Shown here: in pieces, positions 1 to 64,000 of the stretch | How the letters are laid out: the number at the start of each line of letters is the position of its first letter | Position numbering within the stretch: position 1 is the stretch's first letter | From: an uncultured Pseudomonadota bacterium | GTDB taxonomy: Bacteria; Pseudomonadota; Alphaproteobacteria; JACZXZ01 | Reading direction: 5' to 3' | NCBI GenBank assembly: GCA_963749075.1 | Contig: CAVVLJ010000016.1 | Coordinates: forward strand, 1-64,000 | Length of the DNA: 64,000 nucleotides | Made by a program: the position numbers and the translations under genes | The notes under the pieces: generated by a model | Seen by the model: only the letters and a program-made list of their open reading frames with translations | Databases searched by the model: none | Told to the model about the DNA's origin: nothing

Positions 1-15
1 ATCGAGTGGGAGTGA
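1..15 (+). CDS. guaA: 3' end of GMP synthase (…IEWE*), or an att duplicate of it; gene body lies upstream of the window
   Basis: ATC GAG TGG GAG TGA = I-E-W-E-stop, matching the conserved GuaA C-terminus KPP(A/G)TIEWE. The copy at 26672 reads ACG ATC GAG TGG GAG TAG (TIEWE*). Only 15 nt are visible. Confidence 0.65.
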   Translation: MEWE

Positions 16-19
16 GGGG

Positions 20-280
20 TGGCCGCTCACGACAAATTATCTATATTCTTCAATCGGTTACAAAGTTGTGGGGTTGGTCAGGACGTATTGTTAGTCTCGG
101 GGGGCAGACCTCATAACTGATTGAATTACAAGGGGAATAAACAAAGGCGTCGAGCAAGTTTGAGCCGTGGATAGCAGATAAGTTGACGGTGTTTCTGACG
201 GTCTTTTGCGAAATGCACGCCAGCCGAAACTAAAAGACCGTCAGATTGAGCGGATAGCGCTGACGGTCTTTTCCATAAGG
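20..280. other. Left attachment end with IHF-like sites and arm-type motifs
   Basis: TTCAATCGGTTA (49-60) and TAACTGATTGAA (114-125) resemble WATCAANNNNTTR. TGACGGT occurs at 184, 196 and 261, with an inverted copy AAAAGACCGTCAG at 232-244. Confidence 0.6.
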
Positions 281-653
281 CGGCTGGTTCTGAAAAATGC
301 GCTGGGAGGGGTAATTTATAGCCTGTTCGGTACAGTTTTCGCGATAGCCAGCGGAGGTGGCGCATCGTGGTCTTTGAGAAAGTGTGCGTTGTCGTAGCTT
401 GGCTACAATTTGGGCGTCTAATCCAAATTCACCGAGTAGGGGTCTAACGATCTAACGCCGAGGCGAACTGTTGCAGAAGGCGCGAGCCGTCAAAGCCTTG
501 GGTCGGGGCTTACTCTCAAGCGCTAGCCCGGCGAAGCGCATATGAACCGATTACGTGGAAAGCCGCGCGCGAAAGATAGTCTGGTTTCCGGTCTGTCAGA
601 ACAGAAATATGTCTACATTCTTCTGACGGGCGCTGGTCGCCATCTTCAGAATG

Positions 654-1166
654 CTACGAAAACAATTTGGCGACCTCGGCCATTGGGGCGAACAATCTTT
701 GGCCTCCTTCGACGAGATATCTGAAACGGTAGCGCTGATAGAACCGAGCCGCCCTGTCGTCCTTGGCGTCGACGACGAAGGCGTAGGATGCGATCTCGTT
801 CCGCAGCACGCGGCTAAAGGCATCGAGGAGCATGAGCTCGCCGTGTCTTCGCCCCTGGTGGCGGGCATCGATCGCCAGCCGTCCCATCAGCGTCGCCGGT
901 ACGACCGGATAGCGCGGCAGGCGCTTCGCGAGCGCCTCGGGCAATTCGGCAAGCGCGATGCGGGTCGCCGCAAGCGTGTAATAGCCGATCGGAACGCGGT
1001 CGCCGTCGCTGACCAGCACGAAGCACGTGGCGACCCGCCGCCTTGCGTCCTGTCCTGCCTGGTGTCGCAGATACCTGTCCAGCGGCTCAACGCCGCTGGC
1101 GAAACTCTCTCGATCCTGTTGATCCGATAAAGGCTCGATACGCAGTGCGGGCGTAGCGGACGCCAC
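654..1166 (-). CDS. GNAT-family acetyltransferase toxin (TacT/AtaT-like)
   Basis: FASGVEPLDRYL, IGYYTL, PATLMGRLAID..QGRRHG, VVDAKDDRAARFY..Y.F motifs; abuts a DUF1778-like antitoxin. Confidence 0.9.
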   Translation of the reverse strand: MASATPALRIEPLSDQQDRESFASGVEPLDRYLRHQAGQDARRRVATCFVLVSDGDRVPIGYYTLAATRIALAELPEALAKRLPRYPVVPATLMGRLAIDARHQGRRHGELMLLDAFSRVLRNEIASYAFVVDAKDDRAARFYQRYRFRYLVEGGQRLFAPMAEVAKLFS

Positions 1167-1457
1167 TCAAGCACTGATCAGCTTGAGGTATCGTTGCGCG
1201 GCCGCTTTGAGCCGGGCGTTCGGCTCCCGCGGATTGAGGAGCGCCTCCGCGAAGACCCGGCTGTCCGCGGCGCTCAGGCGGATCGTCTGGGTTTCCTCGA
1301 TGACGCGTACGGCCGCGTCATGCACACTGGCGATCACGAAATCCGTCAGCGTGCGCCCCTGCAGCTCGGCAGCGCGTTGGAACAGCGCCTTCTGGTCGCG
1401 GGAGACCCGCGCCTCCAACCGCTCATCTCGCGCTTTGGTTGTGGCTTTTCCTGACAT
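1167..1457 (-). CDS. DUF1778-like ribbon-helix-helix antitoxin
   Basis: ERLEARV..DQKALFQRAAELQGRTLTDFV..IRLS..D...FAEALLNP..PN.RL; ATG at 1457. Confidence 0.9.
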   Translation of the reverse strand: MSGKATTKARDERLEARVSRDQKALFQRAAELQGRTLTDFVIASVHDAAVRVIEETQTIRLSAADSRVFAEALLNPREPNARLKAAAQRYLKLISA

Positions 1458-1493
1458 GTCGCGTATACCTTGAGTTGCATCCGGAACGCGGGT

Positions 1494-1524
1494 ATTATGT
1501 ACGGCCAATAGACGGACGTTTCAA
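1494..1524 (-). promoter_or_regulatory. Putative promoter/operator of the RHH-GNAT TA operon
   Basis: Minus-strand TTGAAA … CATAAT enclosing an imperfect palindrome TGTACGGCCAATAGACGGAC. Confidence 0.4.
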
Positions 1525-1629
1525 GTGGGAGTCTCAGAGGCGCCCGTTCATGACAGGTCTGGGGGAGGGACATGACACCGACTGGAGCATCACGCAAAAC
1601 GTCCAGCGCGATTTAGGCCCGGTGCAACG

Positions 1630-4427
1630 ATGAGCGCCGAAGATGATCAGATCGTAGGGCGACCTGATCTCGCGAAATCTCTTTCCGCGAGAGAGAACGA
1701 TTTCGCGAGCTTCTTCCGATATGCCACGGGATTTCGCCCATACCGATGGCAAATATGCGTTGCTGTCGAAGGACTCCCTGAATTCTTCCTGTTCCAACGG
1801 GATTGGGGAAGACGGAGGGCAGCGTATTGGCGTGGGCGTGGCGACGCTTTGCGCATAAGGCCGATGAACCTCTTCATCTCATTTATTGTCTGCCGATGCG
1901 CAGCCTTGTCCGGCAAACGGCCGAGCGGCTAAGAAACTACTTTGCGAACCTCAAGGAATGGAATGATTTAATCAACATTTCCGTCCACCAACTCATTGGC
2001 GGCGACGCCGATGAGACTTGGACCGCGGCGCCGGATCGCCCCTGGGTGCTCGTCGGGACGCAGGACATGCTTTTGTCTCGGGCGCTGAATCGAGGTTATG
2101 GCATGAGCCGCTTCGATTGGCCCGTGCATTTCGGTCTCCTGAACCAGGACTGCCAATGGGTCGTCGATGAAGTGCAACTCATGGGTCCCGGTCTTTGGAC
2201 AACGGCCCAATTGGATTGGATGAGGCGCAAACGCTTTCCTGGCTTGAAGCCCTGCCGCACCACGTGGATGAGCGCGACCATGGGCGCGCAGTTCCTCCAA
2301 ACGACGGATCGAAAGAGAGACGGATGCAACGCCGTGGAGCCTTTCGATCCAGACCTTGAAAGCGACTCGAACGAAGCTCTCAAACTGCGGCGGACCGCAT
2401 TGCGGCCGACCGAATTCCATCAGCCTGCGACGGGAAAGAAGGCGAAGCCGCTCACCGAGCAGATCGCATCCGAAGCCATCGCCGCTCACCTGCCGGGCTC
2501 GCTGACGCTGATCGTCTGCAACACCGTGAAAACGGCCCGGACTATCTTTCAAGAGCTCGGAGTGGGCGGAGCGCCGAAAATTCTGCTTACGTCGCGCTTT
2601 CGGGCCGGTGATCGCCGCGAGGCGGAAGAGGTTCTTCGAGCCTTCGAATCACGCCGCAGCGCAAGTCCAAACGGGTGCATCGAGGGAGACGATCCAGGGC
2701 TGATCTGCGTCAGCACGCAAGTCGTCGAAGCAGGACTCGACGTTTCGGCTCACCGGCTCTGGACGGAGCACGCGCCCTGGCCTTCGCTGATTCAGCGGCT
2801 GGGCCGCCTCAACCGTGACGGCACGGACAACGAGGCCCGCGCGATTGTCTGGAAGCTCAGGCCGGAAAATAAGCGAAAGTACGAAGGCGAGGACTGGATC
2901 GGTCCTTACCGGAAGGCTGGGCTGGACCAGGCGTCATCGCTGCTCAAAGCGCTTACACCGCTCTCCCAACAGAAGACGGCTGTAGAGGCGCTCTCAGGGC
3001 TTCAGGCACAGAAGCCCGAGGAATATGCCAAGGCGCTCGCGATCCCGCCGGAGCCATGCCCACGCGCGCTCGATGTCCATAGCCTGTTCTCGACGGAGCC
3101 GGACCTGCACGGCGGCTTTACGGATGTGAGCCGGTTCGTGCGAAATGCCGATCCTGACGCCGACCTGATCGTGTTCTGGCGCGACTGGCGGGGCGGAGCG
3201 CCGCCCATTGGCGACGCCCTCGACGGCCCGCCGCTCGACCTGAATGCCGAAGCTTGCCCAGTGGCGTTGTGGCGGTTTCAGGAATTCCTCAAGACCGCCC
3301 ACGCCCACGCCTGGCTCTGGAATGACCGTGCAGAGCACTGGGAGCCGGTATCATTCCAGAACCTGAAGCCTGGCATGACGGTCATGCTGCGCGGCGATGT
3401 CGGCGGCTACAGCAAAGCCCTCGGCTGGACCGGCGCCACGAGGGATCGCCTGAACGACCTGCCATCAGCAGGAAGGGGACGCGCCTTACGTGACGATTGG
3501 CGTGCCGAAGCTGGCTATTGGTCGAGCTTGGCGTCGCACCTCGCAGACGCGCGCGGCGAAGCAGAACGCCTCTGTGATGCGCTGGCTCTTCAAGCGCCGA
3601 TCCGAACAGCCGTCGTCGAAGCCGCCGGCCTCCACGACCTTGGCAAGGCGCATCCGGATTGGCGGGGCGCGATACCCGAGAGTGGCCCCCTCGATTGCGA
3701 GGCTCTGGCGAAGTTCCCGAAAGTGCTTCGTATCGAGGTGTTGAGCCAAGATGCCGAAGGAGTGCGAACGGCGGTCAGACCAAAGCTTGCGACCGCAAGC
3801 GCCCTGTCTGATGAAGAGGTGAACGAGGGCAAGATAGTCCGTCTTCGCTGGGCTCTCGAACGCTCACTCGACCAGATCACGCTCAAAGAGATTCGAGCGC
3901 TCTCAGGCGTCAGATGGGCAGCGTACAAGACGTTCCGTCCTGGCATGCGGCACGAGGCGGCGTCCGCTCTCGCCATGTGGCGGCAATATACGGTTGCGAA
4001 TGAATCGCCATACCCGGCCCTCGCCGTGTATCTCGCCGCCGCTCATCACGGGAAGGTGCGGACGGTGCTGAAGGCGATCTCGCGGGAAGGAGGGGACGTG
4101 TTCGGCGTCGGCCGAACGCCCGAGACGCTACGGTTCGATGACCGAGACTGGCCGATGGAATTCTCGGTGGCTCTCGACGGCTCCGATGGCGAGTGGATCG
4201 AGGACGGCTTTGCGGTCGCTGGGCCCGGCTGGACCGGCATCGTAGCCGACCTGCTCGGGCCGTGGCGCGGTGGGTTCGACGCTGCGTGGACGGGCGCCGT
4301 GCCCTGGGACGAGCCGCGTGCGCTCGGCCCGTTCGCGCTCGCCTGGCTCGAGTCGCTCGTCCGTGTTGCTGACTGGCGCGCGAGCGACCACCCCTCCCAG
4401 GTCGTCCGAGTCGGAGGTGACGGATGA
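1630..4427 (+). CDS. cas3: Type I-G (I-U) Cas3 helicase with C-terminal HD nuclease; 1-bp frameshift at ~1783
   Basis: ORF from 1630 gives F..ATGFRPYRWQ..EGLPE; the next frame continues LPVPTGLGKT (Walker A), DEVQ, MSAT, STQVVEAGLD, QRLGRLNR, then HL…HDLGK…HE…HHG…ADWRAS. Confidence 0.93.
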
Positions 4428-6553
4428 GGACGAACCAACAGGTCTTACCCGTCATTTCAGTTCCGGGGCTGCGGCCTACCAGCCTCGGTGCCTATCTCGC
4501 CGCGCTCGGTCTGCTGAAAGTCCTTTCGCACCGCTGGCCTGATGTACGCGCGGCCTGGCGCGATGGTGTGTTCCATCTGGTCGGCGGTCCGGCGGACCGC
4601 GATGCGCTGGCGGACGCTCTCATAACCGTCGCAGATCAGGCGTCATGGACGCCCTATGATCGGGGCTGGGCCGACGCTCAGAAAGCCAGCACGAAAGCGA
4701 AATCAGGCGCGAAACTGGCGTTATGGCAAGCGGAAGCTGATGAAGCCGATCTGGAATTGTTCGCCGCTCACGCCGCTCCTGCATCGCGGGTGTTCTTCAA
4801 TCCATTGCTGGGTAGCGGCGGCAATGCGGGCAAGCGGGCGTTCGCCGATGGTTGGAAGAAGGCGACGGAGGCGCTCCAACCTCCCAAAGCGTCCAAGAAG
4901 AAGGCAGCAAACACCGATGATCGGCGTGAGGCGCTGAACACGTTTCTCGACGGTGAGGCGTCAGTATGGCAGACGGAGAAGCTCAATGCCGCCTCCTGGT
5001 TCAGTGACGCCAATAAGCTCTACAACAGCGGCCAGAACTCTTTTAGTGAAGGTGCGATCTCGCCTTGGGCCATGGCGCTCGCTTGCGAGGGGCTCGTCTT
5101 CTTCGCCGGGAGTGCATCGCGGCGGCTCGGTGCGCGGACCCGACCCGTCGGTGCCTTCCCCTTCGTGGTTGAGGCCGCATCGCCCGAAACATCGGGCGAG
5201 GCCGGACGTGATCGGGGCGAGGTCTGGGCTCCGCTGTGGTCCCGTCCCATGACCGTGCCCGAAGTTGCTGCCCTGTTTACGCGGGGACGGGCTGAAATCG
5301 GCGGTCACGGGGCGGTAACGCCTGCCGCCTTCGCTGTCGCCATAACGCGGCGCGGCGTCGATGCCGGTATTGAAGAATTCCGCCGCTTCGCACTGGGCAA
5401 GACCACCAGCGCCAACACCTTCGAGCCGCGCTATCTCGGTGCCGCGCCGGTTCCGGCTGGCTCTCCCGATGCTCAATCCGACACCTTCGAGCGGATATGT
5501 GGCCTGATCGAGAGCCTGCCTCGCGACCGGAAAGAAGGACAGCGCTGGCGCTTTGTCGGGCTGCGCGGTCCCGTGGAAATCGCGCTCGTAAGCGCCGCCG
5601 GCAGACCACACAATGCTGAAGCAATGACGGCTTTGCTCGATGCCGCCGTCCAGGCGCTGGACCGTGTGGATGTCAACCGATCCTTCTGCGAAAAGGGCGT
5701 CTCGTGGCAGCCGCTGCCGCTCGATTGGCTGTCGGATTTGTTCAGCGGCGACGCACCCGATATCGAGGCGTGCCTTGCTTTGTCGCTGATTTCAGCCTTT
5801 CCGGTTGAATATCCGTTCGCGCTCTATCGGTTCGGTATCGAGTGGCGGAACCAGAGTGGAGACGGGCGGCCAAGAAAGAGCTCTCCGTACATCCATCCCA
5901 AGACGCCGCCTCCACGTTGGGTTTGGCGCGCTGGTCCGCTGGCGCGAAACCTCAGCACAGTTATTCAGCGCCGGTTGCTTGACTGGGAAGACCACGAAAA
6001 GCTTGGCACACCGCCTCTGCGCAGTCCAATTGCGGCCCGCATGTCCGATGTCGGGGCGTGGCTCGACGGCCATGTGGACGAGGCGCTTCTCGCCCGCTGG
6101 CTCTCCCGGATGGCGTTATTCGACTGGTTCTTCATACCTCCAAGCGTTCGCGCGCTCTCGCCCTTCGAGCGGGGGGACATCGGGGTGGGATCGGCACTCG
6201 CCCTCTACGGCCTCCTTCACCCGCTGTTCGATCTGAGGCCCGTGTCGGACAATGGCCGAAAAGAGGGACGCGATCTTCTGCCTCCCGACACCGGCGCACG
6301 CACATCGGCGGCAGCGCGCAGGATGGCGGCACTCGTTCGCGGCGGGGATATCGACCGCGCCGTCGAGGTCGCCTGTTCGCGCTTCGCCATGGCGCAGGCC
6401 CCGCTCATGCGAATGAATACGCCGTGGGCGATCACCGACCCGGAGCGCCTGCTTGCCGCCCTCCTGTTTCCCGTTTCCAACCGTGACCGAAGCGCGCTGG
6501 TCCGGCGCTGGCTGCGCCCGCAACGCCAAGCAACTGAGGTGATCCATGCCTGA
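4424..6553 (+). CDS. csx17: Type I-G large subunit Csx17/Cas8g (Cas8u2)
   Basis: GL.P..L..YL.ALG, FNPLLGSGGNAG, PW...LA.EG, RGEVWAPLW.RP and GID.F.R motifs; position between cas3 and cas7. Confidence 0.85.
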   Translation: MRTNQQVLPVISVPGLRPTSLGAYLAALGLLKVLSHRWPDVRAAWRDGVFHLVGGPADRDALADALITVADQASWTPYDRGWADAQKASTKAKSGAKLALWQAEADEADLELFAAHAAPASRVFFNPLLGSGGNAGKRAFADGWKKATEALQPPKASKKKAANTDDRREALNTFLDGEASVWQTEKLNAASWFSDANKLYNSGQNSFSEGAISPWAMALACEGLVFFAGSASRRLGARTRPVGAFPFVVEAASPETSGEAGRDRGEVWAPLWSRPMTVPEVAALFTRGRAEIGGHGAVTPAAFAVAITRRGVDAGIEEFRRFALGKTTSANTFEPRYLGAAPVPAGSPDAQSDTFERICGLIESLPRDRKEGQRWRFVGLRGPVEIALVSAAGRPHNAEAMTALLDAAVQALDRVDVNRSFCEKGVSWQPLPLDWLSDLFSGDAPDIEACLALSLISAFPVEYPFALYRFGIEWRNQSGDGRPRKSSPYIHPKTPPPRWVWRAGPLARNLSTVIQRRLLDWEDHEKLGTPPLRSPIAARMSDVGAWLDGHVDEALLARWLSRMALFDWFFIPPSVRALSPFERGDIGVGSALALYGLLHPLFDLRPVSDNGRKEGRDLLPPDTGARTSAAARRMAALVRGGDIDRAVEVACSRFAMAQAPLMRMNTPWAITDPERLLAALLFPVSNRDRSALVRRWLRPQRQATEVIHA

Positions 6554-7709
6554 AGACCAGATTTCGCCGATCATACTGGCGCCTCAGAGCGTCCTGCACG
6601 GCGCATCGCCTCTGGTGCTGACCGCAACGCTCAGGCCCGTCGCGGGCCTGGACCGCTTCCAGCCGGCCGGCTTTCCGGAGATCGGTCACGTCATCTACAA
6701 GGCGCCACGGAAGGATGGTCGTGTCGAGAATGTCTGCATCGTCGACAGCCCGGCCAGCATGGCGAACCATCTCGAATCTGTGTGCCTGCGCGGCCCACAC
6801 GACCTCGAACTCGACGACGACCTCGCAGGCATGCCCTACCTGCGCTGCGTCACCGGCGATTTAGCGGACAAGAAACTTCCGTCGGAGAAGCGCGAACTCG
6901 TTGTTACAAGCCTTACGGAAGGGCATCGAATCGCGTCAGACTATTTTCTGGAGGGACAGGAGCTTAAGTCAGATGATGAGCTTGGCGCAAAATTCAGCGC
7001 AAGGCTCATGGAAGAATTCGAGGCCCGACCTCTCAAAGGGGGGAATGCCTACCTTCCTCCAGCAGGTTGGTGGAATGTCTTTCACCACATCTATCGGTAT
7101 GATCCAAATGCCCTGGTTCACGGTGTTCTCTTTCCTAAATGGCAGATCAAGATTGCGCGATTTTTGACTGCACATTTGGAGGCTTTCGGTGCCGCGCGCG
7201 TCGATCGCTCGGGCGTCAAGTTCGATCGTCTGGGCAAGACAACGTCCGGTCAGCCCATCTTTGCCGTCGATGACGCCACCGCCGGCGAGGTCCGCGCTAC
7301 CTTCATTCTCGATGTCGCGCTCCTTCGCTCCTTCGGTCGCACCGAGAAGAAGGATGGTTCGGACGGCGAGAAGGTGCGCGGACTATCGGAAAAGCAAAAG
7401 GAGTTCGTTGTCGCACTTGTCCTCTGGAAGGTCGACCGGCTACTGAAAACCCCATTCCGCTATCGCTCCGGCTGTCACCTCGAACTCGTCAGTCTCAAGC
7501 ATAGCGAGCAAGATGTTAGGCTAGACGTGAACATGAAGGATGCGATCAAGAGCGCCGCGTTCAGAGCCGAAGACGATCAGACGCCAATCGTCACAGACAT
7601 CTATTGGCCGCATAACGAACTTTATCGTGAAGGCAAAGACGATAATAAGTCGGTTTCCGTAGACGGCAACGACAATGGGGCCGAGGATGGTGACAGCGAG
7701 GACACGTGA
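6546..7709 (+). CDS. csb1: Type I-G Cas7 backbone (Csb1)
   Basis: RFQPAGFP.IG, IVDS.ASMANHLE, HRIAS, YDPNALVHGV, RYRSGC.L motifs. Confidence 0.9.
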   Translation: MPEDQISPIILAPQSVLHGASPLVLTATLRPVAGLDRFQPAGFPEIGHVIYKAPRKDGRVENVCIVDSPASMANHLESVCLRGPHDLELDDDLAGMPYLRCVTGDLADKKLPSEKRELVVTSLTEGHRIASDYFLEGQELKSDDELGAKFSARLMEEFEARPLKGGNAYLPPAGWWNVFHHIYRYDPNALVHGVLFPKWQIKIARFLTAHLEAFGAARVDRSGVKFDRLGKTTSGQPIFAVDDATAGEVRATFILDVALLRSFGRTEKKDGSDGEKVRGLSEKQKEFVVALVLWKVDRLLKTPFRYRSGCHLELVSLKHSEQDVRLDVNMKDAIKSAAFRAEDDQTPIVTDIYWPHNELYREGKDDNKSVSVDGNDNGAEDGDSEDT

Positions 7710-7712
7710 GCC

Positions 7713-9413
7713 ATGCGGCTGGTTCTGCGACAGTCATTTCCCCTCGGGCGTTTTCATGCGACACAGTGGCGGGCCAGTCCCTTTGACGAGGAACTCGCTG
7801 GCGAATGGCCGCCGAGTCCTTGGCGCCTGACACGCGCCGTTGTCGCCCGCTGGTATCAATGGCGTCGTGAGACGGTTGGGACTTGGCCCGAGGACGAGCT
7901 TGAAAAGCTCATTCGAGCGTTGTGCACAAGTGACTACCACTTCCATTTGCCGGAGCAAGCACGTCAGTCCGTCATTCTCCGCCAATACCAGCCCGCCGAA
8001 TTCCGGATGGACCCACCTAATTACAAATCATTTGAGGCCGAATTCACTGCAACTGATAGTGCGGAGCAGAAACTTAAAGGTATCGCACAGAGTGTGAAGC
8101 GTCACGAATCGCGCCTATTGGTTCGAGTGAAAAAGAAACGTGCTCAGAAAAAGGTTGAAGGAACAATCGGAGCGCCACTCGGCAATTGGCGGGGACTCGA
8201 TCCTGATCCCGGCACCCGTGGTTACGGGACCAATCTCACCGAGGACAACGCTTGGTGCATTCCACCGGACGAAAGCCTGTTCTGGTTCGTTGAGGGTGAC
8301 AGTTGGACGCCGGAACTTGCGGAGGTCCTCGACCGATGCCTCGAACGGATTGTCTATTTTGGGCGCGCTGAAACGTTGACGCATATATGCCGCACCGATG
8401 AGGCGCCGATATCGGAGAACGTGAGGCTCTCCGAAAACAGGACCTCCGGCCGCCTAGTCCCGGTGCTGGTTCCGTGCCTCGATGCGACTCAGACCGATGT
8501 CGAGCGTGTGACGCAAGACCCGCTGGCCGCGCGCAATATCCCGCAAGGTGCCCGCCTGCTCTACGCCCAAAGGCCGCCACGCCCACCCGTCCGAGAGGCG
8601 CCCCGCCGTATGCCCGTGCGGCCAGACACACATCTGGTTCAATTTGCCCTTGGTTGGGCAGTAGCGCCGGAACAACGCGCTACAGTGCGCCTGACCACTC
8701 GCTTTCGTGCTGCGGTGCTCCGCAATCTCATCCGCATAAAGACAAAAGGTACCACAGCTAGGTGGAGCGAAGCGCCTGCCGACATTCGCGATGAAATCTC
8801 GGGAATGACCGGCAAGGACCCACAGGGAGAGCCGCTGCGAGGCCCAAGAGCGCATGCCGAGTTCCTGCTTTGGTGGGATAGCGGTGTTCCAACACGCCTT
8901 CTCGTCTGGCGAGGCGCTCGCCCGTTCGACGGGGATGAACTGGAAGCCATACTGCGTGCCGCTGCGCAGGAGTTGTCGTGGGCGGCGGCTGGGCCTGACG
9001 CCGAAGCGTGGAAGATCAAGCTCGTCCCTCTGGACGCCGTAATTCCACCCCCGCCGGGGTTCGACGGAGCATCGGCGACGGCTTGGCGAACACTCACGCC
9101 CTATGTTCCGCCTCGCCACCATTTGCGCGGCGGAAAGGTCCGAGAGTCCGAGACGATCAATAATCAGATCCGCCGTGAGCTTGCCGCGCGCGGTTATGCG
9201 TCGGGCGCCGAACTTCTATCTGTGAAAGAAATCGCTCCTCCGACATGGGTAGCTGTACATGTGCCACGACGCCAAGCTGACCAGCGGCCATTTATTGGCG
9301 AGCGCCTTAGCTACCGACTTCAGCTTGTGTTTACCCGGCCAATCGTCGGGCCAGTTCGGCTAGGACACTCAAGCAGCTTTGGTCTTGGATTGTTTTCGCC
9401 GGTTGCGTCATGA
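7713..9413 (+). CDS. csb2: Csb2 (Cas5-Cas6 fusion)
   Basis: FPLGRFHAT.W, EWPPSPWRL.RA, YFGRAE, W.T.TPY.PPRH and the C-terminal G-rich loop GP..LGHSSSFGLGLF. Confidence 0.9.
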   Translation: MRLVLRQSFPLGRFHATQWRASPFDEELAGEWPPSPWRLTRAVVARWYQWRRETVGTWPEDELEKLIRALCTSDYHFHLPEQARQSVILRQYQPAEFRMDPPNYKSFEAEFTATDSAEQKLKGIAQSVKRHESRLLVRVKKKRAQKKVEGTIGAPLGNWRGLDPDPGTRGYGTNLTEDNAWCIPPDESLFWFVEGDSWTPELAEVLDRCLERIVYFGRAETLTHICRTDEAPISENVRLSENRTSGRLVPVLVPCLDATQTDVERVTQDPLAARNIPQGARLLYAQRPPRPPVREAPRRMPVRPDTHLVQFALGWAVAPEQRATVRLTTRFRAAVLRNLIRIKTKGTTARWSEAPADIRDEISGMTGKDPQGEPLRGPRAHAEFLLWWDSGVPTRLLVWRGARPFDGDELEAILRAAAQELSWAAAGPDAEAWKIKLVPLDAVIPPPPGFDGASATAWRTLTPYVPPRHHLRGGKVRESETINNQIRRELAARGYASGAELLSVKEIAPPTWVAVHVPRRQADQRPFIGERLSYRLQLVFTRPIVGPVRLGHSSSFGLGLFSPVAS

Positions 9414-11153
9414 CCTCCGATAACCAACTCGAATTCAACCTTCCCGCTCCGCCGATCAACAGCGATACCCCGCTCATTCCGGCGCGGATGGTGAACGAGT
9501 TCGTCTATTGCCCCAGGCTTGCCTATCTCATGTGGACGCAGGGCGAGTGGGCGGAGACGGGCGACACGGTCGAAGGCAATCGCGTTCATGCGCGCGTCGA
9601 CAAGCCCAGCGCACCGCTTCCGGCGCCGCAGATGCTGGAGACGGGCGAAGCGCTGGCGAGCGAAAAGGTCGTCAGCCGGTCGCTGACGCTCTCCTCCACC
9701 ACCTTGGGGGTCATCGCCAAGCTCGACATTGCCGAAGCAGACGATGGCGTTGTGACGCCCGTCGATTACAAGCGGGGCAAGCGTCCGCATATCGCGCAAG
9801 GCGTCTACGAGCCGGAACGCATCCAGATCTGCCTCCAGGCGCTGCTGCTCGAGGAGCATGGCTATCGCGTCGAGGAAGGGGCCATCTATTACGCCGACAG
9901 CCGGGAGCGTGTGCGCATTGCGCTGGACGACGGCTTGCGCACCGCAGCGCGCACCGCCGTCAGTGAGCTGCGATTGACGGTCTCACAAAGCCGCATCCCG
10001 CCGCCACTCAAGGACAGTCCGAAATGCCCGCGCTGCGCGCTCGTGACGGTCTGTCTTCCGGACGAGGTTCGCTCTCTGTCGGGCTCGTCGCTTGCGCCCC
10101 GGACGATCGCCGTTCCGCCTGACGAGGCGCTGCCGCTCATCGTGCAATCCCAGCATGCCCGGATCGGCAAGGAAGGCGAGACTCTCAAGATCACCGACGA
10201 GGAGAAGGGCGAAGTCCCAGGTGCGCTTCATTGACATTTCGGATGTCGCGCTGTTCGGCAATGTATCGATCACCACGCCGGCGCTCGCGGCGCTGCTCGA
10301 GCGCGAGATTCCGGTGACCTTTCACAGCCACAGTGGCTGGTTTCGCGGTGTTGCCCACGGCATTGGCCATCGGAATGTCGAGATCCGCACGGCGCAATAC
10401 CGCCTGAGCTTCGACGAGGCCGCGTGCCTGCGTTTCGCCAAGGAACTGGTCGCGGCGAAGATCACGAACCAACGGACAATCCTGCGCCGGAATTGGCGCG
10501 GACCGCCGGAGGAGCGGCAGGCAGCGCTCGACCGGCTTGGGGCCGCGCGCAAATCCGCGGATGGCGTGGCGACACTGGCGCAGCTGCTCGGCGTCGAAGG
10601 AGACGCGGCCGCCGTTTATTTCCGTGCCTTCGCGGGTCTGTTGAAGTCGCCTGAGGACAAGCAAGGCGCCGGCGAACTGGCGCCATTCCGTTTCGAGGCG
10701 CGCAATCGTCGTCCGCCGACCGATCCGGTCAACGCCATGCTGTCGCTTGCTTATGCGATGCTGACCCGACATTTGACGATCGCGTTGGCATCGGTAGGGC
10801 TCGATCCCTACCGGGGTTTTTATCATGCACCGCGCTATGGCCGCCCGGCGCTGGCGCTCGACCTCATGGAGCCGTTCCGCGCGATTATTGCCAATTCCGT
10901 CGTGCTGTCGGCGGTCAATACCGGCGAGGTCGCGCCGAACGATTTCGTCGTGGCGATCACGGGTACGGCACTGACGCAAGCAGGGCGCCGCCGCTTTGTC
11001 GAGGCGTTCGAGCGTCGCCTCTCCCAGGAGACGACGCATCCTGTCTTCGGCTATCAGGTGAGCATGCGCCGCATGCTGCTGGTTCAGACGCGGTTGCTGT
11101 CCCGGTTTCTTTTGGGAGAGTTGCCGACCTATCCTCACTATTTGCCGCGGTGA
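9410..11153 (+). CDS. cas1: Cas4-Cas1 fusion; 1-bp frameshift at ~10214-10218
   Basis: Cas4 part: YCPR, PVDYKRG, Q..Q...L, CPRC.L..VC. Cas1 part in the adjacent frame: DVALFGN, GVEG.AA..YF, RNRRPPTDPVNAMLS, GFYH, LALDLMEPFR. Removing one base at GAA GTCCCAG joins the two frames. Confidence 0.92.
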
Positions 11154-11164
11154 GCACCCGCCCC

Positions 11165-11458
11165 ATGGCCGACGAACGCCTCTTCATCGTGACTTACGAC
11201 ATCTCCGACCAAAAGCGCTGGCGGCGCGTGTTCAAAGCCATGCATGGGTATGGCGAATGGATACAGCTTTCCGTTTTCCAGTGTCGTCTCTCGCAGCGGC
11301 GCCGCGCCGAGCTCGAGACGCAATTGCGTGAACTGGTGAAGAATGGCGAGGACCACGTCCTTCTGATTGATGTCGGACCGGCAGACAAAATCGAGCTGGC
11401 CATGGAGAGCATCGGCAAAACGTTCTCGAAAATGGAACGCCGAGCTACTGTCATATAG
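11165..11458 (+). CDS. cas2: Cas2
   Basis: IVTYDISD.KRWRRVFK.M.GYGEW.QLSVFQC; alternative GTG start at 11150. Confidence 0.95.
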   Translation: MADERLFIVTYDISDQKRWRRVFKAMHGYGEWIQLSVFQCRLSQRRRAELETQLRELVKNGEDHVLLIDVGPADKIELAMESIGKTFSKMERRATVI

Positions 11459-11714
11459 TAAGATTGCGTGTTTCTGGATAAGGAGGCCGGCCCTGGTTAA
11501 GCGTGTTTCGTATCCGCCGGACGCTTTCGAGCGGCGATGTGCCGCGCGAAACCCCGCACCCGCTCGAATCTCGGTATATTGTTGGAATCGCGAAGCTCTT
11601 TGACATGGTCAATACGATGGCGTGTAGAATTTGGCAGGTTTCGCCCATCGTCGTGGGCCACCGGTCGAAAACGCAGCAAGATTGCCTTGGTATCCAAGGG
11701 CTTGTAGGGTGGCT
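11459..11714 (+). promoter_or_regulatory. CRISPR leader
   Basis: Non-coding gap between cas2 and repeat 1, with inverted repeat TTCGAGCGG (11526) / CCGCTCGAA (11560) and AT-richer tracts. Confidence 0.8.
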
Positions 11715-14700
11715 GCATCCGAGGCGCGCGCGCCTCGGCCTCATTGAAGCGTGCCGCGCTCGGCCGATCGCTCGAGCGCTGGTCAGCGCATCCGAGGCGC
11801 GCGCGCCTCGGCCTCATTGAAGCGTGCGCGTCGAGCTCGCGCGGTCACGGACGAGCGGCCGGCATCCGAGGCGCGCGCGCCTCGGCCTCATTGAAGCGCG
11901 TCAGCACGTCGCGGCTGCGTCGCACGATCGCGCAGCGGCATCCGAGGCGCGCGCGCCTCGGCCTCATTGAAGCGCGTCTGATCGATGCACGCAGTGATCG
12001 GCACGACGCCGCATCCGAGGCGCGCGCGCCTCGGCCTCATTGAAGCGCGTGCAGCGTGCGCGCGCGACGTCGGCGCATGCATCGCGGCATCCGAGGCGCG
12101 CGCGCCTCGGCCTCATTGAAGCGCGTCGGCGGTCACTGCCGGCGTCGGCGCCGACGACTGCGGCATCCGAGGCGCGCGCGCCTCGGCCTCATTGAAGCTC
12201 GCGCGTCCGCGCGCACGACCGTGACGCCGGCGCACGGCATCCGAGGCGCGCGCGCCTCGGCCTCATTGAAGCGCTGACACGCGGCAATCGCTGCGCACGC
12301 GATCGCCACGGCATCCGAGGCGCGCGCGCCTCGGCCTCATTGAAGCGCGGCGTTCGAGGCTCGGCGCATGACCGGCCAGCTCGCGCATCCGAGGCGCGCG
12401 CGCCTCGGCCTCATTGAAGCGCGAGCGCGAGCTGCGCTCGGCACTCGAGGCGCGCCTGGCATCCGAGGCGCGCGCGCCTCGGCCTCATTGAAGCCGCGCC
12501 GGCGATGCCGTCGCCGCGACGGTCGATGGTCCGGCATCCGAGGCGCGCGCGCCTCGGCCTCATTGAAGCGTCGCAAGCTCGCGCATGCCAGCGCCGCGAC
12601 GTACTCGCGCATCCGAGGCGCGCGCGCCTCGGCCTCATTGAAGCGCGCGCCGACGTGATCTCGTCGCAGCCGCCACGGTTCCGAGGCATCCGAGGCGCGC
12701 GCGCCTCGGCCTCATTGAAGCGGTGCGAGTCGAGCGTGCGCAGTCGTCGAGCGCACGCGCATCCGAGGCGCGCGCGCCTCGGCCTCATTGAAGCGCGTCG
12801 CAACGCTGCGCGCGATCGACGCGACGCCGTGCGATGCATCCGAGGCGCGCGCGCCTCGGCCTCATTGAAGCGCGAACGCTGCGAGCCGCGATGGCGCTGC
12901 CTCGAGCGCGCATCCGAGGCGCGCGCGCCTCGGCCTCATTGAAGCGCGACGCGACGCGTGCGCACGACGCGGCGGAAGCGCGCGCATCCGAGGCGCGCGC
13001 GCCTCGGCCTCATTGAAGCGACCAGCCGTGCGATCGGCTGGTCGACGCCTGCGCACGTGCATCCGAGGCGCGCGCGCCTCGGCCTCATTGAAGCGCGAGT
13101 CGGCCGCGACAGCGTGCAGCACGCGCGATCGCGGCATCCGAGGCGCGCGCGCCTCGGCCTCATTGAAGCGTCGAGACTCGGCGCCGGTGATCGCGGCACG
13201 CGACGCGGCATCCGAGGCGCGCGCGCCTCGGCCTCATTGAAGCGTCTCCAGCGCTCGCACGCTCCGGCGTACGGTCGGCACGCGCATCCGAGGCGCGCGC
13301 GCCTCGGCCTCATTGAAGCCGGCTGCGCCGATCGTCGAGCGTCGGCCGGCGATGCGCGCATCCGAGGCGCGCGCGCCTCGGCCTCATTGAAGCGTGGCAA
13401 GGCGCAGCGTCGTGTCGCGGCTGACGTGCATCGGCATCCGAGGCGCGCGCGCCTCGGCCTCATTGAAGCCGGCATGGCCGTTCGTCGATGGCGCTGACGC
13501 TGAGCCGGCATCCGAGGCGCGCGCGCCTCGGCCTCATTGAAGCCGGCGGCAGGTCGCGCGACTGTCCGCGCGGCGTGACCGGCATCCGAGGCGCGCGCGC
13601 CTCGGCCTCATTGAAGCGCCGTCGCAGCGCGTGCGATACTCGAGGCTGCGCATCCGCATCCGAGGCGCGCGCGCCTCGGCCTCATTGAAGCCTGCAGTAC
13701 CCGGCGACCGTCAGTCGCGAGCGACTGCGCATCCGAGGCGCGCGCGCCTCGGCCTCATTGAAGCCGACCGGCTCGGTCTCGAACGGTGGTGGCTCATGCG
13801 AGCATCCGAGGCGCGCGCGCCTCGGCCTCATTGAAGCACGCGGACCCCGCCAGGCGGCATGCGGCATCCGTGCGCATCCGAGGCGCGCGCGCCTCGGCCT
13901 CATTGAAGCCGCGAGGTCCGCTACGGTCCTCGAACGGCGATGCCGCGAGCATCCGAGGCGCGCGCGCCTCGGCCTCATTGAAGCGGGTGGGGATGCACGA
14001 CTGGACGGAACGCAGCTTCCAGGCATCCGAGGCGCGCGCGCCTCGGCCTCATTGAAGCCCCCACAAGTCGGTGAAGGTGCCCCCGTCGTCGGCGGTGCAT
14101 CCGAGGCGCGCGCGCCTCGGCCTCATTGAAGCGAGAACGTCGGGGATCATGGCTCAGTCCTCCCCGTGCATCCGAGGCGCGCGCGCCTCGGCCTCATTGA
14201 AGCGAGGGCATCGCGCACGCCGTCGGCAGCGCCTGGCACGCATCCGAGGCGCGCGCGCCTCGGCCTCATTGAAGCTTAACCTCGCGGTAAAAGCCCTCGG
14301 ACTGCCGGTGGGCATCCGAGGCGCGCGCGCCTCGGCCTCATTGAAGCGCCGCGGTCGGTCGCCTCGTAGCGGGGCTCCGGAAGCATCCGAGGCGCGCGCG
14401 CCTCGGCCTCATTGAAGCTCGGGCAGTTCGTCCGTCGTGACGGCGGAGACCATCGGCATCCGAGGCGCGCGCGCCTCGGCCTCATTGAAGCCCACGGGCT
14501 CAGGCAAGGTCGTCAACGCCCGCGTTGGCATCCGAGGCGCGCGCGCCTCGGCCTCATTGAAGCGAGTATGCGCGCCTCGTCGAGGGCATCAGGCCGCGCG
14601 GCATCCGAGGCGCGCGCGCCTCGGCCTCATTGAAGCATATGCTGCGCAGACAACGCTCCGAACACCCCGAAGTGCATCCGAGGCGCGCGCGCCTCGGCCT

Positions 14701-17700
14701 CATTGAAGCGGCCTGCTGGTCACGCAGCGCTTTCGGCAACGAGCGGGCATCCGAGGCGCGCGCGCCTCGGCCTCATTGAAGCCCGTGCGCGAGCGCCTCG
14801 TCCCACTCGCGCTGCGTGCATCCGAGGCGCGCGCGCCTCGGCCTCATTGAAGCGGGGATCCGCTTGACCGGGGGCAGCGGTTTCGGGAATGCATCCGAGG
14901 CGCGCGCGCCTCGGCCTCATTGAAGCACCTCGCAGTCGCGGTCGTGGACCGTGACCTCGGTGTTGCGCATCCGAGGCGCGCGCGCCTCGGCCTCATTGAA
15001 GCAAGGTGGGGGCGCCGGTCGTGGCATAGCCGATGCCGGCATCCGAGGCGCGCGCGCCTCGGCCTCATTGAAGCGACAATACTGCGGCAGCCCCCATAGC
15101 CCCCATGTAGCATCCGAGGCGCGCGCGCCTCGGCCTCATTGAAGCTTTTTCTGCAGGCCTGGGCGCCGAGCCATGAAACGGCATCCGAGGCGCGCGCGCC
15201 TCGGCCTCATTGAAGCAAGTCCTCGGTGTCCTTGTTGACGACCATCGCGCCCTTGCATCCGAGGCGCGCGCGCCTCGGCCTCATTGAAGCGGCTCCGCGC
15301 ACGACGCGAGGCGGAAGCTCCCGAAACGCATCCGAGGCGCGCGCGCCTCGGCCTCATTGAAGCGGGGTCCTCGCGCTCGCCGATGGCATGACCGAGCAGG
15401 CATCCGAGGCGCGCGCGCCTCGGCCTCATTGAAGCGTGGTGGATGCTATCAGTGCCTGCATGGCACTGATGAGCATCCGAGGCGCGCGCGCCTCGGCCTC
15501 ATTGAAGCTGTTCCTGGGCGCAAAAGAAGTGACAGCATGGTGGCGCATCCGAGGCGCGCGCGCCTCGGCCTCATTGAAGCCGCCTCCCCGTGCCCAGGGG
15601 TGCGAGCAGAAGTGTGACCGCATCCGAGGCGCGCGCGCCTCGGCCTCATTGAAGCTATCTGTTCAAGACCGGCTACATGTCGGGGTCCGCCGGCATCCGA
15701 GGCGCGCGCGCCTCGGCCTCATTGAAGCGACATCGTCGACCGCGCGGTCAGGCAGTTCTCCATGCATCCGAGGCGCGCGCGCCTCGGCCTCATTGAAGCG
15801 GCGCAGGCAGGATGGGCTACGGAGGGCGGGGAGAGCATCCGAGGCGCGCGCGCCTCGGCCTCATTGAAGCCCGCGTTCCAGCCACGAACCTCGCAACCGG
15901 CGTAGAGGCATCCGAGGCGCGCGCGCCTCGGCCTCATTGAAGCCGATAGTTAGCAATACAGTTGCCGCTTTGCAGCGACGGCGCATCCGAGGCGCGCGCG
16001 CCTCGGCCTCATTGAAGCCGGCCAAAAGCGGCACGGCTCAGAGCACCATTGTTGCCGCATCCGAGGCGCGCGCGCCTCGGCCTCATTGAAGCGTGCTCTC
16101 GCGAAAGACGCAGCCGCCGTCCGGCACGCACGCATCCGAGGCGCGCGCGCCTCGGCCTCATTGAAGCGACGCCGGTGCCGCTGCTCTTGAGCGCGAGCGG
16201 GAGCGGCATCCGAGGCGCGCGCGCCTCGGCCTCATTGAAGCAGGACGAAGGCGGCCTGCGCTTGCGGCGCGTAGCTCACGCATCCGAGGCGCGCGCGCCT
16301 CGGCCTCATTGAAGCCCCGTGCGCGCGAGGTGGCAGTCGGGCATCGCCAGCAGGCATCCGAGGCGCGCGCGCCTCGGCCTCATTGAAGCACGTTGGTGAG
16401 CTGCACGGCGTCCATGCCGTAGGCGAGCATCCGAGGCGCGCGCGCCTCGGCCTCATTGAAGCAGCGCCATCGCCGTATAGCCGTCGATCGTCTTGCCGGC
16501 ATCCGAGGCGCGCGCGCCTCGGCCTCATTGAAGCGCGCACGGCTCCCTCGTTCTGCGATACGCTGACGTTTGCATCCGAGGCGCGCGCGCCTCGGCCTCA
16601 TTGAAGCCCGTGGGGCGACGCGGGCGGGACGCCGCACAGCTTGCATCCGAGGCGCGCGCGCCTCGGCCTCATTGAAGCACCCACTTGGCGAAGAACTCCG
16701 CGTCGACCCCGTGCGCATCCGAGGCGCGCGCGCCTCGGCCTCATTGAAGCAGCTCTCGACCAGCATCCTACTTCATCTTAGGGCCGCATCCGAGGCGCGC
16801 GCGCCTCGGCCTCATTGAAGCCATCTCGTCCGGGCCGGCCACGGGCCCGGCGCCGCGAAGCATCCGAGGCGCGCGCGCCTCGGCCTCATTGAAGCTCGTC
16901 CTCCGTCCTCGGGAGCGCTCGCCATGGCCAAGGCATCCGAGGCGCGCGCGCCTCGGCCTCATTGAAGCGCCGAGGTCTTGGACGTGCCTGTCTCGTTTTT
17001 CTTCGCATCCGAGGCGCGCGCGCCTCGGCCTCATTGAAGCGTGATCTGCCGAGACTTGAAGTCGGTCAGCAGTCCTGCATCCGAGGCGCGCGCGCCTCGG
17101 CCTCATTGAAGCCAAGCGGCGATCCCAACCGCCAGCAGCGCCAAGGCCGCATCCGAGGCGCGCGCGCCTCGGCCTCATTGAAGCCGCACCGTCTATCCCT
17201 TCCACGCCGACGCCATCTTCCGCATCCGAGGCGCGCGCGCCTCGGCCTCATTGAAGCCGGGGCTAAGGAATGGTCACGGGCTGCGCCGGGGGGCATCCGA
17301 GGCGCGCGCGCCTCGGCCTCATTGAAGCCCGGGTCCCCGCTACATCCCGAACAGCGGCAAGCGTTGCATCCGAGGCGCGCGCGCCTCGGCCTCATTGAAG
17401 CTTCAGCACCGCGGGGCGTTGGGTGATGAGCCAGGGGGCATCCGAGGCGCGCGCGCCTCGGCCTCATTGAAGCTCTTTGAAGACCCTCGTTTTGAGTGCG
17501 CCGCACCAACTGGCATCCGAGGCGCGCGCGCCTCGGCCTCATTGAAGCCCCACCAGCACGCGCAAGGGCTCGAGCCGCGGGTGGGCATCCGAGGCGCGCG
17601 CGCCTCGGCCTCATTGAAGCCGACGGGGAGCGCATGACCATGGCGCGCTTCGACCGGCATCCGAGGCGCGCGCGCCTCGGCCTCATTGAAGCCCGCTGCC

Positions 17701-20700
17701 CGAGCTCGGCGCCGCCGGCGCCGGCGAGAAGCATCCGAGGCGCGCGCGCCTCGGCCTCATTGAAGCGCGTTCATGATGTTGGCCGCATCGTCCAAGATGG
17801 TGCATCCGAGGCGCGCGCGCCTCGGCCTCATTGAAGCCTCGGAGGGCGCGGCGCTCGATCACCCCACCTCCCTGACGCATCCGAGGCGCGCGCGCCTCGG
17901 CCTCATTGAAGCTGTGACCCAGATGCCGTCCTCGGCGCCTACTGGGAGCTAGGCATCCGAGGCGCGCGCGCCTCGGCCTCATTGAAGCGCGCAGTGCGGG
18001 CACGGGTGGGTCTTCACGTCCTCCGGGGCATCCGAGGCGCGCGCGCCTCGGCCTCATTGAAGCGGTCGCGGGCTCCGCGTGGGCTGCCATCGGCGTTACG
18101 GCATCCGAGGCGCGCGCGCCTCGGCCTCATTGAAGCTCGGAGGACTTGTGATGCCCCAGCCCACGGCGCTCAGGCATCCGAGGCGCGCGCGCCTCGGCCT
18201 CATTGAAGCTCGCCCAAGCCACAGAACCAGCCAGTATTGCCATCGACGCATCCGAGGCGCGCGCGCCTCGGCCTCATTGAAGCGCCGGCGAGGAAGCCAA
18301 GGCCATCCATCCCGAGCATCCGCATCCGAGGCGCGCGCGCCTCGGCCTCATTGAAGCAACGCGATATCCGCCTTGAACGTGTCGGGACTGTAAAAAGCAT
18401 CCGAGGCGCGCGCGCCTCGGCCTCATTGAAGCTACGGCTAGGGGCCTGCCCGTCCCAGCTCCATGAGTTGCATCCGAGGCGCGCGCGCCTCGGCCTCATT
18501 GAAGCTAGCCAACCGCCATCTGTGCCAATTGCGGCTTCACGTGCATCCGAGGCGCGCGCGCCTCGGCCTCATTGAAGCCACGCCAGGCTCGGCTCTCACC
18601 GCTCTGCCCGGAGCGCATCCGAGGCGCGCGCGCCTCGGCCTCATTGAAGCGTGCCGCCCGGCGTCGTCTCGACAAGAGGCATCGGTGCATCCGAGGCGCG
18701 CGCGCCTCGGCCTCATTGAAGCGAGTGCGCCGCAGCAACTGCAGGTGCCGATCTTCTGAGCATCCGAGGCGCGCGCGCCTCGGCCTCATTGAAGCGGGGG
18801 GTACCCCCCCCCGGGGGGGGCGTCGGCGGCGCGGCATCCGAGGCGCGCGCGCCTCGGCCTCATTGAAGCAACGAGAACAAGGGAGTTGCGGCATGAGCTG
18901 CTCGCGCATCCGAGGCGCGCGCGCCTCGGCCTCATTGAAGCGGCGGCAGCTCGGCGAAGCTCGTGATACCGACGAGGACGCATCCGAGGCGCGCGCGCCT
19001 CGGCCTCATTGAAGCGCCTTGAAGGTCTGGTTCGCCACCATGCTCGCCACCGCGCATCCGAGGCGCGCGCGCCTCGGCCTCATTGAAGCTCCTCAGCCTG
19101 TGCTTTCGCGCGGTTCTGACGCTTTGCATCCGAGGCGCGCGCGCCTCGGCCTCATTGAAGCTTGCAATCTGCCGTTGAGTTGCTGTCTCCTGGATCGCAT
19201 CCGAGGCGCGCGCGCCTCGGCCTCATTGAAGCTATATAGAGCGAGACGGCGGCGACCTTCTGCTGGCTCGGCATCCGAGGCGCGCGCGCCTCGGCCTCAT
19301 TGAAGCTGGCTGTAGACGCGCTGCCGGATGATCCCGACGTTTGGGCATCCGAGGCGCGCGCGCCTCGGCCTCATTGAAGCTGATTGGGAGACGCCATGCA
19401 TCGCGTGATGGTCTACGCATCCGAGGCGCGCGCGCCTCGGCCTCATTGAAGCGATGTCGTTTCGCCACCAGGCGCGGAAGGCCATGAGCGCATCCGAGGC
19501 GCGCGCGCCTCGGCCTCATTGAAGCGGAGCGGTCCAGCAATTCCTCGGGCGGCGCCGGCAGCATCCGAGGCGCGCGCGCCTCGGCCTCATTGAAGCCCCA
19601 ACCACGGGCTCCTCGCCATCGTCGAGCAGGCCGGCATCCGAGGCGCGCGCGCCTCGGCCTCATTGAAGCACGCCCAGGGCGACGATGCCAGCGCTGATGG
19701 TGGCGGCATCCGAGGCGCGCGCGCCTCGGCCTCATTGAAGCTAGATCCCGAGCTTGTCGTGGCGCCCGGCCGCCCCACGCATCCGAGGCGCGCGCGCCTC
19801 GGCCTCATTGAAGCGCGGGAGGCTGAGCCGTGGTCGACGTCTACCACTATGCATCCGAGGCGCGCGCGCCTCGGCCTCATTGAAGCACGGATTGGTGGGC
19901 GCTTCTGAATGCCGAGCTTGTTGCATCCGAGGCGCGCGCGCCTCGGCCTCATTGAAGCGAGCGCCTTCGCGACCGACCAAGCGAAGTCGCCGCCCGGCAT
20001 CCGAGGCGCGCGCGCCTCGGCCTCATTGAAGCACCTGCTCATCGAGCGTCGTCTTGGCGCCGGCGTGGGCATCCGAGGCGCGCGCGCCTCGGCCTCATTG
20101 AAGCTTCGACTCATTCGTGACCCACGTCGATGTCGAGAAGGCATCCGAGGCGCGCGCGCCTCGGCCTCATTGAAGCGACAGCGCGGGCGCCGCCGGTGTC
20201 ACGACGCAGGCCCGCATCCGAGGCGCGCGCGCCTCGGCCTCATTGAAGCGCCGGTCGAGACGGTGACGACGGTCGCGGCGGGAGCGGGCATCCGAGGCGC
20301 GCGCGCCTCGGCCTCATTGAAGCGGATCATCCGCGGCTGGCTCAAGGCCGAGAAGAGGGGGCATCCGAGGCGCGCGCGCCTCGGCCTCATTGAAGCCGAT
20401 CGGGCCACGCCTTGTTGCCATCCTGCGGCGTTGGAGCATCCGAGGCGCGCGCGCCTCGGCCTCATTGAAGCGCCGTGATCGTGACGCTGCCGTGGACCGC
20501 CGTCAGGCTGCATCCGAGGCGCGCGCGCCTCGGCCTCATTGAAGCGCCGCGGCTTCCTCATGTCGATCAACGGGAAGACCTCGGGCGCATCCGAGGCGCG
20601 CGCGCCTCGGCCTCATTGAAGCACGGGTATGAGGATACTGCATAATATGTGCCCAGCAAGGCATCCGAGGCGCGCGCGCCTCGGCCTCATTGAAGCCTCC

Positions 20701-23700
20701 TGGCGTTGAGAGGGACGAGGAAGAAATCTTCGGGCATCCGAGGCGCGCGCGCCTCGGCCTCATTGAAGCCCCGTGACCACGCCCGCGGTCTCGCCCCAGC
20801 GCCGCGCATCCGAGGCGCGCGCGCCTCGGCCTCATTGAAGCAGCGTCTCGATCTTGTCCTCGTGACCGACCGAGATGGCATCCGAGGCGCGCGCGCCTCG
20901 GCCTCATTGAAGCGCGCACTTTCCTGACGAGCAAAGAGATGGACACGCTCGGCATCCGAGGCGCGCGCGCCTCGGCCTCATTGAAGCGAGGGCCAGAAAT
21001 TCGCCTTCAGCGCGCGCGCGCCGTTGCATCCGAGGCGCGCGCGCCTCGGCCTCATTGAAGCCATCTCGACCAGGCGCATGATCAGGCACGGCACGCCGGG
21101 CATCCGAGGCGCGCGCGCCTCGGCCTCATTGAAGCGCCGCGAGGTCCGCCCGGCGCTGAGCGTCGCGGCGGCGCATCCGAGGCGCGCGCGCCTCGGCCTC
21201 ATTGAAGCAGGTTGATCACCGGCGCCGTGATGTTCGCGACCGTGGCCGGCATCCGAGGCGCGCGCGCCTCGGCCTCATTGAAGCCTCGGCGTTGTCGATG
21301 ACGAGCCGTATCTCGACGGGGCATCCGAGGCGCGCGCGCCTCGGCCTCATTGAAGCACGTTGTGGCCGGGCATCGCACTCGATGGGCTCGCCAGCATCCG
21401 AGGCGCGCGCGCCTCGGCCTCATTGAAGCCGCGCGTGGGTCAAGCGCGCTGAGGAGGAGGCCGCGGCATGGCATCCGAGGCGCGCGCGCCTCGGCCTCAT
21501 TGAAGCCAGGACTTCGGCGACTTCGAGGAGCTCGGCGCCAACCGCATCCGAGGCGCGCGCGCCTCGGCCTCATTGAAGCCCGTTCTCGCCGCCGGCGAGC
21601 GCTGGTGCGAGATCCCGCATCCGAGGCGCGCGCGCCTCGGCCTCATTGAAGCCTCTCAGGGGAGGCCCTCGGGAAGGAAGGCCGCGAGCGGCATCCGAGG
21701 CGCGCGCGCCTCGGCCTCATTGAAGCATGGACCAGCCGGTCGAGTGGCACCCCGCGCGCGCCGGGCATCCGAGGCGCGCGCGCCTCGGCCTCATTGAAGC
21801 ATTCCTGGTCGTGGGCGCATCGAATGCATAGTACTCAGCATCCGAGGCGCGCGCGCCTCGGCCTCATTGAAGCTTTTTCGGTGCAGATCGTATGGAAAAA
21901 ATTGTCCGGCGGCATCCGAGGCGCGCGCGCCTCGGCCTCATTGAAGCTCGATCCTCCTAAAGTACCGTCCACTCCGAGCCGCCAGCATCCGAGGCGCGCG
22001 CGCCTCGGCCTCATTGAAGCCGCATTTGGCTTGGTGACGACGACATAACATCTTGGCGCATCCGAGGCGCGCGCGCCTCGGCCTCATTGAAGCCCGGGGA
22101 ATAGCCCCGGCACGGCGTCGAGTGGCGGCCAGCATCCGAGGCGCGCGCGCCTCGGCCTCATTGAAGCGTGAGGACCCAGCCGACGCAGGTGCGGCTCGGG
22201 TCGCATCCGAGGCGCGCGCGCCTCGGCCTCATTGAAGCCGTGTCGGGCCGCGGCGCGTAGATGCGCGCCCAATGCGCATCCGAGGCGCGCGCGCCTCGGC
22301 CTCATTGAAGCACAGCCGAGGATTTGCCGATCATCCTGGAAGCGCAGGGCGGGCATCCGAGGCGCGCGCGCCTCGGCCTCATTGAAGCCTCTCCGGCGCC
22401 GCCGCCTTTTCTGGCGGCGCGCGCCTGGCATCCGAGGCGCGCGCGCCTCGGCCTCATTGAAGCCTCACCTTCCTCGACAAGTTCGGCTCGCCCACGGCCG
22501 GCATCCGAGGCGCGCGCGCCTCGGCCTCATTGAAGCGATGCCGTAGCCGAGCACATTGAATGCAGCCTCGAGCGCGCATCCGAGGCGCGCGCGCCTCGGC
22601 CTCATTGAAGCCTCGCATTCGCGCGAGCTGTAGGTCACCAGCCGGGCATCCGAGGCGCGCGCGCCTCGGCCTCATTGAAGCACGCGTGTTCCAGACACAA
22701 CGCCTTTGTTGGCACCACGGCATCCGAGGCGCGCGCGCCTCGGCCTCATTGAAGCGATCAGCTTGGGAACAGTGAAGCCCGAAGCCGCCGAGGCATCCGA
22801 GGCGCGCGCGCCTCGGCCTCATTGAAGCGAGGCGCTGGTGCGCGGCTGGGGCATCAAGCGCGAGAGCTGCATCCGAGGCGCGCGCGCCTCGGCCTCATTG
22901 AAGCGCCGAAACCATCGGCGTCTCGGCGGGCACCCTCAGCCGCATCCGAGGCGCGCGCGCCTCGGCCTCATTGAAGCGCGCTGGTAGGGGGCATGGAGAC
23001 ACCTGCTGAAATGGCATCCGAGGCGCGCGCGCCTCGGCCTCATTGAAGCGTCTGGATCGTCACCGCGCCGCCGGTCACCATCTTCGCATCCGAGGCGCGC
23101 GCGCCTCGGCCTCATTGAAGCGGGCAAGCCGCTGACGGCGCTGGCGAAACGGGCCGGCATCCGAGGCGCGCGCGCCTCGGCCTCATTGAAGCCACGCGCT
23201 GGCGCGCACGCTCGTCGAGTACGACCGCCTGGCATCCGAGGCGCGCGCGCCTCGGCCTCATTGAAGCACGTTGTGGCCGGGCATCGCACTCGACGAGCTC
23301 GCCATGCATCCGAGGCGCGCGCGCCTCGGCCTCATTGAAGCGAATTGCGGCGATCCGACATGCTTGCCTCCCTCTCGAGCATCCGAGGCGCGCGCGCCTC
23401 GGCCTCATTGAAGCTCGGCGCGAGAGGTCGGCGCTGCTCACCTCCGCCGCCGCATCCGAGGCGCGCGCGCCTCGGCCTCATTGAAGCTGGACCGCCGGTT
23501 CCAGGCGTTAAGTGGCGAGACGCTGCATCCGAGGCGCGCGCGCCTCGGCCTCATTGAAGCTTGTAAAGATCGACCGCGGCATTGAGGCCCTCGCCGAGCA
23601 TCCGAGGCGCGCGCGCCTCGGCCTCATTGAAGCGAGGAAGCGCGAAAAAGCCCTTTGTCGATGGCCCAGTCGCATCCGAGGCGCGCGCGCCTCGGCCTCA

Positions 23701-24764
23701 TTGAAGCCCCAACTGGATGGGTGTCGGCACCGTGGGCGTGACCTGCATCCGAGGCGCGCGCGCCTCGGCCTCATTGAAGCGGCCATCTCTCGCTCCTGCC
23801 CCCGATAGGCCCCGAGGCGCATCCGAGGCGCGCGCGCCTCGGCCTCATTGAAGCGGCGAGGCGCGCGCGCCTCGGCCTCATTGAAGCCGGCGGTTACGCT
23901 TACGCGGCTTCCCGCCGATATAGGCTGCATCCGAGGCGCGCGCGCCTCGGCCTCATTGAAGCAGCTGTGCGGCCACGCTCGGCGGCGTCGGCCCGTCGAA
24001 GCATCCGAGGCGCGCGCGCCTCGGCCTCATTGAAGCGCCACCACCTCCCGCCTTCGACGCAACTGCCTGCGCGCATCCGAGGCGCGCGCGCCTCGGCCTC
24101 ATTGAAGCGACGCAGCGCGTCCTCAAGCAGCGTCGGCTCCCAGGCATCCGAGGCGCGCGCCTCGGCCTCATTGAAGCGAGGAGCTCGGCGCCAACCTCCG
24201 CGTCCACCGCGTGCGCATCCGAGGCGCGCGCGCCTCGGCCTCATTGAAGCGTTTATATGTGATTGGCCCACGAGTCCCAGCTGACGCATCCGAGGCGCGC
24301 GCGCCTCGGCCTCATTGAAGCGGTACCTTGGAGGTTTTCGCGGCCTGCACCACAGCTTCGCATCCGAGGCGCGCGCGCCTCGGCCTCATTGAAGCCCGAT
24401 ATTACAGAATGTTGCGACCGGTGACGTTTAGCATCCGAGGCGCGCGCGCCTCGGCCTCATTGAAGCTCGTCACATCCCAGCGGGGAACGATATGAGGCTG
24501 ATCGCATCCGAGGCGCGCGCGCCTCGGCCTCATTGAAGGACCGTCAATTCCTCGAAGACTATATCGCGCGCCATTGCCAGGCATCCGAGGCGCGCGCGCC
24601 TCGGCCTCATTGAAGGAGCCTCCGGACGGCGTGATATCATTATTCTCGTTACCGAGCATCCGAGGCGCGCGCGCCTCGGCCTCATTGAAGCAATTCAGAG
24701 GGGGTCATGGCCGTTTCCAGTCTCCATCGCATCCGAGGCGCGCGCGCCTCGGCCTCATTGAAGA
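11715..24764 (+). CRISPR. CRISPR array, ~179 copies of the 36-bp repeat GCATCCGAGGCGCGCGCGCCTCGGCCTCATTGAAGC with 34-41-nt spacers
   Basis: Repeats counted by hand (±2). The ATTGAAGC 3' handle, the leader beside cas2 and variant repeats at the distal end (…GAAGG twice, final …GAAGA) give + orientation. Confidence 0.98.
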
Positions 24765-24999
24765 CAAGCAATGCTGCGGGCCGGACTCGAAACCGGCTAG
24801 TGGATGGGCTTAGTGCACCGAGCCATTACGCCGCTGCCTTCTCGTCACCATCTCGAACCTTTGCTGGCCGTGTGTCCTTCCACACCGCCGCAGCCAAATA
24901 TCTCTATTGGATCAGTCGCCTTCCATCAACCTCAATGGGCTGGGATCGTGTGTGATCAGCAGAGCACAAACATGGCCAGCGCGAACGCCCTGTGCTATA

Positions 25000-25246
25000 A
25001 GCGCTGACGGTCTTTTTCCATGCTGGCGCAGAATACGCTCCGCGACCGACGACGCAAAAAATTGACCGATCGTTGTCGATAGTTCTCGAAACCGCGCAAA
25101 ATTCGAATCGCGCAAATTTTCCTTTGAAATCATAAGCGAAAAAATTTGACGGATTGGCAGTCGGATTTCGACCGTCAGAAGAAATATTTTGCGCTTATAA
25201 ATCAGCGCGTTACGATGCGTTGAGAGGATCGAGTGGGAGTGAGGGG
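25000..25246. other. Right attachment end of element A
   Basis: AGCGCTGACGGTCTTTTTCCAT (25000) nearly duplicates 256-276; IHF-like AAATCAGCGCGTTA; guaA-end core at 25228. Confidence 0.7.
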
Positions 25247-25359
25247 GCAATCGGCTACAACAGCGTAGTTTTGACTGCGAATTTTTTGGCCTGTTGCGCC
25301 TCTGTCTTGGCGACGCGGTGGACCCTTTCGCGCCGTATTTGGTGTGCTCCGGCGGCCTC

Positions 25360-25959
25360 TTATTCCCTGAGCGATCTTGGGCCGCTGACGAACGGACTGC
25401 CCGGAAGATAGAATCGCAGGAGGCGGTTCGCATCCCGCGATATGCCGATCCTAATGCTCTGCCCGATTTCGCCGGGTTCGTGGTCATCGCGTCCGAGCCA
25501 TAGAGGACCTTCTCGGCAAAGATCGAGCCCATCGAGCCGACGATCGATCCGCAACGCGGCGGCGAGCCTTCCCGGCCCTCGCGCCAAGTCGCGCAAGCGC
25601 TCGACGCCGCGATATAGCCGCATGATCGGGACGCCTTCGAGCGGCTCGAGCGCCCTGATCAGGACGCCGGCCCCGATCCCGGGTATCTCGCTTGAGACAT
25701 TCAGCATGTACGAGCTGCCGTACGCGACATAAATATAAGCGTGCCCGCGCTCGAGAAACAGCGAGCGATTACGCCGAGTCATCCCCCGGTAGGCGTGGCC
25801 GGCGGCGTCGCCGACGACATACGCCTCGGTCTCAACGATACGACCGCTGACGACGCCTTCAGGCAGTTCCCGCACCAATACCTTGCCAATGAGATAGCGG
25901 GCGAGAGACACCGTATCGATCGGCAGCTCCAAGCGAGCGAGCGGGCGGCAGATGGCCAT
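25360..25959 (-). CDS. mpg: DNA-3-methyladenine glycosylase (AAG/Mpg family)
   Basis: GRIVETEAY, GHAYIY..YG, GAGVLIRALEP, GPGRL, RIGI motifs. Confidence 0.92.
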   Translation of the reverse strand: MAICRPLARLELPIDTVSLARYLIGKVLVRELPEGVVSGRIVETEAYVVGDAAGHAYRGMTRRNRSLFLERGHAYIYVAYGSSYMLNVSSEIPGIGAGVLIRALEPLEGVPIMRLYRGVERLRDLARGPGRLAAALRIDRRLDGLDLCREGPLWLGRDDHEPGEIGQSIRIGISRDANRLLRFYLPGSPFVSGPRSLRE

Positions 25960-25977
25960 CCTTACGGCGGCCGGGTT

Positions 25978-26358
25978 TCAGGGCATCCGCTCGACCCATT
26001 CAGCGCGCGACGGCCCCGGCTCGAAGGGATCGCCGAAATACTGGGTCTCGCGGGCCACCTTCCCATCGAGGAACTCCATGATGCTCACCGTGTAAGACGG
26101 CCGCCCGTCATAGGTTAGGACATATTCGGTGACCCAGAGGCCGCCCGCGCCGATTACCCGCCGCACTGTGAAGCGTTTCCGGTTCGGCTGTGCTGCGCGA
26201 GACGACTGAATCTTCCGCCGCCCGCGCATGCGCTCGCCCGATTGAGGATATTCGAGCACCGCGTCCTCTCGGTAAATCTGGTGCTCCCCCTCGAAGTCGT
26301 TCGCATCGGAGGCGGCCCAGTGGCGATCGAGAGCCGCTCGAATCTCCCGGTCTTCCAT
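25978..26358 (-). CDS. SnoaL-like / NTF2-family protein
   Basis: HWAASDA.DF..EH.IY..DAVLEYPQSGER..G…VSIMEF.DGKV.RETQYF; ATG at 26358 after AGGAG. Confidence 0.85.
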   Translation of the reverse strand: MEDREIRAALDRHWAASDANDFEGEHQIYREDAVLEYPQSGERMRGRRKIQSSRAAQPNRKRFTVRRVIGAGGLWVTEYVLTYDGRPSYTVSIMEFLDGKVARETQYFGDPFEPGPSRAEWVERMP

Positions 26359-26884
26359 ATCAAATCTCCTTGACCATCGCCGTCGACGTTGAGCAGTCGT
26401 ACCATGCGCTTGCCTGCAACAGGTTTCCCCGATGAAAATACGAGCGATCCTGACGGTAGCTTTTCGACCCAATCGCTGAGGCGTATTCCGGAGGTGGATT
26501 CAAGAAATCCCCCGATCGATGCCGATAGTCCCTGAAAGCGAGGAATTTCCCGAGTGGCAAAATTCCTCTTTAAAATCAAAAGCTGTGTGCATCTGACGGT
26601 TCGCCTGGCGGAAGTTTTCAGGGCGAAGAAAAGCTTTGCCCAGAAAAATCAACTCGGTAGATTCGATGAGAACGATCGAGTGGGAGTAGGAGGAATATCG
26701 CGGCAGGTGTCCTGGGCGTTTGAGGACGGCGTGGCCGGGTGGTGTCATCACGATCTCGGCTCACGCCGCGACTTGGCCAAGCGAAGGTGCCCTCGGTGGC
26801 TCGGCCGCTGAGCCGGAGGTTTCGCGGCGGATTTGACGTCGCCGCGATGTCGAGACCCTTCCAAATATGGCGGCATATTGCCAC

Positions 26885-26946
26885 AATGGCGTCAAAATAT
26901 GACACCATTCGTCGATATTGACATCTCGTGGCCAGAGAGCTATGTT
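26885..26946 (+). promoter_or_regulatory. Sigma70 promoter with upstream palindrome; probably leaderless mRNA
   Basis: TTGACA(26918)-N17-TATGTT(26941) with ATG 6 nt downstream; palindrome AATGGCGTCAAAATATGACACCATT just upstream. Confidence 0.6.
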
Positions 26947-26952
26947 GGGTTT

Positions 26953-27333
26953 ATGATTAGGAAGGCTTCCACATTCCGGATCAATCCGCCGGTGCAGTCT
27001 GCGCTGGAAAACCTCAGCCGCGTGCTGAGGCGCCCGATGAATCAACTCGTCAACGAGGCTCTACAAGATTATGTCGACAGGCGCAGCCGTGCGGCGGAGC
27101 ATGATCTGGAGGCGACCTTGGCGAGCCTTCGTGCCTATCGCAAGCGCGATCCGCATTTCAAGGATGCCATTGCGGCCGCCGTGGAGGCAGAGGCCACATT
27201 GGGCAAGGAAGATCCGGCGGAAGGCAAGGTCGTCATTGGGAAGCTGGTGAACGGGCAGCTGGTCGAAGAGCGGACGAGCGAAGGCGTTAGCCCTCTACAG
27301 ACAGAAATCCGTGGCCTGTTGAATGCCTCCTGA
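26953..27333 (+). CDS. Putative RHH-type DNA-binding antitoxin
   Basis: STFRI.P.VQ.ALE.LS..L.RPMNQLVNEAL..Y pattern; overlaps the Fic gene. Confidence 0.65.
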   Translation: MIRKASTFRINPPVQSALENLSRVLRRPMNQLVNEALQDYVDRRSRAAEHDLEATLASLRAYRKRDPHFKDAIAAAVEAEATLGKEDPAEGKVVIGKLVNGQLVEERTSEGVSPLQTEIRGLLNAS

Positions 27334-27940
27334 CTGGGACGCCGATAGTCCCGAGCTTCGCCAGAATCTCACGAAGCTTCTTAAATCAGCCGAAAAGGAT
27401 GCACGGCGACGGATACAGCCAACCGTCGAGGCTGCCCGCCGCTGGCAGTCCGCAATGATGCGGAACCTCCAGGCCGATCCCAAATACGCCGGCGCATTCC
27501 GTGGCGAGGCTGGCCTGGAATTGGTGCAAGTGCATTTAGGCGGACATTACGGCGTGGCTGCAGACGAAGTCGCCGGCGCGCTCCAGAACTTTGAACGGCA
27601 CTTGCAGGCGGCCGTGGCGCGTCTCGACGAAGCGATTCCGCAGGGCAGCGAACCGAACGCCGATCAGATTGGCGCAATTATCGCGGTCTGTGCATGGACG
27701 CATGCCGAGTGGGTGCGCATACATCCCTTTGCAAATGGCAACGGCCGCACAGCCCGGCTATGGGCCAACAGCTTGGCGATGCGCTACGACCTGCCGCCAT
27801 TTGTGCGCCTCAGCCCAAGGCCCGACGGCAACTACGGCGTTGTCAGCCAAAAGGCGATGAGGGGTGACTGGGAGCCCACGGCGATGCTGTTCCGCGAGCT
27901 GCTCAACGATTTCTCCGAGAAATCGAGTCCCGGCACTTAG
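27323..27940 (+). CDS. Fic/Doc-domain protein
   Basis: HAEWVRIHPFANGNGRTAR Fic motif. Confidence 0.9.
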   Translation: MPPDWDADSPELRQNLTKLLKSAEKDARRRIQPTVEAARRWQSAMMRNLQADPKYAGAFRGEAGLELVQVHLGGHYGVAADEVAGALQNFERHLQAAVARLDEAIPQGSEPNADQIGAIIAVCAWTHAEWVRIHPFANGNGRTARLWANSLAMRYDLPPFVRLSPRPDGNYGVVSQKAMRGDWEPTAMLFRELLNDFSEKSSPGT

Positions 27941-28082
27941 CGCGCACAATCCGGCACTTGATACCCGCATCGGATGGCGGCGACGATCTTGTCCGGATCG
28001 CCTCCAGGTGAGGATCGCATACTCGTCGGACAAAACATTACGCCGTAAGATTGCGAGCTGGGGAGACGCCGCGGTCGCCATT

Positions 28083-28415
28083 TCAGGCCGCCGCGACCGA
28101 TATCCGCGCGGCGGCGCGCGACCGCGGCTTCCTCCTGATGACGATCTCCACGTCCTGGTCGAGCGCCGTCAGGAACGTCATCAGCCGCTCGACCGAGAAG
28201 CCGTCGAGCTTGTAGTTCGCAAGGGCCGACACTTTCGGCTGGTTGACGCGGAGCTTCTCGGCCGCCGCAGCCTGCGTGAGATGCTGGCGCGCGATCACGC
28301 CGTTGATGGCATGCGCCAGCCGCAGTTTTGTCTGCCGCTCTCCGGCGTCCGCATAGCCGAGGTCGGCGAACACATTCCCCGTGCCGCGGGTGATCGTCTC
28401 GTCCGTTTCCTTCAT
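28083..28415 (-). CDS. XRE/HigA-like HTH antitoxin
   Basis: GTGNVFADLG…LTQ..AA..L.V.QPKVSAL….L.GFS.ERL. Confidence 0.88.
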   Translation of the reverse strand: MKETDETITRGTGNVFADLGYADAGERQTKLRLAHAINGVIARQHLTQAAAAEKLRVNQPKVSALANYKLDGFSVERLMTFLTALDQDVEIVIRRKPRSRAAARISVAAA

Positions 28416-28419
28416 CGTC

Positions 28420-28803
28420 TCAGCGCTTCGGCTTGCCATAGCGGGCCTCGTAATCCTGTCGTGCCACTTTCGACCGTCTCTCGACGAGGTCGACGTTGAC
28501 CTGCGCCGTCTTGATCCCCTTGGGCGATTTCTTCTGCAAGGCACGGGGCACGTACACGACTTCCTTGAAGCGCACCGTGTAGACCGCCCGGTAAGTGTCC
28601 CCGTCGTGGTCCTCGACCACCTCGAAGACGCCCGAGCCCTGGCCCTTCCAAGGCTTGGACGAGGGGTGCTTGCCCCCGAACTGCGCCAGGCCGAGCGCAT
28701 TCCCCATCTCGTCCTTCGCCGCCTCGGGGAAGCCGAGGAAGTCCATCTTGGACGAGCCCACCCAGTCAAACGGCTTCTCGCCCTCCGCCAGGGTTCGAGC
28801 CAT
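28420..28803 (-). CDS. RelE/HigB (Gp49-like) toxin, possibly degenerate
   Basis: W.GSS..D…FP…G.AL..AQ.G, GVFE…DGDTYRAVY.V.F; VYVPRALQKKS where the family usually has VYVLHAFQKKS. Confidence 0.85.
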   Translation of the reverse strand: MARTLAEGEKPFDWVGSSKMDFLGFPEAAKDEMGNALGLAQFGGKHPSSKPWKGQGSGVFEVVEDHDGDTYRAVYTVRFKEVVYVPRALQKKSPKGIKTAQVNVDLVERRSKVARQDYEARYGKPKR

Positions 28804-28857
28804 GGGTCCATATCCCATTTTTGGGATGAGAATTCAAGCCGCGGCGCGTGGGCGGTC

Positions 28858-28953
28858 AGGGCGGGCACTGGCACCGCAAAGCTGTTCAAGGACAGCCAAA
28901 GTTAGTGCGTGCGCCTGCCCAAGGCGATCCGCCCGCCCGGCTTGGAGGTGCGC
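28858..28953 (+). pseudogene. Decayed 5' fragment of an AbrB/VapB antitoxin, paralogous to 31081
   Basis: Reads RAGTGTAKLFKDSQS*CVRLPKAIRPPGLEVR against [32 protein letters not shown]; ATG changed to AGG and an internal TAG. Confidence 0.8.
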
Positions 28954-29057
28954 GGTAGCAACGAGTTTTCTGCGACGCGACGCGGATTTATTTGGACTAT
29001 ATAATGGTCTAATCTACCCGACGAACATATGCGATGATGATCCGCCGAGGAGGTGGC

Positions 29058-29315
29058 ATGAAGGTATCCGTGACCGAGGCCAAGGGGCAACTGACCGAGC
29101 TCGTGCGCCGCGCCGAGGCTGGCGACGAGGTCGTCCTGACCCGTCACGGCCATGCGGCGGTGCGTCTGGTTCCCGTCAAGGCGGCGCCGGATAGGAAATC
29201 CCGCAGGGCGCTCCTCGAAGCGGCGCGGACCTCCGGCTCCGCCAAGGCGAAAGCCGGACCAAATGCCGCGCGCAGTCAGGATTTTCTTTATGGGGATGAC
29301 GGACTGCCCCGGTGA
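29058..29315 (+). CDS. Phd/YefM antitoxin
   Basis: VSVTEAKGQL.ELV.RAEAG.EVV.TRHG..AV.LVP; RBS GAGGAGG. Confidence 0.9.
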   Translation: MKVSVTEAKGQLTELVRRAEAGDEVVLTRHGHAAVRLVPVKAAPDRKSRRALLEAARTSGSAKAKAGPNAARSQDFLYGDDGLPR

Positions 29316-29695
29316 TCGCCGTCGACACCTCCGCACTGATGGCGGTCGTCCTTGACGAGTCCGAGGCCGACGCCTGCATCGCTGCGCTCGAAGCCGAGGA
29401 CAACGTCCTGATTTCCGCCGGCACCGTGGCCGAAGCGCTCATCGTCTCGGCGCTGCGCAACGTCGGCGAGGAGGTGGCAAGCCTGATCGACGGGCTCGGC
29501 TTCGAGGTCGTGACGGTCACGCCGGCCGCGGCGCGGCGTATCGCAGCGGCCTATGAGCAATGGGGGAGGGGCGTGAGCCCGGCCGCGCTCAATTTCGCGG
29601 ATTGCTTCGCCTACGAGGTCGCGAAGGAGCATGCCTGCCGCCTGCTGTACGTCGGCGATGATTTCTCGAAAACCGATATTGAAAGCGTTTTTTGA
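29312..29695 (+). CDS. vapC: VapC PIN-domain toxin
   Basis: AVDTSAL…E…LNFADCFAY…LLYVGDDF..TD. Confidence 0.9.
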   Translation: MIAVDTSALMAVVLDESEADACIAALEAEDNVLISAGTVAEALIVSALRNVGEEVASLIDGLGFEVVTVTPAAARRIAAAYEQWGRGVSPAALNFADCFAYEVAKEHACRLLYVGDDFSKTDIESVF

Positions 29696-29768
29696 GGGAG
29701 CGTAGCGAGATTTCGATTTTCAAGCCGGCCTCTTGCTTCTCGACGTTCTCGTCAATTATACGAGACAT

Positions 29769-30335
29769 ATGGAGACTTTAATAGACGAGCCCGGTACCCA
29801 GCTCGCCCGCCGCCTGCGCCTCGAGCGCGACATGCGGGGCTGGTCCTTGGCGGAGCTGGCGGAGCGCGCGGGCGTCTCCAAGGCCGCGATCAGCAAGATC
29901 GAGCGCGAGGAGGCGAGCCCGACCGCCGTGATCCTGGTGCGGCTCGCGGGCGCCTTCGACCTCACTCTTGCGGGCCTGCTGTTGCGCGCGGAGGGCGAGG
30001 GGAGGCGGCTCTCCCGGGCCGCCGAGCAGCCGCTCTGGCGCGACCCCGAGACGGGCTACCTGCGCAAGCAGGTGTTCGGCCGGCCCGACCATCCGCTCGA
30101 GATCACCCAGGTCGAGCTGCCGGCCGGAAAGCGCGTCGCGTTGCCGGCCTCGTCCTACGCGCACATCCGCCAGGCGGTTTGGCTGCAAAAGGGCGAGCTC
30201 GTGATCGTGGAGGGCGGCGAGCGGCATCTCTTGCGCGCCGGCGACTGCCTGGGCTTCGGTCCGCCGTCCGAGGTGACTTTCGCCAACGAGACCGCCAGGC
30301 CTTGCGCCTATCTCGTCGTCCTCGCGCGGAGCTAG
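29769..30335 (+). CDS. XRE-family HTH + cupin transcriptional regulator
   Basis: RGWSLAELAERAGVSKA.ISKIER…PTA..L HTH followed by cupin L.AGDCL.F. Confidence 0.88.
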   Translation: METLIDEPGTQLARRLRLERDMRGWSLAELAERAGVSKAAISKIEREEASPTAVILVRLAGAFDLTLAGLLLRAEGEGRRLSRAAEQPLWRDPETGYLRKQVFGRPDHPLEITQVELPAGKRVALPASSYAHIRQAVWLQKGELVIVEGGERHLLRAGDCLGFGPPSEVTFANETARPCAYLVVLARS

Positions 30336-30340
30336 CCGTC

Positions 30341-30868
30341 ATGGCGGAGATCGAGATCGTTCCTTTGACCGCCTCGCCGCAGATCCGCGCGGCGTTGAGC
30401 GAGCTCGTCGTCGAGGTGGTGGCGAACGGCGGCTCGGTCGGCTTCATGCACCCGCTGGCGTTGGAGGCGGCCGACGCCTTCTGGGAGCGCTCGCTGGCTG
30501 CGGCCGCCCGGGGCGAGCGGATCGTGCTCGGCGCCTTCGAGGGCGAGAGTCTCGCCGCCACCGTGACGCTGCTGCTCGACTGCCCGCCCAACCAGCCGCA
30601 CCGGGCCGAAATCGCCAAGCTGATGACGCGGATCAGCCATCGCGGACGAGGCGTGGCGAAAGCGCTGATGCGGGCCGCCGAGCGCATGGCTGTCGAGCGG
30701 GCGCGCACCCTCCTGGTGCTCGACACCGCGGCCGACGGCGGCGCCTCCGGGCTTTACGAGGGGCTGGGCTTCACCTTGGCCGGCGTGATCCCCGACTACG
30801 CGCTGAAGCCCCACGGCGGGCTGACGGCGACCATGATCTATTGGAAGCGGCCCGGAGAGGAAGCCTAG
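30341..30868 (+). CDS. GNAT-family N-acetyltransferase
   Basis: GGSVGFM.PL, NQPHRAEIAKL…HRGRG.A, LLVLDT, LYE.LGF..AG.IPDYAL. Confidence 0.88.
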   Translation: MAEIEIVPLTASPQIRAALSELVVEVVANGGSVGFMHPLALEAADAFWERSLAAAARGERIVLGAFEGESLAATVTLLLDCPPNQPHRAEIAKLMTRISHRGRGVAKALMRAAERMAVERARTLLVLDTAADGGASGLYEGLGFTLAGVIPDYALKPHGGLTATMIYWKRPGEEA

Positions 30869-31032
30869 GTGGCGGCTTCGGAGACCCGCCGGATCTGGGA
30901 TTCGATGTCCCGCTGGCCCCGAGCGGCGCCGTCCGGCCCGATGCGCTTCGGCGGACGGCTTCAGGGCATTCTCCCAGAGCTTTCCGACGCGCTCGTTGTC
31001 GGAGACGCCTTGCTTCCGGCGCATCAAATTGA

Positions 31033-31051
31033 TAGATATCATCGATATCTA
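31033..31051. promoter_or_regulatory. Palindromic operator upstream of vapBC
   Basis: TAGATATC-ATC-GATATCTA about 30 bp before the antitoxin ATG. Confidence 0.6.
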
Positions 31052-31080
31052 CCATCTGTCTTGAGAGTGCGGAGGCGGTC

Positions 31081-31344
31081 ATGGCCGACACCGGCACTGC
31101 AAAGCTGTTCATGCACGGCCGCAGCCAGGCCGTGCGCCTGCCCAAGGAGTTCCGGCTGCCGGGCAGGGAGGTGCGCGTCCGGCGCGTGGGCCGCGGCGTG
31201 CTGTTGGAGCCCATGGAGCGGGACATGAAGGACATCAAGGCGATCTTCGCAGCACTCGAGCGCTACCGGGGGGTGCCTTTCATGGAGGACGGCAGGCGGC
31301 AGCCGCCGATGCCGCCCGCGGACGACGTGTCGTTCGAGCGATGA
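31081..31344 (+). CDS. vapB: AbrB/VapB antitoxin
   Basis: [32 protein letters not shown]. Confidence 0.9.
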
Positions 31345-31748
31345 TCTGCCTCGACACGAACGTCGTCATTGCCTTCTTGAAGGGCGATCCGCGGCACCTG
31401 GTCGAGCGCTTCGAGCGCGAAATGCTGCATGGCGACTTTGCGCTGCCAGTCGTGACGCTCTTCGAGCTCCGCTACGGCATCGCCAAGAGCAGACGGCGCG
31501 AGGAGAATGCGTAGCGGCTTGCGGTCTTTCTCCAGCTCCCCATCTCCATCCTTCCCTTCGAGCAGGAGGATGCCGAGGAGGCAGGCGAGGTGCGGGCCGC
31601 CCTCGAGCGGGCTGGCGCGCCGATCGGGCCTTACGACGTGCTGATCGCGGGTCAGGCGCGCCGCCGCGGCGCCGTTCTCGTCACCGCCAGCACGGGCGAG
31701 TTCGCCCGCGTGCCGGGCCTGAGGACGGAAGACTGGGCGGCCGCGTAA
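31341..31748 (+). pseudogene. vapC: VapC toxin with in-frame amber stop
   Basis: [10 protein letters not shown]…ELRYG…EENA*RL…G.PIGPYDVLIAGQA…LVT…EF.RVPGL..EDW; TAG at 31512-31514 (codon 58). Confidence 0.88.
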
Positions 31749-32010
31749 GAAGACCGCAGAACGGGAGGAGGAACGCCGGTCGAGTTCCGCCGCTTCGGCT
31801 GCGACGAGTTCGCGAAGCGCGACAAGGCGAACCTCGCTCCAAAGAGTGGGGAGGCGGGGGCGCCGCAGAGGCGAAAGTCGACGGCGCCGCCTGACGAACC
31901 AATGCCATTTCATTTGGCGAGCGGCCTGGCGATTGACGCGCCAACTGTGGAAAACCTCGCAATAATCCAACATGTTGACGTGGCGCGGCAAATGGCATAC
32001 AAGATTTGGT

Positions 32011-32985
32011 ATGCAAGGGCGTAGCCGTGACGCGGCCTATTGGCGCCGCCGCATTGAGCGCGAGCACCCCGGGATTGCCGAGCGGCTGAATCGCGGCGAG
32101 ATTCCGAGCGTCCGCGCCGCCGCCATTGCGGCCGGCATGATCCACGATCCCTCTGGCCTGATGCAGCTCCGCCGCGCCTGGCGCAGGGCCTCGCCCGAAG
32201 ATCGCGCCGCCTTCATGGCCGAGGTCGGGGTGGCCGAGCTGGTGCCCCACGGGCGCCGCCAGCGGCGCAAGCGCCCCGCCGCCGAGGAGGCGAGCGAATT
32301 CGGCGATCTCTTCACGCTGCCGCCAAGGGCGGAGCCACAGCACCCGCGCCCCGAGCTCGTACCCTTCCGCGGCTCTGCGGCACTTAGCCTCGAGGCCCCG
32401 AGCCCGGCCCCGCGCATGGCGCCCGCGCGTCCGGCCGTCGAGGTGGCCCGGCTCGTCGCGCGGCCCGAGCCGTCGGCGCCGCCCGAGGCCGCTGTGCCCG
32501 AGGCCGTTGTGCCCGAGGCCGTTGTGCCCGAATCCGCTCTGCCCGAAACCGCCGCCGGCTTGGCTAGTACCGAGACGCCGGAGCCTGCTCGCGAGGAAAT
32601 CCAGCAGCCCGCGCGCGAGCCGCAGGACGCTACGTCCCCCGGCGCCGCCGCTCCGAGCGTTGCGGCTCAGGCCTCCCTGCAGGAGGCCGGCAAGCCGCGC
32701 TACGGGATGCGCCGCCTGCTCGGCATCTCCCAGGCGAAGGAGGGGCATGGCGGCAACGGTGCCCACGCCAGCGAGGTGAGCGAGACGGCCGGCGGCCGCG
32801 TCAAGGTCGGCCAGCGCTATCTCAAGGTCGATGCGGGGCCCACCGCCTGGCAGGTCGTCTCGATCTTCGCAGGGCCGCTCGGCATGCCGCACGTGCGCAT
32901 CGTCAATGTCGAGGAGCCCGATACCCTCCGCGCGGTGAGCGTGTCGGCGCTCGTCGACCGCGGCCGCTACCAGCTCGTGCGCTGA
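32011..32985 (+). CDS. Hypothetical protein: small helical N-domain, Pro/Ala/Glu-rich linker, small C-terminal beta domain
   Basis: Long ORF with GC3-biased codons and a 15-bp tandem repeat ([10 protein letters not shown]) at ~32482-32555. Confidence 0.65.
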
Positions 32986-33164
32986 TCCCACGCGATATCC
33001 GAGGCCGCAAAGCGGCCGGCCTCGCGGTTCAATCGCCCCGCCAAACCCGCAATATTTGCCAATACCTTGGCGCTCTGCCGGCTCACAATGCGGCTCGAGC
33101 GTCCCGAGGACCGCCTGATTGCTGCGACGCCGCGCGGGCGTCGAGGCAGCGTGAGAGAGGTCGC

Positions 33165-34319
33165 GTGCTGTCCGAACGCCAAAGGATGATCCGGGAAACC
33201 GTCCGTCACTTCGCCCAACGCGAGCTGGCGCCCACGGCGGCAGAACGCGACCGAGCGGCGCGGTTTCCCAAGGAGGCGTTCGCCAAGATGGGCGAACTCG
33301 GCCTCATGGGGATGGTCGTGCCGGAAGAGTTCGGCGGTGCTGGCGCCGATTATGTCTCCTATGCCTTGGCGGTGATCGAGATCGCCGCGGCCGACGGCGC
33401 CACCTCGACGTTGTTCCAGGTGCACAACTCGTTGACCTGCCTGTCGATCTCGAGACACGGGAGCGCGGAGCAGAAGGAGCGCTTCCTGCGGCCGCTCGCG
33501 GCGGGCCGCTACCTGGGGGCGTTCTGCCTGAGCGAGCCCGAGGCCGGGTCGGACGCCGCCGCGATCAGGACGCGGGCGCGGCGCGAGGGGAACAGGTACG
33601 TGCTCAACGGCGTCAAGCAGTTCGTCACCTCGGGCAAGAACGCGGACATCGCGATCGTCTTCGCGGTCACGGATCCCCGGGCGGGCAAAAAAGGCATTTC
33701 GGCCTTCATCGTCCCGACGAAGACGCCGGGATACCGGGTGGCGAAGGTCGAGCATACGATGGGCCAACGCTCGTCCGATCACTGCCAGATCGCCTTCGAG
33801 GACTGCGAGCTGATGCCCGAGCTGTTGCTCGGCGAAGAGGGCGAAGGCCTCAAGATCGCGCTCGGCAACCTGGAAAGCGGCCGCATCGGCGTCGCCGCTC
33901 AAGCCGTGGGCATGTCCCGCGCCGCTTACGACGCGGCACTCGCGTACGCGAAGGAGCGGCGAACGTTCGGCAAGCCGATCATCGAGCACCAGGCGGTCGC
34001 CTTCAGGCTGGCCGACATGGCGACCTCCCTCCAGGCGGCGGAACTGATGGTCCTGCGGGCGGCGAGCCTGCGCGACGCGGCGCAGCCCTGCCTCAAGGAG
34101 GCTTCGATGGCAAAACTGTTCGCGACGGAGATGGCCGAGGAGGTGTGCTCCGGCGCCATCCAGATCCATGGCGGCTACGGCTATCTGAACGACTTCCCCG
34201 TCGAGCGCATCTATCGCGACGTGAGGGTTTGCAAGATCTACGAAGGCACCTCTGAAATTCAGCGCCTCGTCATCAGCCGGCAGCTCGCGGCCGAGCCCTT
34301 CTTCCAGGGCGTTGGTTAG
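33165..34319 (+). CDS. Acyl-CoA dehydrogenase
   Basis: [46 protein letters not shown]. Confidence 0.95.
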
Positions 34320-34419
34320 CACGGCAGCGTGAGACGCGTGGCCGTGCGAGCGTCGCCGGCCCCGGCGCGCCGGCCCGGCGAGGGCGGCTTGGCGGCTGCG
34401 GCTTAGGCGTGGAGGGACC

Positions 34420-35163
34420 ATGGATCTCGGAATAGCCGGCCGTCGCGCGCTTGTCTGCGGCGCCTCGCGCGGGCTCGGATTTGCCTCGGCGCTCGCACTT
34501 GCCCAGGAAGGCGTTGCGGTCACTCTGGTGTCGAGAAACGGCGAGGCGCTCGCCTCGGCGGCAGTCAGGATCGAGAGAGAAGCCGAAGCACCGGCGCATT
34601 TCGTCCAGGCGGACATTGCGACGGAGGCCGGCCGGAAGCGCGCGCTTGCGGTATGCCCGGAGCCCGACATCCTGGTCACCAACGCGGGCGGCCCTCCGAG
34701 CGGCGACTTCCGCTCGCTCACGGCCGCGAGTTGGCTCAGGGCGCTGGAGGCGAACTTTCTCTCCGCGGTGGAATTGATCCGCGCCACGGTCGATGCCATG
34801 GCGCGGCGCGGGTTCGGCCGCATCGTGAACATCACCTCCCTCACGGTCCGCCTACCGGTTCAAGGCCTCGATCTCTCGAACGCCGCCCGCCTGGCGCTGA
34901 CCGGCTATGTCGCCGGCGTTGCGCGGCAGATGGCTCCGCAGAACGTCACCATCAACAACCTGCTTCCCGGCACGATCGCGACCGAGCGCATTCGCGAGCT
35001 CGGGGCGACGGCGGAGAAGCTGATCGCAAAGGTTCCCATGGGCCGCGCCGGCCTGCCCGAGGAATTCGGCGCCGCCTGCGCGTACTTGTGCAGCAGGCAA
35101 GCGGCTTACATCACCGCGCAGAACCTGCTCGTCGACGGCGGATTGTGCCCCTTCACCGTGTAG
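34420..35163 (+). CDS. SDR-family oxidoreductase
   Basis: GASRGLG, DILVTNAGGP, GRIVNITS, N..LPG.I.T.R. Confidence 0.92.
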   Translation: MDLGIAGRRALVCGASRGLGFASALALAQEGVAVTLVSRNGEALASAAVRIEREAEAPAHFVQADIATEAGRKRALAVCPEPDILVTNAGGPPSGDFRSLTAASWLRALEANFLSAVELIRATVDAMARRGFGRIVNITSLTVRLPVQGLDLSNAARLALTGYVAGVARQMAPQNVTINNLLPGTIATERIRELGATAEKLIAKVPMGRAGLPEEFGAACAYLCSRQAAYITAQNLLVDGGLCPFTV

Positions 35164-35310
35164 CGTGAGGAGCCTCCGCCGCAAAGCGCACCGGCTCTCC
35201 GGCAACCTGCCGCTACTCGCAATGCTCCGGAGGATCGCGACGCCATTGACCCTTGATCGGGCGCGGCGTATCCTTTGTCGTGTCGCGGCCCAGGATGAGA
35301 GGTCTCCCTC

Positions 35311-35481
35311 ATGGTGAAGATGCTGAGCGCAGTTGCTTTTCTCGTGCTGGCCTTCGCGGGCACGGCGATGGCGTGCGAAGCGGCCAGCACGGCGATGTCC
35401 ACGCCAACGGTGACAACCGCCCAGGGCGACGGCGCGGCGCCGCAAGCGCCCGCGCAGCAGACACCGCCAGCCGGCGGCTGA
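35311..35481 (+). CDS. Small putative secreted protein (56 aa), below the ORF-track cutoff
   Basis: MVKMLSAVAFLVLAFAGTAMA-CEAASTAMSTPTVTTAQ…*: signal peptide with an A-M-A site; GAGAGG upstream. Confidence 0.6.
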   Translation: MVKMLSAVAFLVLAFAGTAMACEAASTAMSTPTVTTAQGDGAAPQAPAQQTPPAGG

Positions 35482-35998
35482 GCGACCGCGCTTCGTCCGG
35501 CCTGAGCCACCGGTCGCAAGACCGGCGGGCGTGCCGCCTTTTTGGCATGGCACCCGCGGGGCGGCGCCATACCCCTTGCGAAACAGGGCTGTCCTTATCT
35601 GCTAGAGTCATGTTATGGTTTGTCAAACGGAGGGGAATGCTGGGGCCCTATGGCAGAGCTTGAGTGAAACGGGGCGTGCGGGCGGTGCTGCCGCCCGGAA
35701 CAAAAACGCATCGGCACTGCCAGGTCGCAGTCGGTTTCAGGGAGGGGGGCAGCTTACTGGACGTTCGGCGGATCTGATCGGCCTCGCGGGGATGCGCGAG
35801 CGCTCGTGGTTTCCGGTCAGGTGTCAGAGCGGCGGTAATTGAAGCGGCAGCCTTCAACACCTGACGGGATTCCGAGCGCACCGGAGGGATGGCGGTGCGG
35901 GCGGAATATCGAGCGAGCCATCCTCAACTCTGCGGTAGGGCTGACCCGTCCGGCACGGCCGGCGCGCCAGCTTCGAGGCCACATGGAGAGTACTAACT

Positions 35999-36208
35999 AT
36001 GTCAGTGGGCACGGTTAAGTGGTTCAACGCCACGAAGGGCTACGGCTTCATCCAGCCGGAGGACGGCTCCAAGGACGTGTTCGTCCACATCTCGGCGGTG
36101 CAGCGGGCGGGCCTGCAAGGGCTGCGTGAGGGGCAAAAAGTCAAGTACGAGCTGATGATGGGCCGCAACGGCAAGAGCTCGGCGGAGAATCTCTCCGTTC
36201 TCGACTGA
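35999..36208 (+). CDS. cspA: Cold-shock protein
   Basis: [15 protein letters not shown]…DVFVHISA. Confidence 0.96.
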
Positions 36209-36472
36209 CTGCGCTTCAAGGGCCGCATGTCGCGGGGGCCGGCTGCCCCCCGATGCTTGCGATTTCACGGCGGTGAGGCGCTCGGGCAATGCCCGGGGTT
36301 CGTGTCGTCTCGATGGTTTTGCTTGGCGCGTGAGGGCGCTCCGGGGCGGCACGTGCCGCTCGGCTACGGCATCCCCTGAGACGCGCTTGCTCTCAAGAGC
36401 GCTCCGGGAGCGATGCTCCCCACCACTCTTCCAGGGTTGTCGCATTTAACCCCCCGTGTCTTCATCCCGGGG

Positions 36473-36557
36473 CGTCATGGCCGGCGAAGGCCGGCCATCC
36501 ATGCCTTACAGCCATCGGACAAGGGCGTGGATGGCCGCGACAAGCGCGGCCATGACG
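36473..36557. repeat. Inverted pair of REP-like palindromes (GTCATGGCC…GGCCATCCA family)
   Basis: CGTCATGGCCGGCGAAGGCCGGCCATCCA … TGGATGGCCGCGACAAGCGCGGCCATGACG between convergent genes. Confidence 0.7.
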
Positions 36558-36626
36558 ATGGCGAGACGGACGCCGGAATCCAAATTGGATAGCCCTCCCC
36601 CATTCCTCCGCCGCGGCGAAGTCAGG

Positions 36627-38039
36627 TTAGGCTGGCTTGGCCTCATGCCGCCGCCGCGGCGTGCCGCCCTCGCCCAAATCCCAGAAGAGCCCGGTCATCA
36701 TGAGCAGGCCCTCGCGCGCCAGGGGAGCGAGGAGGTGCTCGTTGGGTGCATGTTGCGAGCAGGCGGGGTAGGAGTGGGGCACCCAGACCGTGGGCAGGCC
36801 GAGCACGTCGGCGAAGCAGTCGTTGGGCAGCGAGCCGCCCAAATTCGGCAGGATCGCGGGCTTGCTCCCGGTCGTGCGCGCGATCGATCCCGCGGCCCAC
36901 ACGACCCAGGGATCCTCGGGGTCGAGGCGGGTCGCGGCCATGGTCTCGGCGCGGCTCGGGGCGACGGCGACCATGGGGAAGCCGTGACGGTCGAGATGCT
37001 CGCGGATGATGGGGATGAAGTTCCGCCAGTCGCTCCCCACCACGAAGCGCACCTGCATGTGGGCGGCGGCCTTGGGCGGAATGGCATTGACGGGACGCTC
37101 CGGATTGCCGGTGCGGAAGGCGAGGACCTCGAGGCTGTTCCAGGCGAAGACGCGCTCGGCCGGAGTGAGGCCCGGCTCGCCCCAGCTGCGGTCGATCTCG
37201 GGGCCGCCCGGCTCGCCCGGCTCGATTTCAGCAAGCGCGCGGCGCACCGAGTTCGCGATGGGGGTAGGGAGCAAGCGCTCGACGAGGATGCGGCCGCGGC
37301 TGTCGACCATGCTGGCGATGGCGTTGGCGAGGATGGTGCCCGGATTGGCGAGCAGGCCGCCCCAATTGCCCGAATGGTGCCCGCCCTCGCGCAGCTCGAG
37401 CGTGAGATCGAAGTTGAAGGCGCCGCGCGAGCCGAGGAACAGGGTCGGCCGGTCCGCGCGCAGGCGCGGCCCGTCGGAGGCGATGAAGACGTCGGCCGCG
37501 AGCTCGCCGGCGTAGCGCTCGCACACCGCGTGCAGGCCCGGCGAGCCGGTCTCCTCGCCCGTCTCGAGCAGCACCTTGACGTTGCAGCCGAGCCGACCGC
37601 GCGCCTCGAGCACGCGCGCGAGGGCCGCGAGGTTGATCGAGTGCTGGCCCTTGTTGTCGGCGGTTCCCCGCCCGTACCAGCGCTCGCCCTCCACGGTGAC
37701 GTCCCAGGGTGTCAAGCCGCTGCGCCATTCGGCCTCGTAGCCGCGCACCACGTCGCCGTGGCCGTAGGTCAGCACGGTCGGCAGCTCGTCGCCCTCGCGG
37801 CGCTCGCCGATGAGGATCGGCCCGAAGCCCGCGGCCGGATTGTCGACGAGGCGCCAGGCGAAGCCCATGCGCTCGAGCGCAGGCCCGATCTCGTCCGAGA
37901 GATAGGCGGTGAGCTGCGGCAGGCGGTCCGCCTCCTGGCTCTCGGTGCGGCAGGCGATACGGCGGCGCAGCTCGGCGAGGAAGTGGCCCTCGTCGAACCA
38001 TTTTGCCGCGGCTTCGATGGCTTGCTCGCGCGTCGTCAC
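36627..38039 (-). CDS. M20-family metallopeptidase
   Basis: YGHGDVV, GRGTADNKGQH, EE.GSPG, ASDG, HSGNWGG, QHAPNEH; GTG start at 38039. Confidence 0.92.
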   Translation of the reverse strand: MTTREQAIEAAAKWFDEGHFLAELRRRIACRTESQEADRLPQLTAYLSDEIGPALERMGFAWRLVDNPAAGFGPILIGERREGDELPTVLTYGHGDVVRGYEAEWRSGLTPWDVTVEGERWYGRGTADNKGQHSINLAALARVLEARGRLGCNVKVLLETGEETGSPGLHAVCERYAGELAADVFIASDGPRLRADRPTLFLGSRGAFNFDLTLELREGGHHSGNWGGLLANPGTILANAIASMVDSRGRILVERLLPTPIANSVRRALAEIEPGEPGGPEIDRSWGEPGLTPAERVFAWNSLEVLAFRTGNPERPVNAIPPKAAAHMQVRFVVGSDWRNFIPIIREHLDRHGFPMVAVAPSRAETMAATRLDPEDPWVVWAAGSIARTTGSKPAILPNLGGSLPNDCFADVLGLPTVWVPHSYPACSQHAPNEHLLAPLAREGLLMMTGLFWDLGEGGTPRRRHEAKPA

Positions 38040-39241
38040 GAGGCGCTCCGCGCGCGAGACCCGGCGGGCCGGGCGAGGCGTTGGGCAAAGCGCACGATGC
38101 GCCGGCCGGCCTCCTCGAGTGCGGCGTCGGGCAGCGTGAGGGAGACGCGGAGCTGGCCCGCGGCGCTCGCGCCGAAGCCGTCGCAGGGCAGTGCCGCCAC
38201 CGCCTCCTCCTCGAGGAGGAGGCGCGCGAACTCGGCGGATCCGAGACCCGTGCCGCGCACGTCGAGGAGGATGAACATGCCGCCCTCGGGGGGTGCTGCG
38301 CTGCAATTTGGCGCCTCGGCGAGGATGGCGGCGAGGTGTTGGGCCCGGCGCCGATAGTCCTCTCGCATGGCCGCGACCTCGGGCAGCTCGCGCGTGAGTG
38401 CGGCGAGGGCGCCATCCTGGATGAAGGGCGGGCCGCCGTAGAGGGCTGCGAGGAGCAGGTTGAAGAGATGGGCCATGAGCGGCTCGGGGCCTATGACCCA
38501 GCCCATGCGGAAGCCGGGAATCGCGTGCGACTTCGAGAGGCTCGACGCCACCACCGTGCGCTCCGCCATCTCGGGCAGCGACCAGGGGCTCACGTGCGGC
38601 CGTGCGAAGGCCAGGTCCTCATAGACCTCGTCCGAGAGAAGCCAGAGATCGTGGCGGCGGCAGAGCCCGGCGATCGCCTCGATCTCGGTGCTGTCGAGCA
38701 CGGCACCCGTCGGATTGTGCGGGCTGTTGATCCAGATGACGCGCGTCCGCGGCGTGACCGCCCGGGCGAGCGCCGCCAGGTCCGGATGAAAGCCCCTCTC
38801 CGGCAGCGAGGGGATGTTGACGAGGGAGGCGCCGCTGGCGCCCGCGACCGCCTCGTAGGTGGCGTACATCGGCTCGGGCACGATCACCTCGTCGCCCGGC
38901 CCGGCCAGGCACTGGAGCGCGCAATAGAGCCCTCCTTGCGTGCCGGGCACGACCGCGACGTTGGCACCCGTGCAGGGCCGGCCCGTGCGCTTTGCCATGC
39001 GGGCGGCGATGGCGGCGCGCACCGCAGGATAGCCGAGGATCGGCGCATAGCCGACGCGATTGCGCCGCAAGGCCTCGATCGTCGCCGCGATGACCGGCTG
39101 CGGCGGCGGCTGGTCCGGCTCGCCGATGGTGAGCAGGATGACGTCGCGGCCGCCCTCGCGCTCCTTGAGCGCCTTGAGATGGACGCTCCAGGCCTCGGCA
39201 CCCTTGCCGGCGACGCGCCCGACCAACGATGAGAAACGCAA
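38036..39241 (-). CDS. PLP-dependent class I/II aminotransferase (AruH-like)
   Basis: IGEPD, NSPHNPTG, SDEVY, SLSKSHAIPGFRMGW; N-terminus RFS.L..R.AG.GAEAW..H; TTG start after GGAG. Confidence 0.9.
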   Translation of the reverse strand: MRFSSLVGRVAGKGAEAWSVHLKALKEREGGRDVILLTIGEPDQPPPQPVIAATIEALRRNRVGYAPILGYPAVRAAIAARMAKRTGRPCTGANVAVVPGTQGGLYCALQCLAGPGDEVIVPEPMYATYEAVAGASGASLVNIPSLPERGFHPDLAALARAVTPRTRVIWINSPHNPTGAVLDSTEIEAIAGLCRRHDLWLLSDEVYEDLAFARPHVSPWSLPEMAERTVVASSLSKSHAIPGFRMGWVIGPEPLMAHLFNLLLAALYGGPPFIQDGALAALTRELPEVAAMREDYRRRAQHLAAILAEAPNCSAAPPEGGMFILLDVRGTGLGSAEFARLLLEEEAVAALPCDGFGASAAGQLRVSLTLPDAALEEAGRRIVRFAQRLARPAGSRARSAS

Positions 39242-39341
39242 GGCAGTGACTCCTTTTGCGCGCGCGGCGCCGCCGGCTCTCCATAGCATTGGCGCAAGCC
39301 GCCGCCAAGACGGGGCAGAGTAGCGTCTCGGCTTGAGCTCT

Positions 39342-39502
39342 CCCTCTCCTCCTTGAGGAGGAGAGGGTCGGGGTGAGGAGGCGCCGAAGCCGCGCCCGGC
39401 GCCGGGAGCGGGTGCGCGGGATGACGGTTCCACTGAGAGATCTATCGCGCTCGATCGCCCGGCCTCCTCACCCTCCCCTCTCCTCCTGAAGGAGGAGAGG
39501 GG
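39342..39502. repeat. Inverted REP pair (CCCTCTCCTCC-N4-GGAGGAGAGGG family)
   Basis: Two palindromes in inverted orientation; the same family recurs at ~51909 and ~63723. Confidence 0.8.
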
Positions 39503-39578
39503 AGACGGCGGCACTGGACCGGGATGGGGCCCATGCGCCATGCTCTCCGCCGAGCGGCACGGCGGGAGGAGCGGGGAC

Positions 39579-40931
39579 ATGATCAGCGACGAGCGTGGGC
39601 TCCTTCTCACGACCGCGAGCGCCGAGGCTGCCGGTCACTTCGACACCGTCGTCTCGCACTATGTCAAATACAAGTGGGACACCGCCGCCTGGACCGAGAA
39701 GATGCTCGAGGCGGATCCCGGCTTTGCCATGGGCCATTGCCTCAAGGGCTATCTTGCCATGACCGCCTTCGACAAGCGCCGCCTCGGGGCCATGGCGAAG
39801 TGTCTCGCCGCGGCGCACGCCGGCGAGGAGGAGGCGAGTGCCCGCGAGCGCCTCCACATCGCGGCCCTCGCCGCCTGGCACAAGGGCGCCTTGCACGAGG
39901 CCTTCAAGCTGTGGCATGCGATCCTTGCGGAGCATCCCACGGACATGCTCGCCGCGCGCATCGCCCATTTCAATTATTTCTGGGCCGGCGACGCGCGTGC
40001 GATGTATGAGGTCGTCGCCAAGCCCTTAGCCGCCTGGTCGCCCGAGCTCCCTGGCTACGGCTCGATGCTTGCCATGCTCGCCTTCGGCCACGAGGAGTGC
40101 GGCGCCTATCGCGAGGCCGAGGCGGCGGCGCTGCGCTCGCTCGATGACGACCGCGCCGAGCTCTGGGCGGCGCACGCGCGCGCCCACGTCATGGAGATGG
40201 AAGGCCGCAATGCCGAGGGCGTCGCCTGGCTCGCGGGCGAGGAGCGCTTCTGGGAGGGCGGCAACAACATGCTGCATCATCTGTGGTGGCACCGCGCCCT
40301 CTTCCATCTCGAGCTCGGGGAGATGGATGCGGTGCTGGAGCTCTACGACCGCAAGTTCCGCAACCTCGCCTCACCGCTCGTCAAGGCGATGCCCGACCTC
40401 TACATCGACCTGCAGAACGCCGTCTCCATGCTGTGGCGCCTCGAGGCGGCGGGCGTCGCGGTGGGGGCGCGCTGGGGCGAGCTTGCCGACAAGGCGAGCG
40501 AGCGCCTGGGCGACGCGCAGAACCTCTTCACGCCGCCGCATCTGGTCATGGCCCTCGCGGCAGCCGGCCGCACGGCCGCGGCGGAGCGCTTCCTCGCCGC
40601 ACTCGAGGAGGCGGCCCGAGGCGGCAATGAGGCTACGGCCGCGGTGCTGAACGAGGTCGACATCCCGCTGGCGGCCGCCGTGCTCGCCCATCGCCAGGGC
40701 GATCACGCCCGCGTCGTGGCGCTCATGGAGCCGATCCGGCACGAGGTCTGGCGCATCGGCGGCAGCCACGCCCAGCGCGACCTCTTCACGGAGATGCTGC
40801 TCGACGCAGCGCTCGCCTGCGGGCGCACGGCGCTTGCGCGCGCCATCCTCGCCGAGGAAGCGAAGGCGCGGCCGGCTCCCATCGCCGGGCGCCGCTTCTA
40901 TGCCGCGGCGGCAGCGCGCATGGTGCAATAG
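39579..40931 (+). CDS. TTC38-like tetratricopeptide repeat protein
   Basis: HPTD.LA, AFG.EE.G.Y, WA.HA.AHV.EM.GR, H.WWH.AL, IGGSHAQRD. Confidence 0.85.
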   Translation: MISDERGLLLTTASAEAAGHFDTVVSHYVKYKWDTAAWTEKMLEADPGFAMGHCLKGYLAMTAFDKRRLGAMAKCLAAAHAGEEEASARERLHIAALAAWHKGALHEAFKLWHAILAEHPTDMLAARIAHFNYFWAGDARAMYEVVAKPLAAWSPELPGYGSMLAMLAFGHEECGAYREAEAAALRSLDDDRAELWAAHARAHVMEMEGRNAEGVAWLAGEERFWEGGNNMLHHLWWHRALFHLELGEMDAVLELYDRKFRNLASPLVKAMPDLYIDLQNAVSMLWRLEAAGVAVGARWGELADKASERLGDAQNLFTPPHLVMALAAAGRTAAAERFLAALEEAARGGNEATAAVLNEVDIPLAAAVLAHRQGDHARVVALMEPIRHEVWRIGGSHAQRDLFTEMLLDAALACGRTALARAILAEEAKARPAPIAGRRFYAAAAARMVQ

Positions 40932-40957
40932 GGAGGCGAAACGGGAGCCGCGAGCTC

Positions 40958-43630
40958 TCAGGAGGCCTGGACGCTCCGCGTGCCGCCCGCCTCGCGCGCA
41001 GGCATTGCCGCCATCGCCGCCGCTGGCAGCGGCACGGGCAGCGACTTGGGCGCGCGGCTCCAGCCGAGGCTCGGCATGGCGCTGATGAGAGAGGTGGCGA
41101 CGCCGGCGGCGTAGGGCAGCGACATGGAGAGCAGCATCGAGGCCCAGGTGAGCGCCTCGTCGTTCTGCCAGCCGCTGCCCAGCGTGCCGTCGCCGATGAG
41201 GATGACGGCGGCACCGAGCCAGAGCAGCGTCACCAGCACGAACTCCTCCCACGCGACGACGATGCCGCGGATGATCGCCGACTTGTCCTCGCATTTGGGC
41301 GTGCGCAGGAAGGGCCGCTCGTCGGTGAAGAGGCCGAGCAGCACCGCCTTGGAGACGGCGTGGGTGAGCGCCATGCCGGCAAGTGCGGCGCCTATGCGCT
41401 GGCGCAGCCCGCAGCCCACCTTCGCCTGGTAGAGCCAGATCGTCTCGATCAGCTTGAAGCCCACCATGACGAGGGCCGGCACCACGAAGACGCCGAGGGG
41501 GAATTCGAACCAGTGGGGCGAGAGCGCGAGGAGCGCCGTCCAGCCGAGTGCCGCGAGCGTGAAGAGGAGCTGCAGCCCGTCGCCGAGCCAGGGCAGCCAG
41601 CCGGCGAGGAAGTGGAACTTCTGGCCGGACGTAAGCGCGTGGCTGCCGGGGAGGAACCAGCCGAGGTGGCGCTTCAGGATCTGCATGGCGCCATAGGCCC
41701 AGCGGAAGCGCTGCGAGCGGTAGCCGGCGAAGCTGTCGGGCGTCAGCCCCTGGCCGAAGGACTCCTTGACGTAGACCGCCTCGTAGCCCTCGGCGATGAC
41801 GCGCAGGCCGAGCTCGGCGTCCTCGCAGATGCACCACTCGGCCCAGCCGCCCAGCTTGTCGAGCAGCGAGCGGCGCACCAGCGTCATGGTGCCGTGCTGG
41901 ATGATGGCGTTCGCCTCGTTGCGCAGCACCATGCCGAGGTTGAAGAAGCCGGCATATTCCCAGTTGATCGCCTCCTTGAAGAGGCTCTCGCCGCCGTCGC
42001 GGTGGTCCTGCGGGCATTGCACCACGCCGACGCGCTCGTTGGCGAGATGGGGCACCGTCGCCTTGAGCCAGTCCGCGCGCACCACGTAGTCGCTGTCGAT
42101 CACGCCGACGATCTCGGCCGCTGGGTCGCAGGCCTTGAGTGCCAAGTTGAGGGCACCCGCCTTGAAGCCCCTGAGGCCGTCCACATGGATGAAGCGGACG
42201 CGCCCGCCGAGCCCCGCGCAATGGGCCTCGACCGGCCGCCATATGTCGGGATTCCGGGTGTTGTTGTCGATCACCAGGATCTCGAGGTTGGGATAGTCGA
42301 GCGCCGCCAGGCTGTTGATCGTCTGGATCACCATGGCGACGGGCTCGTTGTGGATGGGGAGGTGCAGCGACACCTTGGGCAGCGGCGTCTCGCTCCCCGG
42401 CAAGGCCGCCCTGAACTCGCGGCGCCAGCGCCGCGTCCACAGCATGATCGCCATCTGGCCGCCCTCGGTCACGAGGAGCGCCAGGAGGCCGAGCTGGCCG
42501 AGCATCATCACGCTCCACAGCGCGAGGTCGGTCGAGGTGAGATAGCGCTCCGAGCCCGAGAGGATGCTCCAGGCGAGGATAGAGCCGGCGGCCTGGGCGA
42601 TGGCGGCGAAGGTCAGCTGGCCGGCGAGATGGAGCTCGCGCCAGCGGATCAGGAAGAAGAGCATCGCGGGCAGCGCCATGAGCGTCGCGGCGAGTGCCAC
42701 ATAGGGCCAGTAGGCATTCTCGGTGACCGGCCCGGCGAGCGCGTATTTGGCCTGCCGGTCCGCGTCATAGAGGCCCCAATAGGCGCCGACCGTGCCCTCG
42801 ATCCTCTCCTTCCAGGGTTGGTCGAAGGCCTCCATGAGGAAGTACTGCACCCCCTCGCGGTCGGCGAAGTTGAGGAACTCGCGCATGAAGCGCGCCTGGT
42901 TGGCCGGGCTGGCCTTGGCCAGGCCGAACTGCGGGCCCTTGCTCGGCCAGCCGACCTCGGTCAGCACGATCGGCTTGTTGGGGAAGGCCTGCTTGAGGCG
43001 CTCGTACTCGCCGGCCACGAAACTGACCGCGTCCTTGATCGGCACGCCCTCCCAATACGGCAGGATATGGGCGGCGATGTAGTCGACCTCCTTGCCGAGC
43101 TCGGGATGGGCGAGCCAGACATAGGCGGGCTCGGCGGTCGAAACCGGCACCTCGATGCGGCTGCGCGCCCAGCGCAGGTAGCGGATCATCTCGGGCACGC
43201 TCACGTCGGCGCGGTGGATGGACTCGTTGCCGACCAGCACGCGGTCGATGTTGGGGTAGAGCCGCACCATGTTGACCAGGGTGTCGAGCTCGAGCTGGTT
43301 GTTGTCGAGGCGCTTGTCGAGCCAGGCGCCGGCGGCGACGTAGAGCCCGTACTTGGCCGCCAGGCCGGGCACGTCCTCGACTCCCTCGGTCGTGCTGTAG
43401 GTGCGCACCGCGGCCACGCGGGTCTGCAGCAGCTTGAGGTCGCTGTCGATCTCCTGCCGGCTGGGGAACTTGCCGGTGGTCGGGTTCTCGCTCTCCCGGT
43501 AGGGGCTGAAGGAAACGCCTTGAATGACGCCCCACCAGGAAGGCAGCTCGGAAGGCTGATTGAACGCCCACCAGACCGCGAAATTGGCGGCGGCTACCAA
43601 CGCTATGATGATGAGGCTCGCCCGACGCAT
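40958..43630 (-). CDS. NdvB-like GH17 + GT2 membrane glucan synthase
   Basis: GH17-like SFSPY, VGNE, EVGWPS, EAFDQPWK; GT2 IDNNT, GFKAGALN, IDSD, ICEDAELG, QRFRW; multiple TM helices. Confidence 0.9.
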   Translation of the reverse strand: MRRASLIIIALVAAANFAVWWAFNQPSELPSWWGVIQGVSFSPYRESENPTTGKFPSRQEIDSDLKLLQTRVAAVRTYSTTEGVEDVPGLAAKYGLYVAAGAWLDKRLDNNQLELDTLVNMVRLYPNIDRVLVGNESIHRADVSVPEMIRYLRWARSRIEVPVSTAEPAYVWLAHPELGKEVDYIAAHILPYWEGVPIKDAVSFVAGEYERLKQAFPNKPIVLTEVGWPSKGPQFGLAKASPANQARFMREFLNFADREGVQYFLMEAFDQPWKERIEGTVGAYWGLYDADRQAKYALAGPVTENAYWPYVALAATLMALPAMLFFLIRWRELHLAGQLTFAAIAQAAGSILAWSILSGSERYLTSTDLALWSVMMLGQLGLLALLVTEGGQMAIMLWTRRWRREFRAALPGSETPLPKVSLHLPIHNEPVAMVIQTINSLAALDYPNLEILVIDNNTRNPDIWRPVEAHCAGLGGRVRFIHVDGLRGFKAGALNLALKACDPAAEIVGVIDSDYVVRADWLKATVPHLANERVGVVQCPQDHRDGGESLFKEAINWEYAGFFNLGMVLRNEANAIIQHGTMTLVRRSLLDKLGGWAEWCICEDAELGLRVIAEGYEAVYVKESFGQGLTPDSFAGYRSQRFRWAYGAMQILKRHLGWFLPGSHALTSGQKFHFLAGWLPWLGDGLQLLFTLAALGWTALLALSPHWFEFPLGVFVVPALVMVGFKLIETIWLYQAKVGCGLRQRIGAALAGMALTHAVSKAVLLGLFTDERPFLRTPKCEDKSAIIRGIVVAWEEFVLVTLLWLGAAVILIGDGTLGSGWQNDEALTWASMLLSMSLPYAAGVATSLISAMPSLGWSRAPKSLPVPLPAAAMAAMPAREAGGTRSVQAS

Positions 43631-44115
43631 GTTCTTGTCTTTCGAACTCACACGCACCCGCGGCAATCCGCGCGTCGCGGCGGCGCTGCGTCGGCAATAC
43701 CTTGGCTTGGCGACGTGGCTGAAAATCGGCCCGCTTCTTGCGTCAGGCGCCCTACCGCGCCTGCTCCGGCACCCTGCATGAGCCCGCGCGCTACCGGTGC
43801 CCCGGCCGCTGAGAACGCCCGAACCTCATGCCAATTCCCGAGATGCCCTCGTGGAGCGGGACTGCCCCTCAGTGACGCGCTCTTGCCCTCGTCGAGGTAT
43901 TTTTGCCTTCCACACGCCGCTTGAGGCCGCACCGGCCAACCGGCTCCTACTGCGCTTATTGCGGCCGAGGCCAATTTCGGCCTCTGACAACATATAAGAA
44001 GATGGCGCGCCCGGCGTCCAGTGGAGTCGGTGCGATCCTTTCATGATTTTTTCGAATGGGCGCGAGCGGCAAGCTTCATGGATGGAACTTTGCGCCGGCC
44101 GCCGGCATTCTACGC

Positions 44116-45114
44116 TCAGGGGACGCTCTCGGCGTAGTGGCAGGCGACCAGCCCGCGCTCGAGGGCGCGGAGCGCCGGACGCTCGGCGGCGCAGCGCGCT
44201 TGCGCGTAGGGGCAGCGGGTGTGGAACGCGCAACCCGCGGGCGGGTTCAACGGCGAAGGCAGTTCCCCTTTGAGCATCAAGCGCTTGGCGCGCAGTCGGC
44301 GATCGACGAAGGGGGTCGAGGCGAGAAGCGCCTTGGTATAGGGGTGGCGGGGGGCGGCGAAGAGGGCGTCCTTGCTGCCCTGCTCGACCGTGCGGCCGAG
44401 GTACATCACCATGACCTCGTCCGCGATGTGGCGCACCACCGAGAGCCCATGGGAGATGAAGAGGTAGGCGAGGCGGAACTCCTCCTGCAGGTCCATGAGC
44501 AGGTTGAGGACCTGGGCCTGGATCGACACGTCGAGGGCCGAGACCGGCTCGTCCGCCACCACGACGCTGGGGCGGAGCATGAGCGCGCGCGCGATGGCGA
44601 TGCGCTGGCGCTGGCCGCCCGAGAACATGTGCGGGTAGCGCTCGTAGAACTCGGGGCGCAGGCCGACCCGCGCCATCATGGCGCGCGCCGCCTCGCGCCG
44701 GGCCGCCGCCGTCATGCGGGTATTGATGACGAGCGGCTCCTCGAGGATGGCGCCGACCTTGCGCCGCGGATTGAGCGAGCCATAGGGGTCCTGGAAGACG
44801 ATCTGGACGTGGCGGCGGAGCGGGGCGAGCGCTGCCTTGGCCGCCCCCGCCACCTCATGGCCCACGAGCTTGAGACTGCCCGAGGTGGGCGGCTCGATGA
44901 GGGTCACCATGCGCGCGAGCGTGGATTTGCCGCAGCCGGACTCGCCCACGACGGCCAGCGTGCGGCCGGCCGCCAGACGAAAGCTGGCGCCGTCGACCGC
45001 GGCAAGCTCGGCGGGTGGTGCCAAGAGGCCCTGGCGCACCTTATAGACCTTGGTGAGGCTCTCGGCCTCGACCACGGGCGTCTCGGGAGCGGCACCGGCG
45101 GCGGCCGCGCTCAC
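44116..45114 (-). CDS. dppF: Dipeptide ABC transporter ATPase
   Basis: [29 protein letters not shown]. Confidence 0.92.
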
Positions 45115-46094
45115 GGCTCGGCCTCCATGGCGGCGGCGGCGAGCGGGTAATGGCAGCGTACGCGGGCACCCTCGAGGGCGCCGAGCGCCGGCTGCTCGGC
45201 ACGGCAGTGCCGGTCGGCATAGCCGCAGCGCGGGTTGAAGAGGCAGCCCGCCGGCCGGTCGCCAAGGCCGGGGACGACGCCGGGGATGGTCTGCAGGCGC
45301 CGCGCATGCGCGCTGCGCTCGGGCAGGCCCGCGAGGAGGGCGGCCGTATAGGGATGCCGCGGCCTGACGAAGAGCTCGGCGGCCCGCGCCTCCTCGACGA
45401 TCTGCCCCGCGTACATGACGACGACGCGCTCGGCCGTCTCGGCCACCACGCCCATGTCATGGGTGATGAGGATGAGCGCCATGCCGCGCTCGCGCTGGAG
45501 GCTCACCAGGAGCTCGAGAATCTGCGCCTGGATGGTCACGTCGAGCGCCGTCGTCGGCTCGTCGGCGATGAGGAGCCGCGGGTTGCAGGCGATCGCCATG
45601 GCGATCATGACGCGCTGGTTCATGCCGCCGGAGAGCTGGTGCGGGAAGGCGCCGAGCCGGCTTGCCGGCGCCGGGATGCCGACCTGTGCCAGGAGATCCA
45701 CGGCGCGCGCTCTGAGCGCCTTCCTCGTGCCGCCCTCGTGGATGCTTAAGGTCTCCATGATCTGATAGCCGACGGTGAAGCAGGGGTTGAGGCTGGTCAT
45801 CGGCTCCTGGAAGATCATCGCGATGTCCTTGCCGGCGATGCGCCGGCGCGCGCGCGCCCCGATCGTAAGCAGGTTCTTGCCGGCGAACTCGAGCCGTGCC
45901 GCGCGGACCTCGCCCGGATAGGCGACGAGGCCCATGAGCGCCAGCATGGCGACGCTCTTGCCGGAGCCGGATTCGCCGACGATGCCGACGGTCTCGCCCT
46001 CGCCGAGTGCCAGGCTCACGCCGTCGACCGCCTTGAGGGTGCCGCGCGCGGTGGCGAAATCGACCGCGAGGCTCTCGATCTCGAGGAGCGCCAT
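45111..46094 (-). CDS. dppD: Dipeptide ABC transporter ATPase
   Basis: [28 protein letters not shown]. Confidence 0.92.
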
Positions 46095-46107
46095 TGCCGC
46101 CCCCGAC

Positions 46108-47010
46108 CTAGCGCTTGAGCCGGGGGTCGAGGGCGTCGCGCAGGCCGTCGCCCATGAGGTTGCCGGCGAGCACGGTCACCAGGATGGCGAGCCCCGGCAG
46201 CGTCACCACCCACCAGGCGCGCAGGACGAACTCGCGCGAATCGGCGAGCATGGTGCCCCATTCGGGCGTCGGCGGTTGCGCGCCGAGGCCGAGGAAGCCC
46301 AACGCCGCGGCATCGATGATGCCGGCGGAGAAGCTCAAGGTCGCCTGCACGATGAGGGGGGCCAGGCAGTTGGGCAGCACGGTCGCGAACATCAGCCGCG
46401 CGGTCGAGGCGCCATTCACGCGCGAGGCCGTGACATAGTCCTTGGCGAGCTCGCCGATCACCGCCGCGCGCGTGATGCGCACGAAGTACGGCAGATAGAC
46501 GATGGCGACCGAGATCATGGCGTTGGCAAGCCCGGGTCCGAGGATCGCCACGATGACGATGGCGAGGAGCAGGCCCGGGATGGTCAGGATGACGTCCATG
46601 AGGCGCATGACGAGGATGCCGACGGCCCCCTGGAAGAAGCCGGCCACGAGCCCGAGAACGGTGCCAGCCGAGAGCGAGATGAGCACCACGATGCTGCCGA
46701 TGAGCAGCGAATAGCGCGTGCCGTGGATGAGGCGCGAGAGCATGTCGCGGCCGATGGCATCGGTGCCGAGGGGATAGGTGAGGCTGCCGCCCTCCTCCCA
46801 GAAGGGCGGCTTCAAGAAGGCATCGTCGTGGGTGGCGATCGGCGAGTGCGGCGAAATCACGTCCGCGAAGGCGGCGAGGAGCACGATGAGTACGATGATG
46901 GCGAGGCCGCCGACGGCACCCGGATTGTCGCTGAAATAGCTCCAGAACTCGCGCAGGGGCGAGGGCGGAGCCCGGACGGCTTCTGCGAGCGCCTCGCTCT
47001 CTAGGGCCAT
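46108..47010 (-). CDS. dppC: Dipeptide ABC transporter permease
   Basis: [33 protein letters not shown]. Confidence 0.92.
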
Positions 47011-47017
47011 GGCCGCC

Positions 47018-48028
47018 TCACCGCCGGTAGCGGATGCGCGGGTTGATCAGGCCGTAGAGCATGTCGACGCCGAGGTTGACCAGCATGATGACCGTGCCGA
47101 TGAGGAGCACCCCGCCCTGCAGCACCGGATAATCGCGCCGGTTGATGCCCTCGACCAGCCACTTGCCCACGCCCGGCCAGGAGAAGATGGTCTCGGTCAG
47201 GATGGCGCCGGCGAAGAGCGAGCCGACGTAGAGCCCGATCACCGTGATCACCGGAATGAGCGCGTTCCTGAGCGCGTGCACGCCGACCACCCAGATCGGG
47301 GCGAGGCCCTTGGCGCGCGCCGTGCGGATGTAGTCCTCGCCGAGCACCTCGAGCATGGACGAGCGCGTCATGCGCGCGATCACGGCGAGCGGGATGGTGC
47401 CGAGCGCCACCGCCGGCAGGATGAGGTGGCTCAACGCCGAGGCGAAGGCGCCGTCGTCGCCGGAGAGGGCGGAATCGATGAGGAGGAAGCCGGTCACCGG
47501 CTGGACGTCGAACTCGACCGAGATGCGCCCCGAGACCGGCGTCCAGTGGAGCGTGTTGGAGAAGAAGATGATGAGAAGGAGCCCCCACCAGAAGATCGGC
47601 ATGGAATAGCCGGTGAGCGAGACGCCCATCACGCCGTGGTCGAGCACCGAGTTGCGCTTGACCGCGGCGAGAATGCCGGCCGGCAGCCCGATCCCCACGG
47701 CGAGCAGCATGGCCGAGAGCGAGAGCTCGATCGTCGCAGGGAAGAGCGCTCGGAACTCGTCGATGATCGGCGCATGGGTGATGAGCGAGACGCCGAGGTC
47801 GCCGCGCAGCACGTGGCTCATGTAGACGAGGTACTGGACGTAGAGCGGCCGGTCGAGGCCGTAGTCGTGCAACAGTTCGGCGTGACGTGCCGCCGTAATG
47901 CCGCGCTCGCCGGCCAGTATCTCGATGGGATCGCCGGGCACGGCATGGACGAGGAGGAAGGTGAGGAGCGTGATCCCGATGAAGGTCGGGACGATGAGGC
48001 TCAAGCGCGTGAAGATGAAGCGCAGCAT
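47018..48028 (-). CDS. dppB: Dipeptide ABC transporter permease
   Basis: PGDP, PATIEL, ARMTRSSMLEVL.EDYIRTARAKG, HALRNA. Confidence 0.92.
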   Translation of the reverse strand: MLRFIFTRLSLIVPTFIGITLLTFLLVHAVPGDPIEILAGERGITAARHAELLHDYGLDRPLYVQYLVYMSHVLRGDLGVSLITHAPIIDEFRALFPATIELSLSAMLLAVGIGLPAGILAAVKRNSVLDHGVMGVSLTGYSMPIFWWGLLLIIFFSNTLHWTPVSGRISVEFDVQPVTGFLLIDSALSGDDGAFASALSHLILPAVALGTIPLAVIARMTRSSMLEVLGEDYIRTARAKGLAPIWVVGVHALRNALIPVITVIGLYVGSLFAGAILTETIFSWPGVGKWLVEGINRRDYPVLQGGVLLIGTVIMLVNLGVDMLYGLINPRIRYRR

Positions 48029-48068
48029 CCGTTCCTAGCGCCCGGGTTCTCGGTGGCGCAACGGACCC

Positions 48069-48168
48069 CCCACCCCAGCCCTCCCCCTCAAGGGGGGAGG
48101 GAGCTGCTGCGAGCATGCTCTACCGACCTTGTCCCTCCCCCCTTGAGGGGGAGGGTAGGGAGGGGGGA
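48069..48168. repeat. Inverted REP pair (CCCTCCCCC-N-GGGGGAGGG variant) between dppA and dppB
   Basis: CCCTCCCCCTCAAGGGGGGAGGG … CCCTCCCCCTTGAGGGGGAGGG. Confidence 0.7.
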
Positions 48169-48229
48169 CCGGCATCAAGGCTCCGAACATTGGCCGGCGC
48201 CGCGCGGCGCCGGCCGCCGCATCACCGCC

Positions 48230-49831
48230 TCAGCTCCCCTCTTTGAAGTAGCAGCGGGCGAAATCGTGGCCGCCGAGCGGGCTCAGGGTGAAGCCCTCGA
48301 GGTCCTTCCTCATCACCTTCACCTGCACCGCGTGCGCGATCAGGTACCAGGGCGTCTCCTCGTGGACGATGACCTGGGCCTTCTTATAGAGCTCGGTGCG
48401 CTTGGCGATATTGGTGGTGCGCTGTGCCTCGGTGACGAGCGCGTCGAAATCCTTGTTGCACCACTTGGCGACGTTGCCGCCGCCCGGTGCCGCCGCGGCG
48501 CAGCCGAGCAGCGTGAAGAGGAAGTTGTCGGGATCGCCGTTGTCGCCGGTCCAGCCGAGCTGCACCATCTGGGGCTCGCCGGCCTGGGCGCGCTTGCGGT
48601 ACTCGCCCCACTCGTAGGAGACGATCTTGGCCTTGATGCCGACCTTGGCGAGGTCCGCCTGCATGAGCTCGGCGATGCGCTTTCCGTTCGGATTGTAGGG
48701 GCGCTGCACCGGGATGGCCCAGAGGTCGGTCTCGAAGCCGTTGGGCAGGCCCGCCTCGGCGAGCAGCTTCTTCGCCATCGCCGGATCATAGGGGTAGTCC
48801 TTAATCGCATCGTTGTAGGACCACATGGAGGGCGGGATCGGGTTCTTCGCCGGGATGCCGATCCCCAGGTAGACCGCGTCGAGGATCGCCTTCTTGTTGA
48901 TGGCGTAATCGACCGCCTTGCGCACGCGCTTGTCGTCGAAGGGCTTCTTCTGGGTGTTGAAGGCGAGATAGCCGACGTTGAGGCCGGGCTGCTCGAGCAC
49001 CTTGAGCGCCGGGTCCTTCTTCATGGCCGGGATGTCGGCCGGGTTCGGGTAGGGCATGATGGTGCACTCGCCCGACTTGAGCTTGGCGTAGCGCACCGAG
49101 TTGTCCGGCGTGATGGCGAAGACGAGATCGACCTTGGGCTTGCCGCCCCAGTAGTTCGGGTTCGCCTTGTAGCGGATGATGGCGTCCTTCTGATAGCTCT
49201 CGAAGATGAAGGGGCCGGTGCCGACCGGCTCCTGGTCGACCGTCTCGGGCTTGCCCGCCTTCATCATCTGGTCGGCGTATTCCTTGGAGGTGATGGTGGC
49301 GAAGTCCATGGCCATGTTGGCGAGGAAGGGCGCGTTGGGCACGTTGAGCGTGAAGCGCACCGTGTGGTCGTCGACCTTCTCCACCGACTTGAGGATCTTC
49401 GGCATGTCCATGTCGTTGAAGTAGCTGTGGTTGTCGCTGGTGACCTTGAAGTAGGGGTTGTCCTTGTTCGACTGGCGGTCGAAGCTGAAGACCACGTCGT
49501 CGGCGTCGAAGTCGCGGCTCGGCTTGAAGGTCTTCGTGGTGTGCCACTTGACGCCCTTGCGCAGATGGAAGGTATAGGTGAGGGCGTCGGGCGAGATGTC
49601 CCAGCTCTGCGCCAGGGCGGGCTGCACCTTCGTGGTGCCAGGCGTGAACTCGACGAGGCGGTTGTAGACCTGCCGCGAGGCGTCGAAGGACGTGCCGGTG
49701 GTGTTGATCGCCGGGTAGAAATTCTCCGGGCTGCCCTCGGAGCAGAAGATGACCGTTTTCGCCTCGGCGCCGGCCGCGAACGCCGCGGCGGCGGCCAGTC
49801 CGAGTGCGGCGGCCAAGAGATGTCGCTTCAT
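48230..49831 (-). CDS. dppA: Dipeptide ABC transporter substrate-binding protein
   Basis: Signal peptide, CSEGSPE, PVGTGPF, VQRPYNPN, GWTGDNGDPDNF. Confidence 0.95.
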   Translation of the reverse strand: MKRHLLAAALGLAAAAAFAAGAEAKTVIFCSEGSPENFYPAINTTGTSFDASRQVYNRLVEFTPGTTKVQPALAQSWDISPDALTYTFHLRKGVKWHTTKTFKPSRDFDADDVVFSFDRQSNKDNPYFKVTSDNHSYFNDMDMPKILKSVEKVDDHTVRFTLNVPNAPFLANMAMDFATITSKEYADQMMKAGKPETVDQEPVGTGPFIFESYQKDAIIRYKANPNYWGGKPKVDLVFAITPDNSVRYAKLKSGECTIMPYPNPADIPAMKKDPALKVLEQPGLNVGYLAFNTQKKPFDDKRVRKAVDYAINKKAILDAVYLGIGIPAKNPIPPSMWSYNDAIKDYPYDPAMAKKLLAEAGLPNGFETDLWAIPVQRPYNPNGKRIAELMQADLAKVGIKAKIVSYEWGEYRKRAQAGEPQMVQLGWTGDNGDPDNFLFTLLGCAAAAPGGGNVAKWCNKDFDALVTEAQRTTNIAKRTELYKKAQVIVHEETPWYLIAHAVQVKVMRKDLEGFTLSPLGGHDFARCYFKEGS

Positions 49832-50024
49832 GGCTGGTCTCCCTGTGCCCGATGCCCCGTCGGTCGGCCGGCAGACCCGGCCGCAGAGCGGTGGCGGTTG
49901 CCGGCAACTGTGCGCGCGCGAAGTGCCGCTGTCAACCGAGGCAGGGAGTGCCGGGATCGCAGCGAGGAGCGCCGAGCGGCCCGCCGGCGTTGACGAGGCG
50001 GGGCGATCGATTATCCTCGCCGCC

Positions 50025-50519
50025 ATGAAGCCCTCGGCAACTCCCGCCCCGCTCGAGCTCCACCGCGAGAGCGTGCTGCCCGAATGGACCGACTACAACG
50101 GCCACATGAACCTCGCCTATTATGTCCTCGCCTTCGATCACGCGACCGACCGGCTCTTCGACCATCTCGGCCTCGGACACGCCTACCGGTTGCGCACCGA
50201 CCACTCGCTCTTCACGCTCGAGGCCCATGTGAGCTACGCGCGCGAGCTCAATGCCGGCGATGCGCTGCGCTTCACCACCCAGCTCGTCGCGTACGACGCC
50301 AAGCGCATCCATTACTTCCACGCCATGTACCACGCGGACGAGGGCTATCTCGCGGCGACCAACGAGCTCCTCAGCATCCACGTGAGCCTGTCCGCGCGGC
50401 GCGCGAGCGCCATGCCGGCGGCCGCCCTGGCACGGCTCGAGCGCCTCATGGCCGAGCACGCCGCGCTCCCGCGTCCGCCGCAGCTCGGTCGCGTCATCGC
50501 GATTCCGCGCAAGGGCTAA
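50025..50519 (+). CDS. Thioesterase (hotdog fold, 4HBT-like)
   Basis: V.PEW.DYNGHMN.AYY..FD. Confidence 0.88.
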   Translation: MKPSATPAPLELHRESVLPEWTDYNGHMNLAYYVLAFDHATDRLFDHLGLGHAYRLRTDHSLFTLEAHVSYARELNAGDALRFTTQLVAYDAKRIHYFHAMYHADEGYLAATNELLSIHVSLSARRASAMPAAALARLERLMAEHAALPRPPQLGRVIAIPRKG

Positions 50520-50600
50520 GGGCGATTTGCCGGCTTCCTTGCGGCGCTGCGGCCGCGGCCGCATAATCCCGCGGCATTCCTCGCTTCGCACGGCTGACCC

Positions 50601-51980
50601 ATGTCGCTCGCACTCCTCCAGCAGCAGGCCATGGCGCATTACAGCGCCGGCCGGTTGGACGCCGCCCTCGAGACCTGCCGCGATATCCTGACTACCGGCG
50701 GCGAGCGGCCCGACGTGCTGAGCTTCGCCGGCATGATCGCCGTCGAGCTCGGCGAGCTCGCGGAAGGGATCGCCTTCTACCGCAAGGCGCTGGCCTTGAG
50801 GCCCGCTTTCGCCGAGGCGCAGTACAATCTCGCGAACGCCCTCGACAAGGCGGGCGATCTCGCCGCCGCAGCCGAGGCCTATCGCGCAGCGCTCGCCCTG
50901 CGGCCCAATCTCGTGCCCGCACTCCACGGCCTCGCGAGCGCGCTCCAGCGGCTCGGAGAGACCGCGGAGGCGGTCGCCTGGTACGAGCGCGCGCTGGCAA
51001 CGCAGCCTTCGGCCGAGAGCGAGCGCAGCCTCGGCACCGCACTCCAAGAGCTCGGCCGCACGGCCGAGGCGGTCGCCGCCTTCCGCCGCGCGTTAGCCCT
51101 CCGCCCGGACTGGGCCCTCGCCCACAACAACCTCGTCTACGTCCTCTTCGAGCGCGGCGAGGTGGCGGAAGCGCTCGCCGCCTGCGAGCGCTGGCTCAGG
51201 GCGAGCCCGGGGAATATCGAGGCGATGGGCCTCAAGGCGATGGCGCTCAACGAGGAAGGCGATGTAGCGGGTGCCGCCGCAATCTACGATTTCGACCGCT
51301 TCGTCCAGGTGCACGACCTCGCAGGCCCGCCCAGCTACGCGAGCCTTGCCGCGTTCAATGCGGCACTCGTGCGCCACGTCGAGGCGCACCCCTCGCTCAA
51401 GGTGCCGCCCGAGGACCATCCCACCTACCACCACCCGGCGCTGCAGATCACGGGCGAGCTCCTGGCGGCACCCAAGGGGCCGATGGCGGTGCTCGAGATG
51501 CTGATGCGCCGCTCGATCGCCGCCTATCTCGCGAGTGTGGAGCGCGAGCCGCCGCACCCCTTCCTCGCGCACTTCCCCAAGCGCTGGCGCCTCACCTCCT
51601 GGGCGACGCGCCTGGCGGGCCGGGGCAACCTGGTGCCCCACGTCCACCTCGAGGGCTATATGGGCGGCGTCTACTACCCGCTCCTTCCCAACGTCGTCGC
51701 CGCGGCGGACCAGGGCGAGGCCGGCTGGTTCGAGCTCGGCCGCCCGCCCGCCGAGCTCCACCTCAAGGCGCCGCCGCGCGTCCGGCGCATCCAGCCCAAG
51801 GAGGGGCGCATGCTGCTCTTCCCGGGCTACATGTACCACAACACCGTGCCCTTCGCGTCCGAGGAGCGGCGCATCTCGATCGCCTTCGATCTGGTGGCGG
51901 TCACCTCTCCCTCTCCTCCTTCAGGAGGAGAGGGTCGGGGTGAGGAGGTGATTGGGCCAAGCGCACCGCAAGCGATATGA
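50601..51980 (+). CDS. TPR-repeat protein with C-terminal putative 2OG-Fe(II) oxygenase
   Basis: TPR repeats, then SW…G…PH.H..G..GVYY…LLFP.Y.YH.T.P…RISIAFD; the 3' end runs into a REP. Confidence 0.85.
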   Translation: MSLALLQQQAMAHYSAGRLDAALETCRDILTTGGERPDVLSFAGMIAVELGELAEGIAFYRKALALRPAFAEAQYNLANALDKAGDLAAAAEAYRAALALRPNLVPALHGLASALQRLGETAEAVAWYERALATQPSAESERSLGTALQELGRTAEAVAAFRRALALRPDWALAHNNLVYVLFERGEVAEALAACERWLRASPGNIEAMGLKAMALNEEGDVAGAAAIYDFDRFVQVHDLAGPPSYASLAAFNAALVRHVEAHPSLKVPPEDHPTYHHPALQITGELLAAPKGPMAVLEMLMRRSIAAYLASVEREPPHPFLAHFPKRWRLTSWATRLAGRGNLVPHVHLEGYMGGVYYPLLPNVVAAADQGEAGWFELGRPPAELHLKAPPRVRRIQPKEGRMLLFPGYMYHNTVPFASEERRISIAFDLVAVTSPSPPSGGEGRGEEVIGPSAPQAI

Positions 51981-52049
51981 GTTCGACCTCCTCACCCTCC
52001 CATCGCTTCGCGATGGGCCCCTCCCTCTCCTCCTGAAGGAGGAGAGGGG
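51909..52049. repeat. Inverted REP pair with inner CCCATCGCTTCGCGATGGG hairpin
   Basis: Near reverse complement of the 63723-63870 element. Confidence 0.8.
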
Positions 52050-52100
52050 ATAAGCAGGAGAGGGGAAATCGGCGCGCGAAAATGCTATATATCGTGGGCG

Positions 52101-54515
52101 ATGTCCGATCCCCTTTCCGAGCCCTCGAGCGACCCCTTCGCACTCCCCGAGGTCGAGCTGCCGGCGCCGGCGGGCGGCCGCACGGCGCGCCCCACGCCCT
52201 ACCTCGACGGGCTCAACGCGGCGCAACGCGAGGCGGTCGAGGCGACGGAGGGGCCGGTTCTCGTGCTGGCCGGTGCCGGCACCGGCAAGACGCGCGTGCT
52301 TACCACGCGCCTCGCCCATCTCCTCCACCAGGGCCTGGCGCGGCCCTGGGAGGTGCTGGCCGTCACCTTCACCAACAAGGCGGCGCGCGAGATGAAGGGG
52401 CGCATCGAGCGCCTCGTGGGCATGCCGGTCGAGCGTCTCTGGCTCGGCACCTTCCACGCCCTCGGCGCGCGCATCCTGCGCCGCCATGCCGAGCTCGCCG
52501 GCCTCAAGCCCAACTTCACGATTCTCGATGCCGACGACCAGCTGCGACTCGTGAAGCAGCTCCTCGAGGCCGAGGCGGTCGACGACAAGCGCTGGCCGGG
52601 GCGCGCCGTGCTCGCGGTCATCCAGCGCTGGAAGGACCGCGGGCTCACGCCCGAGCGCGTGCCGGCGGGCGAAGCGCCCGCCTTCTGGCGTGACGCAAAA
52701 GAAGGCGCCGCACGGGCGGCGCCGAGAGGCGAGGGCGGCGAGATGGCGGGCGGGCGCCTCCTCGAGCTCTACGCCCTCTACCAGGGGCGCCTCGCCACGC
52801 TCAACGCCTGCGACTTCGGCGACCTCCTGCTGCACTGCCTGACCATCTTCACCACGCACGCCGAGGTGCTCAAGGACTATCAGGAGCGCCTCAAATACAT
52901 CCTGGTCGACGAGTACCAGGACACCAACGTGGCGCAATATCTGTGGCTGCGCCTCTTGGCCCGGAAGCACAAGAACATCTGCTGCGTGGGCGACGACGAC
53001 CAGTCCGTCTACAGCTGGCGGGGTGCCGAGGTGGGAAACATCCTGCGCTTCGGCAAGGATTTCCCCGGCGCCCGCGTCATCCGCCTCGAGGAGAACTACC
53101 GCTCCTCCGGCCATATCCTGGCCGCCGCCTCGGGCCTCATCGCGCACAACGCGGGGCGGCTCGGCAAGACCCTCTGGACCCAGGGCGAGGACGGCGAGCG
53201 CCTCTCGGTGCGCGGCCTGTGGGACGGCGAGGCGGAGGCGCGCCTGGTGGCCGACGAGGTCGAGGCCCTGCAGCGCGCGGGCAGCGCCTTGGGCGAGATC
53301 GCCATCCTGGTGCGCGCCGGCTTCCAGACCCGCGAGTTCGAGGAGCGCTTCATCACCATCGGCGTGCCCTATCGGGTGGTGGGGGGCCTGCGCTTCTACG
53401 AGCGCCAGGAGATCCGCGACGCCATCGCCTATTTGCGCGTGATCGCCCAGCCCGCCGACGACCTCGCCTTCGAGCGCATCGTCAACGTCCCGCGCCGCGG
53501 CATCGGCAGCTCGACGCTGCAGGCCGTCCACCGGCTCTCGCGCGCGCAAGCGCTGCCGCTCGCCGCGGCGGCGCAGCGCCTCGCCGAGACCGACGAGCTC
53601 AAGCCCAAGGCGCGCACGGCCCTCGCCTCGCTGGGCGAGGACTTCGCGCGCTGGCGCGCCATGGCCGAGGCGCTCGGCCACGGCGAGCTCGCCGAGACGG
53701 TGCTCGACGAGTCGGGCTACACCGCCATGTGGCAGGCGGACAAATCGCCCGAGGCGCCGGGCCGGCTCGAGAACCTCAAGGAGCTCGTGCACGCGCTCGA
53801 GGAGTTCGAGAGCCTGGAGGGTTTCCTCGACCATGTGAGCCTCGTCATGGAGAACGAGGAGGCGGGCAGCCGCGACCAGCTCAGCCTGATGACGCTCCAT
53901 TCGGCCAAGGGCCTCGAGTTCGACTTCGTCTTCCTGCCCGGCTGGGAGGAGGGCCTCTTCCCCCATCAGCGCGCCCTCGAGGAGGGCGGCGTCGCCTCGC
54001 TCGAGGAGGAGCGCCGGCTCGCCTATGTCGGCCTCACGCGCGCGCGCCGGCGCGCCTATATCTCCTTCGCCGCCAACCGGCGCATCCATAACCAGTGGCA
54101 GAGCGCCATCCCGTCGCGCTTCATCGCCGAGCTGCCGGTCGAGCGCATCGACGTGGAGGCCGAGCCGGGGCTCTACGGCGGCTCGCACGGGGTGGGCCGG
54201 CCGGCGCCGGACGCCGCGCGCAATTACGGCTACGCGGGCGGCGCCGGCCACAGGGGAGGCGGCCACAGGGGAGGCGGCCACTGGGGAGGCGGCCACTGGG
54301 GAGGCGGCCAGCGGCAGCGCGGCCGCCTCATCGAGGGTGCGGCGGAGCGCCTTCTCGAGGAGCGGCGGGAGCGCCATTTCGCGGTCGGCGCGCGGGTCTT
54401 CCACCAGAAGTTCGGCACCGGCAGCGTGCTCGCGTCGGACGGCGACAAGCTCTCGGTCGCCTTCGATCACGCCGGCGAGAAGAAGGTCTTCGCGAGCTTC
54501 CTCGAGCCGGCGTGA
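52101..54515 (+). CDS. uvrD: UvrD/Rep/PcrA superfamily-1 DNA helicase
   Basis: LAGAGTGKT, TFTNKAA.EM, VDEYQDTN, VGDDDQS, LEENYRS, TLHSAKGLEF, EEERRLAYV.LTRA, C-terminal tudor-like domain. Confidence 0.95.
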   Translation: MSDPLSEPSSDPFALPEVELPAPAGGRTARPTPYLDGLNAAQREAVEATEGPVLVLAGAGTGKTRVLTTRLAHLLHQGLARPWEVLAVTFTNKAAREMKGRIERLVGMPVERLWLGTFHALGARILRRHAELAGLKPNFTILDADDQLRLVKQLLEAEAVDDKRWPGRAVLAVIQRWKDRGLTPERVPAGEAPAFWRDAKEGAARAAPRGEGGEMAGGRLLELYALYQGRLATLNACDFGDLLLHCLTIFTTHAEVLKDYQERLKYILVDEYQDTNVAQYLWLRLLARKHKNICCVGDDDQSVYSWRGAEVGNILRFGKDFPGARVIRLEENYRSSGHILAAASGLIAHNAGRLGKTLWTQGEDGERLSVRGLWDGEAEARLVADEVEALQRAGSALGEIAILVRAGFQTREFEERFITIGVPYRVVGGLRFYERQEIRDAIAYLRVIAQPADDLAFERIVNVPRRGIGSSTLQAVHRLSRAQALPLAAAAQRLAETDELKPKARTALASLGEDFARWRAMAEALGHGELAETVLDESGYTAMWQADKSPEAPGRLENLKELVHALEEFESLEGFLDHVSLVMENEEAGSRDQLSLMTLHSAKGLEFDFVFLPGWEEGLFPHQRALEEGGVASLEEERRLAYVGLTRARRRAYISFAANRRIHNQWQSAIPSRFIAELPVERIDVEAEPGLYGGSHGVGRPAPDAARNYGYAGGAGHRGGGHRGGGHWGGGHWGGGQRQRGRLIEGAAERLLEERRERHFAVGARVFHQKFGTGSVLASDGDKLSVAFDHAGEKKVFASFLEPA
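54246..54310 (+). repeat. 15-bp coding tandem repeat (GGCCAC[A/T]GGGGAGGC x4) in the uvrD linker
   Basis: Encodes GHRGG GHRGG GHWGG GHWGG. Confidence 0.9.
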
Positions 54516-54517
54516 GC

Positions 54518-55411
54518 ATGGCCGCTCGGCTCTGGCTTCTGGCCTTCGAGGTGGCCAAGGCGGGGGGCGGCGTCTTCGCCGATCTCGCGAGCCGCGTCAC
54601 CGACAATTTCACCGTCTTCGAGACGGCGTGCGGCGGCCACTGGCGCTTCGAGCTCCTGCTCGAGAGCGAGCCGGATCGCGTAGCGCTCGAGACGCGTGCA
54701 GCGCTCGCCGCGGCCGCCCTTGGCCTGCCGCCTCCCGTGCTCGAGAGTGCCGAGCTCGCGGAGAGGGATTGGCTCGCGGAGAACCGGCGCCAGTTCCCGC
54801 CCATGCGCGCCGGGCGATTTTTCGTCCATGGCTCCTTCTTCGCGGGCGCCGTGCCGCGCGGCTCCATCGCACTCGACCTCGACGCGGGTCTCGCCTTCGG
54901 CAGCGGCAGCCACGGCTCGACGCGCGGCTGCCTCCTCGCCATCGACCGCCTGGCGCGGCGCCGGCGCTTCCGCCGCCCGCTCGATCTCGGCTGCGGCTCG
55001 GGCATCCTGGCGCTCGCCATGGCCAAGCTGTGGCGCCGGCCGGTGGCGGCCGCCGATGCCGATCCGGTGGCGGTCGCCGTCGCCCGCGGCAATGCGCGGC
55101 GAAACGGCGTGCAGCGCCTGGTGCGGCCGCTCGTGAGCCGCGGGCTCGCCCAGCGCGCATTGCGCGGCGGCCGGCGCTACGATCTCATCGTCGCCAATAT
55201 CCTCGCGCGTCCGCTCGAGCGCCTGGCGCCGGCGCTCGTCCGCGCGTTGCGGCCCGGGGGCGTGCTCGTGCTCTCGGGCCTCCTTGCCGGAGAGCGTGCA
55301 GCGGTGCTCGCCGCCTACCGCACGCAGGGCGGCACCCTCGCCTGGCGCATGACGCTTGGCGATTGGGTGACGCTGGTATTGCAGAAAGCGGGGCCGCGCG
55401 GCGTTCGCTGA
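54518..55411 (+). CDS. prmA: Ribosomal protein L11 methyltransferase
   Basis: DW…P..AGRF, AGLAFG.G.H.ST, LDLGCGSGILA, YDLIVANILA.PL, LSGLL. Confidence 0.9.
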   Translation: MAARLWLLAFEVAKAGGGVFADLASRVTDNFTVFETACGGHWRFELLLESEPDRVALETRAALAAAALGLPPPVLESAELAERDWLAENRRQFPPMRAGRFFVHGSFFAGAVPRGSIALDLDAGLAFGSGSHGSTRGCLLAIDRLARRRRFRRPLDLGCGSGILALAMAKLWRRPVAAADADPVAVAVARGNARRNGVQRLVRPLVSRGLAQRALRGGRRYDLIVANILARPLERLAPALVRALRPGGVLVLSGLLAGERAAVLAAYRTQGGTLAWRMTLGDWVTLVLQKAGPRGVR

Positions 55412-55423
55412 CGGCAGCCCGCG

Positions 55424-56131
55424 TCAGAATTTCAGCTTCATATCGACGCCGAAATTGCTGCGGTCCCCGAGATAGCGGGTATCGGGCGCCGACTTCGTGT
55501 CGGGCGTGCGCAGCGGCTGGTTGAGCCTGGCGTCGAGCGTCAACATGCCCAGCTGGACGACGGCATCGATCCCCGGCGACGGGGTGAGGCGCAGGTCGTG
55601 GGGTGCCGAGATGCGCGCGTCGTAGGCGTTCGCGGGCGGCAGCCCGAGGAGCTCCAGCGAGGGGACGATGGTCATATTGCCGATCCGCGGCACCTCGAAG
55701 CGGACCGCCTTGGCGGCGCCGCCGTCCACCGTCACCGGCAACACAACCGGATCGGAAAAGGGCAGCGCCTCGGCCGGCAGTGCGCCCCTGGCCGGCGTCG
55801 AGGTCTGAACCTCGAGAATCAAGAGCGCCATCTCGTCTGCCGCCGCAACCGCAGGCTTGGGCGCCGGCACCGGCAGCGGCGGCTCCTCATTCCGCGCCAC
55901 GGGTGCTACGCTCGGCGCGGGCGGGGCGCTGGATGAGGCGATGGGGGCGAGGGGGAGGAACTCCAGCCAGAGCGCCTCGGCGCCGATGAGCTCCGTGCGC
56001 GCCGCGGCCGGGAGGGCAGGCTTGGCGACGGGCAACGGCGGGTCGTCGGGCATTACTACGCTCTCCGCCTGGCCACGAGCAGCCAGAACCGTGAGGCCCA
56101 ACGCCAAAGCCATATGGTGAATCCGGCGCAT
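55424..56131 (-). CDS. Hypothetical exported protein
   Basis: Signal-like N-terminus, Pro-rich linker, and a C-terminal alternating strand ending in F. Confidence 0.55.
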   Translation of the reverse strand: MRRIHHMALALGLTVLAARGQAESVVMPDDPPLPVAKPALPAAARTELIGAEALWLEFLPLAPIASSSAPPAPSVAPVARNEEPPLPVPAPKPAVAAADEMALLILEVQTSTPARGALPAEALPFSDPVVLPVTVDGGAAKAVRFEVPRIGNMTIVPSLELLGLPPANAYDARISAPHDLRLTPSPGIDAVVQLGMLTLDARLNQPLRTPDTKSAPDTRYLGDRSNFGVDMKLKF

Positions 56132-56252
56132 CCGCCGCGACCCCCCCTCTCCCCGTGTCTCAAATTTTAGTCATTTTGCCGATATATGCAAGTTCTGCGG
56201 GAGACAAAAGGGAGGAGGGGTCGTGCGCGGGCACGCCGCTCGGCGGGGAGGG

Positions 56253-56498
56253 TCAGGCTACGGCGGCGGGCTTGTTCTCGTTGGCGGCGGGGTGCCGGGT
56301 CATCTCGCCGGCAAGGATTCCCGGGATCTGGCTGCGGCTGATGCCGATGTCGGAGAGCATGTGGTCGTCGAGCGCCATCAGCTCGCTGTAGGCGGCCTCG
56401 CGGGCACGCCAGCTCGCGAGCGGCCTCAAGACCAAGCGATCAAGCAAGCGGCCGATACTGCGCGACACGGCGGGAAAGGCAACGATATTCGAGCTCAT
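56253..56498 (-). CDS. DUF1127 (YjiS-like) small protein
   Basis: WR.R..A..EL..LDDHML.DIGISR. Confidence 0.85.
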   Translation of the reverse strand: MSSNIVAFPAVSRSIGRLLDRLVLRPLASWRAREAAYSELMALDDHMLSDIGISRSQIPGILAGEMTRHPAANENKPAAVA

Positions 56499-56805
56499 CT
56501 CTTCTACGTCCTCTTCTAGGCTGACGCCTTGTGCGGCGTCGACGGGGTGCTAAAGGCTTGGGAGGGCCACCCCATTGCCCGTCCAGCAACAGACATAGGC
56601 TCGCGCGGGGCCGCTGGTCAGGGGAATTTGTGCAACGCAGCAATGCAATTAAATCATGTAACTCGTGTTATCAATGCGTCGGGCGCGTGACAGTTTGCCG
56701 CAGCCGGGTGCCGCAGGGGCAGCGCCCTGCCTCCCCTTGTCTCGCCTCGGGGCGCGGCCTAGCTTGAGTGCCGCCGCGCGAGCAAGCGCGGATCGAGGAG
56801 GTGCC

Positions 56806-58845
56806 GTGTCGCAGTGTCGAGCCGTCTACCAGGGCGACGAGGTGCTTCAGCAGCTCTTGGCCAAGCACGGGGCAGCCTCCGGGCCAGCGGAGGTGCGGGC
56901 TCTTCTCGAGGGCGTCATAGCGGCACCCGAGGCGGAAGATGCCGCTGGCTGGGTGACGCTCGTCGCCCCTGAGCCGAGCGGGGCGCTCACGGCGCAGCTT
57001 TTGGCGCTCGAGTCGCTGCTCCGCCGGGAGACCGAGGTGCGCGCCGCGCGGGAGCCGCCGCTCGCCGAGCGCCTGGCGCTCTTGCGGGCGGAGCTTGCGG
57101 CTCGCGGCCTCGCCGGCTTCGTGGTGCCGCGCGGCGACGAGCACCAGGGCGAGTATGTCCCGCAGCACTCCGAGCGCCTGGCCTGGCTCACCGGCTTCAC
57201 CGGCTCGGCCGGGGCGGCGGCGGTGCTGGCGGAGAGCGCGGCGATCTTCGTCGACGGGCGTTACACCCTTCAGGTACGCGACCAGGTCGCGGCGGAGCTC
57301 TGGGAGTTCCACCACCTCATCGAGAACCCGCCTGCGGCCTGGATCGCGGCACGGCTCGCGCCGGGTGCGGCCCTCGGCTACGACCCTTGGCTGCACACGC
57401 CGGCCGAGCGCGAGCGCTACGCCGCCGCGGCGGCCAAGGCGGGCGGGCGGCTCGTGCCATGCGAGGGCAATCCGGTCGATGCCGTGTGGTCAGCGCAGCC
57501 GGCGCCGCCCATAGCGCCGGTCGTGGCGCATCCCCTCGCTTATGCCGGCAAGGCCGCGGCGGAGAAACGCGCTGAGCTGGCGGCGGTTCTTGCCGAGGAG
57601 GGTGTCGCGGCGGCGGTGCTCACGGCACCCGACTCGATCGCCTGGCTCCTCAACGTCCGCGGCGGCGATGTGCCCCATACGCCGCTCCCCCTCTCTTTCG
57701 CGATCCTCGGCGCCGACGGCGCGGTCGAGCTCTTCTGCGATCCGCGCAAGCTGGCGCCCGGCCTCGGCAAGCATCTTGGCAATGGCGTGCGGGTGCGCCC
57801 GCGCGAGGAGCTGGCGGCCGCCCTCGATGCCCTGGGCCAGGCGCGCAAACGCGTCGCCGCGGACGCCAACAGCGCCGCCGCCTTCATCTTCGACCGCCTC
57901 GAGCGAGCCGGCGCCGAGATCGTGAAGGGCGCCGATCCCTGCGCGCTGCCCAAGGCATGCAAGAACGAGGTGGAGCTCGCCGGTGCGCGCGCCGCGCACC
58001 TGCGCGATGGTGCGGCGCTCACGCGCTTTCTCGCCTGGATCAAGGACGAGGCGGAGAAGGGCGGCATCAGGGAGAGTGCGGCTGCCGAGCGGCTCCATGA
58101 GCTGCGCCGCGAGGGCGAGCACTTCCGCGACCTCAGCTTCTCGACGATCGCCGGCTCGGGACCGAACGGCGCCATCGTGCACTACCGCGTGAGCGCCGCG
58201 AGCGACCGGACCATCCGGCCGGGCGAGCTCTTCCTCGTCGATTCGGGCGCCCAGTATCTCGACGGCACGACCAACGTCACGCGCACGCTCGCCATCGGCA
58301 CGCCGGCGCCCGAGATGCGCGAGCGCTTCACCCGCGTGCTCAAGGGCCACATCGCACTGGCCCTCGCGCGCTTTCCCGCCGGCACCACGGGCTCTCAGCT
58401 CGACGCTTTGGCGCGCAACGCCCTCTGGCAGGCCGGCCTCGATTACGACCACGGCACCGGCCACGGGGTGGGGAGCTATCTCGGCGTGCACGAGGGACCG
58501 CAGCGCATCTCCAAGATCCCCAACACCGTGGCGCTCAGGCCCGGCATGATCGTCTCGAACGAGCCGGGCTACTACAAGGCCGGCGCCTACGGCATCCGCA
58601 TCGAGAACCTGGTCGCCGTCGTCACGTCCGATGGCGCCCTGGCGGCCGAGCGTCCGATGCTCGCCTTCGAGACGCTCACCCTGGCGCCCATCGAGCGCGA
58701 TCTCGTGGCCCCGGAGCTCTTGTCGCGCGAGGAGACGGCCTGGCTCGATGCCTATCACGCCCGCGTCGCCGCGACCCTCGCCCCGCTCGTCGACGACGCC
58801 ACGCGGCGCTGGCTCGCCCAAGCGACGCGGCCCATCGGCGCCTAA
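56806..58845 (+). CDS. Aminopeptidase P (M24) with N-terminal extension
   Basis: DEHQGEY, TGFTGSAG, DGRY, GAIVHY, DSGAQY, HGTGHGVG..L.VHEGP, NEPGYY, GIRIEN; GTG start after GAGGAG. Confidence 0.92.
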   Translation: MSQCRAVYQGDEVLQQLLAKHGAASGPAEVRALLEGVIAAPEAEDAAGWVTLVAPEPSGALTAQLLALESLLRRETEVRAAREPPLAERLALLRAELAARGLAGFVVPRGDEHQGEYVPQHSERLAWLTGFTGSAGAAAVLAESAAIFVDGRYTLQVRDQVAAELWEFHHLIENPPAAWIAARLAPGAALGYDPWLHTPAERERYAAAAAKAGGRLVPCEGNPVDAVWSAQPAPPIAPVVAHPLAYAGKAAAEKRAELAAVLAEEGVAAAVLTAPDSIAWLLNVRGGDVPHTPLPLSFAILGADGAVELFCDPRKLAPGLGKHLGNGVRVRPREELAAALDALGQARKRVAADANSAAAFIFDRLERAGAEIVKGADPCALPKACKNEVELAGARAAHLRDGAALTRFLAWIKDEAEKGGIRESAAAERLHELRREGEHFRDLSFSTIAGSGPNGAIVHYRVSAASDRTIRPGELFLVDSGAQYLDGTTNVTRTLAIGTPAPEMRERFTRVLKGHIALALARFPAGTTGSQLDALARNALWQAGLDYDHGTGHGVGSYLGVHEGPQRISKIPNTVALRPGMIVSNEPGYYKAGAYGIRIENLVAVVTSDGALAAERPMLAFETLTLAPIERDLVAPELLSREETAWLDAYHARVAATLAPLVDDATRRWLAQATRPIGA

Positions 58846-58850
58846 AGTGC

Positions 58851-59765
58851 TCACACGGCGATGCGGTAGGCGCGCCGGGCGTTGTCGCTGAAGAGCTTGC
58901 GCCGCACCGCGAGCGGCAGGTCGGCGACGATGGCCTTGAAGCCGTCGAAGATGCGGGCGAAGCTCGCGCACAGGCCGTCGACCGGGAAGTTGCTGGCGAA
59001 CATGGCGCGGTCGGAGCCGAAGATGTCGATCGCCGCGCGCACGATCGGACGGTTGTCCTCGACCGTCCAGGGCCTGCCCGCCTGCCCGAGGCCCGAGATC
59101 TTGACCCAGGTATTGGGCTCGGCCGCGAACGCCGCCATGGCCTCGCGCCACGCCGCGAGGCCGCTCTCGCTGCGGTCGCTCGGCAGGCCGGCGTGGTTGA
59201 GCACGATGGGGATCTCCGGGAAGTCGCGCGCCAGTGCCGCCGCCTCGTGGAGGTGCCAATAGGGCACCTGGAGCTCGTAATGGAAGCCGTAGGCCGCGAG
59301 CTTTTGGTAGCCGCGCCGCCAGCGCGGATCGCTCATCGAGCCGAAGGCGCCGGGCAAGATCTTGCCCGCCGAGGGTGCCGCCGCCGGCTTCTGGCGGATG
59401 CCGCGCACGAGGGGAAAGGCCGCGTGGCGGCGCAAGATACGCTCGATGTCCTGGCTCTCGAAGCGGGCATGGGCGATGACGGCGTTGGGGAAGCCGTGGC
59501 GCTCGGCGATCTCGTGCACGAAGCGAGTCTCCATGACCGGGTCGTCGCGCGCGGCTTCGGCTTCCATGTGCACCGTCGCCACCACGCGATGGCGTCCGGC
59601 GTCGCGGCGATAGTCGCACGCCAGGTAATTGCGGCGGAGCGGTGCCGAGCAGCCGTAGCGGGTCGCGCGGGGCGGGTCGCCGCTGAGCCAGGGATAGCTC
59701 AGGCGCCCGAGGTCCCACAGGTGATGATGCGCATCGACGATCTCGATCTCGGACACGGCATTCAC
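58851..59765 (-). CDS. Amidohydrolase family 2 protein
   Basis: DAHHHLWD, RGIR, LNHAG.P, VKISG, FASNFPVD, NA.R.Y. Confidence 0.9.
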   Translation of the reverse strand: MNAVSEIEIVDAHHHLWDLGRLSYPWLSGDPPRATRYGCSAPLRRNYLACDYRRDAGRHRVVATVHMEAEAARDDPVMETRFVHEIAERHGFPNAVIAHARFESQDIERILRRHAAFPLVRGIRQKPAAAPSAGKILPGAFGSMSDPRWRRGYQKLAAYGFHYELQVPYWHLHEAAALARDFPEIPIVLNHAGLPSDRSESGLAAWREAMAAFAAEPNTWVKISGLGQAGRPWTVEDNRPIVRAAIDIFGSDRAMFASNFPVDGLCASFARIFDGFKAIVADLPLAVRRKLFSDNARRAYRIAV

Positions 59766-59820
59766 CCGAGGCAGGGAACGGACGGGCGGCGCGCAAGGAG
59801 CATGGCGCTCCCCGCTCGAG

Positions 59821-59982
59821 CTATTCCAGCGCCGCCGCCGTCGAATGCACGCTCGGCGTGCCCGCCACGAGCTGGAGCACCGGCGCGCTCCGCCAGGAGA
59901 ATTCGAGGCCCGAGCACGCGGTGATCGCGATGAGCATGGCCGCCACCAGGATCCAGGAAGAGCAAAGATCGCGCTTGGTCAT
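59821..59982 (-). CDS. Possible small lipoprotein
   Basis: MTKRD…ILVAAMLIAITAC lipobox-like, with GGAGG upstream; weak. Confidence 0.3.
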   Translation of the reverse strand: MTKRDLCSSWILVAAMLIAITACSGLEFSWRSAPVLQLVAGTPSVHSTAAALE

Positions 59983-60242
59983 GGCCGTTGTCCCCGTTGG
60001 GGCCTCCTCCGAGCTCGCGGCCGCAGGAGGCATTTGATCGTGAGTGGCAGGCTAACGCTCTTCCGGCCGGCCAGCTATGACGGGCATCACATGGTGCGCC
60101 GTGACCGCCGTCACCGCGCGGGGCGGGCGCAGAATAGGCTCAATAATTTCCCGGAGGCGCGCTATTGTCGCGCCGGCGCCGCAGCACGCAATGCCCTCGG
60201 CTCGGCGGCGCCCGGCGAAGGGCGGGGCAGGGGAGGCACGAG

Positions 60243-61031
60243 ATGGCACTTGCGCTCAGGAATCCGGCGCGCGAGCGGCTCGAGAAGGGCGAATTGGCGC
60301 TCGGCATCGGCATCCGCCAGGCGCGCAGCGTGGACATCGCCAAGATCATGAAGAGCTGCGGCTACGACTGGCTCTTCCTCGATCTCGAGCACGGCGTCAT
60401 GGCGCTCGACAGCGCGGTGCAGATCGCCGTGGCGGCACTCGACGCGGGCATAGCCCCTCTCGTGCGCGTGCCCTCGGGGCAATATTGGCTGGCCACGCGC
60501 GCGCTCGACGGCGGTGCGCTCGGCATCGTCATGCCGCACGTCGACAGCGCCGAGGAGGCCGCCGAGCTCGTCGACCGGCTCAAATACCCGCCCCAGGGCC
60601 ACCGCTCCTCGGGCGGCAATTTCCCGCAATTCGATTTCCGCGGCGTCGGCGCCGGCGAGGCGACCCAGGCGCTCAACGCCGGCAACCTCGTCGTCGCCAT
60701 GCTGGAGACGCCGCGCGCCATCACCAACGCCGATGCCATCGCGGCGGTGCCGGGCGTGGACGTGCTCCTCATCGGCACCAACGACTTGACGCTCGAGATG
60801 GGCATTCCGGGCAAGCTCGGCGACGCGCGCGTCGAGGCCGCCTACGAGGCCGTCGTGGCCGCCTGCCGCACGCACGGCAAGCACCCGGGCATGGGCGGCG
60901 TCTACAGCGAGGAGCTTCTCAAGCGCTATATCGGCCTCGGCATGCGCATGGTGCTCTGCGGCGGCGACCTCGGCATGATGATGAGCGCCGCCACGGCGCG
61001 CGCCGGCTTCGTGCGGGAGTGCCTGGCGTAG
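60243..61031 (+). CDS. HpcH/HpaI-family aldolase
   Basis: GYDWLFLDLEHG, RALD.GA.GI..PHV, MLET, IGTNDL. Confidence 0.9.
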   Translation: MALALRNPARERLEKGELALGIGIRQARSVDIAKIMKSCGYDWLFLDLEHGVMALDSAVQIAVAALDAGIAPLVRVPSGQYWLATRALDGGALGIVMPHVDSAEEAAELVDRLKYPPQGHRSSGGNFPQFDFRGVGAGEATQALNAGNLVVAMLETPRAITNADAIAAVPGVDVLLIGTNDLTLEMGIPGKLGDARVEAAYEAVVAACRTHGKHPGMGGVYSEELLKRYIGLGMRMVLCGGDLGMMMSAATARAGFVRECLA

Positions 61032-61038
61032 CGCAGCG

Positions 61039-61500
61039 CTACTTCACCGCGACGATCATCTCGATCTCGACGGGGATGCCGGCGGGAAGCGAGCTCATGC
61101 CGACCGCCGAGCGCGCGTGGCGCCCGCGCTCGCCGAACACCTCGACGAGAAGGTCCGAGCAGCCGTTGATCACCTTGGGGTGGTCCGTGAAGTCGGGCGC
61201 GGCATTGACCATGCCGAGCAGCTTGACGACCTCCTCGACGCGCTCGAGGTCGCCGCCGAGCGCATCGCGCGTCGCCGCGATGAGCACGAGCCCGACCTGA
61301 CGCGCGTGGCGGTAGCCCTCCTCGACGGACATGCCGGCGCCGAGCTTGCCCTTGGGCATGGTGCCGTCGGAATAGTGGGGCCCCTTGCCCGAGAGATAGA
61401 GGAGACTGCCCACGCGCTTGGCGTGGACGTAGGTCCCCATCGGCCCGCCCACCTCGGGCAATGTGATCTTGAGCTCCTTGAGCCGCGCTTCGATGCTCAT
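61039..61500 (-). CDS. RidA/YjgF-family protein
   Basis: LYLSG, VKLLG.VN, HPKVINGCSDL..EVFG..GRHARSAVG..LP…VEIE. Confidence 0.9.
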   Translation of the reverse strand: MSIEARLKELKITLPEVGGPMGTYVHAKRVGSLLYLSGKGPHYSDGTMPKGKLGAGMSVEEGYRHARQVGLVLIAATRDALGGDLERVEEVVKLLGMVNAAPDFTDHPKVINGCSDLLVEVFGERGRHARSAVGMSSLPAGIPVEIEMIVAVK

Positions 61501-61603
61501 GACGGTGGTCCCCTTCGGATGAAATGCAGGCGCGACCATAGCCGGGCGGGCCTTGCGGCGGCCAGACGATTTCTCGCCGCGCGGCCTTGACGTCGGGATT
61601 TCG

Positions 61604-62323
61604 ATGGGCCGCTATGGCGACGCCATGCAGCTCGTCCGAAGAGGCGCCCCCGCCATCGCCGCCGACAATCTCGGCCGGCCGCTCGTGCGCTTCGCCATCC
61701 GCTCGCCGACGCGGCCCGAGGTGAGTCTCATACTGGATTGCCCGGCCGCGGACCGCAGCGAGGCGCTCGAGATCGTCATGCGCAACCGCACGGCGGGCGA
61801 CGCGCCGCTGCTGCTCGACGAGGAGCGGCTCTCCAACTCGCTCGTCTCAAGCGCATGGCAGGGCTCGCTGCTCGGCAAGCGCCTCCTCGCGGGCTACGAC
61901 CGGCTGCGCTTTCTCGAGTTCAGGCGCTTCTGGGACTTTCCGATTCCGCCCGCCTGGCTCGACCACGTCGGACAGACGGGTCTCGGCGTCTCCGATCCCG
62001 TCACCTCGGAGGACGCGATCCATCTGTGGTTTCTCAACAGCGGCCTCAGGCTGCGCAAGATCTGCGACGGCGAGCGCCACCCGCATATCCGCTCGCAGAT
62101 CTACGACGTGGTCTTCTCCGCCTTCCTCCGCTGCAAAAGCGAGCTTTATCTCGTCTCGGGCCGCCCCTCCATCTTCGCCGCCGAGGCCGACGAAGCGATG
62201 GTGGAGGCCGCCATCGCGGAAAGGATGGCAGGCTGGCAGGGGCTCGCCCAGCTATTGGATGCGGTCGCGAGGCTCGCCGGCAAGACGCTGGACGAGGGGG
62301 CTACGGGGCCGGCCGGCGAGTGA
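61604..62323 (+). CDS. Hypothetical protein
   Basis: Long ORF with GC3-biased codons filling the gap; no motif recognised and start uncertain. Confidence 0.55.
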   Translation: MGRYGDAMQLVRRGAPAIAADNLGRPLVRFAIRSPTRPEVSLILDCPAADRSEALEIVMRNRTAGDAPLLLDEERLSNSLVSSAWQGSLLGKRLLAGYDRLRFLEFRRFWDFPIPPAWLDHVGQTGLGVSDPVTSEDAIHLWFLNSGLRLRKICDGERHPHIRSQIYDVVFSAFLRCKSELYLVSGRPSIFAAEADEAMVEAAIAERMAGWQGLAQLLDAVARLAGKTLDEGATGPAGE

Positions 62324-62340
62324 GCGCCGCTCGCGGCAGC

Positions 62341-62787
62341 TCAGCTGCTCACCGCCTTGGCGCCCGCCTCGGCGCAGAGATGGTCCTCCTCGCCGAGGGC
62401 GCCGCCGCAGCCGATCCCGCCGATGAGCACGCCGTCCCTAGTGATGGGGAAGCCCCCCGGCCCGATGATCATGTCGAGCTTCTCGCCGACGCCCGCCCAG
62501 AAAGCTGCGTTCTTGCCGGCCAGCTCGACATAGTCCTTGGTCGGCCGGCGGAAGCCGGCGGCCATCGTCGCCTTGCCCTTCGCGGTCTCGAAGGTGATGA
62601 AGCTGCAGGAATCACCGCGCGCGAAATAGACGAGATGGCCCCCTTCGTCGCACACCGCGACGCTGATCGTCTGGCCGAACTCCCTCGCCTTGGCCTCAGC
62701 ACCCGCCGCGGCGCGGCGGGCGAGCTCGAGGGTCATCGCGCGCGCGGGCACCTTGGCGCGCGGGTCCGCTTGCTGGCTCTGGGTCAC
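62341..62787 (-). CDS. GlcG/HbpS-family heme-binding protein
   Basis: SVAV.D.GG.L..F.R, A.GKA, GGFPI..DG..IGGIG.GG….ED..A.AG. Confidence 0.88.
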   Translation of the reverse strand: MTQSQQADPRAKVPARAMTLELARRAAAGAEAKAREFGQTISVAVCDEGGHLVYFARGDSCSFITFETAKGKATMAAGFRRPTKDYVELAGKNAAFWAGVGEKLDMIIGPGGFPITRDGVLIGGIGCGGALGEEDHLCAEAGAKAVSS

Positions 62788-62863
62788 GGCCTCTACCTTC
62801 CTTTTTTGGGGCGGCTAATGTCGCGAGCGCGGACACGCGAGTCAAGCCGGCGCGCCGGAGGGG

Positions 62864-63271
62864 TCAGCCGGGAGCAATCAGGGACAGTTTGGGAAAGTAG
62901 GCACGGTAGCGCGCCGCATCGCGTGTCATGAGCCGATATCCGGCCACGGCGGCATGGGCGCCGATGAAGAAATCCGGAAGCGGCGATCGCTTCGTTCCGC
63001 CCCGCCGCCGATAGGCGAGGCAGGACTTTCCCGCGAGAAAGGCGGCCTCGTAGGGAATCGCTTCGCGGAGGAGCAGAGCCTTCGGCAGCGCTTCCTCGAG
63101 CTCCTCGATCCGCGAATAGCGAATGGAGAGCTCGGCATAGACGACCGCATTGATGACGAGGCGGGCGCTGTCGGCGGCGCGCTCGAGCGCTGCCGCCGAC
63201 CACGAAAACCAGCGCGGGTCCTCCGTCATGACATCGAGGAGAACGTTGCTGTCGACCAATATCGTGGCCAT
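62864..63271 (-). CDS. vapC: VapC PIN-domain toxin
   Basis: LVDSNVLLD, YAEL, LPDFFIGAHA, L.TRD..RY..YFP. Confidence 0.9.
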   Translation of the reverse strand: MATILVDSNVLLDVMTEDPRWFSWSAAALERAADSARLVINAVVYAELSIRYSRIEELEEALPKALLLREAIPYEAAFLAGKSCLAYRRRGGTKRSPLPDFFIGAHAAVAGYRLMTRDAARYRAYFPKLSLIAPG

Positions 63272-63505
63272 TCAACGGTCGCGCGTCAGCGCCATGATGG
63301 CGTCGGTGCTCATCGCCACATCGCCGCGTCCGCGCAAATGGGCGACAAGGCGGGCGCCTCGGCCGTCCTTGCTCCGGGCCTTGGCGCGGACGATCCGCAC
63401 GGTCTTGCCGTCGAATTCGAACGCGACCTCCGTGTGGGGCAGCAGGCCCGCCCGTTCGCGGATTTCGGCCGGAATGGTCACCTGGCCCTTCGATGTGATG
63501 CGCAT
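63272..63505 (-). CDS. AbrB/MazE-family antitoxin
   Basis: MRITSKGQVTIP..IRE.AGL.P.TEV.F. Confidence 0.9.
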   Translation of the reverse strand: MRITSKGQVTIPAEIRERAGLLPHTEVAFEFDGKTVRIVRAKARSKDGRGARLVAHLRGRGDVAMSTDAIMALTRDR

Positions 63506-63722
63506 GGCCGCCTCCTTACGCTTACAAGTAAGAGTAAGAAAATTTCGAGATCATGGCAAGGCTCTGGCGGCCTCCAGCGCGCGGGTCCGCTTGCTGGCTC
63601 TGGCTCACGGCTTCTACCTTCCTTTTTCCGGGCGGCCAATGTCGCGAGCGCGAACGCTCGAGTGAAGCAGGCGAGACCGCCAGCGGCGTCTCAGTGTGAG
63701 TTTGCGCAAGCGGAGAGGCGTT

Positions 63723-63870
63723 CCTCTCCTCCTTCAGGAGGAGAGGAAGGGGCCCATCGCGAAGCGATGGGAAGGTGAGGAGGCCGCGCTTTGGCGCTTT
63801 GGCGAACGGCGACGTGAATTGCAAGGACACCTCCTCACCCCGACCCTCTCCTCCTGAAGGAGGAGAGGGG
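63723..63870. repeat. Inverted REP pair
   Basis: CCTCTCCTCCTTCAGGAGGAGAGG…CCCATCGCGAAGCGATGGG… and CCCTCTCCTCCTGAAGGAGGAGAGGG. Confidence 0.8.
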
Positions 63871-64000
63871 GCAGCCCGCTCCTGTCCAGCGCTCAGCTGG
63901 TCAAGAACTGCCGCAATTCTGATCGTATCACTGCCTCGTCGGCGGCAGCGTCGCGACACAGACGCTTGCGCGAGTCGTGTGGAAACATGCTGTAATCGAG

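Follow-up and report, generated by a model that had tools for sequence, protein, structure and literature searches.

Integrase-less units at the end of guaA have a described precedent in CR2-sul2, which lies between two guaA-end cores containing GAGTGGGA, behind an island that bears an integrase beside guaA. According to the available part of that report, the GIsul2 integrase excises and integrates the unit at these cores, and tandem CR2-sul2 units occur in Aeromonas (PMC9376610). The CIMEs of Streptococcus thermophilus (ICESt1/ICESt3) keep attL and attR without integration or transfer genes and lie in tandem with related elements at a gene 3′ end; the portion of the source at hand proposes that an element integrates and then decays, and that accretion follows when a newcomer joins at an att site (PMC5704250). 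PIMEs, integrative mobilizable elements of Pseudomonadota, have their attB beside guaA and depend on a helper for transfer; in the accessible text their definition rests on core components that they themselves carry, and excision takes place in the presence of a helper plasmid (bioRxiv 10.64898/2026.01.12.698999). In Alphaproteobacteria, the consulted sections on the tripartite ICEs of Mesorhizobium describe guaA as the att site of a specific integrase called IntG, and ICEMspSymAA22 carries CRISPR-Cas of type I-C (PMC8627217).

The window analysed here, 64,000 nt long, is the start of contig C16 of G000, an uncultured alphaproteobacterium whose metagenome-assembled genome comprises 23 contigs (96% complete, 5% contamination). 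Two units, A (25.2 kb) and B (1.4 kb), lie there in tandem between three copies of a guaA-end core, with the following features.

1..19, + strand: core copy 1; end of guaA, comprising its last codons (IEWE) and TGA stop, plus 4 nt; putative attL core of A
20..430, + strand: left (P′) arm of A; four TGACGGT-type sites (184-190 and 196-202 direct, 237-244 inverted, 261-267 direct, as TGACGGTCTTTT) and a conserved block at about 371-429
654..1508, − strand: toxin–antitoxin (TA) pair; GNAT acetyltransferase (654-1166) and TacA-type antitoxin (1167-1508)
1803..11458, + strand: type I-G cas operon, from Pfam and NCBIfam matches; cas3g (1803-4427), cas8g1/csx17 (4424-6553), csb1/cas7g (6546-7709), csb2 (7713-9413), cas4g/cas1g (9410-11153) and cas2 (11150-11458)
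11715..24764, + strand: CRISPR array; 177 copies of a 36-nt repeat, counted by regular expression
24772..24896, − strand: conserved block of ~125 nt between the array and the right arm
24981..25227, + strand: right (P) arm of A, preceding core copy 2; CTGACGGT at 25004-25011, TGACGGA at 25147-25153 and an inverted site at 25171-25178
25228..25246, + strand: core copy 2; putative attR core of A, doubling as the left boundary of B
25247..26426, − strand: cargo of B; a 113-nt left spacer, mpg (3-methyladenine DNA glycosylase, 25360-25959) and a SnoaL-like gene (25978-26472 as the longest ORF)
26427..26674, + strand: right (P) arm of B; CTGACGGT at 26450-26457 and 26593-26600
26675..26687, + strand: core copy 3; 13 nt, with a TAG stop
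26688..31900, no strand assigned: variable TA-rich flank without arms; putative antitoxin and Fic/Doc (26833-27940), HTH_37 gene (28083-28889), Phd/PIN (29034-29695), HTH-cupin (29733-30335) and VapB (31081-31344)

The 13-nt guaA end ATCGAGTGGGAGT occurs at 1-13, 25228-25240 and 26675-26687, always on the + strand, against a chance expectation of 0.06; at least three copies were reached in none of 100 shuffles. Our recount agrees with the initial annotation on these three positions and on the 19 identical nucleotides of copies 1 and 2 (1-19 = 25228-25246). Copy 3, which has 13 nt in common with the others and TAG in place of their TGA, is probably the displaced original guaA end. The body of guaA, complete except for its last codons, lies on contig C15, the end of which overlaps the start of C16 by 10 nt (ATCGAGTGGG), and no other contig end of G000 bears the core. 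The true guaA stop is therefore most probably that of core copy 1, and the sequence upstream of position 1 would be guaA itself, joined across a contig break.

The cargo proposed earlier, a TA pair, cas genes and array in A and mpg and SnoaL in B, was reproduced with Pfam, NCBIfam and the repeat search. The TacAT pair of A gave a TacA1 match of 94 bits in Pfam, and its GNAT matches were weak, under the Pfam cut-offs. All components of a type I-G system are encoded (Cas3g, Cas8g1/Csx17, Csb1/Cas7g, Csb2, a Cas4g/Cas1g fusion and Cas2), adjoining the array. NCBIfam scores were 575 bits for Cas3g (cut-off 400), 421 for Csx17 (150) and 88 for Csb2 (45); Csb1 scored 37.8 bits against a cut-off of 38, and 90 bits with Pfam GSU0053. 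The cas4g/cas1g gene is split over two frames, with a frameshift near 10200-10234. The repeats of the array are perfect in 174 of the 177 cases and separate 176 unique spacers of 34-41 nt, and two longer gaps (23855-23926 and 24109-24214) probably hold degenerate repeats. The array gave no match in the phage collection and a single match among plasmids (180 nt, 76% identity, in two Cereibacter plasmids, where no feature is annotated). Neither G000 nor the fetched loci held a full-length spacer match; partial matches there were of 17-30 nt.

Both A and B end in a homologous arm of ~270 nt before the core (68% identity across 189 nt; E 8e-6 in a search of the whole genome). CTGACGGT occurs eight times where 1.42 are expected, and seven of the eight copies lie inside arms. 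Over 351 nt, the left arm of A shows 80% identity to the left end of L083, a metagenome unit; it is 78–85% identical to L054, L058 and L074 and, at 371-429, 83% identical over 59 nt to unit 1 of another genome, G078. Since A has a P′ arm with four TGACGGT sites besides its P arm and core, both its attL and its attR look complete in sequence.

The initial annotation had reported no tyrosine or serine recombinase between the cores, and this holds for the whole window. The nine PF00589 matches in G000 all lie outside it (the closest at C16:459719), as do both PF00239 matches; Pfam detected no recombinase among the 34 window ORFs, and a tblastn search of the 64-kb window with the integrase described next, which we call IntG, gave a best E of 2.6. 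The G000 assembly contains no IntG homologue (top match 27% identical), and one of the ten other genomes of the order does.

The initial annotation had proposed a search of the genome for a P4-like integrase with TGACGGT arms; none is present in G000, and in three related genomes, G007, G162 and G083, one lies directly after guaA. In G007, the IntG gene (Arm-DNA-bind_3, Phage_int_M and Phage_integrase domains) begins 306 nt past guaA, and its island closes 43 kb on in a right arm 80% identical to that of A. In G162 and G083, an IntG 85–86% identical to it adjoins guaA, with the arm 25–31 kb away. A TGACGGT cluster lies between core and integrase gene in all three genomes, and A has one in the same place. 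Aligned over 93% of its length, IntG shares 58% identity with the integrase of a GIsul2 copy on a plasmid. That copy matched our nhmmer model of the arm only at model positions 239-270 and has no arm homology past the core. None of the observed IntG islands is a complete conjugative element; only TrbI and ArdC were found in G007, and a TrbI fragment in G083.

The arm family recurs in G005, G006, G007 (twice) and G035, and the arm-plus-core model gave matches in 4 of the order's 11 genomes, as well as in 8 of 150 genomes sampled from the rest of the class. In eight genomes, integrase-less units bounded in this way number 10–11: A and B in G000, one each in G005, G006, G007 (a type III-B Cmr module) and G119, two each in G035 and G078, and, as the eleventh, a 0.8-kb remnant in G083 with an arm but no core. 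Metagenome contigs added 17 core-to-core intervals (both boundaries verified in 15), and no recombinase is among their 61 ORFs. Elsewhere, quite different cargo is found on this two-arm chassis: L083 holds an AbiE pair within 1.9 kb, with arms 80% (left) and 83% (right) identical to those of A. The initial annotation had suggested looking in relatives for empty sites or other cargo: the site is empty in G003 and filled by a 2-kb unit in G005, and further genomes and metagenome contigs have different cargo between homologous ends. At one metagenome locus, L080, a distant tyrosine recombinase, 25% identical to IntG, lies ~4 kb past the core.

The ~125-nt block beside the array is 93.5–97.6% identical across 11 other copies, and in L054 and L058 the CRISPR repeat, block, arm and core of A adjoin other units. 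The minus strand of the block is predicted to fold into a 7-bp closing stem and a T-arm-like hairpin. ARAGORN identified no tRNA or tmRNA in it, and a search of Rfam to E 1 gave no family. Covariation was no better than in shuffles (254/500) and so does not establish an RNA structure.

On these results, A and B are probably att-flanked elements that encode no integrase and belong to an integration system specific for guaA. The integrase of this system would be IntG, a P4-like tyrosine recombinase of the GIsul2 integrase family with an arm-binding N-domain, carried by rarer islands in related bacteria. Arm homology, the IntG islands and the recurrence of such units thus support the earlier proposal of non-autonomous modules movable in trans; the movement is something that we infer, since G000 has no IntG, and for the same reason its units are presumably stranded at present. 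No excision product was seen among the contigs of the source run, and the only indirect signs of mobilisation are identical ends next to differing neighbours. IntG may bind the TGACGGT sites, to judge from their position alone, and would exchange strands within ATCGAGTGGGAGT. IntG from an incoming island could then act in trans, excising A as a 25.2-kb circle and re-inserting it at guaA. Or the units could be carried in cis, departing jointly with the island that they stand behind. The stack would have been built by successive insertions at the guaA end.

As for GIsul2, insertion in G000 is in the guaA 3′ end, at a core containing GAGTGGGA. The units differ from CR2-sul2 in their TGACGGT arm sites, in their CRISPR-Cas or metabolic cargo instead of sul2, and in their hosts, soil bacteria of another class; no ISCR2/rcr2 or IS91-type gene was found in A or B. 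Unit A also keeps a full P′ arm, which does not figure in the attLR description of CR2-sul2 in the part of the report available (PMC9376610). Like CIMEs, both units are devoid of integration and transfer genes of their own, and A has the attL and attR of an integrase-bearing family, B by its right arm only. CIMEs, as presented in the sections consulted, belong to another integrase family, target gene and phylum, and the units here differ from them in sharing a conserved chassis, in being far commoner than their parent islands, and in having no integrase remnants (PMC5704250). Compared with PIMEs, which have core components of their own, they contain no recombination gene.

Integron gene cassettes resemble the units as interpreted here: many small integrase-less units stack at one site, independently of promoters, through a tyrosine recombinase encoded elsewhere in the platform. 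The units here differ in the absence of IntI, attI and attC hairpins, in arms of 250–480 nt with arm-type sites, in often having their own regulators (LysR), in sizes up to 25 kb, and in an integrase borne by a separate island instead of heading the array. We rejected an integron for the window, which has no integrase and in which the unit ends are 250-nt arms plus guaA core. A region of a tripartite ICE was also rejected: A and B are each bounded at both ends by the same guaA core in direct orientation, whereas tripartite regions, in the portion of the source at hand, end in unlike att halves. CRISPR-Cas is cargo of an integrated mobile element in ICEMspSymAA22 as in A, but there, according to the same text, the carrier is a large ICE with integrases of its own (PMC8627217).

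An alternative, which we regard as unlikely, is that the units are inert scars: islands inserted serially at guaA, then lost their integrase and most genes, leaving slowly decaying, immobile ends, much as in the three-step decay and accretion route put forward for CIMEs in the available text (PMC5704250). Plain decay does occur, since in G066 the IntG gene beside guaA is truncated to residues 8-187; the coreless arm of G083, the absence of left-arm sites from B, the armless mpg-SnoaL pair of G009 and the absence of IntG from G000, G005 and G006 also fit this explanation. However, a tblastn search for integrase remnants found no IntG fragment in any integrase-less unit, and both arms and their site clusters are kept at 78–85% identity around unrelated cargo. 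Near-identical arms adjoin different neighbours as well: L068 (98.8% identical arm) and a contig of sequencing run X3 (4 differences in 422 nt) diverge from the window directly after core copy 2. Integrase-less units are also commoner than IntG islands in our sample (10–11 plus 17 versus 4–5).

Considerably less probable is a stack shuffled by homologous recombination between arms of 250–480 nt, which would serve as portable homology with no site-specific integrase. Arms of different units are 80–99% identical over 250–520 nt, enough for RecA, and L062 contains an inverted arm pair. Against this explanation, arms of this family go with the guaA core and with IntG islands, the layout of arm sites is preserved to either side of the core, the filled site of G005 differs from the empty one of G003 exactly at the core, and the arms of A and B themselves are only 54–68% identical. 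An assembly or binning artefact is very improbable despite the fragmented, partly contaminated assembly, the contig break exactly at core 1 and variant contigs in the source run, since one 1.38-Mb contig contains both units together with cores 2 and 3, source-run contigs span 24857-25849 and 26027-28202 with no differences, and the closed genomes G083 and G035 show the same architecture.

We favor att-flanked elements moved by IntG; a broader reading is offered tentatively, at somewhat less than an even chance. The guaA end in soil Alphaproteobacteria may be an integron-like capture platform, at which a GIsul2-family integrase on rarer islands inserts, stacks and reshuffles integrase-less units. 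Their standard chassis would be a P′ arm with TGACGGT sites and a 250–480-nt P arm, to which one lineage may add a nearly invariant 125-nt tRNA-like RNA. Complete CRISPR-Cas systems of two types (I-G, and III-B in G007) would circulate there together with small metabolic modules and others of TA or defence type.

The distribution of CRISPR-Cas loci is patchy, and it is often unclear by what route entire loci move. In A, cas genes, a 177-repeat array and a TA pair form a 25-kb locus that appears to bear the full attachment arms of an integrase not its own, and the type III-B module of G007 has the same layout. Whole defence systems thus appear to travel as plug-in cassettes, a testable route for entire immune systems moving passively at the end of an essential gene. 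This would extend the principle of CR2-sul2 and CIMEs from resistance genes of clinical Gammaproteobacteria to a broad, cargo-diverse pool in soil bacteria, and it delimits an attP about 500 nt long that includes candidate arm sites. Full-text searches of the literature gave no description of integrase-less CRISPR-Cas units or of such arrays at guaA in Alphaproteobacteria.

The initial annotation had also named, as a refutation, relatives in which the same genes lack these ends. Six MAG contigs that contain no arms and no guaA end carry the cas operon at 78–87% nucleotide identity, which indicates that the CRISPR locus is cargo moving by other routes too. The mpg-SnoaL pair of B is 91% identical (91.2% over 1086 nt) to that of G009, which has no arm. 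B is therefore a weaker case than A, as its 113-nt spacer also has no TGACGGT site. With a P arm only, B may be a trimmed unit or the product of recombination at an internal core, as for CR2-sul2. In favor of the proposed elements, B is better conserved than the guaA 3′ end, which is only 85.2% identical between the same genomes. The SnoaL-like gene of B probably starts near 26349, and in G006 SnoaL is inverted and lies outside the core. One contig of sequencing run X7, matched at 90% likeness, runs from 26690 on to 25361 across 17 further letters. Joints of this kind often derive from other organisms; as a lead only, the contig may reflect either a junction of B, circular or tandem, or a different unit with a B-type arm. 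To the right of the variable flank, the conserved backbone resumes from about 31970.

The guaA 3'-end core, ATCGAGTGGGAGT (13 nt), lies on the plus strand at positions 1, 25228 and 26675, as the initial annotation had stated; 0.06 copies would be expected by chance, and none of 100 shuffles of the window contained three or more. The 19 bp said to be shared by the first two copies were likewise reproduced (19 nt identical), and copy 3 carries TAG in place of the TGA found in copies 1 and 2. The single GMP_synt_C match in the host genome (G000) is located at the extreme end of contig C15, where guaA, read in sense, ends in ...GTIEW and overlaps the start of the window's contig, C16, by 10 nt. 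Because of this overlap, and since the core was found on no further contig end of this genome, copy 1 is most likely the working guaA stop; the sequence upstream of position 1 would then be guaA, with the join drawn by inference across the contig break. Contigs C15 and C16 both terminate at this one core with the 10-nt overlap, which suggests a branch in the assembly graph, that is, alternative neighbours in the sampled population.

The three cores delimit unit A (25,227 nt, core to core) and unit B (1,447 nt).

Features of units A and B
654-1508, minus strand: TacA-type antitoxin and GNAT protein (unit A)
Unit A: type I-G operon of Cas3g, Cas8g1/Csx17, Csb1, Csb2, Cas4g/Cas1g and Cas2
Unit A: CRISPR array of 177 repeats by regular expression, 174 of them perfect, with 176 unique spacers
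Unit B: 3-methyladenine glycosylase (mpg) gene and SnoaL-like gene

The G+C content is 55-65% up to about 30 kb, excluding the array (12-24 kb, 68-75%), and about 70% beyond. Around 10100-10300 the reading frame of the fused Cas4g/Cas1g, a hallmark of type I-G, changes: one ORF spans 9410-10234 and a second, overlapping it in another frame, spans 10092-11153, with the Cas1 N-terminal strand starting in the first. Either the frameshift is real or the assembly is in error here. The spacer at 19453 matches C16:473961-473990 of the host genome at 27 of 30 nt. This site, 14 kb away from the gene of a tyrosine recombinase (C16:459719), may represent a decayed self-target within a region resembling a prophage.

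The lack of a tyrosine or serine recombinase ORF between the cores, claimed from the sequence at the outset, was upheld. None was detected in the window: all nine PF00589 and both PF00239 matches lie elsewhere in the genome, and a Pfam scan of the 34 window ORFs yielded no recombinase. A tblastn search with IntG, the guaA-specific P4-like tyrosine integrase of islands in relatives, gave nothing below E 2.6 in the window; IntG was not found in the host genome either (best integrase match, 27% identical), and G007, a member of the same family, was its sole carrier in the remaining 10 genomes of the order.

In G007, a 427-aa integrase with Arm-DNA-bind_3, Phage_int_M and Phage_integrase domains begins 306 nt past guaA, and the terminal arm of its 43-kb island is 80% identical to the arm of unit A, the final 45 nt being identical. 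Integrases 85-86% identical adjoin guaA in G162 and G083, with the arm 31 kb and 25 kb distant, respectively. Among other genomes with arm matches, G066 carries a truncated integrase copy and G068 a fragment at a contig end; none was found in G078. Between core and int, TGACGGT sites are clustered in the IntG islands: the first two are direct, the third is inverted, and the fourth is direct with a T run behind it. The same cluster occupies the left end of unit A (184-267). The 190-270 nt preceding core 2 are homologous to those preceding core 3, and both to sequences before guaA-core copies in G005, G006, G007 and G035. A sequence-only model of arm plus core matched 4 of the 11 genomes of the order and, in a sample of 150 others from the class, a further 8, of which five represent additional families; arm and core stand in tandem in G000, G007, G035, G078 and G083. 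None of the conclusions depends on the unpublished genome G050. The motif CTGACGGT occurs 8 times in the window against 1.42 expected, with 7 of the 8 within arms. Unit A has the anatomy of an attL, in which a P' arm follows the core, and of an attR, in which a P arm precedes it; the ends of IntG islands are built identically, and such ends recur with other cargo. Integrases of the lambda and P4 types bind arm-type sites with the N-terminal domain and cut at the core with the C-terminal domain; TGACGGT would be the site bound by IntG.

Integrase-less units were also present at guaA cores in other genomes.

Integrase-less units in other genomes
G005: 2.0 kb, PIN pair
G006: 1.5 kb, SDR
G007: 8.6 kb, Cmr1, Cas10/Cmr2, Cmr3 and three further RAMP proteins
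G035, first unit: 16.1 kb, HipA-like, DUF4365-TPR and an IS
G035, second unit: 4.2 kb, DUF4336 protein
G078, two units: 3.1 and 5.4 kb, LysR, NmrA, SDR and others
G119: 1.75 kb, no family match
G083: 0.8 kb, remnant

Exact matching of the A-type arm end plus core retrieved 59 metagenome contigs, all 59 with the arm, which contained 17 core-to-core intervals of 1.2-9.4 kb. Both boundaries were verified as guaA end or arm plus core in 15 of the 17 (exceptions, L065 left and L087 right), and no recombinase family was found among their 61 ORFs of at least 75 aa. Their cargo comprises LysR with SDR pairs, hydrolases, MFS transporters, nickel and RND transport genes, PIN, AbiE and Fic modules and a TOTE-type primase-helicase. 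By tblastn, no IntG remnant was detected in the integrase-less units; the sole match was a 25% identical recombinase about 4 kb past the core in L080.

Several observations point to modularity. The arms of a 1.9-kb AbiE unit adjoining guaA (L083) match those of unit A at 80% identity on the left, over 351 nt, and at 83% on the right; the two are one chassis with different cargo. Metagenome contigs L054 and L058 begin with the window's CRISPR repeat (6 and 2 copies), followed by the window's 125-nt block (24772-24896), arm and core, and then by units other than B. The arm of L068 is 98.8% identical to 25005-25248 and diverges immediately past GAGTGAGGGGGC; a contig from sequencing run X3 differs from 24826-25247 at 4 positions, and its remaining 245 letters are not aligned to the window. 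The flank GAGTGAGCTGGCCGCG, common to G003 and G005, stands directly behind guaA in the former and behind the 2-kb unit in the latter. Over 1086 nt, unit B shares 91.2% identity with G009, a genome of a different genus; identity between these genomes falls to 85.2% at the guaA 3' end and to 73-82% in backbone genes.

Besides the lack of IntG in the host genome and the split reading of Cas4g/Cas1g, other observations argue against easy mobility. The 113-nt left side of unit B contains no TGACGGT site; G009 has mpg-SnoaL and lacks the arm, and in G006 SnoaL lies beyond a core in inverted orientation. Six MAG contigs, with the labels Xanthobacteraceae, Terriglobales, Gemmataceae and Alphaproteobacteria, share the cas interference part (about 1732-9395) at 70-87% identity, and neither arms nor a guaA end were found in them; the CRISPR locus is therefore cargo that spreads by other routes too. 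Compared with 1732-11458, these contigs (L043-L048), whose labels represent three phyla, share interference genes at that 70-87% identity, while the adaptation genes are just about 64-68% identical where present (L046, L047, L048); this gap points to an exchange of modules within I-G loci, or else to errors in binning.

In PMC9376610, the integrase of GIsul2 is described as moving a unit that lacks its own integrase from one guaA core to another. IntG, of the same family, shares 58% identity with the integrase of a plasmid-borne GIsul2 copy (int-alpA-repAC-trbJKL-ars-resG-ISVsa3-sul2), in which the arm model matches nothing but the core. By the mechanism we propose, unit A would be excised and re-inserted while an IntG island is present, and the stack would have been built by successive insertions at the guaA end. 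Island and units could also leave jointly as a single circle, comparable to the accretion and cis-mobilisation reviewed in PMC5704250. The nearest known parallels are the integrase-less unit of GIsul2 (CR2-sul2) and cis-mobilizable elements (CIMEs). Integrative mobilizable elements at guaA (PIMEs) share the site with units A and B but, as described in bioRxiv 10.64898/2026.01.12.698999, have their own core components as the defining feature. New here are an arm family in soil bacteria that is distinct and bears TGACGGT sites, a chassis common to several units, and complete CRISPR-Cas systems carried as cargo.

The IntG islands examined do not amount to full conjugative elements: that of G007 encodes TrbI and ArdC, that of G083 a TrbI fragment and HamA, and that of G162 SIR2, Dpd-like and PLD genes. 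The G162 island (C2:381301-408499; L114, L115) has a set of genes for Dpd-like DNA modification (DndB-like, TGT-like, QueC and radical-SAM) alongside SIR2, SNF2/DEAD helicases and a PLD nuclease.

A second left-end type (GGGGAGTAC..GGAGTAG..GGATAG..GCGTAC), devoid of TGACGG sites, directly follows the core in at least 15 metagenome junctions (L060, L063, L065, L066, L071, L082, L089, L090, L091, L095, L103, L104, L105 and others) and is possibly a further set of protein-binding repeats. One metagenome contig, L062, has arms inverted relative to each other (1572-1774, plus; 3539-3353, minus).

The block of about 125 nt (24772-24896, minus strand) is 93.5-97.6% identical in 11 other copies, much better conserved than the adjoining arms; these include G007 C42:52574-52698 and 38681-38806, L054, L058, L079, L087, L092, L093, L094 and L096. 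Its minus strand folds into a 7-bp closing stem with a T-arm-like hairpin (GCCGG-UUUCGAGU-CCGGC) beside the 3' strand, and stem changes mostly preserve G-U pairs on that strand; neither Rfam nor ARAGORN gave a match, and covariation was not significant.

The mpg-SnoaL stretch (25372-26541) is covered at 90-95% likeness by many peat and soil contigs from runs X2, X3 and X7, whose summed depth reaches 762, with the adjoining arms uncovered. After the last core, 26688-31900 is a TA-rich variable stretch free of arms (Fic/Doc, HTH_37, Phd/PIN, HTH-cupin, VapB), whose HTH_37 and PIN pair recur, differently combined, in G003 and G005.
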